From a virus (lineage: Duplodnaviria > Caudoviricetes), in IMG/VR virus record IMGVR_UViG_3300017747_004151, positions 1-42,717 of that record: a DNA stretch of 42,717 bases; one strand, given 5' to 3'. The translations under genes were made by a program, and so were the position numbers. Positions 1 through 42,717 of this stretch are shown here, in pieces. Each line of letters starts with the position of its first letter. The first letter of the stretch is position 1. Below the pieces are notes generated by a model. The model made no database searches and had not been told where the DNA came from. It was given only the letters and a program-made list of their open reading frames with translations.

Positions 1-400
1 AGGAATGGGGCGACGGTTCTGCCGTGGATCCTTGGACTTTTGACCCACCCCTCCCCTTCCGCGCTGCTCCGCGCCCCACGAATCCGCCGTCCTCGCGCGC
101 TGTCTTGCTGCTATGGCAGGCATGGCACAGGGACTGGTGGTTCGTGTCATCCCAGAAGAGGGGATCATCTGGGCCGTCTACGGGCTTCACGTGGTCGGTC
201 TCTGTGGCTTCCACGTAGAGGCCCTGCTTCTTGTGCTCCTCGCACCACGGGTAACGCTTCAGCCGATCCTTGGAGTACCTGATCCAGTGGTCGGTGTAGC
301 CACGCTGCTGCCTGGTACCTCGGGTGCGGTCATGCGCCTTCCTCCGCTCTGCGGGTGGTGTCCACCCGGGTGGCTTGTGCGTCTTGATTCGTTGCGGCAT
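1..400 (-). CDS. HNH endonuclease (HK97 gp74-like packaging cofactor), runs off the left edge
   Basis: Not in ORF track. ATG at 400 with GGAG RBS. Translates MPQRIKTHKP...RGYTDHW...YPWCEEH...ATETDHVKP...LFWDDTNHQSLCHACHSSKTARED, the phage HNH signature. No stop before base 1. Confidence 0.9.
   Translation of the reverse strand, partial: MPQRIKTHKPPGWTPPAERRKAHDRTRGTRQQRGYTDHWIRYSKDRLKRYPWCEEHKKQGLYVEATETDHVKPVDGPDDPLFWDDTNHQSLCHACHSSKTAREDGGFVGRGAARKGRGGSKVQGSTAEPSPHS
6..15. repeat. 10-bp terminal direct repeat TGGGGCGACG, left copy; candidate cos
   Basis: Identical to 42707-42716. Lies between HNH and the MTase/TerS/TerL genes, where cos sits in HK97-like phages. Confidence 0.55.
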
Positions 401-430
401 GCAGTTCTCCTGCGCAGAGGTTAGCCGCTT

Positions 431-447
431 CTTGCACGTTACGCTAG
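431..447. promoter_or_regulatory. Operator-like site CTTGCA-N5-CGCTAG upstream of HNH and the late operon
   Basis: 430-448 matches the 19-bp TCTTGCGCGTTACGCAAGA site at 16/19. It overlaps a possible minus-strand promoter TAGCGT-N17-TAACCT. Confidence 0.6.
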
Positions 448-863
448 GTTCCTTTGCGCAGGGCCTCGACGAACGGGCGAAGGTCGAAGGGCAGCGTGAT
501 GTCTAGGTTGTCCCTGCTTACGATGATCATGCCCTGCGGCCCCCATAGCTTGGTCGCCCTGCCATCCCACACTTGGCAGTCCTCGCCGTACACCGAATCG
601 AGCAGGGCCTTCTCGAGGTTGTCTCTGTCGGGCCTCGACTCATGCGGCATGCCCATCAGGCGCAGGCGTTCCTTGCCTGACCAACTTCGCATCATCGGTA
701 GCACAAAGATCACGTGGTGGAATGGCCGAGGCAGCTGGACGTGTCGCAGCCTGCACTCATCGCGGAACGCTCTATAGCGCTGGACGCTTGCCGAAGGGTT
801 GAACTTATCCCGTGCGACCTGGCGCGGCGCCGGGACCGGCGTGATTGGGTAGACGCGAATCAT
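444..863 (-). CDS. rusA: RusA-family Holliday junction resolvase
   Basis: Motifs PVPAPR and RPDRDNLEKALLDS...EDCQVWDGRATKLWG. Confidence 0.85.
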   Translation of the reverse strand: MIRVYPITPVPAPRQVARDKFNPSASVQRYRAFRDECRLRHVQLPRPFHHVIFVLPMMRSWSGKERLRLMGMPHESRPDRDNLEKALLDSVYGEDCQVWDGRATKLWGPQGMIIVSRDNLDITLPFDLRPFVEALRKGT

Positions 864-878
864 GGCGGTGCTCGCAGT

Positions 879-1283
879 TCATCGGTGGTCGGTGATGTTA
901 TCGATGCGCTTGGACACCAGGCGGATGTCCTCTTTCAGCTCGCTCACGTCTTCTTTGATCAGCCCATGCTGTTTCTCGATCGCACGCATCAGTCTTTCTT
1001 CGCGCTCTTTGCTTTCGGTGCGGATGGTCTCGAGGTACGTGTGTAGGGCTTTGTTGTTTTGCTCGCCTTCCTCACGCGTCATGAAATTGGCGATATGGCG
1101 ACGGATCGTGATGAGTTCCTGCCGGACTGTTGACACGGGACCTCCGTCCTTAAAAACGCCATCATGGGCGTTATCCAGCCGATCGAGCATGCGCTTCCAG
1201 TACCAAGCGATCAGCCCGACGGTCATCGTTACGCCCAGCAGGGCGATGGGAAGCCACCAGTACGGATTGTTGTGCTGCGCCAT
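879..1283 (-). CDS. Single-TM membrane protein with coiled-coil C-terminus
   Basis: N-terminal hydrophobic helix WWLPIALLGVTMTVGLIAWYW followed by a charged heptad-rich region. Confidence 0.65.
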   Translation of the reverse strand: MAQHNNPYWWLPIALLGVTMTVGLIAWYWKRMLDRLDNAHDGVFKDGGPVSTVRQELITIRRHIANFMTREEGEQNNKALHTYLETIRTESKEREERLMRAIEKQHGLIKEDVSELKEDIRLVSKRIDNITDHR

Positions 1284-1287
1284 GTCA

Positions 1288-2136
1288 TCAGGCGCACCGC
1301 GCGACGATCTGCCTCGACTTCGGGGATCTGGTCAACGCCACCGCCTGAGTCGGGACTCGGAAGTATCCCGCCTCTTTCACGTCGACGCCGACCGGGCCGC
1401 ATCCCGCTCCGAGCGTCGCCTGGCCCACCACCACGTTCAGCCTGTAATCGTCTCGCAGGTACGCGCGGAAGCAGCTGAAGATATTCGAGCAGTCGAGTCG
1501 CAGGTCATAGGCGGTTGCCTCGATTACCTGTAGTCCGGTCGGCGGGTTCGGGACGTTGCTGACGTCCACGGCCGTGCTTGCGGATGCAGTGAGGGGCGCC
1601 GGTGCGACGATCGTCTTGCTGACGATCGCTGAGAGGTTCGACTCAACGCCTTGAGTGGTCACCGCCCGCACGCCGAAGTACCAAGTCCCGGCCGGCAGTG
1701 CCGTGATCGTTCTCGCCGTGGTGGCGGCGTTCGTCACGCTCACGCTCTGATCGAGGGCGGTCTGGGATGTACCGTATTGGACTCGAAACCCGGCGAGGTT
1801 CGTCAGCGGTGTCCCGTCCGTATTCTGGGTTGGCGCTGTCCACGATAGGGCTGCAGTTCCGTTCGCCGCCGGCACCGGCCCGGTGCACGTCAGCGTGTAG
1901 GTGGTATTGACGGTGACGGCCGGCAGCGTCTCCGTGCCGCTTGTCGGCTTTGCGCCGCTCCATCCCCCCGACGCCTGGCAGGACTGGGCCTGTGTCGTCG
2001 ACCACGTGATGGTGGGCGTGACGCTGCCCACGCCGGTCGCTGGGTTGACGGACAGGGTGACGGTGGGGGCCTGCGCGAAGGCAAGGCTGGCCGCCAGCAG
2101 CAGTCCTACGGTGGCGAGAACGCTACGAGTCTTCAT
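1288..2136 (-). CDS. Secreted Ig-like / fibronectin type III domain protein
   Basis: Start reassigned to ATG 2136 (MKTRSVLATVGLLLAASLAFA, a Sec signal with AFA cleavage site). Fn3 pattern LSWTAP...LAGFRVQYGTS...LPAGTWYFGVRAV...ESNLS. Confidence 0.8.
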   Translation of the reverse strand: MKTRSVLATVGLLLAASLAFAQAPTVTLSVNPATGVGSVTPTITWSTTQAQSCQASGGWSGAKPTSGTETLPAVTVNTTYTLTCTGPVPAANGTAALSWTAPTQNTDGTPLTNLAGFRVQYGTSQTALDQSVSVTNAATTARTITALPAGTWYFGVRAVTTQGVESNLSAIVSKTIVAPAPLTASASTAVDVSNVPNPPTGLQVIEATAYDLRLDCSNIFSCFRAYLRDDYRLNVVVGQATLGAGCGPVGVDVKEAGYFRVPTQAVALTRSPKSRQIVARCA

Positions 2137-3001
2137 TCTGGGGCTCCTCGGGTTGGTCGTCTCCGGCGCCGTCTTCAGGGTCCGCCGCGCTGCCGAATAG
2201 TAGCGTACCCCCTTGTGCTTGGTCATCCTCATTGCCTGGCTCCGGGGGTGTCGGCAATGGGAGCCAGTGCGGCCTGGCCGGGGCAGCCTCGGGGTTGTCG
2301 AGCATCGCCTTTGCCCAGGCAAACGCCACCATGCATTCCTGCTCAGTCCAATGCCGCGCGAAGTCCTCTGTGGGCAGGCAGTGCACCAGCGCCAGAATCT
2401 CGAGCGCTTGCTCCCACAGCGGTTTCGGCGATCCCGGGTCCAGCTCGAGGGTGTCCGCGCTCTCGAGGAGTTCGTTGACGTCCGCCCAAGTCTTGCCGGG
2501 ATCCGCGGCCGGCTCATCGGATCGATACCCGGGCTGATCCTGGTCGGGCTCGTACTTCGTATCGGCGCTTTTCGATGCCTCGAACAGGTCGCGCTGCGTG
2601 GCTTTGGCTTTGATCTCATCCATGCGCTGCAGGTATTCGTCCGGATCCGCCATCACGACGAGGATCCGCTTGCCTACCCCGTCGGAAAGCTCATGCCGGC
2701 TCCTGGCTCCCTTCTCGACGGTTAGGATCGCCTTGATCCCGCCGGCAAACACCACGCGATCGAGGCTGGCAACGCAGGCCGGGAACTTGCCGGCAAGCAG
2801 CACCGACATCGTTTCCTGCAGCAGATCCTTGATCTTGATCCTCAGTCGCTCGATCGTCTTGTCCTGTTGCGCCTGCGTCATTTTCGCCCAGGCATCAGGT
2901 ACCACGTGCAGTTCGTCGACGATCGCCTCGAGTAGTGCGCGGCCCAGCAGGCTGGCGGCGACCTCGGCTGTTTCGTCTGGCGGTGCGGTCTCATCGGTCA
3001 T
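2123..3001 (-). CDS. Conserved phage hypothetical protein, acidic C-terminus
   Basis: GGAGG RBS and high GC3. The N-terminus recalls phage proteins often fused to an FtsK-gamma domain, but no such domain is evident here. Confidence 0.6.
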   Translation of the reverse strand: MTDETAPPDETAEVAASLLGRALLEAIVDELHVVPDAWAKMTQAQQDKTIERLRIKIKDLLQETMSVLLAGKFPACVASLDRVVFAGGIKAILTVEKGARSRHELSDGVGKRILVVMADPDEYLQRMDEIKAKATQRDLFEASKSADTKYEPDQDQPGYRSDEPAADPGKTWADVNELLESADTLELDPGSPKPLWEQALEILALVHCLPTEDFARHWTEQECMVAFAWAKAMLDNPEAAPARPHWLPLPTPPEPGNEDDQAQGGTLLFGSAADPEDGAGDDQPEEPQNEDS

Positions 3002-3020
3002 AAATCCTCCCGTGCTATTG

Positions 3021-3037
3021 TTTGCGCGCCCCGCAAG
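3021..3037. promoter_or_regulatory. Operator-like site TTTGCG-N5-CGCAAG between divergent genes
   Basis: Matches the CTTGCR-N5-YGCAAG consensus, in the 56-bp gap between the 292-aa gene and the endolysin. Confidence 0.55.
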
Positions 3038-3057
3038 TTACCACAGGAGTTCTGCCC

Positions 3058-3504
3058 ATGGCACCCTATGCCCCTCGAAAAGCCACCGCCTTCATCGCCG
3101 TGCATTGCAGCGCCACGAAGGCCTCCCTCGACGTTGGCGAGGATGAAATCCGGAAGTGGCACCTCGATCGCGGGTGGGCGGATATCGGGTACAACATCGT
3201 CATCCGCCGCTCAGGCATCGTGGAGATCGGCCGTCCCATTGACTATCGCGGTGCCCACGTGGAGGGGTTCAACGACCTGGCCGTTGGCGTCTGCCTGATC
3301 GGTGGGCTGAATCCGGAGGGTAAACCCGAGGCAAATTACACCCCGGAGCAGTATGAATCGCTGAAGCACACGCTGCGGTTCCTCCGTCGGTATGCTCCTG
3401 CAGCCGTCATCCGTGGCCACCGCGACTTCCCTGGCGTCAGCAAGGACTGCCCTTGTTTCGATGTCCGCGCGTGGCTAAAGGGCAGCGCACCAGATCTGTT
3501 GTAG
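3058..3504 (+). CDS. Endolysin, N-acetylmuramoyl-L-alanine amidase (Amidase_2, T7 lysozyme-like)
   Basis: IAVHCSAT, GWADIGYN, GAHVEGFN, GVCLIGG, GHRDF, KDCPCFDV. CAGGAG RBS before ATG 3058. Confidence 0.95.
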   Translation: MAPYAPRKATAFIAVHCSATKASLDVGEDEIRKWHLDRGWADIGYNIVIRRSGIVEIGRPIDYRGAHVEGFNDLAVGVCLIGGLNPEGKPEANYTPEQYESLKHTLRFLRRYAPAAVIRGHRDFPGVSKDCPCFDVRAWLKGSAPDLL

Positions 3505-3555
3505 TCCCGTGATATAAACGCACCGCTCCCCCTTCCCCCTTTTCTGGAGAATCCA

Positions 3556-4200
3556 ATGGAACCCACCATTCCCTGGTACCAAAGCGCCATCATCCGTCAG
3601 CAGATCGTGCAGCTCATCGTGGTCGTGCTGGGCCTCGCTGGCGTCGTCACCGATATCGACTGGTCTGCCACAATGGAGGCTGTCTTCGCAGGCATCGCTG
3701 CCCTTGTCGCCGTGTGGACCATCATCACCCGACTCTTCAAGGCAACGCCTCCGATCACGGAAACCGCGGCGGTAAAGACCGAGGAGTTCAAGGCAAAGCA
3801 GGGCGGTTTCGCCCGTCCGGTGTTGCTGCTCTTGCTGGTCTGCTTCTCGCTGCCGGTTGCTTTGGCCATCGAAGGCTGCACTGCCACTCAGGGCGCCTAT
3901 AAGGCAGCGGAATCGCCTGACGAAACGGCTTTCGTCATCACCGAGCACTACGCCAGCCTGGTCAGGGAGGCCGCCAATCTCAAGGCCCGGCCGACAACGC
4001 CTCCGGAGGCGGTCCGGGCAATGCAGCAGGCCGACCTGGTCGCCGCTCCCCTGATCGACGCCCTGCGGCCGCTCCGGGACGCGTACGTGGCCTCGAAGTC
4101 AGCGCAGACTGAGGCCGATCTCCAGCTCGCGGTCAATCAGGCCGTGCTGGCCGTCGCCGATCTTGTTCGTCAAATCCAAGCAGCCCGAGGTGCCCAATGA
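3556..4200 (+). CDS. Holin-like domain fused to a lipoprotein/spanin-like domain
   Basis: Directly after the endolysin. PWYQS N-terminus with two TM helices, then KQGGF, a hydrophobic stretch, IEGC and a helical domain. Confidence 0.6.
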   Translation: MEPTIPWYQSAIIRQQIVQLIVVVLGLAGVVTDIDWSATMEAVFAGIAALVAVWTIITRLFKATPPITETAAVKTEEFKAKQGGFARPVLLLLLVCFSLPVALAIEGCTATQGAYKAAESPDETAFVITEHYASLVREAANLKARPTTPPEAVRAMQQADLVAAPLIDALRPLRDAYVASKSAQTEADLQLAVNQAVLAVADLVRQIQAARGAQ

Positions 4201-4445
4201 ACCCCATCATTCTTGCTCTCATCGCCCTGCGCTCGGCTGCTCTGGCAGCTGCTCTTGCCGGGCAGTCGAAGGTCTCAAACGGGCTGTATGCCCTCGCGGA
4301 TGCGGTGGAGGCCGGCCGGGCGACGGACGCGCACATGGCTGAGGTCGCTGAAAAGCTCAAGGCCGGGGAAATCACCGCGGCCGACTGGGATGACCTGGCC
4401 GCCCGTATTGCCGCGGATCGGGATCGCCTGCACGCAGAGGATTGA
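4197..4445 (+). CDS. Small lysis-cassette protein (possible spanin partner)
   Basis: ATGA overlap with the upstream gene; hydrophobic Ala/Leu N-terminus. Confidence 0.55.
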   Translation: MNPIILALIALRSAALAAALAGQSKVSNGLYALADAVEAGRATDAHMAEVAEKLKAGEITAADWDDLAARIAADRDRLHAED

Positions 4446-4450
4446 TCGCT

Positions 4451-4480
4451 GCCCCGGGCCGGACCATTCCGGCCCGGGGC
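4451..4480. terminator. 13-bp perfect hairpin between convergent genes
   Basis: GCCCCGGGCCGGA-CCAT-TCCGGCCCGGGGC; no clear U-tract. Confidence 0.6.
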
Positions 4481-4510
4481 CCTATCAGGCCGGTTGCCCG
4501 GCTGTTGCCG

Positions 4511-4735
4511 CTAGAATTCACAGCGCAGGATTTCCTGCAGCGCGGCCTCCTCCGGCCTCTCCCCCATCTCGAAGTACTCCACCCAGCGGTCGACCTCGAC
4601 GTGCTCGAGGCTCGCGCGAAGACCTTGGGCCATCACGAAGGCCGCCAGCTCGCGGCGCCAGCGGGTAAACCTGGCCGACGTGATCTCGTCGATCTCCTCT
4701 GGCTGGTCTAGGATTTGCATGGCCGCGGCTTTCAT
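4511..4735 (-). CDS. Hypothetical protein
   Basis: ATG 4735 lies 7 nt after a TTGCAC-N17-TAGAGT promoter; phage-like codon bias. Confidence 0.6.
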   Translation of the reverse strand: MKAAAMQILDQPEEIDEITSARFTRWRRELAAFVMAQGLRASLEHVEVDRWVEYFEMGERPEEAALQEILRCEF

Positions 4736-4742
4736 GGCCGCG

Positions 4743-4772
4743 ACTCTACACCCGGCTTGCGCCGCGTGCAAA
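4743..4772 (-). promoter_or_regulatory. sigma70-type promoter with overlapping operator
   Basis: Minus strand TTGCAC-N17-TAGAGT; operator CTTGCG-N5-TGCAAA at 4756-4772. Confidence 0.6.
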
Positions 4773-4774
4773 CT

Positions 4775-5020
4775 TCAGCGGGTGTCGGACTTCTCTGACG
4801 CCGGAACTGGCCGGCAGTCGTGGACCACGTAGTACCGGATCCCGGCCTGGTCAATCGGTTTCTGGTCGAATGCCCACCAGCCGAATCGATGCGGTCCTCG
4901 CATCTTCGCCATCAGTAGGATTCCGCCGCAGATCTTGCAGGCCTTTTCGTACTTGCCTTCGTTCTGGACGTCGCGCCCGAGGATGCGTCGCTCTGTGTTC
5001 CTCACGTCCGGCTTGCTCAT
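4775..5020 (-). CDS. Hypothetical Zn-ribbon-like protein
   Basis: CKIC...HDC; ATGA overlap with the upstream gene. Confidence 0.55.
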   Translation of the reverse strand: MSKPDVRNTERRILGRDVQNEGKYEKACKICGGILLMAKMRGPHRFGWWAFDQKPIDQAGIRYYVVHDCRPVPASEKSDTR

Positions 5021-5550
5021 TGCCTTTGCTCCATGGCTTTGTACGCATCCCACATCCGCAGGCTAGTCAGCCTGGCAATGCGGACGATCTGGTCTTCGTT
5101 CATCTGCGGGGCAGTCGCACACGGCTTGGCGCGCTTCACGCACTCCACTAGCCCGTTCGCGTAGCTCTTGCTTTCCGAAACCAAAAGCACACCGGAAATC
5201 GGCTGCACCAGCGATAGGAAGTCCTCTCGCCAGATGTCCTTTGGCATTGCGTAGTAGTGCTTCCACGTCATTGTCGGCCATGCCTTCGGCTGCGCCTCCG
5301 GCTTAACGTATCTCTGCGGATCCGGGTTCCAAACTCGAGGGGGGTGGTACCACCACTTGTCTTTCTTTGCGTCAGCCTTCAAGTCGGCGCGGCTGATTTT
5401 GATCTCGACGTCGATGATCCTACGGTTCGGCGTGACAACTAGCAGGTCGATCTCGTATCCCGTCCAGTTGCAGTTCGGCAGCACGCAAAGATCCGCCGAG
5501 AACGTGTTCCTCGCCAGCATGCGCGCGATCTTTCCCTCGCTCCACGACAT
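5017..5550 (-). CDS. PD-(D/E)XK nuclease-like protein (MmcB-like)
   Basis: EIDLLVVT...IIDVEIKISRADLKAD...HYYAMP. Confidence 0.7.
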   Translation of the reverse strand: MSWSEGKIARMLARNTFSADLCVLPNCNWTGYEIDLLVVTPNRRIIDVEIKISRADLKADAKKDKWWYHPPRVWNPDPQRYVKPEAQPKAWPTMTWKHYYAMPKDIWREDFLSLVQPISGVLLVSESKSYANGLVECVKRAKPCATAPQMNEDQIVRIARLTSLRMWDAYKAMEQRQ

Positions 5551-5557
5551 GGCGAGA

Positions 5558-5821
5558 TCAGTCCATCCCTGTTTCTTTCGGCGCCTGGCGCACCAGCTGG
5601 GCCATGCGCTCGAGGGTCACTGCCAGTTCGTGCCGGCGCTGGTGCGATCGCGGCAGCCAGATAGTGACCGCGCTCCGGTCATCGTCTGCCGGCGGATGAT
5701 GCAGCATCGGGCTTGAATGAAGCACCAGCTGCACCGCGTGGTAAATCACGCCGGTGCCGGCTTGCTTCGCCACCAGCTGGACCTCGTTGGTCAGTTCCTG
5801 GCTGTAGACGTTGATCCTCAT
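5558..5821 (-). CDS. Conserved phage hypothetical protein
   Basis: MRINVYSQEL...LHSSPMLHH...DDDRSAVTIW; coupled operon gene. Confidence 0.65.
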   Translation of the reverse strand: MRINVYSQELTNEVQLVAKQAGTGVIYHAVQLVLHSSPMLHHPPADDDRSAVTIWLPRSHQRRHELAVTLERMAQLVRQAPKETGMD

Positions 5822-6231
5822 TGGCCACCTTCCTTCGCTTCCGCTGCTCGCGCGGCGTCTATGGCGGCATCCAAGTCAGCCCCCTCGAAGCCGACCACGT
5901 AAGGCGGAAACGGGAAACGCTTCCCGGCTTCATCCCGCAGCCACCGATACCGCTCCGCATCGGTCGTTAGATTGCGGATCTGTTCGGCAGCGCAGCCAAG
6001 CCCATCCTCAAACGAAAGGGCATCTGGCGGCGGTGGAGGTGTCATAAACGGCTGCATCGCCCCTCGCGGGTCCAGCGGCACGGGGAACAGGTCATGTTCG
6101 CCATCAGGAAGGCCTGGGGCGTAAAGCGTTGTAGAAACAGGCTCGCCATTGGCAATCACTACCTGCGCGATGGGCGTGATGCCTAGCTGTGGCTGCACTG
6201 CGCTCGGTTCGGGATCAGGTCGATGGCTCAT
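5818..6231 (-). CDS. Hypothetical protein with DAERYRWLR...LDAAID module
   Basis: This module recurs in lambdoid early accessory proteins. Confidence 0.6.
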   Translation of the reverse strand: MSHRPDPEPSAVQPQLGITPIAQVVIANGEPVSTTLYAPGLPDGEHDLFPVPLDPRGAMQPFMTPPPPPDALSFEDGLGCAAEQIRNLTTDAERYRWLRDEAGKRFPFPPYVVGFEGADLDAAIDAARAAEAKEGGQ

Positions 6232-6439
6232 TGGGCTCCTCCGGTTGAATGCTCACCAGCGTGCCTGGTAGCAGATCCTTGACGCGGGCCGCCTCCTCGA
6301 GGCCGAACCGGATGACGACGGAGAGCTCGCCGCCCTTGATCACGCTGTTCCTCGAAACCTTGCCGCGCAGGGTGTTGGTGCGCTGGGCTCGCAGCTCTGC
6401 GGCAGGCTTGCCAATCCAGTCTTTCAGCCAGCTCATCAC
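6215..6439 (-). CDS. Hypothetical protein
   Basis: GTGA overlap with the upstream gene; operon context. Confidence 0.5.
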   Translation of the reverse strand: MMSWLKDWIGKPAAELRAQRTNTLRGKVSRNSVIKGGELSVVIRFGLEEAARVKDLLPGTLVSIQPEEPNEPST

Positions 6440-6708
6440 TTGCTACATGCTTCAATTGGCGTCTGCGCGGCTGCAACTTTAGCAACCACCAGCCCGGTCT
6501 CTTTTTCCAAGGCGGCATACATGCTGTCGAGGTTACTCCTCACGCCCGGCCCGTACTTGCGCGCCAGCATATCCATGTCTTCATCGCTGCACCCGCAGTC
6601 ATCCTCGTCCGCTAGGCCCTCCCATTTCCCACACTTCAGGCAGTGCTGGTGGTCAGCGAAATAATGGCGGTGCGCGCCCTTGAAGTATTTCTGCGGCTCG
6701 TTGCTCAC
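6436..6708 (-). CDS. Hypothetical Cys/His-rich protein
   Basis: HQHCLKCG...CGC; coupled to neighbouring genes. Confidence 0.55.
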   Translation of the reverse strand: MSNEPQKYFKGAHRHYFADHQHCLKCGKWEGLADEDDCGCSDEDMDMLARKYGPGVRSNLDSMYAALEKETGLVVAKVAAAQTPIEACSK

Positions 6709-6929
6709 CGCCGGCTGCCTCGAATGTCGACCACGCCCTCGGGCAGCGGCTCGGCGACGCGCAGCGGCTCTTTCGCCGTGATCGTCACCACCATCCTCCC
6801 GCCTGGCAGCGTCTCGAGGCCGAGGCTCTCGACCTCGACCAGCTTGCCTCCGGCTCGAATCTGCATCGGCACCCGGTGCGTCGATCGCAGCGTGCGGTGC
6901 AGCTCCCGGAACAAAGTCTCAGCGTCCAT
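6705..6929 (-). CDS. Hypothetical protein
   Basis: GAGG RBS; coupled operon gene. Confidence 0.55.
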   Translation of the reverse strand: MDAETLFRELHRTLRSTHRVPMQIRAGGKLVEVESLGLETLPGGRMVVTITAKEPLRVAEPLPEGVVDIRGSRR

Positions 6930-7125
6930 TGCGGCTTCCTCTCAGTTGTTTGGTCATTACTGCGGCCTCTCTCAGCCATCGCTCCACGAATCCACCACCG
7001 CAAAAGTACGCCGGCCGTCGGGGTGTTCCTTGAGTCGCGCGCCGTGATGAAATTCTGCCGCCCCATGCAATGGTGCGGATCCTGGTGCCGTTATCGCCGT
7101 CGGTCACTACGGATATGTAGCTCAT
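6919..7125 (-). CDS. Hypothetical protein
   Basis: GGAGG RBS; ATG 7125 in ATGA overlap. Confidence 0.45.
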   Translation of the reverse strand: MSYISVVTDGDNGTRIRTIAWGGRISSRRATQGTPRRPAYFCGGGFVERWLREAAVMTKQLRGSRNGR

Positions 7126-7349
7126 TGCTGCCTCCCCAAGCACACCTGCTGTCCGTCCGGCTTCAGGCGTGGCGTGATGCCTCTGTCGACGAGGTACTGG
7201 CATCCGTTCGCTGGGTCGGTGACCAGCTTTGCGCCGCCGATGTACTGCCGTGGCGGGTCAAAGTCTGTCTCGCGGCTGGCAGCGGCATATATCAGAAACC
7301 CGGCCATCCCGGCGACGCAAATCCACATCGTGCGTTCGACGCCGCTCAT
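7122..7349 (-). CDS. DUF6440-like small membrane-anchored protein
   Basis: N-terminal TM, then VTDPANGCQYL...GITPRL..DG...C. Confidence 0.6.
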   Translation of the reverse strand: MSGVERTMWICVAGMAGFLIYAAASRETDFDPPRQYIGGAKLVTDPANGCQYLVDRGITPRLKPDGQQVCLGRQQ

Positions 7350-7759
7350 GCGCCGCTCCCGCTTTCCCACCACCCGCACTCGGGTTCGTGCGGGTAGCCT
7401 CCCGGGGCGCCGCACGTGCAGGGGTTGAACGGGAAGGTCTGGCTCGGAATCACGCGCAGCCGCGGCCTTGCCGACTTCCGGTGGCTGGCGAACAGCGCCT
7501 CGACGTCGCTCGCCTGCGGGCAGGGCCGGTTCCGCTGCCGGGGGCGCAGCAGGAAGGTGTCGGGCCCGGTGCGCTCTGCTACGCAGTCGTAGGCGTGCAT
7601 CAGCAGCGACATCTCGATGATCGTGGCGTGCGGGGTCAGCTCGATCGCCCAGCTCGACTTAAGCGGGTGCAGGCGAATCGACATGATGTCTGGGTGGTGC
7701 AGCTCCTCGGGGTTGACGGTGATTTTCCGTATCGGGTGCTCTTGCTGGTTTGTGGACAT
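7346..7759 (-). CDS. Hypothetical protein, first gene of the leftward early operon
   Basis: CAGGAG RBS before ATG 7759; C-terminal CTCG...H..EC. Confidence 0.6.
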   Translation of the reverse strand: MSTNQQEHPIRKITVNPEELHHPDIMSIRLHPLKSSWAIELTPHATIIEMSLLMHAYDCVAERTGPDTFLLRPRQRNRPCPQASDVEALFASHRKSARPRLRVIPSQTFPFNPCTCGAPGGYPHEPECGWWESGSGA

Positions 7760-7802
7760 GGCGGTCTCCTGGTGATGCGGGTTGCCCTTCAAGGGCGCGG
7801 CC

Positions 7803-7831
7803 AGACTTGCACATCTCGCAAGGCTTCGCAA
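7803..7831 (-). promoter_or_regulatory. Leftward early promoter with operator in the spacer
   Basis: TTGCGA-N17-AAGTCT, the same layout as the three rightward cassettes; operator CTTGCA-N5-CGCAAG at 7806-7822. Confidence 0.65.
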
Positions 7832-7851
7832 CTCCCGGCCGGCGCCCTGAC

Positions 7852-7880
7852 TTGCTTGCCCATGGCGTTACGTGCAAGAT
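7852..7880 (+). promoter_or_regulatory. Promoter of the XRE gene with a degenerate operator
   Basis: TTGCTT-N17-CAAGAT, 6 nt before ATG 7887; half-site TGCAAG at 7873-7878. Confidence 0.5.
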
Positions 7881-7886
7881 CGCCGC

Positions 7887-8141
7887 ATGGCCGAACCCCG
7901 CACCGATTTCCTCATGGCGAAGATCCGCAAGTCCCGGGGGCTTAGCCTCGAGGCGGTCGCCGCCGTCGTCGGCACGGACCAGGGCAATCTCTCCCGGGTC
8001 GAGAAGGGCATGCAGATCCCCAAGCGGGAACTCGCCCGCTCCCTGTACGAGTATTACCGCAATACCCGTACAGACCGCGAGCGCCGGCTTCCTCTTGCCG
8101 CGATCTACGACCCCGAGTTCCATGCCGCCAACAAGCGTTGA
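7887..8141 (+). CDS. XRE/Cro-family HTH regulator
   Basis: KIRKSRGLSLEAVAAVVGTDQGNLSRVEKG...P; no S24 peptidase domain. Confidence 0.9.
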   Translation: MAEPRTDFLMAKIRKSRGLSLEAVAAVVGTDQGNLSRVEKGMQIPKRELARSLYEYYRNTRTDRERRLPLAAIYDPEFHAANKR

Positions 8142-8328
8142 TTGGCTCTCCCGCCGTCAGGGCTCGATCGTCGATTTCCGCCTCCCGGGCGATGGCCCGG
8201 ATATCCCCTCCCCCGTCTTGGCTGCCCGGATCCGCGAGTACTACGCCCAGCTCCGGGCCCTCCCGCCTCCGCCTGGCGCCCCTTCCGGCCGTCAGGACTC
8301 TTTGTTCGGAAGTGTGACGGACCGCTGA
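8122..8328 (+). CDS. Hypothetical 68-aa protein
   Basis: Internal ATG 8122 of the 7750 frame; high GC3; ends ...RQDSLFGSVTDR. Confidence 0.45.
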   Translation: MPPTSVDWLSRRQGSIVDFRLPGDGPDIPSPVLAARIREYYAQLRALPPPPGAPSGRQDSLFGSVTDR

Positions 8329-8332
8329 TTTA

Positions 8333-8414
8333 GGACTTGCGGAATCTTGCGCGTTACGCAAGACTGGCACCCGTCGAATCGCTCTCCGCTCCTCAAAGGA
8401 AACCGCCAAATGAA
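8333..8414 (+). repeat. Promoter-operator-RBS cassette, copy 1
   Basis: TTGCGG-N17-AAGACT containing TCTTGCG-CGTTA-CGCAAGA. 8345-8414 is identical to 10960-11029. Confidence 0.9.
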
Positions 8415-8622
8415 CACCGCCACTTCTTCCGCTCTTGTCACTCTGGTCTTCGACAAAGAGTTCCTGTCCGGCCTGCTGAAGGGGATCATTCTCCGCGACG
8501 AGAAGATCCGGAACTTCGACCGCCGCCACGCCGAGGAAATGCTCGAGCAGGGCGAAAGCTCCTTCCTCGAGTACGGCACGAAGGACGAAGTCCGCACCTT
8601 CAACTATCGGATTGAGGAGTAA
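8410..8622 (+). CDS. Hypothetical early protein
   Basis: ATG supplied by the repeated AAAGGA RBS cassette. Confidence 0.7.
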   Translation: MNTATSSALVTLVFDKEFLSGLLKGIILRDEKIRNFDRRHAEEMLEQGESSFLEYGTKDEVRTFNYRIEE

Positions 8623-8625
8623 CCC

Positions 8626-8769
8626 ATGCAGACGCTCACTGCCACGCACGCGAACGGCCACGTACGCTTCATCACCGGGCAGCCGGCCATCATCAAGATC
8701 TACCGGGACCTCTGGTCGGTGATCTTCCCGGACGCCGTTCTGTCGGTCACGACCGCCTACGCTCTGTGA
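8626..8769 (+). CDS. Hypothetical 47-aa protein
   Basis: Below the ORF-track cutoff. GAGGAG RBS, MQTLTATHANGHVRF...; stop overlaps the next GTG. Confidence 0.6.
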   Translation: MQTLTATHANGHVRFITGQPAIIKIYRDLWSVIFPDAVLSVTTAYAL

Positions 8770-9017
8770 AGGGTTTCGACTACCGGACCGGCCAGGGCCT
8801 CGACCTGCCGGTCCGGGACCTGGCCTCCCAGCTGCAGGCGGTCGTCGATGCTGGAGGGTATCGGCGCGTGGAGCATGGCGAAACGTTCGCCCACGATGTC
8901 CGGGGCTCGCTGCTCTGGGAGGCCTACGGAATCGTGCCGGCGCCTCGCGATCCGATCCGGGACGCCGTCAATCGGGCGACGCTCGACTGGGTCAAGCACA
9001 CCGGCGGCGATTCGTGA
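8766..9017 (+). CDS. Hypothetical protein
   Basis: GTGA overlaps at both ends. Confidence 0.55.
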   Translation: MKGFDYRTGQGLDLPVRDLASQLQAVVDAGGYRRVEHGETFAHDVRGSLLWEAYGIVPAPRDPIRDAVNRATLDWVKHTGGDS

Positions 9018-9865
9018 TCGCCCGGCCGGTCCTCCGCTACCACGGTGGCAAGTGGAAACTGGCTCCATGGGTCATCTCTCACTTCCCTCCGCACCTGACT
9101 TACGTCGAGGCTTTCGGTGGCGCCGCTTCGGTACTTTTGCAGAAGCCAAGGGTCGGGGGGGAGGTTTACAACGACCTCGACCTCGACGTTGTCAATGTCT
9201 TTCGTGTTCTCCGGGATCCGGATCTCGCAGCACAACTTCAGCACAGGTTGCTCTTGACTCCGTTCTCCCGGGAGGATCTGTCGGCGGCCTACCTGCCGGC
9301 GAGCGACCTGGTCGATGGCGCCGCCAAGATGATTGTGCGTTCTTTCTTCGGGTTCGGGTCCGCCTCGATGACGCGGATGCACGTCACCGGGTTCCGCTCG
9401 AGCAACAAGCGCAGCCGTGGATTTTCGACCACGCCGGCCGTCGAATGGTCCGACTGGCCGTACTCCATTCCGCTGTTCGTCGATCGGTTTCGGGGCGTGG
9501 TCGTCGAGAACCGGGACGCGGTGGAGGTCATGACGCAGCACGATGCTCCGTCGACCCTGCATTATTGCGATCCGCCCTACGTGCAGAGCTCGCGCTCCTC
9601 CCTGGTCGGGCGGACCGGCTCTCGCGGCCACTTCTATCGGTGCGACATGGACGACGCCGGGCACGAGCGCCTGGCCGCCTGCCTGGCCGGCTTGAAGGGC
9701 ATGGTGATCGTCTCCGGGTACCGGACGCCGCTGTACGAGCGGCTCTACGGGGGCTGGACAGCGGTCGAAACCCAGACCTTTGCCGACGGGGCGCGGCCGC
9801 GCACCGAGGTGCTCTGGCTCAATCCTGCGGCCCTTGCGGCCCAGCGGCAGGTCTCCCTGCTCTGA
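9014..9865 (+). CDS. dam: DNA adenine methyltransferase (Dam / D12 class)
   Basis: RYHGGK, YVEAFGGAASV, YNDLD, YCDPPY, SGY. Target site cannot be inferred. Confidence 0.9.
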   Translation: MIARPVLRYHGGKWKLAPWVISHFPPHLTYVEAFGGAASVLLQKPRVGGEVYNDLDLDVVNVFRVLRDPDLAAQLQHRLLLTPFSREDLSAAYLPASDLVDGAAKMIVRSFFGFGSASMTRMHVTGFRSSNKRSRGFSTTPAVEWSDWPYSIPLFVDRFRGVVVENRDAVEVMTQHDAPSTLHYCDPPYVQSSRSSLVGRTGSRGHFYRCDMDDAGHERLAACLAGLKGMVIVSGYRTPLYERLYGGWTAVETQTFADGARPRTEVLWLNPAALAAQRQVSLL

Positions 9866-9909
9866 CCGGGTTCCGTCCTGGGACTTCCTTTCTCCGCTCT
9901 GGGGATGCT

Positions 9910-9948
9910 AAAAAGGAAACGCCCCGCGGGTATCAGCCGAGGGGCGTT
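9910..9948 (-). terminator. Intrinsic terminator-like hairpin, U-tract on the minus strand
   Basis: AACGCCCC.CGG / CCG.GGGGCGTT stem preceded on + by AAAAAGGA. Confidence 0.55.
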
Positions 9949-9960
9949 AGAGAGGGAAAC

Positions 9961-10053
9961 GGCACCGCCAGGAATCGCTTCCCACCCGCAGGTCTTTCGA
10001 CCCGCACCCATGGTACCCCCGGGTACCTCTGCATACAAGATCTTGGCGGTGCC
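9961..10053. ncRNA. Candidate structured RNA or origin element
   Basis: Outer stem GGCACCGCCA/TGGCGGTGCC encloses GGTACC-N4-GGTACC and, on the minus strand, GCGGGTC-GAAA-GACCTGC. Confidence 0.4.
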
Positions 10054-10301
10054 TGCTCTCGCTCTCCCGCGTGCCGGGAAAGTATCGGGGCAGAAATGGG
10101 CCCGCCGCACAGAAAACCACTTAATCCGGGCTCCGCGTCCCACTGCGCCCCGGTCCCGTAAGGAACGCCCGCCCGGGGATGGCCGTGAAAACTCACGGAG
10201 GGGGCCCTAGTACCTGTAGCGCCGGCGCCACGCCCGCCCGCTCGGGGAAAGGGGTTGAGAAATGAGTTTTTTTTGCGAAACGTGCTGTATTTGGCATTTT
10301 A

Positions 10302-10350
10302 GGACTTGCCTCTTCTTGCGCGTTACGCAAGACTGGCACCCGTCGAATCG
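10302..10350 (+). repeat. Promoter-operator cassette, copy 2
   Basis: TTGCCT-N17-AAGACT; 10314-10350 (37 bp) is identical to copies 1 and 3. Confidence 0.9.
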
Positions 10351-10375
10351 TGAACCGCCAGCCAGGAGAACCGCC

Positions 10376-10612
10376 ATGATCATCGCCTCTTCCCTCTTCG
10401 GTGCCGACCCCACTTGCGCCATGGTCGTCACCGTCGACTGCCGCGGAACGCGGCATTTCGTCATCACCGTTTCGCACACCATCGACGGCCAGCTCGAGCA
10501 GCGCTTCGCTACGTCCGCCTCTGCCGCTTTCCGCGTCGCGGCGGAAATCGGCGAGGCCCTGTACGAGGACGTCATCGAAGAGGCCGGCTCTGACCTCGCT
10601 GAATTGATCTAA
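10376..10612 (+). CDS. Hypothetical early protein
   Basis: CAGGAG RBS; follows cassette 2. Confidence 0.7.
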   Translation: MIIASSLFGADPTCAMVVTVDCRGTRHFVITVSHTIDGQLEQRFATSASAAFRVAAEIGEALYEDVIEEAGSDLAELI

Positions 10613-10637
10613 CCCGCCCGCTGCAAGGAACCGCCAA

Positions 10638-10931
10638 ATGAACACCAATCTTTTCGCCTCGATCCCGGCCGCCCTCTCTGCCGACCTCGCTGCTCGTCTT
10701 GTCCGGGTCGACGACCGCCTCCGCTGCCACGATTTCCCTGGCCGCGAAGGTGTCGGTCCTTGCTTCGTGGAGGGGTACGTCGAAGGCTACGCCGGTGGCG
10801 AGATTCGCCTGCGCGTGACTCGCGATGTCTTCGATGGGCAGGAAGTTCCCCGGGCCAGCTGGCGCTCCCAGATACGGACGTTCGTCAATCTTGGTCACCG
10901 GGACTGGGTTGGCCGGATCGAGAAACTGTGA
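10638..10931 (+). CDS. Hypothetical early protein
   Basis: AAGGAACCGCCAAATGAACACC start context shared with the gene at 8410. Confidence 0.7.
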   Translation: MNTNLFASIPAALSADLAARLVRVDDRLRCHDFPGREGVGPCFVEGYVEGYAGGEIRLRVTRDVFDGQEVPRASWRSQIRTFVNLGHRDWVGRIEKL

Positions 10932-10947
10932 CCGATTGCTGAAAACG

Positions 10948-11029
10948 GGACTTGCCAAGTCTTGCGCGTTACGCAAGACTGGCACCCGTCGAATCGCTCT
11001 CCGCTCCTCAAAGGAAACCGCCAAATGAA
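10948..11029 (+). repeat. Promoter-operator-RBS cassette, copy 3
   Basis: TTGCCA-N17-AAGACT; 70 bp identical to copy 1. Confidence 0.9.
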
Positions 11030-11336
11030 GACCACCCCGATCAAGACCCCCCGCTCCACCCGGCTGGCCCGCAGCGCCCCGGTCGAGTCCTACTCTTTCA
11101 CCCGGATCATGGAGGACGGCACGCTGGCGCAGTCCTCCGGCTTCAGCACGTGGAATGCCGCCTCGCGGCATATCGACGAAACGTACCGGACCTACGGGCC
11201 GAAGATGCGTTCTCTCGCGATGGTCTCTTCGACCAAGTGGCCCGATGGGTATCTCGAGTTCCGCGTCACGAATTGGGTCGGGACTGAGTTGGCCGAGATC
11301 GCAGCGCAGGCTGCCCTCTGGCACACCGCTCGCTAG
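11025..11336 (+). CDS. Hypothetical early protein
   Basis: ATG supplied by cassette 3. Confidence 0.7.
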   Translation: MKTTPIKTPRSTRLARSAPVESYSFTRIMEDGTLAQSSGFSTWNAASRHIDETYRTYGPKMRSLAMVSSTKWPDGYLEFRVTNWVGTELAEIAAQAALWHTAR

Positions 11337-11345
11337 GAGGCTGCC

Positions 11346-11471
11346 ATGATCATCATCCTGCTGCTCTGCTGCATCGTCGGGATCGTCTTCTACCGGGTCG
11401 TGCTCGCGCCGGTACTCCGGTGGCGTCAGCACGCTGTCCGTCAGCGGGAGTTCTGGTACCCGCGTCGCTAG
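11346..11471 (+). CDS. 41-aa single-TM protein
   Basis: Below the ORF-track cutoff. AGGAGG RBS; MIIILLLCCIVGIVFYRVVLAPVLRWR... Confidence 0.65.
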   Translation: MIIILLLCCIVGIVFYRVVLAPVLRWRQHAVRQREFWYPRR

Positions 11472-11477
11472 GTTCGA

Positions 11478-11523
11478 GGGGGGCCGCCAGTGCTTGGCGG
11501 TTCTGGGTCAGGCCCCCCGTTTC
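11478..11523. terminator. Hairpin at the early/late convergence point
   Basis: GGGGGGCC (11478) pairs with GGCCCCCC (11511); alternative inner stem GGCCGCCA/TGGCGGTT. Confidence 0.5.
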
Positions 11524-11524
11524 C

Positions 11525-12952
11525 CTACATCAGGCTGTTGAAGAACGAGACCAAATCCGCCGGCTGGTATTGCTCCACCTGAAGGTGCCCGCTCCCCGCG
11601 GTCTCGATCGACGTCGTCACGCCCGCCAGCTCCAGCTGTCCGTTCAGAACGTCGACGTGCTGCTCCCTCGGGACCAGCGTATCCGTGCCGCCGATGCCCG
11701 CGTAAAACCGGAACGCCACTCTCGAGTACGAGTCCATGCCGTTCGCGGACGGGTTGAATCCGGCCGAATTCGTCACGTACTGGGAGTGGTCGGCGGCGCT
11801 GTAGGCCGCCCGGATCGAGGCCTCGAAGCTCGGGTTGGCTTCCATCAGGTCTAGGTCGACCACCGGGCAAATGCCGGCCGCGCCGATCACCCCTCTCATT
11901 TTCCGCCGGGCGATGGCGTTGAACATCGACGCGGCGCCGCCGGAGCAGCCGAGCAGGAAGACCGGCCCGCAGTAAACCCGGGCCCGGATCCAGTCCACGA
12001 TGGCTTCGTAATTGGTCAGGGAGGCCGCGTTGCCCCAGCGGTCGCCGCCGTCATCTGCGCTCAGGAGGATGTACCCGGCAGCGTCCAGTGCGTCTGTCAC
12101 CGGGTAGAGGCGCGACTCCGTCATCGGGCTGTCGGCGTCTCCGGTGCTTGCCTGGTGCATGTAGACGACGATCGGGGTCGGGGTAAACGCGTAAAGGTCT
12201 GCCGGGAGGTGGATGCGCCACCGGTCGGTGATGTTTCGCCAGATCACGTTGCCGGTGTTGCCCTCGATCGTGCCGGCAGCGTTCGAGGTTGTCAGGAACG
12301 GCGTCAGCGACTTCCGCACCCCGATCGCCTTCACGTAGGACCCGGAGGTGCCGTTCGTGGCGCCGTTCCAGCAGATGATGCTGGTCACCGCTCCGCTGTT
12401 CGGTGCGATGCTCCTCGGGATCGATATCGAGTACTCCGCGCTGCCGTCCTGCGATCGCAGCACCAGGGATATGTTCTCGTTGTCGGCCACCACCGTTGCA
12501 CGGTAGGCCCCGGCCGCGAGGGTGTCCGCTGACAGGAAGACGTTCCCCGTCGGGCTGCCGATGAAGTTGGCGCCGAAGAACGTGGTCGGTCTCCGGCTGG
12601 CGCTGCCGATCCCGATGCCGCAGAAGTTCGGCAGCGAGGCATTCACCCCATCGTTCGTGCCGCCGAAGTTCAGGCCGATGTACTGGGTGCCGGCGTTCGT
12701 GCCGACGTTCTGGATCTCGCAGGTCAGCTTGACGGTCTCCGTGGCGGTGGCGGCGAAGGCCCTGCCTGCTGCTGCCGGGTTGCCGCCAGCGACGCCGTAG
12801 AGGCGGTTCGTTGCGACCTGGACGTTGGAGTTTGTCCAGCTCGTAAGGTTGGCCCAGTCGTGCGTCAGCTCGGTGGCCGTGAGGTGCTCGGTCACCAGCG
12901 GGTGCGCCGCGATGTTCTGGCCGCCGAACCGGCGCAGGAACCCGGGTTTCAT
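11525..12952 (-). CDS. Tail-associated protein with C-terminal alpha/beta-hydrolase (esterase) domain
   Basis: Start ATG 12952 (TGATG overlap). Nucleophile elbow LLGCSGG, Asp in DTLVP, His in SGHL; beta-rich N-terminal half. Confidence 0.75.
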   Translation of the reverse strand: MKPGFLRRFGGQNIAAHPLVTEHLTATELTHDWANLTSWTNSNVQVATNRLYGVAGGNPAAAGRAFAATATETVKLTCEIQNVGTNAGTQYIGLNFGGTNDGVNASLPNFCGIGIGSASRRPTTFFGANFIGSPTGNVFLSADTLAAGAYRATVVADNENISLVLRSQDGSAEYSISIPRSIAPNSGAVTSIICWNGATNGTSGSYVKAIGVRKSLTPFLTTSNAAGTIEGNTGNVIWRNITDRWRIHLPADLYAFTPTPIVVYMHQASTGDADSPMTESRLYPVTDALDAAGYILLSADDGGDRWGNAASLTNYEAIVDWIRARVYCGPVFLLGCSGGAASMFNAIARRKMRGVIGAAGICPVVDLDLMEANPSFEASIRAAYSAADHSQYVTNSAGFNPSANGMDSYSRVAFRFYAGIGGTDTLVPREQHVDVLNGQLELAGVTTSIETAGSGHLQVEQYQPADLVSFFNSLM

Positions 12953-13617
12953 CACGCCACCCCGTAGATGTCGCCGTTGCCCAGGATCAGCACCGGCACG
13001 CTGGTCACCGCGTTCGCCGTCGACGTGATCGTCGGCGCGGATCCCGACTCCCATGTCATCGTCGGCCATCCGGTGACGGTCCTGCCTCCGGTCGGGTCCT
13101 GTTTGAAGAGGACCAGCACGGACAACGCCTCGCCGCTCGGGGCCGTCGGCAGAATGATCGAGGTCACGTTGCCGTTCAGGTCGACCAGCCAGACGTCGAT
13201 GTCGGGATCGTTCAGGGTCAGCACGCCGGTGGCCGGGCTCGCCGTGTTGTAGGTGTCTGCGGCCGCAGCTCCACCACCGCCTCCGGCTGCCGCGAAAAGC
13301 TCCCAGCCAGCCGGACTGCCGCCGACGAACTCATACCTGGCGGCCTCATCGATCACGTAGGCCATCCACCCCAGCTGCGGCGATATGAAGTTCCAGCCTC
13401 CGCTGTAGTAGGCGATGTCCGCCGCACTCCCGCCGCCGGTCGTCGCCGTCAGGATGTACGCGTCGCCCTCGCTCGGGCTGCCTGGCAGCGCGGCCACCTG
13501 GGAGAGCACGTTGCATTGCACGAGGACGTCCAGCAGGCGGAGGCTGGCGTTGATCGGGACCTCGGGTTGGCTTTGGCTGGCCGCGACCTCATCCATGCCG
13601 AGTTTCGGGGTTGTCAT
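12952..13617 (-). CDS. DUF2793-domain tail fibre / adaptor protein
   Basis: MTTPKLGM...SQSQPEVPINASLRLLD...GD.YI...W.F..P..GW.AYV.DE. Confidence 0.8.
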   Translation of the reverse strand: MTTPKLGMDEVAASQSQPEVPINASLRLLDVLVQCNVLSQVAALPGSPSEGDAYILTATTGGGSAADIAYYSGGWNFISPQLGWMAYVIDEAARYEFVGGSPAGWELFAAAGGGGGAAAADTYNTASPATGVLTLNDPDIDVWLVDLNGNVTSIILPTAPSGEALSVLVLFKQDPTGGRTVTGWPTMTWESGSAPTITSTANAVTSVPVLILGNGDIYGVA

Positions 13618-16600
13618 GTTGTGATCTCCGCGGGGGTTCCCCGGCCCACGACGGCCGAGAGTTGGTAGACGGTTGCCTGCACGCTGGTCGGGCCGGGGCT
13701 GCCGAAGTCAGTGGTTTGCTGGGCCGAGGTGTAGGTCACGGTCTGCGTCGTCGACGTCAGGGTCCGCACCACCTGGGTCGGGCTGCCCTCGGCATAGATG
13801 TCGATCGAGTAGGATTCCGTCTCCTCGCTCAGGGGGATGTCGGCGCCGCTGACCAGCGTCCGGCCGATGCGGCCTCTCCGCACCCAAGTGAAGACGATAT
13901 CGCCGTCGACGGTTTCCGCCTCGAGGAGCACGGGGGAGAACGGCAGCAGGGCCACGCCTCTCCCGGTAAAGGTCTGGTCTGTTCCGCTGGCGAAGCTCTT
14001 GCCGGCAGACACCGCCCGGTACGTCCGCACCTGGCCGATCTCCGTGGTATCGAGCGGCAGATGAAAAACCCCGGATCCCGACAGAAGCACAAACCGCTCC
14101 GCCGCCTGCGCGGTGCCGACGAGGTGCTCTGTCCCGCGGCGGCCCCGCAGGAGGTTGGAGAGCTCCCAGGTCGTCGACGTAAGCTGGGTTGCGGTCCGGA
14201 ATTGCACCAGCTCCCAGCGGCCGTCCACGCCGATCGCGGCCAGGTTCTCTCCGGACAGGATCTGGTCCTCGGTCTTAGAGGACAGCGTGCCGCTCTGCAG
14301 CGTGACCTGGATCGTGTTGGCGGTGTCCCACGTCGTCGTGATGCCTACGCCCGGGGGCCCGCTCAGGGTGCCCATGGTGGCCTGCGCGGTCGCGCTGGCG
14401 ATGTTCGACCATCCGCCGGTGCCGTCGAGCGAACGCCAGATCAGGGCGCCGAGCCAGGCGTTGCCGGATCCGGTGGCTCTCACTGCCCCGTAGATGCCGG
14501 CATTGTTGTCGGTGTCGCGCGGCGCCGGGATGTCGAGCAGGACCAGCTCGGTGTCCTGATACACCTGCAGGATGTTCGGCGCGCGGTCCGGGGCTGCTGC
14601 GATGCGGGTTGAAACGTAGGCGCCGTCGTCGTCCTCTGTCAGTTTCAGCTTGCGCAGCAGCGCCGCCTGGTCGGTGATCTGGGAAATCCTGCAGCGCACC
14701 CAGCGGCCGCCGATCGGCACGGCGATGCAATCCGCCCCCTCGAGTTGGCTGTACGACCGGTCGATCGCGATTTCATGCGTCCAGCGTCCCGCCCAGGCGT
14801 CTGACCAGAGGATGTCGGCGGCCTGCACCGCCTTCGTGTCGCTCATCGCGATCGCCGCCTGCACGTCGACGATCTGATCGGCGTCCGTGCTGATCCGGGT
14901 CACCGAGAGTTGCTCGCCGGCTTCGTAGTCCCGGCTGGTCGCGATGTAGTGCAGCCGGATCTGCTTGGGCAGCTCGACGTCCTGCTGCATCGTCGACTCG
15001 ATGGCCGCCCGCGCCTGGCCGCCGCTCGAGGCCGCGCCCAGGTCGTCGGTCTGCAGGGTGGCCACGATCCCCCGGCCGCGGGTCGGGAACTTGATCAGCA
15101 CCCCGGATTCGACGACGTCGAAGAACCCGACCGGGATCAGGCTCTGGATCGCGTCGCGTGCCGTCATCACGCGCTGGATCGACCAACCAGTGATGTAGTT
15201 CTCGCGCAGGTCCTCGACGTCAATGTCCGTCAGGGCCAGGCCGGCACGCAGGGCGATGCGCTCGAGGCAGTCGGCGATGCTGACTTCGTTCGGGGTGATC
15301 GAGGTTCCGCTGGTCGCCTGCCAGGCGAAGTTCTGCACCACCGGGTAGTCCGCGCTGTACGTCAGCCCGGAGGGCATGGTGCCGTCGGCCACCGCTTGAG
15401 CGTAGTGGGCTTCCCATGTCGCCTGGTCGTTGTACAGGGCGTCGTCGTCTCGCAGCGCCGGGCCCACCGGCTGCGAAAACGGCACGCCATTGCCGCCGTA
15501 CTCGCTGTAGCTCTGCAGCACCTTGAAGGTCCCGACCGCCAGCGTCCAGCCGGTGGCGGCCGGCGGTTGCGGAACCCGGCGGGTGTAGATGGCAATATCG
15601 CCGGCGAACGACACCACCGCCGGGCCGTAGCGGTTGCCTGAAATGACGACGTAGGAGGGATCGGTGGTGCACCCTGGGTTCGCGATGCTCGGGGAATTAT
15701 TCGTCACGAACATCCCGACGTGCGCGTACTGGCCGTGCTGCCACGGGTTGCTCCCGCCCGGGTCCCAGTGCGTCCAGAATGCGGCGTCAGGCGCACTCAC
15801 CGCGCCAGGGTTGTACCACTCCACCGGCGTGCCGTTGATCGCCTGGTCAGCGCCGTAGGCCAGCGAGCAGATCTGGGTGTTGCTCCCCGTCAGGAATCCG
15901 GTTGGCGCCTGGCCGGTCGGGTAGAAGATGCCGACCGCGCCCACGTTGAAGTTGATGGTGGCCGTCTCGTAAGGCCCGAACTCTGCAATCAGCGCTGGCG
16001 TCACCGTCTCCGTGTAGCGCTGGTACCCGACCGCGCCGGCGGCGGTGTAGATGTAGTTCAGTGTCGCGGAGGCCTCTCTCGAGGTCAGCGCCGCGGTGAA
16101 ATCATCCGTCCACACCCCGTTCGTGTTCGTCATGTACTCATGCGTGTTGAGCGGGTTCCTCGGGTCGGTTGCCCCCTGCAGCCACGGATAGACCACGCTC
16201 TGGGCGAACGTGTCGACGACGTCGGCGGTGCCGCTCTCGTACACTTCAAACTTAAATTGCGGGTGGCGCTGGGCTTGGTTGTCCTGCAGCGCCCGGTTCG
16301 GGTACACGATGTACATCAGCTCCCGGAACGCCGGCACGTTGCCGATCCCTTCGGCGGCCTTGATCGTCGGGTCCGCCAGCTGGGTCTCGCTGCCCAGGTA
16401 GAGCACGAAGGTGTCGGCGTAGGTGGTCGACGCGGTCAGGCGGGTGCTGAAGTCCTCGTCGCTCTCGTAGCTCTGCTGCGGCCGGATGTCATACACCAGC
16501 TTGCCGTTTTCCCAAATCCGGAGCAGGCCGCCCATCTCGCGGCCCGGGGGCGCCCGGCACAGGCCGATGGCGATGGACTGGGTGTAGCTGAACGAGGTTA

Positions 16601-16907
16601 CGGTCTGCTCCGGGGGGCCTCCCTTGCCGCCGACCTCCTCCGTGGTGCTGGTCTCGATCAGCTCGCCGAGCCATATCACCGTGCCGCCGGTGCACATCGT
16701 CCCGACGATATCGGCAACAGGGGCGCCCAACTCCGCGCTGGTCGTGTTGTGATCGTTCAGCTGGGGGCCGCTGATGTTCGGGCCTTGGGTCGGGAACAGG
16801 GCCGATCCCGCCAGGCTGCCCAGCACAAACCCCAGCTGGGGGGCTCCGACAAAGAACCCGATGGCCGTCCCGACGATTGTCAGGGCGGCCTGGCCGGCGT
16901 TACTCAT
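13614..16907 (-). CDS. Large tail tip / host-specificity protein (GTA gp15-like, Phage-tail_3)
   Basis: GGKGG, RIWENGKLVYD, VPAFR, ELPKQI.L.Y, WELVQF..A, LSNLLRGRRGTE, PFSPV, W.RRGR. Confidence 0.9.
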   Translation of the reverse strand: MSNAGQAALTIVGTAIGFFVGAPQLGFVLGSLAGSALFPTQGPNISGPQLNDHNTTSAELGAPVADIVGTMCTGGTVIWLGELIETSTTEEVGGKGGPPEQTVTSFSYTQSIAIGLCRAPPGREMGGLLRIWENGKLVYDIRPQQSYESDEDFSTRLTASTTYADTFVLYLGSETQLADPTIKAAEGIGNVPAFRELMYIVYPNRALQDNQAQRHPQFKFEVYESGTADVVDTFAQSVVYPWLQGATDPRNPLNTHEYMTNTNGVWTDDFTAALTSREASATLNYIYTAAGAVGYQRYTETVTPALIAEFGPYETATINFNVGAVGIFYPTGQAPTGFLTGSNTQICSLAYGADQAINGTPVEWYNPGAVSAPDAAFWTHWDPGGSNPWQHGQYAHVGMFVTNNSPSIANPGCTTDPSYVVISGNRYGPAVVSFAGDIAIYTRRVPQPPAATGWTLAVGTFKVLQSYSEYGGNGVPFSQPVGPALRDDDALYNDQATWEAHYAQAVADGTMPSGLTYSADYPVVQNFAWQATSGTSITPNEVSIADCLERIALRAGLALTDIDVEDLRENYITGWSIQRVMTARDAIQSLIPVGFFDVVESGVLIKFPTRGRGIVATLQTDDLGAASSGGQARAAIESTMQQDVELPKQIRLHYIATSRDYEAGEQLSVTRISTDADQIVDVQAAIAMSDTKAVQAADILWSDAWAGRWTHEIAIDRSYSQLEGADCIAVPIGGRWVRCRISQITDQAALLRKLKLTEDDDGAYVSTRIAAAPDRAPNILQVYQDTELVLLDIPAPRDTDNNAGIYGAVRATGSGNAWLGALIWRSLDGTGGWSNIASATAQATMGTLSGPPGVGITTTWDTANTIQVTLQSGTLSSKTEDQILSGENLAAIGVDGRWELVQFRTATQLTSTTWELSNLLRGRRGTEHLVGTAQAAERFVLLSGSGVFHLPLDTTEIGQVRTYRAVSAGKSFASGTDQTFTGRGVALLPFSPVLLEAETVDGDIVFTWVRRGRIGRTLVSGADIPLSEETESYSIDIYAEGSPTQVVRTLTSTTQTVTYTSAQQTTDFGSPGPTSVQATVYQLSAVVGRGTPAEITT

Positions 16908-17322
16908 AGGTCACCCCGGGGATCCGCCACGCGCTGGCCGTCATCCGGACCCATGGCTCGCCGTAACGGCAGCGCACCAATCCGCCGGCCGTCTTGTAGC
17001 AATGGATCAGGTCGCCGCCGGCCAGGTACCCCACGTGTGAGACCGGCTGCTCTGGCCGCCACCGGATCGCTACAAGCGTGCCGTTGCCCGGGGCCGGGGC
17101 TTTGGCGCAGTACTTGGCCAGTGTGTCTCCTAGGGCTTCCTGCGGCCCCGGGCGGTAGTCGGCATGGTCGACGTATTCCCGCGGCCAGTGGCCGGTGTAC
17201 TGGACCAGCCAAAGGGCGAACCCGGCGCAATCCATCCCCAGCTCGGTCCTGCCCTGGTGCCGGAATGGAACGCCGACCGCCAGCAGCCGCTCCGCCTCGA
17301 GGGTCAGGTCTGCCGGGGTCAT
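16900..17322 (-). CDS. NlpC/P60 tail peptidase
   Basis: PFRHQGR..GMDCAG...HVG...LIH. Confidence 0.9.
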   Translation of the reverse strand: MTPADLTLEAERLLAVGVPFRHQGRTELGMDCAGFALWLVQYTGHWPREYVDHADYRPGPQEALGDTLAKYCAKAPAPGNGTLVAIRWRPEQPVSHVGYLAGGDLIHCYKTAGGLVRCRYGEPWVRMTASAWRIPGVTYE

Positions 17323-18227
17323 GTCGGTCCCTTGAGCAGGGCGGCCACCCCGGGGATAAAGACGCCCTTGCCCCGGAAGTTGATCAGGTTCGCGAACTTG
17401 TCCCGGCAGGTCGCCAGCGTCCGGTCGCAGCCGGGCTCGAGCGCAAAGGTATCGCCGACCTCGGGCTCCTCGGGAAGAGGGTCCCAGAGGGTAATGATCC
17501 CCTGCGTGCCGCCGGTGCTGTCCAGCTTGACCTCGCGCTCGAGCGCCAGGCCGGCGTTTATCCCGGTCAGCGGCCGCAGAATGCCACCGTCGAAGTACCC
17601 GGCCGGCTGAGTCGTGATGCCCGAAACCGTGAACTGCTTCCGGCTGACAACAGCGGTGATAGTGGCGGTGATGGTGACGCCGGCCACGGCGAATCCGCAG
17701 CGGGTGTCGCCCAGCCTGCGGACGTCGCAGCTTTCCCCGTACGTCTGCGTGATGTTCTGGCTGAAAACCTGAACGAGGCCCCGCAGCTCCGTCTTGTATC
17801 CGCCGTCCGAGTTCGGCTGGATCTCGCCCAAGTATCCCCGGCGGAGGATCCCGACGCCCATGCCTGGCGATTCCCAGTTCACCAGGAAGGCCGTCACCGG
17901 CGCCCGGTTCAACACCCCGGCCGTGATGTCGGCAAGTGTGACGTCCGCCACGATCTGGTTTGCGGGGGCGATCGCGCCTTGGATCTCCATGTTGTCCACG
18001 GAGAGGTCGGTGGTCGACGTGATGTCCGACGCGGTGATGTTGGCGAGGGCGTGGTAAGTCCCGCCCAGGCCGAGGCTCGGGCTCCCGCTTTCCGGGACCT
18101 CGATGTCTTGGTCATGCTCGGTGGCGCGGATCACCGTGCCGTCGCGCTTCTCGACCAGCCAGCAGATGGCCGTCTTCGCCTGCTCGCCGCGCAGGTACGC
18201 CAGCAGCGCCGGGGGCCAATCCCTCAT
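17319..18227 (-). CDS. DUF2163 baseplate hub protein
   Basis: Start ATG 18227 (ATGA overlap). CW...RDG, LSVDNMEI.G, VNWE, C...LGD.RC, GCDRT..TC..KF.N..NFRG. Confidence 0.9.
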   Translation of the reverse strand: MRDWPPALLAYLRGEQAKTAICWLVEKRDGTVIRATEHDQDIEVPESGSPSLGLGGTYHALANITASDITSTTDLSVDNMEIQGAIAPANQIVADVTLADITAGVLNRAPVTAFLVNWESPGMGVGILRRGYLGEIQPNSDGGYKTELRGLVQVFSQNITQTYGESCDVRRLGDTRCGFAVAGVTITATITAVVSRKQFTVSGITTQPAGYFDGGILRPLTGINAGLALEREVKLDSTGGTQGIITLWDPLPEEPEVGDTFALEPGCDRTLATCRDKFANLINFRGKGVFIPGVAALLKGPT

Positions 18228-18862
18228 GTCTCTGGCCTCAGCTCGCGCAGCGTCACGGTCACGCTCTGCACCTTGTGGCTGACGATCTCGAATTGCGGAT
18301 CCGTGTCGAACCGCACCGGCACGTAGAACTCGCCGCCCCACGTCGTCGGCGTGCCGCTGAATCCGCCCGTCGTCGTCAGGTACCCGGTGTCCTCCTCGAT
18401 GGTCCACGTGCTCGAGGCTTGCTCGACGCCCGATTCGTTGGCGATCCGGATCGTGTCGCCCTTCGGCAGGATGTTCGTGCGGACGGTGGCGAACAGGCCC
18501 TCGACGTATTGCTTACTCAGCTTGTAGGCGCCGGGGCTGCCGGTCAGTGCTTGGATCGGCTGGTCGGTCGGGCCTGGCGTCGCGTCCAGTGCGCAGCTCT
18601 TGTAGTCGACCCAATCCTTGAACCTGAACCGCACGAACTCGCCGGTCAGCGCATGCCAGAACCGCAGCACCGACTCGATGTCCGCCTGCGGCTTCTTGCC
18701 GATCGGCACGCCCTCGTAGTAGTGCAGGGGCTCGCGCCACTTCAGGTCGCGCCGCTCGAACCCGCCCTCCCGCTCGATTTTCTTGACGAGGTACTGGGCG
18801 CGGCTGGTGAACCCGAACGTCGGGCATCCCGGGAACAGGGGCAGGGTGCTCGGGGTGATCAT
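18224..18862 (-). CDS. DUF2460 distal tail protein
   Basis: GG.ERR...W, FRFKDWVDYKS, GGEFYVPVRFDTD. Confidence 0.9.
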   Translation of the reverse strand: MITPSTLPLFPGCPTFGFTSRAQYLVKKIEREGGFERRDLKWREPLHYYEGVPIGKKPQADIESVLRFWHALTGEFVRFRFKDWVDYKSCALDATPGPTDQPIQALTGSPGAYKLSKQYVEGLFATVRTNILPKGDTIRIANESGVEQASSTWTIEEDTGYLTTTGGFSGTPTTWGGEFYVPVRFDTDPQFEIVSHKVQSVTVTLRELRPET

Positions 18863-20697
18863 CAGTTGTTTCTCCGGCTGGCGACGCCCATCGCGCGCGC
18901 GACGGTGGCCCCCAGCGCCATCCGGGTCGGTCTGCTCACCTCGCCGCCCTCGGCTTTCACGTTCAGGTTGATGACGGTGCTGCCTCCCTGCGGCCGAGGC
19001 TCAATGCGTCCGCTGGTCGGAGGCACGAACATTTCCGGGCGTCGCTCGCCGACCATGTACGCCTGGCCGGCGGTCACCGCGCCGCCCATGGCCCGGCCGC
19101 CGCCGAAGAATGCGCTGGCAATAGAGCTCAAGACGCCGCCGGTGCTGCCGCCGCTCGCCGTGTCGCCGAACAGGTAGGTCGCCAGCTTGGCGGCCTGCGC
19201 CTGGATAATCAGGTCCATGATCATGTCGCTGAACCGTTTCGGGATCTCATCAAAGCTCCCGGTGAAGGCATCGCGGATGCTTTCGGCAATCACGGACTGG
19301 GTCTCCCTGGCCGCTTGGATCTCGAATTCGTTCATTTTCTCGACCTCGGCTTCCACGAGGATCCGCTTTTTCTGGATCTCTTGGATGTCGAAGGCCGGGA
19401 GCAGTTCGTCGAGTCGCTCTTGGATGCGCGCCTGGCCTTGCCCGGCCGTGATGATCCCCTCACGCTCGAGGGCCTGCACCGCGGCGGTGATCTTGTTGAT
19501 CTCATCGACGGTCTGTTCCGCGCTGGTCTTCGTGCTGTCATTCAGCTGATCGAAGAAGTCCGCGAGGGGATCGCTCTGGATCCGCTGGGCGGTGACGTCA
19601 AATTCCTGCAGGGACGACGTCAGCTTGTCGACCTCGATCGATGCCTCTCCCGCGCCCTCCCCGACCGCCGCCGGGGCCCGGTTGCGCCGGCCGCCGCGCC
19701 GCGGTCCGCCTCCCCGGCTTCCAGAGTTCATGGCGACCTCGGCTTGGTCGTCCGTGCCGTACAGCAGCATGGCATTCTTGGCCTCAATCGAGAGGCCCTT
19801 GTCCATGGCGGCCGGCAGAGACGCCAGCGCGTTCACCGCCTTTGCGGCGCCGGTCACGATCACGTCGAAGAGGGAGGTAAATCCCGACACCAGGCTGCCG
19901 ATCGCCTTCTTGGTCTCGGGGTCCTGCAGCGCCTTGGTCAGGCCGTTGATGGCCTCAGTTGCCTTGTCGGCGCTGGGCCCGGAGAGTTCGAACAGCTCCC
20001 CGAAGGAATTCTTAAGGCCCGCGATCGCGCCGCCAAAGGTGTTCCGGGCGGCCTCGGCTGCTCCGCCGTAGCGGTCCTCGAGGCCCTTCAGGAGTACGCC
20101 CTGCGCTTCCGTCGCGCGCCCGGTGTCCGCCAGGCTCTTGATCAGGGCTTTCTGTTCCGTGGTCAGCACCACGCCGGCCCGGCTCAGCGCCGTCATGCCT
20201 TTCACCGGGTCTGCGAGCGCCCGGCCCACCAGCTTGGTCGCGGCCGGCAGGTCGGTGCCGAGGGCCGTGGCAAGGTCAAGAATCACGGACTGGGCGCGGC
20301 GGTTCTCGTTGCCGCCGATCTGCCGGAACCGCAGCAGCAGCGACTGCATCTCCATCACGGCTTCGTCGCTGTAGGTCGTCAGGTTCTGCAGTCGTGCCGC
20401 CATCGCGGCAAACTCGGGAACGGTGGCGCCGGCCGCGCCAGCGTTGCGCTCGATGGCGTTCGCAAGTTTGGCGGTGGCGGCCTCTGCCTGGCTGGTCTCG
20501 CTGACGATCTTGCCGATCGTGGCGCCGACGCCGAGGCCCGCGAGGAGGCCCTTGAATCCGGAGGAAAGGCGGCGTCCTACTTTCCGGACGTCGGTATCGA
20601 AGGCCGCGAGTTTACGGTTTGCCTTTGTCAGCTCGCTTTGAAACTGGCCGCTTTGCAGCTCCAGCCTTGCGACCAGTTTTGCGAGGTCTGTTGCCAT
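18862..20697 (-). CDS. Tail tape measure protein
   Basis: Ala-rich helical; GRALADPVKGMTALSRAG; C-terminal RAMGGAV..G..YMVGE..PE.FVP...G.I. Confidence 0.92.
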   Translation of the reverse strand: MATDLAKLVARLELQSGQFQSELTKANRKLAAFDTDVRKVGRRLSSGFKGLLAGLGVGATIGKIVSETSQAEAATAKLANAIERNAGAAGATVPEFAAMAARLQNLTTYSDEAVMEMQSLLLRFRQIGGNENRRAQSVILDLATALGTDLPAATKLVGRALADPVKGMTALSRAGVVLTTEQKALIKSLADTGRATEAQGVLLKGLEDRYGGAAEAARNTFGGAIAGLKNSFGELFELSGPSADKATEAINGLTKALQDPETKKAIGSLVSGFTSLFDVIVTGAAKAVNALASLPAAMDKGLSIEAKNAMLLYGTDDQAEVAMNSGSRGGGPRRGGRRNRAPAAVGEGAGEASIEVDKLTSSLQEFDVTAQRIQSDPLADFFDQLNDSTKTSAEQTVDEINKITAAVQALEREGIITAGQGQARIQERLDELLPAFDIQEIQKKRILVEAEVEKMNEFEIQAARETQSVIAESIRDAFTGSFDEIPKRFSDMIMDLIIQAQAAKLATYLFGDTASGGSTGGVLSSIASAFFGGGRAMGGAVTAGQAYMVGERRPEMFVPPTSGRIEPRPQGGSTVINLNVKAEGGEVSRPTRMALGATVARAMGVASRRNN

Positions 20698-21010
20698 CTG
20701 CCTTGCCTCTGGTCGCCATGGCCTTCAAGGCCTGAATGAACGAGGTATTTCGCGACTGCCGGCGGTGCTCTGCTGACCTGATCATGAATTGCTGCAGGTC
20801 AATCTTCGCGCCCTTTTTCACCCATGGACGCAGCACCGCCTGCGCAATAATAGCCGCGTGCAGGTTGTCCCGGATAGGGCCGAACGGGAATTCACCGGCG
20901 TAGTCGGCGAAGTCGAGATAATCCGACGCGGGCATTGCGCGGATCTCATGCGGGAACTTGCCGAGGGCCAGCGCCAGGTCGAAGACGAAAACCTTCGACG
21001 GTGCTAGTCT
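20612..21010 (-). CDS. Tail assembly chaperone T segment (-1 frame of GT fusion)
   Basis: -1 frame after A-AAA-AAA reads RLAPSKVFVFDLALALGKFPHEIRAMPASDY...FPFGPIRDN. Confidence 0.8.
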   Translation of the reverse strand, partial: RLAPSKVFVFDLALALGKFPHEIRAMPASDYLDFADYAGEFPFGPIRDNLHAAIIAQAVLRPWVKKGAKIDLQQFMIRSAEHRRQSRNTSFIQALKAMATRGKADGNRPRKTGRKAGAAKRPVSKRADKGKP

Positions 21011-21387
21011 TTTTTTTCGCGGGGTTCGTCCTCGGGCTCGGTCTCCGGTTCAGGCTCCGGCTCGGGTTGCTCCTCATCGAGCAGCCCGGCCAGCTGCATG
21101 GCGGTCCGCGTCAGCGGCGTCACGGCACGGGCCGATCCCTGCATGAGCACAAGGGCCTGGTCGACGGTCAGCGCCAGCTGCTCTGTTTCCGGATCCCAGA
21201 CGGTCATCGAGAGGAGCAGGGCGGCGGCCTCGTATCCCTTGCCGCCCGTCTTGCCGCGCAGCGCTCCCTGGTAGCGCAGTAGCTCCTCGGTCGTCATTTC
21301 CTTGACGAGGTACTTGGTTCCCTCGATGACGACGTTCTGGCTGCGGAGGCGCCCGGCCTTCTGCAGCTTGGCGAACAGATCAGACAT
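21004..21387 (-). CDS. Tail assembly chaperone G
   Basis: Between tube and TMP; ends GAA AAA AAA GAC TAG (slippery A8 at 21010-21017). Confidence 0.85.
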   Translation of the reverse strand: MSDLFAKLQKAGRLRSQNVVIEGTKYLVKEMTTEELLRYQGALRGKTGGKGYEAAALLLSMTVWDPETEQLALTVDQALVLMQGSARAVTPLTRTAMQLAGLLDEEQPEPEPEPETEPEDEPREKKD

Positions 21388-21811
21388 CCGTGAGCACCAC
21401 TTCGCCGGTGATCTTGCCGCCGAAGCTCATCGTGTTGCGCTCGGTGAAGCTCGGGGAGAGGGCCCAGCTCAGGGCGACCGCAAAGAAGTTCATCAGCAGG
21501 AGGGACGGGCTGTCCTCCTCGACAACGATCCGGAACTCGAGGGTGGCCTTGTCTTTCACCGCTTGGATCAGCGTCCGGATCTTGGACGTCGGGTCCTGCT
21601 TGAACTTCAGCTGCCACGTGAATTCCTGCCCATCCGCCAGGCCGGCGATGTACTCGCGCGTGCCGTCGCTGCAGAAGTCCGTGTCTTCGATGAGTTCGTT
21701 CGCCTCGCCCACTTCGCCGAGGTCGGTCACCTCGCAGATGCGGGTAAAGGCAGAGGGCGATCCCTCACCGATTTCGAGATAAATCTTGCCGACGAAACCG
21801 CGCACGCTCAT
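21380..21811 (-). CDS. Major tail tube protein
   Basis: I.EV.D.G..G....IE.TD..S...EYIAGL.DG; synteny. Confidence 0.88.
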   Translation of the reverse strand: MSVRGFVGKIYLEIGEGSPSAFTRICEVTDLGEVGEANELIEDTDFCSDGTREYIAGLADGQEFTWQLKFKQDPTSKIRTLIQAVKDKATLEFRIVVEEDSPSLLLMNFFAVALSWALSPSFTERNTMSFGGKITGEVVLTDV

Positions 21812-21814
21812 GGC

Positions 21815-22234
21815 TTACTCCTCATTCCAGATTCGATACGTCTGTGATCGACGGTAGAGCCCGGGTTCCGGGTCCAGCAGGGGGATGTCGTTATCGATCG
21901 AGATCCGGTCGACCGGCACCTCGCCGACCAGGGTTCCGGAGTAGTCGAGCAGGACATCGCGAACCGCCCGGCCGATCCGATTGGCCTCATCGCGGTCCCT
22001 AGCATAGCTGTCAATTTGGATACTTGCATCCACCAGCGGGTCGGTGCCGCAGAAATCCTGCGCGAACCCGGTGCCGGCCCGGGTGATGACCACGCACCCC
22101 AGCTTGGTCGATTCTCCGTAGGCGTGCTGCGGGATCACGTGGTGGTAGATCCGCATGGCCGCGCCGACGCCGAGCAGCGGCTCGAGGCTGGTCTGGATCC
22201 GGAGGTGCTCGTACAGGGCGTCTTCAAGTTCCAT
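21815..22234 (-). CDS. Tail terminator (DUF3168-like)
   Basis: RIY...PQ, IQIDSYA, LYRRSQTY; synteny. Confidence 0.82.
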   Translation of the reverse strand: MELEDALYEHLRIQTSLEPLLGVGAAMRIYHHVIPQHAYGESTKLGCVVITRAGTGFAQDFCGTDPLVDASIQIDSYARDRDEANRIGRAVRDVLLDYSGTLVGEVPVDRISIDNDIPLLDPEPGLYRRSQTYRIWNEE

Positions 22235-22236
22235 GT

Positions 22237-22668
22237 CTACGCCTTGCTCTTGACCCGGTTGATGCGCTTGCGCAGCTGCGCGGTCACGATCGACAGCGCC
22301 TGGCTCTGGGTCGCCTGGAAGGCCGGCACCAGTGTTGGGTTGGCTGGCATTTTCGACGTGCCCAGCTCCACGAATTGGACGATGTAGAACGCCTCGCGGC
22401 GCACCCCGATGATCGCCTCCGCGCTCCCGGTCCGCTTGTTGATCGTGGTCACGATCCGGATGCTCCGGCTGGCGAACCCGCCGCCGACCAGGCGCCCGCG
22501 GAAGGTGTAGTGCGGCAGGGGGTGCTTGGGCATGCGCGCGCGCCAGGCGGCCTCGACCGGCTTCATGGCTGCTCTGGCCGTGCCCTTCAGCTCCCGGGCG
22601 GCCACCTTGGCGCCGAGGGCCAGCAGCTGCTTCGTCAGCTCCCGGGTGCCCTGCAGCTCGAGGCTCAT
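22237..22668 (-). CDS. HK97 gp10-family tail completion protein
   Basis: Start ATG 22668; FY..FVELGTSKMPANP.L.PAF. Confidence 0.9.
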   Translation of the reverse strand: MSLELQGTRELTKQLLALGAKVAARELKGTARAAMKPVEAAWRARMPKHPLPHYTFRGRLVGGGFASRSIRIVTTINKRTGSAEAIIGVRREAFYIVQFVELGTSKMPANPTLVPAFQATQSQALSIVTAQLRKRINRVKSKA

Positions 22669-23045
22669 TGCGTGGTACCCAGGCTCCGGAATCCCTCGGC
22701 TCCGCGCTTCACGCAGTAGAGGTGGACTTCCTGCTTCCGGGCGTCTGCCGGCCGGACCGCGATGATGTCGAAGTACTCCCACTCCGTCGGGCTGCCCGAA
22801 ACCATCCGGTGCCGGATCCGCATTTTCTCCGTGATGCCCTCGCGCCAGCGCACGCGCACCCGGCAGTCGATCTCTTGCTGGATCTGGGCGCCGACCAGGC
22901 CCTCCCGCCAGCTGCCCTCGTACTCGATGCTGGCCGCGATCTCGAGCAGCCACGGCTCGTAGTCCTCGGCAATGGTTCCGCCGAGGCGCCGGGTCTCCAC
23001 CTTGCGCTCGAGGTCCACGCGCTGGCGAAGGGGGCCGGCTCTCAC
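22665..23045 (-). CDS. Head closure / head-tail adaptor (SPP1 gp16-like)
   Basis: Start GTG 23045; RAGPLRQRV, VRWREGI..KMRI, FDIIAV. Confidence 0.88.
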   Translation of the reverse strand: MRAGPLRQRVDLERKVETRRLGGTIAEDYEPWLLEIAASIEYEGSWREGLVGAQIQQEIDCRVRVRWREGITEKMRIRHRMVSGSPTEWEYFDIIAVRPADARKQEVHLYCVKRGAEGFRSLGTTQ

Positions 23046-23224
23046 AGGGGTTCCGCCGGGGCCTGGCGCCGCTCCGCCTTCCTCTGCCTCTTGTCCAGCT
23101 TGGCGGCGATCCGCCTCGTATGCCGGTGGCGGTCGACCGCCCGAAGCACCGAGTCGGCCACGCGCAGAATCGTAGGGCCGAGGGTTCCCCGGATCGCGCC
23201 GCACACCTTGCAGGGCTTTTTCAC
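23042..23224 (-). CDS. Small basic protein
   Basis: GGAGG RBS; GTGA overlaps at both ends; CKVC. Confidence 0.55.
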   Translation of the reverse strand: MKKPCKVCGAIRGTLGPTILRVADSVLRAVDRHRHTRRIAAKLDKRQRKAERRQAPAEPL

Positions 23225-23832
23225 GGGTACCTCCGGAGGTGGTCGATCGCGCGCTCGAATCCAAAGGTGTCATGGCTCTGACTCGGGCCGATCAGCTGAT
23301 CCTCGCGCTGGTTATACCGGCTGGCGACCCGGCTCAGGATGGCTTCCTTGATGGCCTGCGGAACGCCGTCAGCGCCGTAGGGGCTCCCGGTCGACGGGTA
23401 CCCGGCGGTGTACACGATCTCGATCGCCCGTTGCCGGACTTGGGTGGTGGGCCACTCGCCGTCGATCGGCACCCCGATCCGCTGGGGGTCGTCATCGAGG
23501 TTTACCTGGTACCCGACGTCCTCGGTCAGCTCTTGCTGGACGCCGTCGGTGTCGTAGTACTTGACCGAGGCAATCGAAAGCACCGGGCCCATGGGCAGCT
23601 CGATGTCCTCGCACGGGAACGCGTCAAGCGTCAGGCGCCAGGTCTGCTCGCAGATCGACGCCTTCAGGTATGCCTCTGCCAGCTCCCGCGCGCCCTTGAT
23701 GAACCCCTCGATGCGGGTGTCCTGATCGGTGATGTCGGCGTCGATCAGGCATTGCTGCTTTGCCTCCTCGAGCGTTACCGGCTCGACGAGGGGTTCAGCA
23801 ATCCTGCGAAGCGCCCAGCCAGATGTCGTCAT
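23221..23832 (-). CDS. Head-tail connector (HK97 gp6-like)
   Basis: EPVTLEEAK, QTWRLTLDAFP, YTAGY...VPQAIKEAIL..VA..Y..RE. Confidence 0.92.
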   Translation of the reverse strand: MTTSGWALRRIAEPLVEPVTLEEAKQQCLIDADITDQDTRIEGFIKGARELAEAYLKASICEQTWRLTLDAFPCEDIELPMGPVLSIASVKYYDTDGVQQELTEDVGYQVNLDDDPQRIGVPIDGEWPTTQVRQRAIEIVYTAGYPSTGSPYGADGVPQAIKEAILSRVASRYNQREDQLIGPSQSHDTFGFERAIDHLRRYP

Positions 23833-24583
23833 GGGGTTGCCTTTTCCAGTCGGGGAACCACGGGCCGCCTAGCGTGAAGTGTGCCAGTTTTGGGGCCGCA
23901 GGTCTCGGCTCCACGTTGACCAGCCAGTTCCACTCGCCCGGCAGGGCGCCGATGTCGTGGTCGTCGAGCCAGCAGAACGCGTGCAGGTCCCGGCCTGGCC
24001 GCCCGTTGATCATGTCCAAATTGAGGCCGAGGTTTTTCGGGTGGTCGCAGTTGAAGAGCATCACACTGGACCAATTCTTGCGCAGGTAGGCAACTTGGGG
24101 CTGGCCGTCCATTTTGACGGCGTGCCCGGCCGGCCAGTTGACTTCGTGCTGGACGCACATCACGGCTTTGTCGTCGTCTGCCAGCGCGAACAATTCGGCG
24201 ACGTCCGCCAGCGCCACCATGTCGGCGTCCATGAATAGCGCCCAGCCTGACTGCGCCAGTATCGGCGTAAGGAACCGGCTGATGGCGAACTCCGTGGACA
24301 TCGGGGCGTCGCTGATCGTGTCCCAGAGGCTGCCTGGCGCGACGCCTGGCCGCCTCGGGCGGCGCATCAGGCCGGCCAGTTCCAGTTTGGGCAGGACGAG
24401 GGGGGTGATGTCCAGCGGCCTGGTCGTGTGGCGGCGCAGCGATCGCACGGCCACCTTGTAGGCTTCCAGCTCCCGGCTGTCCCATCCCATGAAAATCCGC
24501 AGGGGCTCTGCCTTGCTTATAGCCTCCCGGATGCCCGGGGTGTCTACGTTCACTTCGACCTTGATCTGTGCTTGCTCTGCCAT
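23795..24583 (-). CDS. Glycosyltransferase, GT-A fold (GT8-like)
   Basis: IFMGWDSRE, STEF..SRFL.P, DAD (DxD), KNWSSVMLFNC, WNWLV, HFTLGGPW. Confidence 0.85.
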   Translation of the reverse strand: MAEQAQIKVEVNVDTPGIREAISKAEPLRIFMGWDSRELEAYKVAVRSLRRHTTRPLDITPLVLPKLELAGLMRRPRRPGVAPGSLWDTISDAPMSTEFAISRFLTPILAQSGWALFMDADMVALADVAELFALADDDKAVMCVQHEVNWPAGHAVKMDGQPQVAYLRKNWSSVMLFNCDHPKNLGLNLDMINGRPGRDLHAFCWLDDHDIGALPGEWNWLVNVEPRPAAPKLAHFTLGGPWFPDWKRQPHDDIWLGASQDC

Positions 24584-24591
24584 GGTTACCC

Positions 24592-25326
24592 CTAGATTCC
24601 CTTTCTTTTGCCCTTCAGGTGGTCACTGAACGCCCGCAGGGGGCTTTGTTGCCAAACGTGCCCGCTACCCCCGGGGGTGAGGTCATGGCCCCGGGTGGCG
24701 GTCCTCCGCCTGGCCTCGTCGAAGCAGTAGGCCGAGTGCCACTCTTTCAGCGCGAAGACCTCATCGCTCTCGTACAGCCGGCTGAAGGCTAGCAGCATCC
24801 GCAGGGCGGCCGGTATCCGGTAAATCTGGAACCCGATCTCAGAGTGTTTCTCCCCCCGGCCCAGGTAGGCGACGTCAGCGCCGGCCGGCAGCAGGCCCTG
24901 CAATGTTCCACGTGGAACGTCCCGGGTGAAGACCACATCGCCGTCAAACCACGCCAGCATCTGGTCGTCGCCGCCGAGGCTCAGCGCCGCGTGCAGGGGG
25001 ATGAATCCCTGCCGGCTGAACTTCCGGGCGTCAAACCGGAAGTTGTACCCGGCCTCCCTGGCGCTCGGCTTCCAGTTCGGCTGGACCTCCCGGCCCCGGC
25101 CCCGGGGATTATCGTGGCGCATCAGGAATTCCACGCACCCCGGGATGGCGTCCAGCCGGCGGAACTCTCCCCGCGGCAGCTTGACCGGCTCCTCCCCGTA
25201 GACGATCAGGTCGACGTCCGGGCTCACGTGCCGGTGGAAGGTCTCCGCGAACCGCCGGCCGTACTGCACGTAGCCTTCCGGGTTCCACCCGGTGATCACT
25301 GTCAGTTTCGGTGTCTTGGTCAGCAT
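24592..25326 (-). CDS. Putative glycosyltransferase, GT-A fold
   Basis: FDARKF, WFDGDV (DxD), YLGR..HSEIGF, EWH...FD, DHLKG.RK. Confidence 0.75.
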   Translation of the reverse strand: MLTKTPKLTVITGWNPEGYVQYGRRFAETFHRHVSPDVDLIVYGEEPVKLPRGEFRRLDAIPGCVEFLMRHDNPRGRGREVQPNWKPSAREAGYNFRFDARKFSRQGFIPLHAALSLGGDDQMLAWFDGDVVFTRDVPRGTLQGLLPAGADVAYLGRGEKHSEIGFQIYRIPAALRMLLAFSRLYESDEVFALKEWHSAYCFDEARRRTATRGHDLTPGGSGHVWQQSPLRAFSDHLKGKRKGI

Positions 25327-25946
25327 GGTACGTAGATCCTGTTTGGGTCTTGCTCTGCCACCTTCAGGTACCCGTGAGCCCGGAGCAGGCGATCGAGGCC
25401 CTCGGGGGTGTCTCCGTACCGCCGCAGCTGCCTCTCGACCACCTCGACGATGACCACCGGCCGGCAGCGCCGCAGGGTTTTCGATGCGCCGCGCAGCGCC
25501 CGGACCTCGGCTCCCTCGAGGTCCAATTTCAGCAGATTGCAGTCGTCAAGGTTCAGGGTGTCGATGGCGATGCCGCTTGCATAGCAGTCCTCTTCGGTGC
25601 CCTCGCCGGGTGCCGACTCCAAGGCTGGCGCCGCGTAGTAGGCGGTACTCGAGGTCCGCTTCTTCGGGTGCGTCATTCGCAGCAGCATGTTGCTGTCCCA
25701 GAGGGCGGTCGGGCTCGGGTAGATGTTCGGCGTCGAGTCGGTCCGCTCTCGCAAGTTCTGGTAGCTGAATCCCACCGGCTCGAACGCCATCACCGCCCGG
25801 AAGTGCGGAGCCATGGCCATGGCCCACTTGCCGACGTTGGCGCCGCCGTCGATCGCCATTTCGTGGTTCCGCACGTGACCCAGCGCGACGCTGAGGATCT
25901 CCATCTCCAGCGCCTCGCTGGCATCGCGATCTTTCACACTCTTCAT
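25320..25946 (-). CDS. FkbM-family methyltransferase
   Basis: IDGGANVG, FEP, LLKLDLEGAE..ALRGA..TL....PVVIVE. Confidence 0.92.
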   Translation of the reverse strand: MKSVKDRDASEALEMEILSVALGHVRNHEMAIDGGANVGKWAMAMAPHFRAVMAFEPVGFSYQNLRERTDSTPNIYPSPTALWDSNMLLRMTHPKKRTSSTAYYAAPALESAPGEGTEEDCYASGIAIDTLNLDDCNLLKLDLEGAEVRALRGASKTLRRCRPVVIVEVVERQLRRYGDTPEGLDRLLRAHGYLKVAEQDPNRIYVPC

Positions 25947-26137
25947 CGTTTCTTCCGGTGCATGTCTGCTTTTGGGCAGCTCGCGAAGTGGGATCGGTGC
26001 TTCTTGGCGTCGAACACCGTATCCCCGGCGGTGTACGTGTCGGCGTCGATCGGCATGTTCTTTCCGGCAGCGGTCTCGATCCAGATGATCGGTTGCCCGC
26101 AGCTACGGCAGCGGTGCGTCTCCCCTGGCATGCTCAT
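25943..26137 (-). CDS. Small Zn-binding phage protein
   Basis: CRSCG.PI.W..T..GK.MPID...SHFASCP. Confidence 0.7.
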   Translation of the reverse strand: MSMPGETHRCRSCGQPIIWIETAAGKNMPIDADTYTAGDTVFDAKKHRSHFASCPKADMHRKKR

Positions 26138-26406
26138 CGCTGCGGATCCTTTGGCAGCACCGGGTCTGGTCTCGGGCCCCCGGTCATGCTGGGCCGCTGG
26201 ATTTCGATGTTGGCTGGTTTGGCTACCTGCAGCTGCGGCTCGTCAAAGTGGCCGGTCTCCAGCATTGATCCATCGTCTTTCAGCTTGTTTGGCTGAACCT
26301 GGAGGCGCACGCAGCCGTGCAAGTACTCCGTCCGGCTGATAACGATGCCCCGGAATCCAGAGATTGAATCCCAGACTTCATCTCCTAGGTTGATTCGATT
26401 GCTCAT
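26134..26406 (-). CDS. Conserved phage hypothetical protein
   Basis: LGD.V.D.ISGF.G....R.EYL.GC...VQP...FDE..L...GGP; AGGAG RBS. Confidence 0.7.
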   Translation of the reverse strand: MSNRINLGDEVWDSISGFRGIVISRTEYLHGCVRLQVQPNKLKDDGSMLETGHFDEPQLQVAKPANIEIQRPSMTGGPRPDPVLPKDPQR

Positions 26407-26418
26407 AGCGGTGCTCTC

Positions 26419-26655
26419 CTACGTTGGCTTCTCGACGACGCTGACGCCGTTCTGCAGCACGATCACGTGGATGCTTGGCGCCAGCTTTTTGAACTCGAAG
26501 TTAATCCGTGTCATCTGCTCTGCGGTCAGCGGCCGGGTGGATTGCAGTAACACCGTTTCCCCGGGGGCCGCCTTCGTTGCGCTCAGGATCCCGGCGAGGT
26601 CCTGCCGTAGGCTGGACGCGGATGATGACGTTCGTGACTTCCGGGCCGCGGTCAT
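26419..26655 (-). CDS. Hypothetical protein overlapping the SDR gene 3' end
   Basis: AAGGGAG RBS before ATG 26655. Confidence 0.45.
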   Translation of the reverse strand: MTAARKSRTSSSASSLRQDLAGILSATKAAPGETVLLQSTRPLTAEQMTRINFEFKKLAPSIHVIVLQNGVSVVEKPT

Positions 26656-27172
26656 AAAGCACTCCCTTGACGGTTCTGGCGACGTCGATCGATCGGCAGT
26701 GTGGGCGTTCCTCGAGGACCTTCGGGTAATCATGCCGCTGCGATACCCAGTAGCTGTCGCCGATGATCGGGGGGCAGACGCACACCAGCTGCTGGTTTAA
26801 CCCGGTCCGGCGCCACTTCACGTAGGCGTGCAGTCCTGCCTTGCCGAGCGCGTAGGCTTCGTCGTGGCTGCCGTTGATCGCGGACTCGCTGCCGATCACG
26901 CAGATGCGGATCTCCGGCGTGTTGTCGAGAAACAGGTTGCACATCCGGACCACGCTGACCATGTTGATCCAGAGGCTCTCTTGGATCTCTTGCTGGGACT
27001 GCTCCTCGATCTTCTTGTTGCCGATGTAGCCGCTCGCGATCAGGATTCTCGGCGGTGGTGGCCCGTCTTCGATCTCGTAGAAATCGCACACCGCAGTGCC
27101 ATGCGGCAGGATCGGGATCAGTGCTTTCGCGATCGATGTCCGGATCCCGGCAATGGCAATGACGTTACGCAT
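26501..27172 (-). CDS. SDR-family NAD(P)-dependent oxidoreductase
   Basis: IAGIRTSIA Rossmann variant, IGSES, YALGK (YxxxK). Confidence 0.75.
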   Translation of the reverse strand: MRNVIAIAGIRTSIAKALIPILPHGTAVCDFYEIEDGPPPPRILIASGYIGNKKIEEQSQQEIQESLWINMVSVVRMCNLFLDNTPEIRICVIGSESAINGSHDEAYALGKAGLHAYVKWRRTGLNQQLVCVCPPIIGDSYWVSQRHDYPKVLEERPHCRSIDVARTVKGVLYDRGPEVTNVIIRVQPTAGPRRDPERNEGGPRGNGVTAIHPAADRRADDTD

Positions 27173-28154
27173 TGATCATCTCCGTTACCACCCGGCCGGC
27201 GTGGAGGATGGCGTCGATCTTCCCCGCGCGCACGCGCAGGCGAGAGAAATCCACCTGCTGAATATCCACCAGCCTGGCGTCCGCTCCGGACTTCGGCATG
27301 GCCCGGATCGAGAGGCGGTGGTCTTTCAGCTCGTAGCGCTTCCGGCTGTCCGGCCAGTAGTGGGCCAGCTGGTCGATCATGTCATTGCACCGCCTGGCGA
27401 TGGCTCTTGAAGTCAGCGACTTCAGCAATTGCCGGGCGTCCTCGTACCGATGGCACGTCTTGCTGAACGGCGTGAACTTCGCGGAGGTCAGGCTGTTGAG
27501 GTGCTTGTCCTCATCCCATGGGTAGAGGCTCGGAAACGGGCCGTCCATGATCGTGACCGCCCGGTCCGTCGGGCCTTTCAGCAGGGCAGTGACGCAGGGC
27601 TCGAATCGGTCGATATTCAGCGCATCGTTCGCGCAGAAGGTGCAGTCAATCGTCCAGTCGAATCGCTGGCCGTCGTCGGTCGGGGGCCGCTTCAGCTTGA
27701 TGATGTCGCCGAGCAACTTCCTGAAGTGCTCTCGCGCCTTCGCGATGACAATGTGCCTCTCCCCGGTCATCAGCGCGCCCTCGACGTTCTGCAGCCCATA
27801 CTCGGCTGGATCCTCGACGACGATGTATTGGCAGTCGCTGCGAAGGACTTGCATGTACGTCCCGAAGTCCACCTGCGATTCGTGCTCCGCCACGGCATAG
27901 AGGTTGACCGGGACCGCCCGGGTCATGAACCCGTAGGCGTCCATGAACGCCGAGTAATGATCTTGGCAGGCCGCTCTGGTGAGGTGCGATCGCGGGTAGT
28001 GGAATCCCAAGTGGAGGCGCGCTGGGTTGCCGCCGCTCGCGCCCATGAAGATGTCCTTGCCGATTTCGTGCAGCTCGACCTCGCAGCCGCGCGCGTGAAG
28101 AACCGCTGCAATGTGGCAGCCGTACCATCCGCCTCCGAGCACTCTAATCCTCAT
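27165..28154 (-). CDS. FAD-dependent oxidoreductase (DAO-like)
   Basis: VLGGGWYG, GASGGNPARLHLGFHYPRS, IMDGPF.SLYP, GKID. Confidence 0.85.
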   Translation of the reverse strand: MRIRVLGGGWYGCHIAAVLHARGCEVELHEIGKDIFMGASGGNPARLHLGFHYPRSHLTRAACQDHYSAFMDAYGFMTRAVPVNLYAVAEHESQVDFGTYMQVLRSDCQYIVVEDPAEYGLQNVEGALMTGERHIVIAKAREHFRKLLGDIIKLKRPPTDDGQRFDWTIDCTFCANDALNIDRFEPCVTALLKGPTDRAVTIMDGPFPSLYPWDEDKHLNSLTSAKFTPFSKTCHRYEDARQLLKSLTSRAIARRCNDMIDQLAHYWPDSRKRYELKDHRLSIRAMPKSGADARLVDIQQVDFSRLRVRAGKIDAILHAGRVVTEMINA

Positions 28155-28344
28155 TCTTCACCGCCAGGTCTATCCAAAGGCCGGCCACGGTTCCGGTTGC
28201 GCGCACGCCCTGCCGGCGTGCCTCTGCTCGGGTCACCGCGTAAACCGACAGGATGACGTACTCGTTTTTTCGCCCGGTGCACAGCCGCACATTCATGTCC
28301 GGATCGAATCCCTGCAGCTCTGCGATCAGCTCCGCGACGGTCAT
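28144..28344 (-). CDS. Hypothetical protein
   Basis: MTVAELIAELQGFDPDMNV; ATGA overlap. Confidence 0.6.
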   Translation of the reverse strand: MTVAELIAELQGFDPDMNVRLCTGRKNEYVILSVYAVTRAEARRQGVRATGTVAGLWIDLAVKNED

Positions 28345-28940
28345 ACGATATGCCTCTCGACGATCACCTGGCCGTTCTCCCGCCGCTCGCGGGTTGCGAT
28401 GGTGATCTCGCATCCGTTGTGCGGCCTGGCAGCGATGAATGCTCGCCACTCCACCGCCGTCCACCGTGGCATCCTCCCGGGATCCGCAAAGACTTGCTTC
28501 CGGACCTCGCCGATCTTCTCCGCGATGTACACCGCTCTGGTCGCGAAGGTCGTCAGCTGGTCGATTGCCCATGGCAGGTCGTCGACCGGGATGCTGCCCA
28601 GCGCGTGCGTGCACACCACGAGGTCGAAGTGGCCGGTGGGCGTCTTTGCGTACGGAGGGTATGCCGGGTCGAAGAGCGTCACTGGGACGCCCCAGTACTC
28701 CTCGATCGTCATGCCCTTCGGGATGCTGGCGTCGTCGCCGTGGCTCACCCACTGGTACTGCACTCCCTTGCCGCATCCGTAGTCGAGCACCGACTTGCAT
28801 TCGAGGCGGTCGATGATCGCCTTGATAAAGGGGGCATGCGGTCTCAGAAACTTCCCGCTGTACGTCTTGCTCGACGCGTGGTGGGCCTGCGCCTCTGCGA
28901 GGCAGCGGTAGTAGTGCTCGGATGGCTTCTTCACGGTCAC
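28341..28940 (-). CDS. Class I SAM-dependent methyltransferase
   Basis: VLDYGCGKG, FDPA, FDLVVCT. Confidence 0.88.
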   Translation of the reverse strand: MTVKKPSEHYYRCLAEAQAHHASSKTYSGKFLRPHAPFIKAIIDRLECKSVLDYGCGKGVQYQWVSHGDDASIPKGMTIEEYWGVPVTLFDPAYPPYAKTPTGHFDLVVCTHALGSIPVDDLPWAIDQLTTFATRAVYIAEKIGEVRKQVFADPGRMPRWTAVEWRAFIAARPHNGCEITIATRERRENGQVIVERHIV

Positions 28941-29131
28941 TCCGTTATGCGATGAACGACGAGGCTTCGCAGCGGCTTAGGTTGCGCTGTTCCCCATGAA
29001 ACCGCCCACTGCCAGCAATGGTAGAGCGATCGCTCATGAAACACCCGCGTCTCCTCGCTGCCGTCAGCGAAGATCGCGACGACGCTGTAAGCCTTTGGCT
29101 GTTCCACTGAGGGCCGGCCGCGGTCATCCAT
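28937..29131 (-). CDS. Hypothetical protein
   Basis: ATG 29131; stop overlaps the next GTG. Confidence 0.45.
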   Translation of the reverse strand: MDDRGRPSVEQPKAYSVVAIFADGSEETRVFHERSLYHCWQWAVSWGTAQPKPLRSLVVHRITE

Positions 29132-29990
29132 AAATCTGGGGGCGCAGCGTCGCCCATGCCTCTCCCGATGCAAACTCCGGTTGCGTCCATTGGCAGTACG
29201 CGAGGTTCGCCATCCATTGCGCACGCGCCGATGGACTCGCCAGCGTCGGGTTAGCCAGGTCCTCGATGTCCGTACTGCTGATCGGCTTGGCGACCCCGTC
29301 GCCCAGAATGATGCAGGGCACGCCGAGCACCACCGCTTCAAAGCAGGCATTACTGCCGTGCGTCACCAGGCAATGCGCGCCCTTCAGTACTTGCTCGATG
29401 GTTTCCGGGTTCCTCGAGAACCGGGTCCCTTCGATCTCGACGGCTTCTTTCCAGCTGGGCTTGGGCCGGTAGACGATCTCGCGTTCCGATCCTCCGGCTT
29501 CCACCTCGCGGATCCGGCGCACCAGTTTCTTCGTCCATCCGGTGGGCTCTTTCAGGCCGTAGAAGTCATGGTATTTCTGACTGCTCCCGGCGATGACGAT
29601 GTGCTTGCCTTCCTTGCGCCAGGGCACGACCGGAATCCCCAGCCGCTCGATGCGGTCAAAGGGTCGAAGGATCGACATCAGCTTGGCGGTCGGGTGGTGG
29701 CCGTTCACCGAGGTGAGCCAGAACTCCCAGATTTTCACCGGGCCTGGCGCCGCGTGCCGGGTGTATCCCTTGTCCAGCATCACCGTGTGGATCCCGGCCT
29801 GCCAGTGCGCGTGGAACAGCGCCCGGCTCTTGACGCCGACCATGACCGCCACGTCCGCCTGCGCGACCTCGATCTCCGGCTGCAGGGGTCGCAGCTCGAC
29901 TTCGTCTCCGTGCGCTCTCACGCCGTCGCGGAAGGCATCGGCGAGGATCCGCTCCCGGGGTTTGTCGCTATGCCAGAACGTGACTTTCAT
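29124..29990 (-). CDS. GT-B glycosyltransferase-like (KpsS/KpsC-like), paralog C
   Basis: DKGY, PWRK.G..I, YRPKP, LVTHGSNA..EA...GVP, R..W..NLAYCQW...E...G.AW. Confidence 0.7.
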   Translation of the reverse strand: MKVTFWHSDKPRERILADAFRDGVRAHGDEVELRPLQPEIEVAQADVAVMVGVKSRALFHAHWQAGIHTVMLDKGYTRHAAPGPVKIWEFWLTSVNGHHPTAKLMSILRPFDRIERLGIPVVPWRKEGKHIVIAGSSQKYHDFYGLKEPTGWTKKLVRRIREVEAGGSEREIVYRPKPSWKEAVEIEGTRFSRNPETIEQVLKGAHCLVTHGSNACFEAVVLGVPCIILGDGVAKPISSTDIEDLANPTLASPSARAQWMANLAYCQWTQPEFASGEAWATLRPQIYG

Positions 29991-30205
29991 ACTTCCACTC
30001 CGAATGCCTTTATGAGACGTTCCTGCCCGCTGCTTTCATAGGCCGCGACCACTTCGCAACCTTTGCGCGGACACTTGAGGAATAAAACTCCATTGTCCGG
30101 TGTTTGCCCTCTGTCCTGCACCATGCCGCCACCATGTATGGCGCACCTTTTTTCGGTCAGGCGGAATCTGCGGGCATGGGTGCCCTGCCCATCGATCCTG
30201 GTCAT
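29987..30205 (-). CDS. Small Cys/His protein in AT-richer insert
   Basis: CAIHG...CPRKGC; ATGA overlaps. Confidence 0.5.
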   Translation of the reverse strand: MTRIDGQGTHARRFRLTEKRCAIHGGGMVQDRGQTPDNGVLFLKCPRKGCEVVAAYESSGQERLIKAFGVEV

Positions 30206-30672
30206 TTTTCGACCTCGTCGATGATTCGTCTCGCCAAACTTAACAATTCATCATTCGACAGCAGCAGCGCGAGCGCTGCTCTGCCGACAGAAGCCATGGC
30301 GGCCGTTGAAGAAATATTGTTAGCTTCACCAATTGTGGCCAGCGACATCCCTTCTAACCTTTGCTTTAATCTCCGCATCCCTTGGCGATCCGGGGCATAA
30401 AATATTGCCGGCCTACCGTCTGACATCCGGCGCATCCTCGCACCCGACCAGCTGACGATTTCCTGCACTGACTTGGTTTGTCTTTCATAAGGTTCACCTC
30501 TTTTAGGGGAAGCTTTCCCCATGATGTAAGTTCTCTCGCCTCGGTTTTTAAGGTGATTTTCTATAGCTGTTTTTACATGTTCTCTGTCCAGCGGTTCGAT
30601 CGGTACCTGCGCTTCCCACCCTAGTCTCCAGGCCTCGAGTCTTTTACGTGCTAGCGGTGATAGCTCATTCAT
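30202..30672 (-). CDS. Hypothetical protein in AT-richer insert
   Basis: ATG 30672 (ATGA overlap); many A/T third positions. Confidence 0.55.
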   Translation of the reverse strand: MNELSPLARKRLEAWRLGWEAQVPIEPLDREHVKTAIENHLKNRGERTYIMGKASPKRGEPYERQTKSVQEIVSWSGARMRRMSDGRPAIFYAPDRQGMRRLKQRLEGMSLATIGEANNISSTAAMASVGRAALALLLSNDELLSLARRIIDEVEK

Positions 30673-31523
30673 GGGATCAGTTTCTCCGCCTTGAGGTGTT
30701 GCCAGGCCGCGCCGCTCTGCATTTCCGCGATGCTCCATTGGGTGTAAGCGATGTCCCTCAGCCACGCCTCGCGGCCGTCTGGGAACATCGGCGTCTCGAT
30801 GCGCTTCAGGTCCTGCAGCGCCATCTCCGTGGCAACACCGCGCCAGCAGAACGCGGGGATGCCGGCCACGAGGCCGTCGATGGCGACGTTGCTATGGTGC
30901 GTAACCACCGCCCAGCAATCGCGCAGGTCGTCCTCGACCTCGCGCGCGTGTGGCGCGCTGTAGGCGACGCCAGCCATGACGATGGGCTTTGCCTTTTTCC
31001 AGCTGGGCTTCGGTCGGTAGAGGATCGGCCGGTCCGTGACTTGCCGGATGGCCGTGATCGCCTCGCGTTCCCATTGCTCGACCGGGTACCCCTCCGCCTG
31101 GCTCCCCTTGTCGCCCATGCCGGCCAGCAGGATATGGCTGCCGGTCTTTCGCCATGGTTTGACTTGAATGCCGAACCGCTCGAGGCGGTCTGCATCGTGC
31201 TGGCGCTTCCGGTAGTAGGACGTCGGGTGGCGATCGTTGATGCTGACCTTGTGGTACCCGCTCCACCGGCCGCCCTCGCGCCGGCCCCAGTAGCCAAGGT
31301 CGACGTACACCGCCTTCGCCTGGCTCCGGTAGTCAGCGAATATCTGGGGCATTTTCCCCTCGAGGCCGTAGAAGATCGCGACGTCGTGGTCGACGCGTCC
31401 GGTGTACTCGTGCTCGAAGCAGCGCCGGGCAATGTCGCCGGATCGGTGCACGCCGTTGTACATGGCGTCTGCAATCAGCTGCGATCGGTGGTGCTGCCCG
31501 ATGGCGAACACCGCGACGTTTAG
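30669..31523 (-). CDS. GT-B glycosyltransferase-like, paralog B (start uncertain)
   Basis: DLGYW, PWRK.G..I, YRPKP, VVTHHSNVA..G...GIP, R..W...IAYTQW...E...G.AW. Confidence 0.7.
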   Translation of the reverse strand, partial: LNVAVFAIGQHHRSQLIADAMYNGVHRSGDIARRCFEHEYTGRVDHDVAIFYGLEGKMPQIFADYRSQAKAVYVDLGYWGRREGGRWSGYHKVSINDRHPTSYYRKRQHDADRLERFGIQVKPWRKTGSHILLAGMGDKGSQAEGYPVEQWEREAITAIRQVTDRPILYRPKPSWKKAKPIVMAGVAYSAPHAREVEDDLRDCWAVVTHHSNVAIDGLVAGIPAFCWRGVATEMALQDLKRIETPMFPDGREAWLRDIAYTQWSIAEMQSGAAWQHLKAEKLIP

Positions 31524-32299
31524 AGCTCCAGCAGACGCTTGAGTGGCAGGCCGGTTGCGATTTCTTCGGTGTTCCATGTTGTCCACGCCAGCCTCTCGAA
31601 CATCGGCAGCCTCGACTGCAGGTAGGGGTACTCGATCGATTTCCCCAACAGCTGCCCGGCGCCCGCCCCTATCCATTTCTGGTGCCCGAAGAACACCGGA
31701 ACGCCGAGCACCAATGCCTTCAGGGCCGCCCCGGACGCCCACGTGACGCAGCAGTACGCGTCGCGCAGATCATCCTCGATCGGGGCGGCGGTGCCCTCTC
31801 CGGGGTGCTCTCGAATCCGGACCGGCCGCGCAGTTGCCTGCTGCAGTCGCTCCGCCACTCGACGGTGCCAGCCACTCGGCTGCGCGATCCCGTCCGGGCC
31901 GATTCCCCTCTGGGCCAGAACAATAACCTCTTTCCCGCCCTTGCGCCACTCGCAAAGGTTGACTCCCCATTTCGCCCAGCGTTCCGGGCCTCCGGCCGGG
32001 AATCGGCCACCGCCCGCCGCAGGGTTGTCGAGCGCGATGGAGTACCAGCGGTGGCGATCGCCGCGCCAGTCGCGGCCCATGAGGCCGTTCTCGCAGCAGA
32101 TCACCCGGGCTCCGACCCGATCAAACATCGCCGCCGCGCGCGCCCACGGGCCGTAGCGGTTCCAGATCAGGAGCACGTCGTCTTTGCCTGGCTGGTCTCG
32201 CGGAGGCCCGTGGACCTCGTAGCCGCAGGCCTGCAGGCCGGCGTTGAACGCCTCCCGCCGGTAGTGCGGGTCGTGGCGGATCATGCTGTACGCCCTCAC
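31520..32299 (-). CDS. GT-B glycosyltransferase-like, paralog A
   Basis: Start GTG 32299 (GTGA overlap); ENG, WRK.G..V, REHPG, VTWASGAA..AL..GVP, LAW..W...EI..G. Confidence 0.7.
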   Translation of the reverse strand: MRAYSMIRHDPHYRREAFNAGLQACGYEVHGPPRDQPGKDDVLLIWNRYGPWARAAAMFDRVGARVICCENGLMGRDWRGDRHRWYSIALDNPAAGGGRFPAGGPERWAKWGVNLCEWRKGGKEVIVLAQRGIGPDGIAQPSGWHRRVAERLQQATARPVRIREHPGEGTAAPIEDDLRDAYCCVTWASGAALKALVLGVPVFFGHQKWIGAGAGQLLGKSIEYPYLQSRLPMFERLAWTTWNTEEIATGLPLKRLLEL

Positions 32300-32925
32300 C
32301 GGATGGCTTCCAGCGGCGTCTTCGGCCAGTACGGCAGCGCCGACCAGGCGCACGTGTTGATGACCTCGATGTCCTCGAGGCGCAGGTCTATCGCCATTTT
32401 GCCCATGCCTTTCACGAACGCGCCGAAGTTCGAACGCGTGATCAGTCCCTTCGGGTGGTCGCCGAACCAGTGTTCTCTGTCACCGCGCCGGCACATGTCG
32501 AATCCGACGAGCACGATGCGCTTGGCACCCCAGCGGTAGGCGAGGTTGATTCCCTGCGCCCCGCTGTTGCCGACCATGCCGCCGCTCCGGATCGGGCCTG
32601 GCGCTTTGCCTAGGCCTTCGGCGTGCTGGACTTCGACGAGCGTGATGTCTTCGACCCGGTTCCTCGGGTTCCACTGCGCGCTCGAGTACTTTTCGCCTGC
32701 GAACCCGTCTCGGATTCGCTCGAGGTAGGTGGGCTCGCCTGGCTCTCTGCGGGCGCTCCACCAGCGTTCGTCGGCGGCGTAGAGGGCTGCGGCTCCGGGG
32801 TGACGCTGCCAAGCATCGTTGATGGCGATGGCTGGCCAATCTGGCCAATCTCCCGGGCCGTACGCGTTGCCGCTTGGCCCAGTGGCGATGACGAGGGCGG
32901 TGCATCGTGCGTCTCGAAATTCCCA
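32296..32925 (-). CDS. Maf/DUF115- or sialyltransferase-like glycosyltransferase domain (start unresolved; frame open to 33105)
   Basis: VIATGPS, IAIND, LYAAD..WW, NSG..GINLA...GAKRI.LVGFD, HWFGDHP, VIN. Confidence 0.7.
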   Translation of the reverse strand, partial: WEFRDARCTALVIATGPSGNAYGPGDWPDWPAIAINDAWQRHPGAAALYAADERWWSARREPGEPTYLERIRDGFAGEKYSSAQWNPRNRVEDITLVEVQHAEGLGKAPGPIRSGGMVGNSGAQGINLAYRWGAKRIVLVGFDMCRRGDREHWFGDHPKGLITRSNFGAFVKGMGKMAIDLRLEDIEVINTCAWSALPYWPKTPLEAIR

Positions 32926-33089
32926 GCCAGCCGGTCGCCGGAGAGGATCTCCACGTGTCCCGCTCCCATCAGGGCGTATGCCCGGTCTCGCGTCGTGTTC
33001 CACTCTTGTCCCTTGCTGACGTGGCCCTCGAACATGCTGCTGAATCGAATCAGGGCTCGCACCCTGAATTCTGTTGCTGGATTGGTCAT
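32610..33089 (-). CDS. Small post-capsid protein; ~55-aa N-domain plus low-complexity tail
   Basis: GAGG RBS. VRAL..F....G.V..G.E.......A..L...G.VE resembles small proteins that follow HK97-type capsid genes. Confidence 0.6.
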   Translation of the reverse strand: MTNPATEFRVRALIRFSSMFEGHVSKGQEWNTTRDRAYALMGAGHVEILSGDRLAGNFETHDAPPSSSPLGQAATRTAREIGQIGQPSPSTMLGSVTPEPQPSTPPTNAGGAPAESQASPPTSSESETGSQAKSTRARSGTRGTGSKTSRSSKSSTPKA

Positions 33090-33107
33090 TGCGGTGCTTC
33101 CTCATAC

Positions 33108-33148
33108 AAAAAGAAACCCCACCACCGGGTTCGCTCCGGTGGTGGGGT
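33108..33148 (-). terminator. Rho-independent terminator after the capsid gene
   Basis: 13-bp perfect stem ACCCCACCACCGG/CCGGTGGTGGGGT followed by TTCTTTTT on the minus strand. Confidence 0.88.
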
Positions 33149-33177
33149 GTTTAGGGCTGAATGCCAGCCAGAGGGAA

Positions 33178-34464
33178 TCAGCTCGCGTTCAGGTTGCTGT
33201 AGTCGCCCTTGATCAGCGCCGACGCCCGGTAGATCGCAAGGGCCAGGCGTTCCTCGGCGAGGATCGTGACCATGTTCTTCCGGAAGTTGTCGCTGTCCTC
33301 ACGGGAGAGCTCCACGGCTGCCTGCATGCGGTCCCAGATCTGGGCGGCCTGCGTGCCATTGGCGCACAGGAACTGGCCCCTCGGCATCGTGTTGGTCACG
33401 ACGACGGGGAGGCCCCAGAGGGTTGGTCCGACCATCGACTGCGGGTTCGCGATCACGTACTGATTCGTCGTGTCCTTGAGCAGTTCGATCTCTTCCCAAT
33501 CCTGCGGGTTGAGCACGTAGAACTCGGGATCGTACTCGGACAGCTGCAGCTGGGTGATTGCCCGGCGCAGGATGTCCAGCTTGGTTCCCGTGGCCAGGCG
33601 GTTAAACGCCGTGGCCGATGCCATGAGGCCCGTCAGCTGGCCGACGCTACCGTCCGCGAGCAGGATCTCTTCCTCCTCCTCGAGAGCCAGGCCGTAAAGC
33701 AGGCGTCCGTTGATGTAGGACTCCAGCATCGGTGCGTCCTCGAGCACCTGCGTCGAGACGAGGATGAAGTGCGCGATGGTCACCACCGGCGCGTTCGCCA
33801 GCGTGAAGGTGATATCCGACTCATTCTTCGTCTGGTTTTCGCCTGCTACCGTCGGGCTGCCGCCCACCTGGGGGCCGGCATTGTTCGTGAAGACGTTCTC
33901 TTTCACGTACTGCACGAGGTTGGACGAAGTCCGCCCGGAAGGGATCAGCTGCCGGATGCGCAGACGACGGTTCGGGGTCGTGATGACGCCCGGCACCCGC
34001 ATGTCCGGCACCAGCGGCTGGTTCTGCCCGGTGGCGTTCGTGATCGCCTTGATGTCGAAGGTGTCCGTTTCCAGGCGTGCCTTCTTCGTCAGGGTCCGAA
34101 TGCCCTTGTAGTCGGCAAGGTCGACGAACTGAGCACCCAGATTCTTGAGGGCCGCGCCCTCGGGAATGCGGTTGCTCTTGGCTTCGATCTTGTCGATGCG
34201 ATCGCCGAGGCCGTTGATCGTCTCGGTCAGGCTTGCGAGGGCCGTCTTGGTCTCGAGCGAAACCGCGCCGGCTGCCTTGATCTCATCGTTCGCCTTTTCG
34301 ACGAAGGACTTGATTTGCTTGTGGATGGCCAGGAACTGGGTCTGAAAGTCAGCCATCGACTTCAGGTCGGCGGCCGTCAGGTCGCCACCACCGGCGCCGC
34401 CGCCGGCGTCTGCTTTGGCGTCCATCAGGCGCCCGTGGATCATTCGCTGCAAATGCACGTTCAT
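33178..34464 (-). CDS. Major capsid protein, HK97 fold
   Basis: Coiled-coil delta domain; RRLRIRQLI, TIAH, QVLEDAP.L.SYI, LWGLPVV, DNFRKNMVTILAEERLAL. Confidence 0.97.
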   Translation of the reverse strand: MNVHLQRMIHGRLMDAKADAGGGAGGGDLTAADLKSMADFQTQFLAIHKQIKSFVEKANDEIKAAGAVSLETKTALASLTETINGLGDRIDKIEAKSNRIPEGAALKNLGAQFVDLADYKGIRTLTKKARLETDTFDIKAITNATGQNQPLVPDMRVPGVITTPNRRLRIRQLIPSGRTSSNLVQYVKENVFTNNAGPQVGGSPTVAGENQTKNESDITFTLANAPVVTIAHFILVSTQVLEDAPMLESYINGRLLYGLALEEEEEILLADGSVGQLTGLMASATAFNRLATGTKLDILRRAITQLQLSEYDPEFYVLNPQDWEEIELLKDTTNQYVIANPQSMVGPTLWGLPVVVTNTMPRGQFLCANGTQAAQIWDRMQAAVELSREDSDNFRKNMVTILAEERLALAIYRASALIKGDYSNLNAS

Positions 34465-34468
34465 GGGA

Positions 34469-35182
34469 TTACTCCGCGTTGAGAGAGTTAGGAAACTTCA
34501 GCGTCCTCAAGGTTTCCACCAGCTGGGAAACCGGCGCATTCCCTTCATCCCCGGGCTCTCCCCGGATAATCCGGCGCATGCGTGCCACGAAGGCCGTGGC
34601 GCTCGTCTTCGAAAAACCTGCAGCCTCACGCAGCAGGTCTTCCATATCGGCAAACGTTTCGCACTCATCGAGTGCGCTCTTGATGCTCTGGCCGTCGATC
34701 CGCGCTTCGCTCTCTGCGGGGATGCTGACCAGGCTGATCTCGTACAGGTCGAAGGCTTTAATCTTGCGGCCTACCATCTCGCCGCCTTGCTCGATCCAGT
34801 CTGCCTCGGTGGTGTACCCGCCGATGGACAGCCCGGAGAGGGCGCCGTGCTTCAGGCTTGCGGCGGCGTCGATCGCCTCGCTATGCCCGGGGGTGAGCTC
34901 GCCGCGAACGCGCAGGCCCTTGCTGTCCTCGGTCAGCGTCAGCCACTTGCCGGGGATCCGCCCGGGGTTGTGGCCGAAGAACATCATCGGGGTGCGGGCC
35001 TTCAGGGTGTTGGCAAATGCGCCCTTGATCACGGTGTCGCCGTAGCTGTCGACCCGGTCCCAGACGGACGCGTATCCCTCAAACTGGACCGCCTTCCCGG
35101 CCTCGCTGAACTTCAAATCGCAGGTAGTGAGCGGCAGGTCTCTGCGCTCTTGCACTCCCTTGACTCGCTGTTTCATCGCCAT
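34469..35182 (-). CDS. HK97-family prohead protease
   Basis: FEGYASV, D.YGD.V..GAF, H, GKW, GLSIG, LYEISLVSIPA. Confidence 0.96.
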   Translation of the reverse strand: MAMKQRVKGVQERRDLPLTTCDLKFSEAGKAVQFEGYASVWDRVDSYGDTVIKGAFANTLKARTPMMFFGHNPGRIPGKWLTLTEDSKGLRVRGELTPGHSEAIDAAASLKHGALSGLSIGGYTTEADWIEQGGEMVGRKIKAFDLYEISLVSIPAESEARIDGQSIKSALDECETFADMEDLLREAAGFSKTSATAFVARMRRIIRGEPGDEGNAPVSQLVETLRTLKFPNSLNAE

Positions 35183-35212
35183 GGCTGCTCTCCCCGGTTG
35201 GCAGATTGTGAG

Positions 35213-36862
35213 TTATGCGGCCTCGCCAAACAAGAGCAGGTCGGCGCGAGCTATGTCTTCGTCGTCGTGCTTCCAGTCGGCTTCCATATGGCCGCGCACC
35301 CAGTCGACCTCCTCCGTTGCCCGCGTCTCGATCGCCGCCAGCACCTCGAGGCGCCCGGCGGTCTGGTCGCCGCGCTCGAGCACCCGCGCGCGCACAACCA
35401 TGGGCAGGATCTCGACGGTCAGGAACGCCTGGTCTGGCTCCTCCGTGATCCTTGCCACCAGCTCGACGGGGGTCTGCGGTTGCGTGGTCGGTGGCTTCAG
35501 GCGGTTCCGGTAGCGGACAGGGAGCACTCCGCCGCCCGTCGCCGGGGTGTCGACCGCTGGGGCCTCGTATCCCGTGTCGACGGCTGCGCTCAGGGTGAGG
35601 TCGCCTAGGGTGGCGGTCAGCTGGGCCTCGCGCCCTCCGGGCTGCGTGGCAGCCTCGAGCGTCAAGTTTCCGAGGGTGGCCGCCAGTGCCGCCCGGATAT
35701 CGACCCGGGCCTGGCCGGCGACGGTCAGATTGCCGAGCGTCTGCTCGAGCCTGGCTCCCGTCTGCAGCCGGGCCGTGGCGGCCAGCGTCGTGTTGCCAAG
35801 GGTGCCGGTCAGGGAGGCCGTGATGCCGCCTTGGGTGGCATGGGCGGCCAGCGTCAGGGCGCCGAGGGTTTGCTGCAGCCTGGCGCTGATCCGGGCCGCG
35901 GCACCGGCCTGCAGCGTCATGTCTCCCAGCGTCTGGATCAATCGCCCGTTTACCCGCACCTGGGCAGCGGCCTGCAGCGTCATGCTCCCCAGCGTCTGCG
36001 TCAGGGTCGCGGTGATCTCGCCGTTGGTGATCGTGAATGCGGACGCCAGCGTGGTATCGCCGAGCGTGCCCGCAAGCCTGGCCGCAGTGCTTACCCGGCC
36101 GGTGGCCGCCAGCGTCGTGTTGCCGAGCGTGCCGGCCACCCGCCCATTGATCCGGATCTGGGCTGTCGCTGTTGGGGTAATCGCGCCCAGCGTTGCCGCC
36201 AGGCTCGCCGAAATCCCACCGGATGCCGGATTCAGGATCACCGCGAACGCGTGTTTATTGGTATCTACCGCCCCACTGAAGACGCCATCCATGTCTCCGG
36301 TGGCGCCCGACGCCGCAAGTACCTGGCTGGCTACTTCCCGTGCCCAGCGGGCTCCGCCTCCGTATGCATCCAGGTCTTCGGCAAATCCAGCGGGGCTCGC
36401 TGGGGCCGTCCACGTCCGCGATGACGAAGTGTGGAAGTTGCCAAAGTAAATCAGCGGCGAGTTGGCAGCTGCCGCGCTGATCGATGCGGCTCTGGCATTG
36501 TTGTTCGATGTCTCGTAGCTGGTATTTGAGACGACGTCGATCGGGTCTGCGGTATCGAACCCATCCCGGTATGCAATTACCTGTATGCCGGTCCGCTGGC
36601 TCCCGGCCCATCCCCACGTGTAATCCGCGGGCTCGCTGGCCGCGATCTTGTAGTACAGCCAGTGCCCGGATCCGCCGGTGGTTATGTCTTTTCCGAGAAG
36701 AGTCCACCCGGACGGACTGGTCGTTGGATCGGTGTCGGTGATCCTCTTTATGAGGGTAAAGAGGATATCTCCGTCTGCTACTCCAGACGGAGCGCCGGCA
36801 GCGCCGCCGGTCGATCCGGCGCTATCGTAGGCAGTGCCTGCGGCGACAAGTCCGAATGCCAT
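35213..36862 (-). CDS. Putative head fibre/decoration protein with ten ~21-aa TLG repeats
   Basis: Beta-rich N-domain (PSGW, YYKIA..EP..YTW), repeat stalk and acidic C-terminus; lies between portal and protease. Confidence 0.65.
   Translation of the reverse strand: MAFGLVAAGTAYDSAGSTGGAAGAPSGVADGDILFTLIKRITDTDPTTSPSGWTLLGKDITTGGSGHWLYYKIAASEPADYTWGWAGSQRTGIQVIAYRDGFDTADPIDVVSNTSYETSNNNARAASISAAAANSPLIYFGNFHTSSSRTWTAPASPAGFAEDLDAYGGGARWAREVASQVLAASGATGDMDGVFSGAVDTNKHAFAVILNPASGGISASLAATLGAITPTATAQIRINGRVAGTLGNTTLAATGRVSTAARLAGTLGDTTLASAFTITNGEITATLTQTLGSMTLQAAAQVRVNGRLIQTLGDMTLQAGAAARISARLQQTLGALTLAAHATQGGITASLTGTLGNTTLAATARLQTGARLEQTLGNLTVAGQARVDIRAALAATLGNLTLEAATQPGGREAQLTATLGDLTLSAAVDTGYEAPAVDTPATGGGVLPVRYRNRLKPPTTQPQTPVELVARITEEPDQAFLTVEILPMVVRARVLERGDQTAGRLEVLAAIETRATEEVDWVRGHMEADWKHDDEDIARADLLLFGEAA
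35571..36214 (-). repeat. Ten intragenic 21-24 aa repeats (L..TLG..TL.A)
   Basis: Visible in the translation; unit lengths 21,21,24,21,21,22,21,21,22 and a last unit of ~21. Confidence 0.85.
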
Positions 36863-36909
36863 TTAGATCTCGCCTTGTGCGCCATCTCCCTCCGCAGATG
36901 GCGATCCGC

Positions 36910-37320
36910 TTAAGCGTTGCCGCCCGTGAGCGAAAACGCCGTCATCGTCACCACCTGGCCCTCTGCCACTGCGATGTTGTCGACGGTCATGTCGCCACCG
37001 CCGCCGGTTGCGGTCACCGTGCCCTGCATCTGGCAGGTTGCCGGGCTGCCTGGTCCGCCCTTCAGCCTGAAGTGGCCGATGTTGCCGGCCGCGACGCCGA
37101 ATCCTGGCCACGTGCCGTTGATCGCCTTGACGCGCGCCGCCGCGGCCGTCATCCAGTCGGATCCCGGCTCGATGATGGCGAGCAGCGTTCCGCTGTCGGC
37201 GGTTTCCGGCGTCGCGGGTGGGGAACCAGAGCGCAGTTCGATATAGGGGAACGTGCCGAGGCTGGTCTCGATCTGATCCAGCCGGGCGTTTTCGAGAGCG
37301 ACCGAGGTTTGCAGCGTCAT
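36910..37320 (-). CDS. Putative virion decoration/fibre subunit
   Basis: NARLD.IE...G, GTLLA, GHFR, QGTV...GGGGDM.VDN..V..GQ.V....F.LT.GNA. Confidence 0.65.
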   Translation of the reverse strand: MTLQTSVALENARLDQIETSLGTFPYIELRSGSPPATPETADSGTLLAIIEPGSDWMTAAAARVKAINGTWPGFGVAAGNIGHFRLKGGPGSPATCQMQGTVTATGGGGDMTVDNIAVAEGQVVTMTAFSLTGGNA

Positions 37321-37330
37321 GGCAGTTCCT

Positions 37331-37693
37331 TCAAGGGTGAATGATCAGCAGTTGAGTGGCGCGGACGGTCTGGCCGATGCGGACGTAGTCCTGATCGGTG
37401 TCGAAGTCTCCTCCGGGTCCACGCTTGAGTTCGTCGAGCACTACGTTGCCGAGTCCGTTTACGACGCGTCCCATGCTCGGGGTGCCCTCGGCAATTGCGC
37501 GGACCTCCGTTGGGCTGTCGATCACGGTCAGTTCGTCGCCCTTTACCTGCGGCGGTGACGTCAGTGGAATGCGAGCGAGCACTCCCTCATTGCCGGCGCC
37601 GAGGATCTCGAGGTGCGCCTTGCCGTCACCCGCGCTGATCTCCGCGGCGACCGCCTGAAGTCTGGCCGACTTGATCGCCATCGGGTATTTCAT
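37331..37693 (-). CDS. Putative virion protein, distant paralog of the 136-aa gene
   Basis: K.ARL.AV, LEI, VLA.I, GGDF, GQTV line up with the neighbouring gene. Confidence 0.55.
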   Translation of the reverse strand: MKYPMAIKSARLQAVAAEISAGDGKAHLEILGAGNEGVLARIPLTSPPQVKGDELTVIDSPTEVRAIAEGTPSMGRVVNGLGNVVLDELKRGPGGDFDTDQDYVRIGQTVRATQLLIIHP

Positions 37694-39123
37694 GGGGAAA
37701 CCTCGTAAATCGGGACCGACGCCACGGTCTGGCCGTGCGCGTCCTTTATGTGCTCGACTCTCAGCAGCTTAGGCTTCGCCGGCTGCGGCACCGGCGCCGG
37801 CATCTGGGTGATCCGCTCTTTCAGCGACGCGAATTCTGCCACCATTTTCGCAACTTCGGGCTCCTCGGGTGCAACAGGAGGGGCCTTCGGTGCAACTTCC
37901 GGGGTCTTTCCGAGGTTCTCCAGCGTCGTCAGGGCGGTCTGCGCGGTCAGATCATTGCCGTCATCTCGGGGTGCCAATTTCAGCCTGGCCCGGCCCTCAT
38001 TGCGGGTCATCAGGCCGTTATTGGTCAAAGTGCTGAGAAACGTGCCCTGCGCGGCAGTATCTGCCCACATTAGGGGAGTTTCGTCGAATTCTACGAAGTA
38101 TTTGGCCCTTTCTGCCTGCGGAATGATGAACCGATTGATCGTGCTCTGGATCCGGCTGAGGTAGGGGCGCAGGGCGTAGAGCAGGAACGCGTTGTTATTC
38201 TGCTCGAGGCCGGTTCCCCAGCTGGTCTGGCCTTCCGTTTCCATCAGCAAAAACAGCGGAACGCCGAAGAATCTGGCGATTTCCTTGATCTCGAAGCTCC
38301 GGGTCTGCAGCATTTGCATGTCCTCGGGGCTCACCGTGATCGCCTGGTACTTGAGGCTCGCCTCGAGCAGCCAGAACCGCTTCCCGTCGGCGCCGTCCGC
38401 CAGGCCGCCGTACTCTTTCCGGACTTGCTCGCGTTGCTTGTCGGTCAGCAGCTTGTCCGATGTCATCACACCGGACGGCCGGCCTCCGCTCGCGAAGAAG
38501 GACCCGGCGTAGTCCTCCGCTGCGGCGGCCATCGCCATCGTGTTGCGTGCCATGCCGAGCGGCGAGAGGCCCATCACGCCGTCCAGGCTGAACGCCCGCA
38601 TATGGAGCGTGCGGTTCGCCGGCAGTTGCAGCACCTGGCCGCCGGGGCTCGGGTACTCGTAGCGGAGGGTCCGGTCTTCGTTGCGGAACACCCGCATGTT
38701 GTCGACCTTGTAGGGCCAGATCTCGATCGGCTTTCCTTCGGCATTCGGGACGATCTGGCTGTAAGCGTTCCCCCAGCCGGCCATCTGGCCTACCCATGCC
38801 TCGACCAATTCGTCGCCGGTCATGGTTTCGTTGGGCTCGCGGATCAGCCGGGAGAGCCAGTGCGAGTCTTTCAGGGGCTTCCGGTCGCCGTGGATGGTGC
38901 CCTCGTAGGCGCGGAGCGGCAGCTGGCTGCAGGTCTCCGAAAGCAGGCGGATGCAGCGGAACACGGCACCGATCGACAGGGCCTTTTCGTCGCTGATCGT
39001 GCGGCCGGCGCTGCTGAACCCGGTGGAGGTCGGTCCGGGCAGCTGCTCTCCCTTTTCCTGATTCCAGAGGGTACCCCATCCCAACATGCGGAAGGCCCAC
39101 GGCCAGCGTTCGCGGAGGTTCAT
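37690..39123 (-). CDS. Portal protein, HK97 family
   Basis: AVFRCI.LLS, PNE.MT, GNAY, G.MGLSP, EIARFFGVP, T.NE.R. Confidence 0.97.
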   Translation of the reverse strand: MNLRERWPWAFRMLGWGTLWNQEKGEQLPGPTSTGFSSAGRTISDEKALSIGAVFRCIRLLSETCSQLPLRAYEGTIHGDRKPLKDSHWLSRLIREPNETMTGDELVEAWVGQMAGWGNAYSQIVPNAEGKPIEIWPYKVDNMRVFRNEDRTLRYEYPSPGGQVLQLPANRTLHMRAFSLDGVMGLSPLGMARNTMAMAAAAEDYAGSFFASGGRPSGVMTSDKLLTDKQREQVRKEYGGLADGADGKRFWLLEASLKYQAITVSPEDMQMLQTRSFEIKEIARFFGVPLFLLMETEGQTSWGTGLEQNNNAFLLYALRPYLSRIQSTINRFIIPQAERAKYFVEFDETPLMWADTAAQGTFLSTLTNNGLMTRNEGRARLKLAPRDDGNDLTAQTALTTLENLGKTPEVAPKAPPVAPEEPEVAKMVAEFASLKERITQMPAPVPQPAKPKLLRVEHIKDAHGQTVASVPIYEVSP

Positions 39124-40874
39124 GCGCTCACCGGGTTCGATAGGTAGCCATCCAGGGAGGTCATGTCATCGCTCTCCGCGAGGCCGAAACACATAATCAG
39201 CGCGGTCATGCCGTCGATCTTGTCCGCTGACTTCTTGCGGTCCGGCGCCATGTTCATGTTCACGTCGCGTCTGGCGACCAGGTTGGCCGCCATCCAGCGC
39301 AGCACCGGGTCGCCGCCGTGCTGCAGTCGATCCGAAACGTACGCAGTCTCCATGGCCTTCATGGCCGGGTGGTAGCTCTGGGGGCCCTGCCTGAATTGCT
39401 CCATTGGGACGCCTTCCTCGAGCAGCTGATTCGCCAGCTGTCCTGCATTCCATGGGTCGTATCCCACCTTCCGCGGCGCAAAGCGTTCGCAGTCCTCGAG
39501 CACCTGCTTCCGCACCAGATCGTAATCGATGCTTGCGCCTTCGGTCTGCTGAAGGTTACCGGAACTCACCCACCCCGCATAGGGCACCGTCCTACGCTCG
39601 GTCCTCTGGGCCACCGCTTCGGCCGGTACCCAGAACCTCCCCCACGTGTAGAACCGCCCGGTCGTTTCGTTCAGCCAAAGCAGGCGCCAGGCGGCCATGT
39701 CGATCGTGCCGGCCATGTCGAGCGCTCCCCAGCAGGGCAGTCCGACCATGTCCTCGAGGCTGAAGGGTTCGCTGCCTCGGGACCACTTGTGCAGGTTGAT
39801 GAACCCGGAGGCGGTCGACGCCGGCCGGTTCAGCCGCTTGATCATGAACTCCGAGAGCGCGCTCGGCATGGCCGCGGCGTTGATCGCCAGCTTGCGCATT
39901 TCCGGGAGGATCAGGGGGTTCGAATAGATCAGCGGGTTGGCCTTCGGCCACTTGCTTTCGTCGAGCCAGTCGTCTTCGTCGTCGATCTGGAAAACGATCA
40001 CCAGCATATGGTCTGCCCGGAAAACGCGGCGCAGCACCATGCGCCCGAAGTTCCGCAGCTCCGCCCACGGGCCCGGGTTCTCGTACCCCTCGGTGGTGGT
40101 ATAAAGCGTCAGCGGGTTTTTCCTGGCGCCGGCCGCGGACCGCAGCACGTTCAGCAGGTCTGCAGTCTTGTGCGCGTGGATCTCATCCAGCTCTATGTGG
40201 CTCGGGTTCAGGCCGTCCTGCGTGCTTGCCTTGCTGTTGATGGGCTTGAAGAACCCGCCGACCTCCGCCCTGGTGATGCTGCTCGCGAACACCTCGAGGT
40301 CGAATGCCTCGCGCAGCTCCGGCCGTTTCTCGACCATCCGCTTGGCGACGTTGAACACGATCCGGGCTTGGCTGCCGGTGGTCGCCGCGCTGATCAGCTG
40401 CGGCCCGTTCTCGCGCTCGAGGCAGTAGCACGCCAGCAGGATCGCCGCGGCCAGGGTGGACTTCGCATTCTTGCGGGCGGTGCAGTAGATCGCCTCGGTG
40501 AACCGGCGCCCGGTCTCTCCCCGGAACCCGAACAGCTGCACGACGAAGAAGATTTGCGCGGGCTCGAGGATGATGAACTCGCTATCCCACTCTCCCTCGA
40601 CGTGCGGCAATTGCTCGATGAACGCGCACGCCTTGTTGGCCCAGTTGGCGCTGAACTTGAACGGTGGCCGCTTGCCGAGGGATCGCCGGAGGTCATCGAG
40701 GAACCGCCGGGCCGCCCAGCGAATCGTCCTGCAGTGCGCGCTCCGGCGAGTGTCGCCCATCGCCTCCTCTGCGTAGGCGATCGCGATCGACACGTAGTCG
40801 ACGTCAGTCTTCGAGTTCCTTGAGGCCCTCGAACGGGTTCGCGCCTGGCCGCTTTGGACGCTCAATCTTGACAC
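39120..40874 (-). CDS. terL: Terminase large subunit (start uncertain)
   Basis: ARKNAKST (Walker A), ELDEIH (Walker B), YTTTEG, ALDMA, YDPWN, KIDG. Confidence 0.97.
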   Translation of the reverse strand: MSRLSVQSGQARTRSRASRNSKTDVDYVSIAIAYAEEAMGDTRRSAHCRTIRWAARRFLDDLRRSLGKRPPFKFSANWANKACAFIEQLPHVEGEWDSEFIILEPAQIFFVVQLFGFRGETGRRFTEAIYCTARKNAKSTLAAAILLACYCLERENGPQLISAATTGSQARIVFNVAKRMVEKRPELREAFDLEVFASSITRAEVGGFFKPINSKASTQDGLNPSHIELDEIHAHKTADLLNVLRSAAGARKNPLTLYTTTEGYENPGPWAELRNFGRMVLRRVFRADHMLVIVFQIDDEDDWLDESKWPKANPLIYSNPLILPEMRKLAINAAAMPSALSEFMIKRLNRPASTASGFINLHKWSRGSEPFSLEDMVGLPCWGALDMAGTIDMAAWRLLWLNETTGRFYTWGRFWVPAEAVAQRTERRTVPYAGWVSSGNLQQTEGASIDYDLVRKQVLEDCERFAPRKVGYDPWNAGQLANQLLEEGVPMEQFRQGPQSYHPAMKAMETAYVSDRLQHGGDPVLRWMAANLVARRDVNMNMAPDRKKSADKIDGMTALIMCFGLAESDDMTSLDGYLSNPVSA

Positions 40875-41268
40875 GGGATCTGCTGCTCGGGGTGAACCCC
40901 ATCTCGCTGGCCGCCTTCATCATGATCTGGGCTTGCTTGTTCATCATGCTCAGGTAGGGCGACTGCATCGGCACGCCGGCCCCGGGGCTTTTGACCATCA
41001 TCCCGAATTGCGCGACCTTCTCCGCGGCCTCGCGGTGCGCGTCCGATGCCACCACCCAGACGGTAAAAATGGAACCGTCGAGATTCTTCAACAGGCCGGC
41101 CGGCGCAGTTTCCAGTGCGTATCGCCATGTCTCTTTCTGTCGGTCTGTCAGCCAATGCGGGGGCGCCGCCAGGTCGCCCTCTGGCAGCGGTTCTTGGGTA
41201 TTGAGCGGCCGCCTTCCGGCGTTGCCATCAAGGACCCGGAGGTACGTTGGCTTCGCTTTCCTGCCCAT
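40804..41268 (-). CDS. terS: Terminase small subunit, P27 family
   Basis: MGRKAKPT.L..L.GN.G.RPLN, PP.WL, QSPY, EMGFTPSSRSR. Confidence 0.95.
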   Translation of the reverse strand: MGRKAKPTYLRVLDGNAGRRPLNTQEPLPEGDLAAPPHWLTDRQKETWRYALETAPAGLLKNLDGSIFTVWVVASDAHREAAEKVAQFGMMVKSPGAGVPMQSPYLSMMNKQAQIMMKAASEMGFTPSSRSRVKIERPKRPGANPFEGLKELED

Positions 41269-42643
41269 AGACGCTGCTGAATAGGACCTTGTCGCCCTCT
41301 CTGATTGCCGGCTGCCCGGAGAATTCCTGCCACCGCTTGACGATGACGTCCACGAATTTCGGGTCCAGTTCCATCATATATCCGACCCGGCCCAGCTTGT
41401 GCGCCGCGATCAGCGTGCTCCCGCTCCCGCCGAACACGTCCAACACCCGATCTTTCGGCTTCGTGCTGTTGAGCAGCATGCGCTCGATCAGCGCCACCGG
41501 CTTCATGGTCGGGTGCTCTTTCGACCGCTGGGGCTTGTGCTCGAGGAGCACGGTCCCGGGCTGGCGCTGCACCTGTATGTCTTTGCCGGTCACCACCAGC
41601 GCCGTCTCGCCCAAGTAGATCAGGTACTGGTCCGGGGCGGTCTGCTCGAAGAGGTCGCCCTCGAACTCGAGGATGGTCGTCTTGTTCCGCTCGCCGTACC
41701 AGCGGTGGGCGGCGCCTGGCTTCCACCCGTAGAGGATCGGTTCGTGCTGCCAGTTGTAGTCGCTGCGGCCCAGCACCATGGAATTCTTGCGCCACACCAG
41801 GCAGCTCGCCATCTTGAACCCGGCGCCCTCGAACTCCCGGCGGAAGGTCAGGCCCTCGGTGTCGGCGTGCGCCACGTAGATCGGCGCTCCCTTGTGCATT
41901 GCGGTGAATGCGGACTTGAACGCCCGCTTGAGCAGGGCCGCGAACCGGGCCTCCGGCTTTGCGTCGTTCTGGATCTTGCCGGCGGCGTCGCTCTCGTAGT
42001 CGACGTTGTAGGGCGGATCCGTCCAGACGCAATCCGCGAGCTCGCCGGCCATCAGGAGTTTCACGGTCTCGGGCTCGCGGCTGTCGCCGCACATCACCCG
42101 GTGCTGGCCGCACAGCCAGACGTCGCCCAGCCTGGTCGCCGGGCGGCCTGGCAGGGCCGGGATGTCATCCTCGGCATCGGGGTTCGTGGTCGGGGCTTCG
42201 TCCGGGTAGAGGCCGTCGAGTTCCTCCTCGCTGAACCCCATCAGTTTCAGGTCGAAGTCTGCCTCCTCGAGGGCGTCGATCTCCGCCTTCAGCAGCTCCT
42301 CGTTCCAGCCGGCGTTCATCGCCAGCTTGTTGTCGGCGATCACGTAGGCCCGGACTTGGGCCTCCGTCCAATCCCGGGCGATGATCACCGGCACCCGGGC
42401 GTACTGATTCCGCATCGCGGCAAGTTTGCGGCAATGCCCGGCGATGATCGTGCCGTCGGGCTCGACGAGGATCGGGTTCGTGAATCCCCACTCGCGCATC
42501 GAGGCGGCGACTTGCTCCACCTGGGCGCCCGTGTGGGTGCGCGGGTTGCTCGGACGCTCTCGCAGGCGTTCGATCTCCCAGAGCTCCGTGGCGATGGCCG
42601 GCCACGGCTGCTGAATTGGCCCAGCGGCCTCTGAATCGGTCAC
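41228..42643 (-). CDS. ParB-like N-domain fused to an N6/N4 DNA methyltransferase
   Basis: NPRTH, GFTNPIL, IIAGH.R, IADNKL; TDPPYNV, HPTMKPV, VLDVFGGSGSTLIA. Confidence 0.93.
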   Translation of the reverse strand: MTDSEAAGPIQQPWPAIATELWEIERLRERPSNPRTHTGAQVEQVAASMREWGFTNPILVEPDGTIIAGHCRKLAAMRNQYARVPVIIARDWTEAQVRAYVIADNKLAMNAGWNEELLKAEIDALEEADFDLKLMGFSEEELDGLYPDEAPTTNPDAEDDIPALPGRPATRLGDVWLCGQHRVMCGDSREPETVKLLMAGELADCVWTDPPYNVDYESDAAGKIQNDAKPEARFAALLKRAFKSAFTAMHKGAPIYVAHADTEGLTFRREFEGAGFKMASCLVWRKNSMVLGRSDYNWQHEPILYGWKPGAAHRWYGERNKTTILEFEGDLFEQTAPDQYLIYLGETALVVTGKDIQVQRQPGTVLLEHKPQRSKEHPTMKPVALIERMLLNSTKPKDRVLDVFGGSGSTLIAAHKLGRVGYMMELDPKFVDVIVKRWQEFSGQPAIREGDKVLFSSVYGQESEANVPPGP

Positions 42644-42706
42644 CGGCGACCCCCCTTATGGTTTCGACCCCCCCCTAAGCTTATAGCGCGACCGCGAATT
42701 AAAGGC

Positions 42707-42716
42707 TGGGGCGACG
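42707..42716. repeat. 10-bp terminal direct repeat TGGGGCGACG, right copy; candidate cos
   Basis: Identical to 6-15. Confidence 0.55.
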
Positions 42717-42717
42717 C

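Follow-up and report, generated by a model that had tools for sequence, protein, structure and literature searches.

In a 42,717-nucleotide stretch of DNA from an uncultured virus (Caudoviricetes; the whole of positions 1 to 42,717 of IMG/VR record IMGVR_UViG_3300017747_004151, hereafter the window), we observe that proteins of the capsid, neck, tube and tail tip carry short loops with a Ser-Pro core, and in related phages these loops come and go with one gene behind the capsid that encodes a Maf-like transferase domain. Since GSP is in excess in the structural proteins and the loops follow this gene, the Ser-Pro loops are likely attachment tags for a sugar coat made by the phage, and we consider them, with a probability of about 0.65, to be sequons for O-glycosylation of the virion.

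GSP is over-represented in structural proteins

The tripeptide GSP is present 13 times, in frame and on the minus strand, in 10 of the 21 structural ORFs of the window (6152 aa), where 1.9 copies are expected from composition. This is about seven times chance (Poisson p = 1.2e-7) and ranks first among all 8000 tripeptides. Shuffling the structural ORFs 2000 times gave a mean of 1.96 and a maximum of 9 copies, no tripeptide in 500 shuffles reached the p value of GSP (lowest 6.9e-7), and a first-order expectation based on the counts of GS and of SP gives 3.8. The 45 non-structural ORFs (7717 aa) contain a single copy, at positions 2426-2434 in a 292-aa gene, with 1.7 expected. The structural set was defined by Pfam and PHROG labels and by gene order, with the 136-aa and 514-aa ORFs counted as structural solely on PHROG “virion structural protein” matches. 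These counts bear out the original prediction, which had placed all 13 copies correctly and in frame, had found the one non-structural copy, and had listed the portal, TMP, protease, terminator and NlpC proteins as free of GSP; we count none in these or in neck1. The comparison with shuffled sequences that it proposed gives enrichment in structural ORFs and none in non-structural ORFs.

It had further been argued, from differing codons, that the signal is in the peptide and not in the DNA. The signal is indeed at the peptide level, since GGCAGCCC occurs 8 times in the window, each time in frame as GSP, and the Ser codons of GSP in relatives (TCN 118, AGY 45) are like the background (5495 and 2746); the codon diversity had been overstated, as 6 of the 13 copies are one 9-mer, GGCAGCCCG, which uses the most frequent codon for each of Gly, Ser and Pro. 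A DNA repeat or binding site is ruled out by the in-frame position of every copy and by the use of both Ser codon classes in relatives.

Ser-Pro sites on head, neck and tail proteins

All sites described here are on the minus strand, and fractions give Ser-Pro at the site with versus without the Maf-like gene. The capsid GSP (Ser203, 33853..33861) is located in an 8-residue E-loop insert after D161 of HK97, and the Ser-Pro of this insert is kept in 120/120 relatives, preceded by G, A, N, S, T, Q, D or V. For the family as a whole the motif is x-Ser-Pro, which has Ser-Pro as its conserved core and is broader than GSP; strict GSP as the family sequon is ruled out by the several residues that precede Ser-Pro in the capsid relatives. 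The gp6-type adaptor has its GSP (Ser150, 23380..23388) in a loop inserted after AGY (52/95 versus 1/19), and the head-closure protein Hc1 has one at Ser85 (22788..22796; 23/116 versus 0/19). In the 136-aa virion protein, the GSP at Ser33 (37219..37227) is missing from 2 homologs, and at the second GSP (Ser92, 37042..37050) 2 of 3 homologs have SP.

The tail tube contains two sites, a GSP at Ser18 (21755..21763; 53/67 versus 1/12), which had been thought possibly ancestral and is instead mostly linked to the glycosyltransferase gene, and a conserved DSP at Ser101 (21506..21514; 40/67 versus 0/10). This second site was absent from the list in the original prediction. A profile search with the tube matched no solved structure and no cultured relative. 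At the tail tip, GSP is present in the distal tail protein (DUF2460, Dit; Ser109, 18533..18541; 25/46 versus 0/4) and in the hub (DUF2163; Ser49, 18078..18086; 16/44 versus 0/4), the latter within an insert that is missing from the RcGTA hub. The large tail protein carries GSP at Ser1042 (13779..13787; 15/29 versus 0/2) and DFGSP at Ser1070 (13695..13703), where relatives have S or T (SP 10 and TP 6 of 28 with the gene, 0/2 without). Of the two copies in the DUF2793 protein, Ser47 (13474..13482) is also present in phages without the Maf-like gene and is ancestral, as had been guessed (SP in 1/1 without the gene, and in 8/9 whose gene status is unknown), and Ser101 (13312..13320) has few homologs. 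For the copy in a putative tail hydrolase (Ser133, 12551..12559), we found no homolog covering the site. The loop insertions proposed for the capsid, gp6 and hub are confirmed, those of the capsid and hub by comparison with HK97 and RcGTA, respectively. Judging from insert position and general virion architecture, the tagged sites, which lie in variable or inserted loops, would face outward.

Tags co-occur with the Maf-like gene

The Maf-like gene is carried by 231 locus groups; of 362 locus groups, 77 in which both the gene and the interval from capsid to gp6 were out of view were left out, as were two rows (L001 and L447) that represent the record of the window itself or a near copy. Contigs without the gene are mostly fragments, and the collection searched contained no cultured phage of the window's clade (best capsid 45%). 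In the core outer proteins of 165 phage groups with the Maf-like gene, [GADSN]SP occurs 456 times versus 133.6 expected, whereas the 47 groups without it contain 32 versus 29.9 expected; for GSP alone the counts are 154 versus 28.7 with the gene and 2 versus 6.6 without. In the same phages, the portal, protease, terminase and neck1 proteins are not enriched (57 versus 80 expected). Counted over eight hot spots in the protein families, 278 of 651 sequences with the gene have SP (13 have TP), as do 3 of 97 without it (6 have TP). The original prediction had taken the whole glycosyltransferase cluster as the partner of the tags and had proposed that their insertion should co-occur with it. Such linkage is found for the capsid, gp6, tube, hub and Dit, but the signal tracks the single Maf-like gene behind the capsid and not the cluster as a whole. 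That any glycosyltransferase in this slot would serve is ruled out on 7 phages with only a GT9-like/methyltransferase pair there, which contain 2 copies of [GADSN]SP versus 4.1 expected.

On the capsid tree, tagged rows number 68 of 94 with the gene and 3 of 28 without, and 9 independent supported pairs give 5.9 with and 0.1 against the association (median p = 0.031); in the remaining 26 of the 94 rows, less than half of the other core proteins are tagged. The gp6, tube, adaptor, hub and Dit trees contain too few independent pairs and are not significant, the adaptor being slightly against. Among close siblings, L376, with no gene between capsid and gp6, shows S>A, loss or S>T at six sites that are SP in L377, L416 and L385, and L417, gene-less like L376, has lost five of these six.

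It is unlikely, in our view, that the loops instead dock a decoration or cement protein, or are acceptors of another enzyme (KpsC-like or from the host), with the Maf-like gene as a linked marker. Strict Gly at -1 goes with the KpsC-like gene at 31520-32299 (40 of 55 sites versus 63 of 268 otherwise), the small gene behind the capsid always adjoins the Maf-like domain, and L527 has a GSP insert in gp6 with other glycosyltransferases only and no Maf-like gene in view, all as this explanation would have it; yet tags are also present in 57 phages where no KpsC-like gene is in view, and L376 and L417 retain the small gene with their tags gone.

We think it very unlikely that the loops are simply structural turns, inherited in lineages that happen to carry the glycosyltransferase module. 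G-S-P is a turn former, the Ser47 copy of DUF2793 is ancestral, independent contrasts are few, and some gene-less phages contain GSP: phiCbK and MW202777 each have 4 copies (1.5 and 1.1 expected), in fibres and large tail proteins, and, with no Maf-like gene in view, L031 has GDGGSPE in its tube, L062 has ASP in its E-loop, and L152 and L376 have two GSP in an adaptor extension. However, Thr-Pro would turn equally well, and Ser:Thr at the hot spots is 278:13 where the gene is present and 3:6 where it is absent; the gene-less siblings retain the turn and replace Ser by Thr or Ala; tags occur at at least two unrelated columns per protein family and in unrelated capsid clades; and the phages with another glycosyltransferase pair show no excess. 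Counting against the tag reading, terminators follow a reverse trend (SP in 28/111 with the Maf-like gene versus 11/19 without), and two cultured phages with a distant homolog, CcrColossus and S20, are not enriched (SP 16 versus 22.3 and 5 versus 9.8 expected).

The Maf-like transferase and its neighbours

The candidate initiating enzyme is a Maf-like domain (GT42/GT29 fold; phrog_4603) of about 207 residues encoded at 32296..32919, minus strand like all features in this section. It aligns with Maf 5mu5, a protein of 632 residues, over 177 residues (Z 13.2, rmsd 3.4, 11% identity), without the three-domain Maf architecture or the helical C-terminal domain, and its top Foldseek match is Cst-II (E 1e-3). 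The Maf-like tree is poorly resolved, with the window's protein on a long branch. Since this fold is common to MptE and thiamine pyrophosphokinases, the protein might add a non-sugar group (pyrophosphate, phosphate or a nucleotide) to Ser, an explanation to which we assign an equally low probability as to structural turns. The domain matches HPPK at Z 9.5 and several TPKs at Z 6-7.4, the MptE/thiamine pyrophosphokinase profile gives E 0.17, the PF01973 score is weak (18.9 bits, below the curated cut-off of 34.6), and Ser-Pro is the classic motif for proline-directed phosphorylation. Nevertheless, Maf and the Cst sialyltransferases, including Cst-I, outrank the pyrophosphokinases, the His pair of HxFGxH is invariant in the family and would correspond to the catalytic His of Cst-II/GT29 enzymes, and the neighbouring genes encode Kdo-transferase-like and GT-A enzymes.

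The small gene behind the capsid (32610..33089) overlaps the Maf-like domain, which lies in its -1 frame, and the Maf-like enzyme is probably made from this gene by a -1 frameshift. In the family, 93 of 110 members have the -1 overlap, 82 of 110 have no in-frame start at all, and slippery heptamers number 61 in phase versus 16 and 10. The window has the -1 overlap, but in-frame starts are present 39 and 73 codons upstream, and the candidate slip site, GGGAATTTC (32916..32924), is a non-canonical heptamer with no stable hairpin behind it (z -0.14).

The phage encodes several glycosyltransferase-like proteins, as indicated by family matches and folds. The protein at 31520..32299 is a GT-B protein like the beta-Kdo transferases KpsC and WbbB: its top four structures are KpsC/WbbB/KrkA (Z 12.5, 11.6, 11.6 and 9.7; KpsC with rmsd 4.1 over 235 aligned residues), the next unrelated chain has Z 8.4, and its family profile matches KpsC (E 9e-5). 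At sequence level the H/K-P motif of the family aligns with the KpsC VHP, a candidate match of catalytic residues. Second and third KpsC-like paralogs are located at 30669..31523 (joint profile) and 29124..29990 (DUF6716, E 1e-5), followed by a methyltransferase (28341..28940, Methyltransf_23), a FAD oxidoreductase-like and SDR-like pair with weak matches (26501..28154), an FkbM-family methyltransferase (25320..25946), a GT-A-like protein (24592..25326), with a fold that other viral proteins carry joined to an MptE/Maf-like domain, and a GT8-like nucleotide-diphospho-sugar transferase (23795..24583).

A proposed pathway of virion O-glycosylation

If the Ser-Pro loops are acceptors for O-glycosylation, the Maf-like enzyme would modify their Ser on proteins from the capsid and neck to the tube and tail tip, and the KpsC-like and GT-A neighbours would extend and methylate the glycan into a coat from head to tail. 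The first sugar would be an ulosonic acid activated with CMP, the simplest candidate being CMP-Kdo from the host, and the enzyme may read the Pro turn and small -1 residue in place of using the flagellin-binding domains of Maf. The -1 frameshift would keep the amount of enzyme low and may add a head-associating N-terminal domain. Such a coat could mask the virion from antibodies, from proteases or from sensors on the host surface, or alter adsorption or stability. It is conceivable, although in this full form we lean against it, that a widespread set of phages infecting Gram-negative bacteria covers the whole virion with a Kdo-based, capsule-like coat, in which a frameshift-expressed, single-domain Maf-like enzyme adds Kdo from the host's CMP-Kdo pool at inserted small-Ser-Pro turns; KpsC-like enzymes would then lengthen the glycan, and strict Gly-Ser-Pro would be the mark of this longer form.

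Relation to known systems

Virions of mycobacteriophages (Che8 and others) are O-glycosylated by phage glycosyltransferases, and a glycan shield has been proposed (Freeman et al. 2023, 10.1016/j.chom.2023.05.028, as cited in PMC11256854). The window's phage likewise encodes glycosyltransferases, predicted to act on its own virion proteins as those of mycobacteriophages do on their capsid proteins; unlike mycobacteriophages, it has a Gram-negative-type host, CMP-sugar-type enzyme folds and enzyme genes inside the head-neck operon. It has one short motif on about ten proteins. Maf transfers Kdo to Ser/Thr in E. coli (as excerpted from 10.1101/2020.06.03.131540). The window's enzyme resembles the Maf flagellin O-glycosyltransferases in its central catalytic fold and in the predicted addition of an ulosonic acid to Ser, and differs in comprising only a catalytic domain of about 200 residues that is probably frameshift-expressed and has a candidate sequon. 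The 31520-32299 protein shares the GT-B variant fold of KpsC, WbbB and KrkA (6mgb, 5fa0, 6mgd, 9yfx), but here three single-domain paralogs (10-12% identity) are present in a virion operon, and the predicted acceptor is a sugar attached to a protein instead of a lipid or polysaccharide. As predicted here, virus-encoded machinery glycosylates the major capsid protein Vp54 of chlorovirus PBCV-1, which, unlike the window's phage, has a eukaryotic host and N-linked glycans, with no common sequence pattern at the sites in the excerpted text of PMC4691112. A literature search, with most subscription journals outside its scope, found no description of a sequon of this kind or of capsids coated with Kdo.

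If the tags are indeed glycosylated, virion glycosylation would reach beyond mycobacteriophages to many proteobacterial and other phages and would be predictable from sequence, and thousands of phage genes annotated as “alpha-2,3-sialyltransferase” or hypothetical, including D3 orf7 and P1 pmgO, would gain a function that can be put to the test. Protein engineering, too, could make use of an O-glycosyltransferase that is cytoplasmic, has 200 residues and needs a tag of only three, given that Maf enzymes have no known sequon (as excerpted from PMC11339370).

Homologs in phrog_4603 (“alpha-2,3-sialyltransferase”, 26-35%) are present in Pseudomonas phage D3 (orf7), P1 (pmgO) and CcrColossus (gp126), for which we found no assigned function; excerpts of PMC10695390 list P1 pmgO as non-essential. 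The D3 and S20 capsids, unlike that of the window, have no E-loop insert, and CcrColossus and S20 have no SP excess. Cultured phage D3 would be a direct test case: like the window, it has the gene behind the capsid in a -1 overlap, with an in-phase CCCAAAG, and contains GSP in its tube, terminator and two tail proteins (5 versus 1.1 expected).

Results

The window is an entire virus record (42,717 bases, 64% G+C, ~88% complete), with terminase, portal, HK97-type protease and capsid genes on the minus strand, followed by ~9 kb of enzyme genes, a gp6-type adaptor, and then head closure, neck, terminator, tube and a GTA-type tail tip. We confirmed all 13 noted copies of the tripeptide Gly-Ser-Pro (GSP) at their positions, and these 13 compare with 1.9 expected in the 21 structural ORFs (6152 aa), where the highest count among 2000 shuffles was 9. 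Of 8000 tripeptides, none is more over-represented in these ORFs than GSP (p = 1.2e-7), which also exceeds the top-scoring tripeptide in each of 500 shuffles. The 45 other ORFs contain one copy versus 1.7 expected. The signal is at the level of the peptide, since 8 of 8 window copies of GGCAGCCC are in frame and the Ser codons of GSP in relatives are of both classes at the background ratio; the accompanying argument from differing codons is weakened by one 9-mer, composed of the commonest codons, that is common to 6 of the 13 copies.

In the capsid (33178-34464, minus strand), the GSP is within an 8-residue insert following D161 of HK97 in our alignment, which we take, in its limits and exposure, to be the E-loop on the outer surface. 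Ser-Pro is kept at this insert in 120 of the 120 best capsid relatives (a single clade, with the capsid of the window counted in), and is preceded by G (73), A (24), N (11), S (4), T (4), Q (2), D (1) or V (1). Relatives of gp6 contain Ser-Pro inserts in two separate loops that are missing from the RcGTA adaptor and from homologs in phages lacking the Maf-like gene (a putative transferase gene behind the capsid), and the hub (DUF2163) GSP is an insert relative to the RcGTA hub, so that loop insertion was correctly anticipated in all three proteins. The Dit (DUF2460) GSP is located at a turn where the RcGTA counterpart reads G-D-G, and the tail tube has two sites, only one of which had been noticed. 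All seven window sites in the six core proteins (capsid, gp6, head closure, tube, Dit and hub) occur on family hot columns. The site patterns of the capsid, gp6, hub, Dit and tube indicate that the motif is a small residue-Ser-Pro in a loop, with GSP being the form used by this phage. The capsid also keeps residues aligned to the Lys, Asn and Glu that cross-link HK97, with the insert 8-10 residues before this Lys.

Judging from homologs, the tag reading may apply to some eight to ten of the 13 copies: the first DUF2793 copy is ancestral, as had been guessed, the DFGSP of the large tail protein alternates with DFGTP in relatives, two homologs of the 136-aa protein lack one of its copies, and no homolog covers the hydrolase site. 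The portal-protease interval (35213-37693, minus strand) encodes the 136-aa protein together with proteins of 120 and 549 aa, the latter with repeated 'TLG.TL.A' units; DSP, NSP and ASP copies in these two may be further tags.

Association of the tags with the Maf-like gene

We gathered 527 loci, forming 362 groups, of which 231 contain the Maf-like gene and 54 have none between capsid and gp6, with the 77 undecidable groups dropped. In groups showing at least two core proteins, and with a residue set picked after the data were seen, groups merged at identity only and the window included, [GADSN]SP occurred 456 times versus 133.6 expected with the gene (165 groups) and 32 times versus 29.9 without it (47 groups), bearing out the co-occurrence proposed for the glycosyltransferase cluster and narrowing it to this one gene. 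For GSP alone, these values were 154 versus 28.7 and 2 versus 6.6. The portal, protease, terminases and neck1 of phages with the gene showed no tag excess (57 versus 80 expected). Across eight hot spots, 278 of 651 dereplicated sequences from phages with the gene read Ser-Pro and 13 read Thr-Pro; without the gene, the counts were 3 and 6 of 97. On a capsid tree with motifs masked, 68 of 94 rows with the gene had tags in half or more of their other core proteins, versus 3 of 28 without; nine independent supported pairs split 5.9 with the gene, 0.1 against and 2.9 tied (median p = 0.031, range 0.004-0.625), and five further protein trees gave too few independent pairs for this test.

The clearest case is L376/L152, where the capsid gene runs up to gp6 with no Maf-like enzyme between. 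Of six sites that read Ser-Pro in L377, L416, L385 or L380, four are Thr-Pro in L376/L152, one is Ala-Pro and one is missing. L417 is arranged in this way too and has lost 5 of 6 Ser-Pro sites; both contigs are fragments, and the two losses may be one event.

Several results run against the tag reading. CcrColossus and S20 have a Maf-like homolog and show no Ser-Pro excess (16 versus 22.3 and 5 versus 9.8 expected), phiCbK and MW202777 lack the gene and each have 4 GSP in fibres and large tail proteins, tags occur with no Maf-like gene in view in L031, L062, L527 and the adaptor extension of L152, and the trend is reversed in terminators.

The slot between capsid and gp6 is filled in seven phages without a Maf-like gene by a GT9-like and methyltransferase pair, as in orf12/13 of Pseudomonas phage D3 (L527, 13355-15830; also L518, L516, L519, L499, L522 and L529), and these show 2 [GADSN]SP versus 4.1 expected; in several of them, the N-arm region of the capsid contains a G-V-S-P stretch. 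The pair is fused behind a Maf-like domain in L523 (7572-9194) and L533 (8117-9682). Some tag-bearing phages have the Maf-like gene or whole cluster at other positions, either in the Dit-hub interval or following the terminator (L092, 4255-4900; L315, L326, L341, L357). A second, divergent Maf-like paralog after a methyltransferase forms its own clade (L132, L156, L160, L163, L168, L174 and others), and tag density is highest in these phages, whose core proteins contain up to 11-12, mainly D-S-P and A-S-P. Prophages with a Maf-like gene (65 loci) are mainly in Alpha- and Gammaproteobacteria, and also in Omnitrophota and others.

Enzymes and proposed modification

The AlphaFold model of the Maf-like protein (32296-32919, minus strand; pLDDT 88) has as top structural match the Maf flagellin O-glycosyltransferase 5mu5 (Z 13.2, rmsd 3.4, 177 aligned), above Cst-I (Z 10.5) and the pyrophosphokinase HPPK (Z 9.5), with Cst-II first in Foldseek (E = 1e-3). 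Since it falls below the Pfam cut-off of the Maf family and, unlike Maf, has no extra domains, we class it as Maf-like, not as a Maf. The next three genes (31520-32299, 30669-31523 and 29124-29990, minus strand) are one family with a joint profile matching KpsC (E = 9e-5), and the top four matches of the 31520-32299 model (pLDDT 94) are beta-Kdo transferases (Z 12.5, 11.6, 11.6 and 9.7; next 8.4). The cluster continues with two GT-A-like genes, two methyltransferases and an oxidoreductase pair. Other viral proteins have the fold of the 244-aa GT-A-like protein fused to an MptE/Maf-like domain. Gly is at -1 in 40 of 55 sites in phages with the first KpsC-like gene (13 of them with at least two sites) versus 63 of 268 in phages with no KpsC-like gene (57 of them with at least two sites; per-phage p = 8e-5, uncorrected for kinship).

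Beyond the motif excess, loop position, co-occurrence with the Maf-like gene and enzyme folds, all directly observed, we put the probability that the tag is O-glycosylated at roughly two in three. The Maf-like enzyme would act in the cytoplasm, either ahead of assembly or in its course, and place a CMP-activated ulosonic acid on the tag Ser. Host CMP-Kdo would be the simplest donor, because we recognised no sugar-nucleotide synthesis genes, many phages carry only this one gene, and in E. coli Maf enzymes attach Kdo to Ser/Thr (10.1101/2020.06.03.131540). The KpsC-like and GT-A enzymes could then extend the chain and the methyltransferases cap it; we consider this full Kdo reading less likely than not.

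Mycobacteriophages provide a precedent for virion glycosylation by phage enzymes (Freeman et al. 2023, as cited in PMC11256854), and no sequon is known for Maf (PMC11339370) or for chlorovirus capsid sites (PMC4691112). Our literature search, mainly of freely accessible main texts, found no report of such a Ser-Pro tag, of capsids coated with Kdo or of the candidate frameshift described below.

A candidate frameshift and other features

The Maf-like domain lies in the -1 frame of a small gene behind the capsid and overlaps it (32296-33089, minus strand), an arrangement found in 93 of 110 distinct loci. Missing start codons (no in-frame start in 82 of 110 loci, versus a nearby start in 587 of 657 control genes) and canonical slippery heptamers in phase (61 in the 110 loci, versus 16 and 10 in other phases; CCCAAAG in D3) point to a programmed -1 frameshift in this family. 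The window's candidate slip site, GGGAATTTC (32916-32924, minus strand), is non-canonical, no stable hairpin was found after it, and in-frame starts occur 39 and 73 codons upstream. In D3 (L084, 5691-6409), the annotated orf7 start falls inside the Maf-like domain.

The window also encodes a Dam-like DNA methyltransferase (9014-9865, plus strand) and a ParB-fused N6/N4-type one adjoining the small terminase (41228-42643, minus strand). Next to a small membrane protein and RusA is an ORF (1288-2226, minus strand) whose start resembles a signal peptide and which encodes a fibronectin type III domain (Pfam E = 4e-5). An SDR-like ORF (26501-27172) and a 104-aa ORF (26419-26733), both on the minus strand, overlap by ~230 bases, where they are alternative candidates for the real gene. 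A stretch of ~90 bases is duplicated at 8292-8380 and 10895-11000, with the common reading 'RVTQDWHPSNRSPLLKGNRQM' and a third, partial copy near 10300; these repeats precede small plus-strand genes and look like a repeated promoter/RBS-like element.
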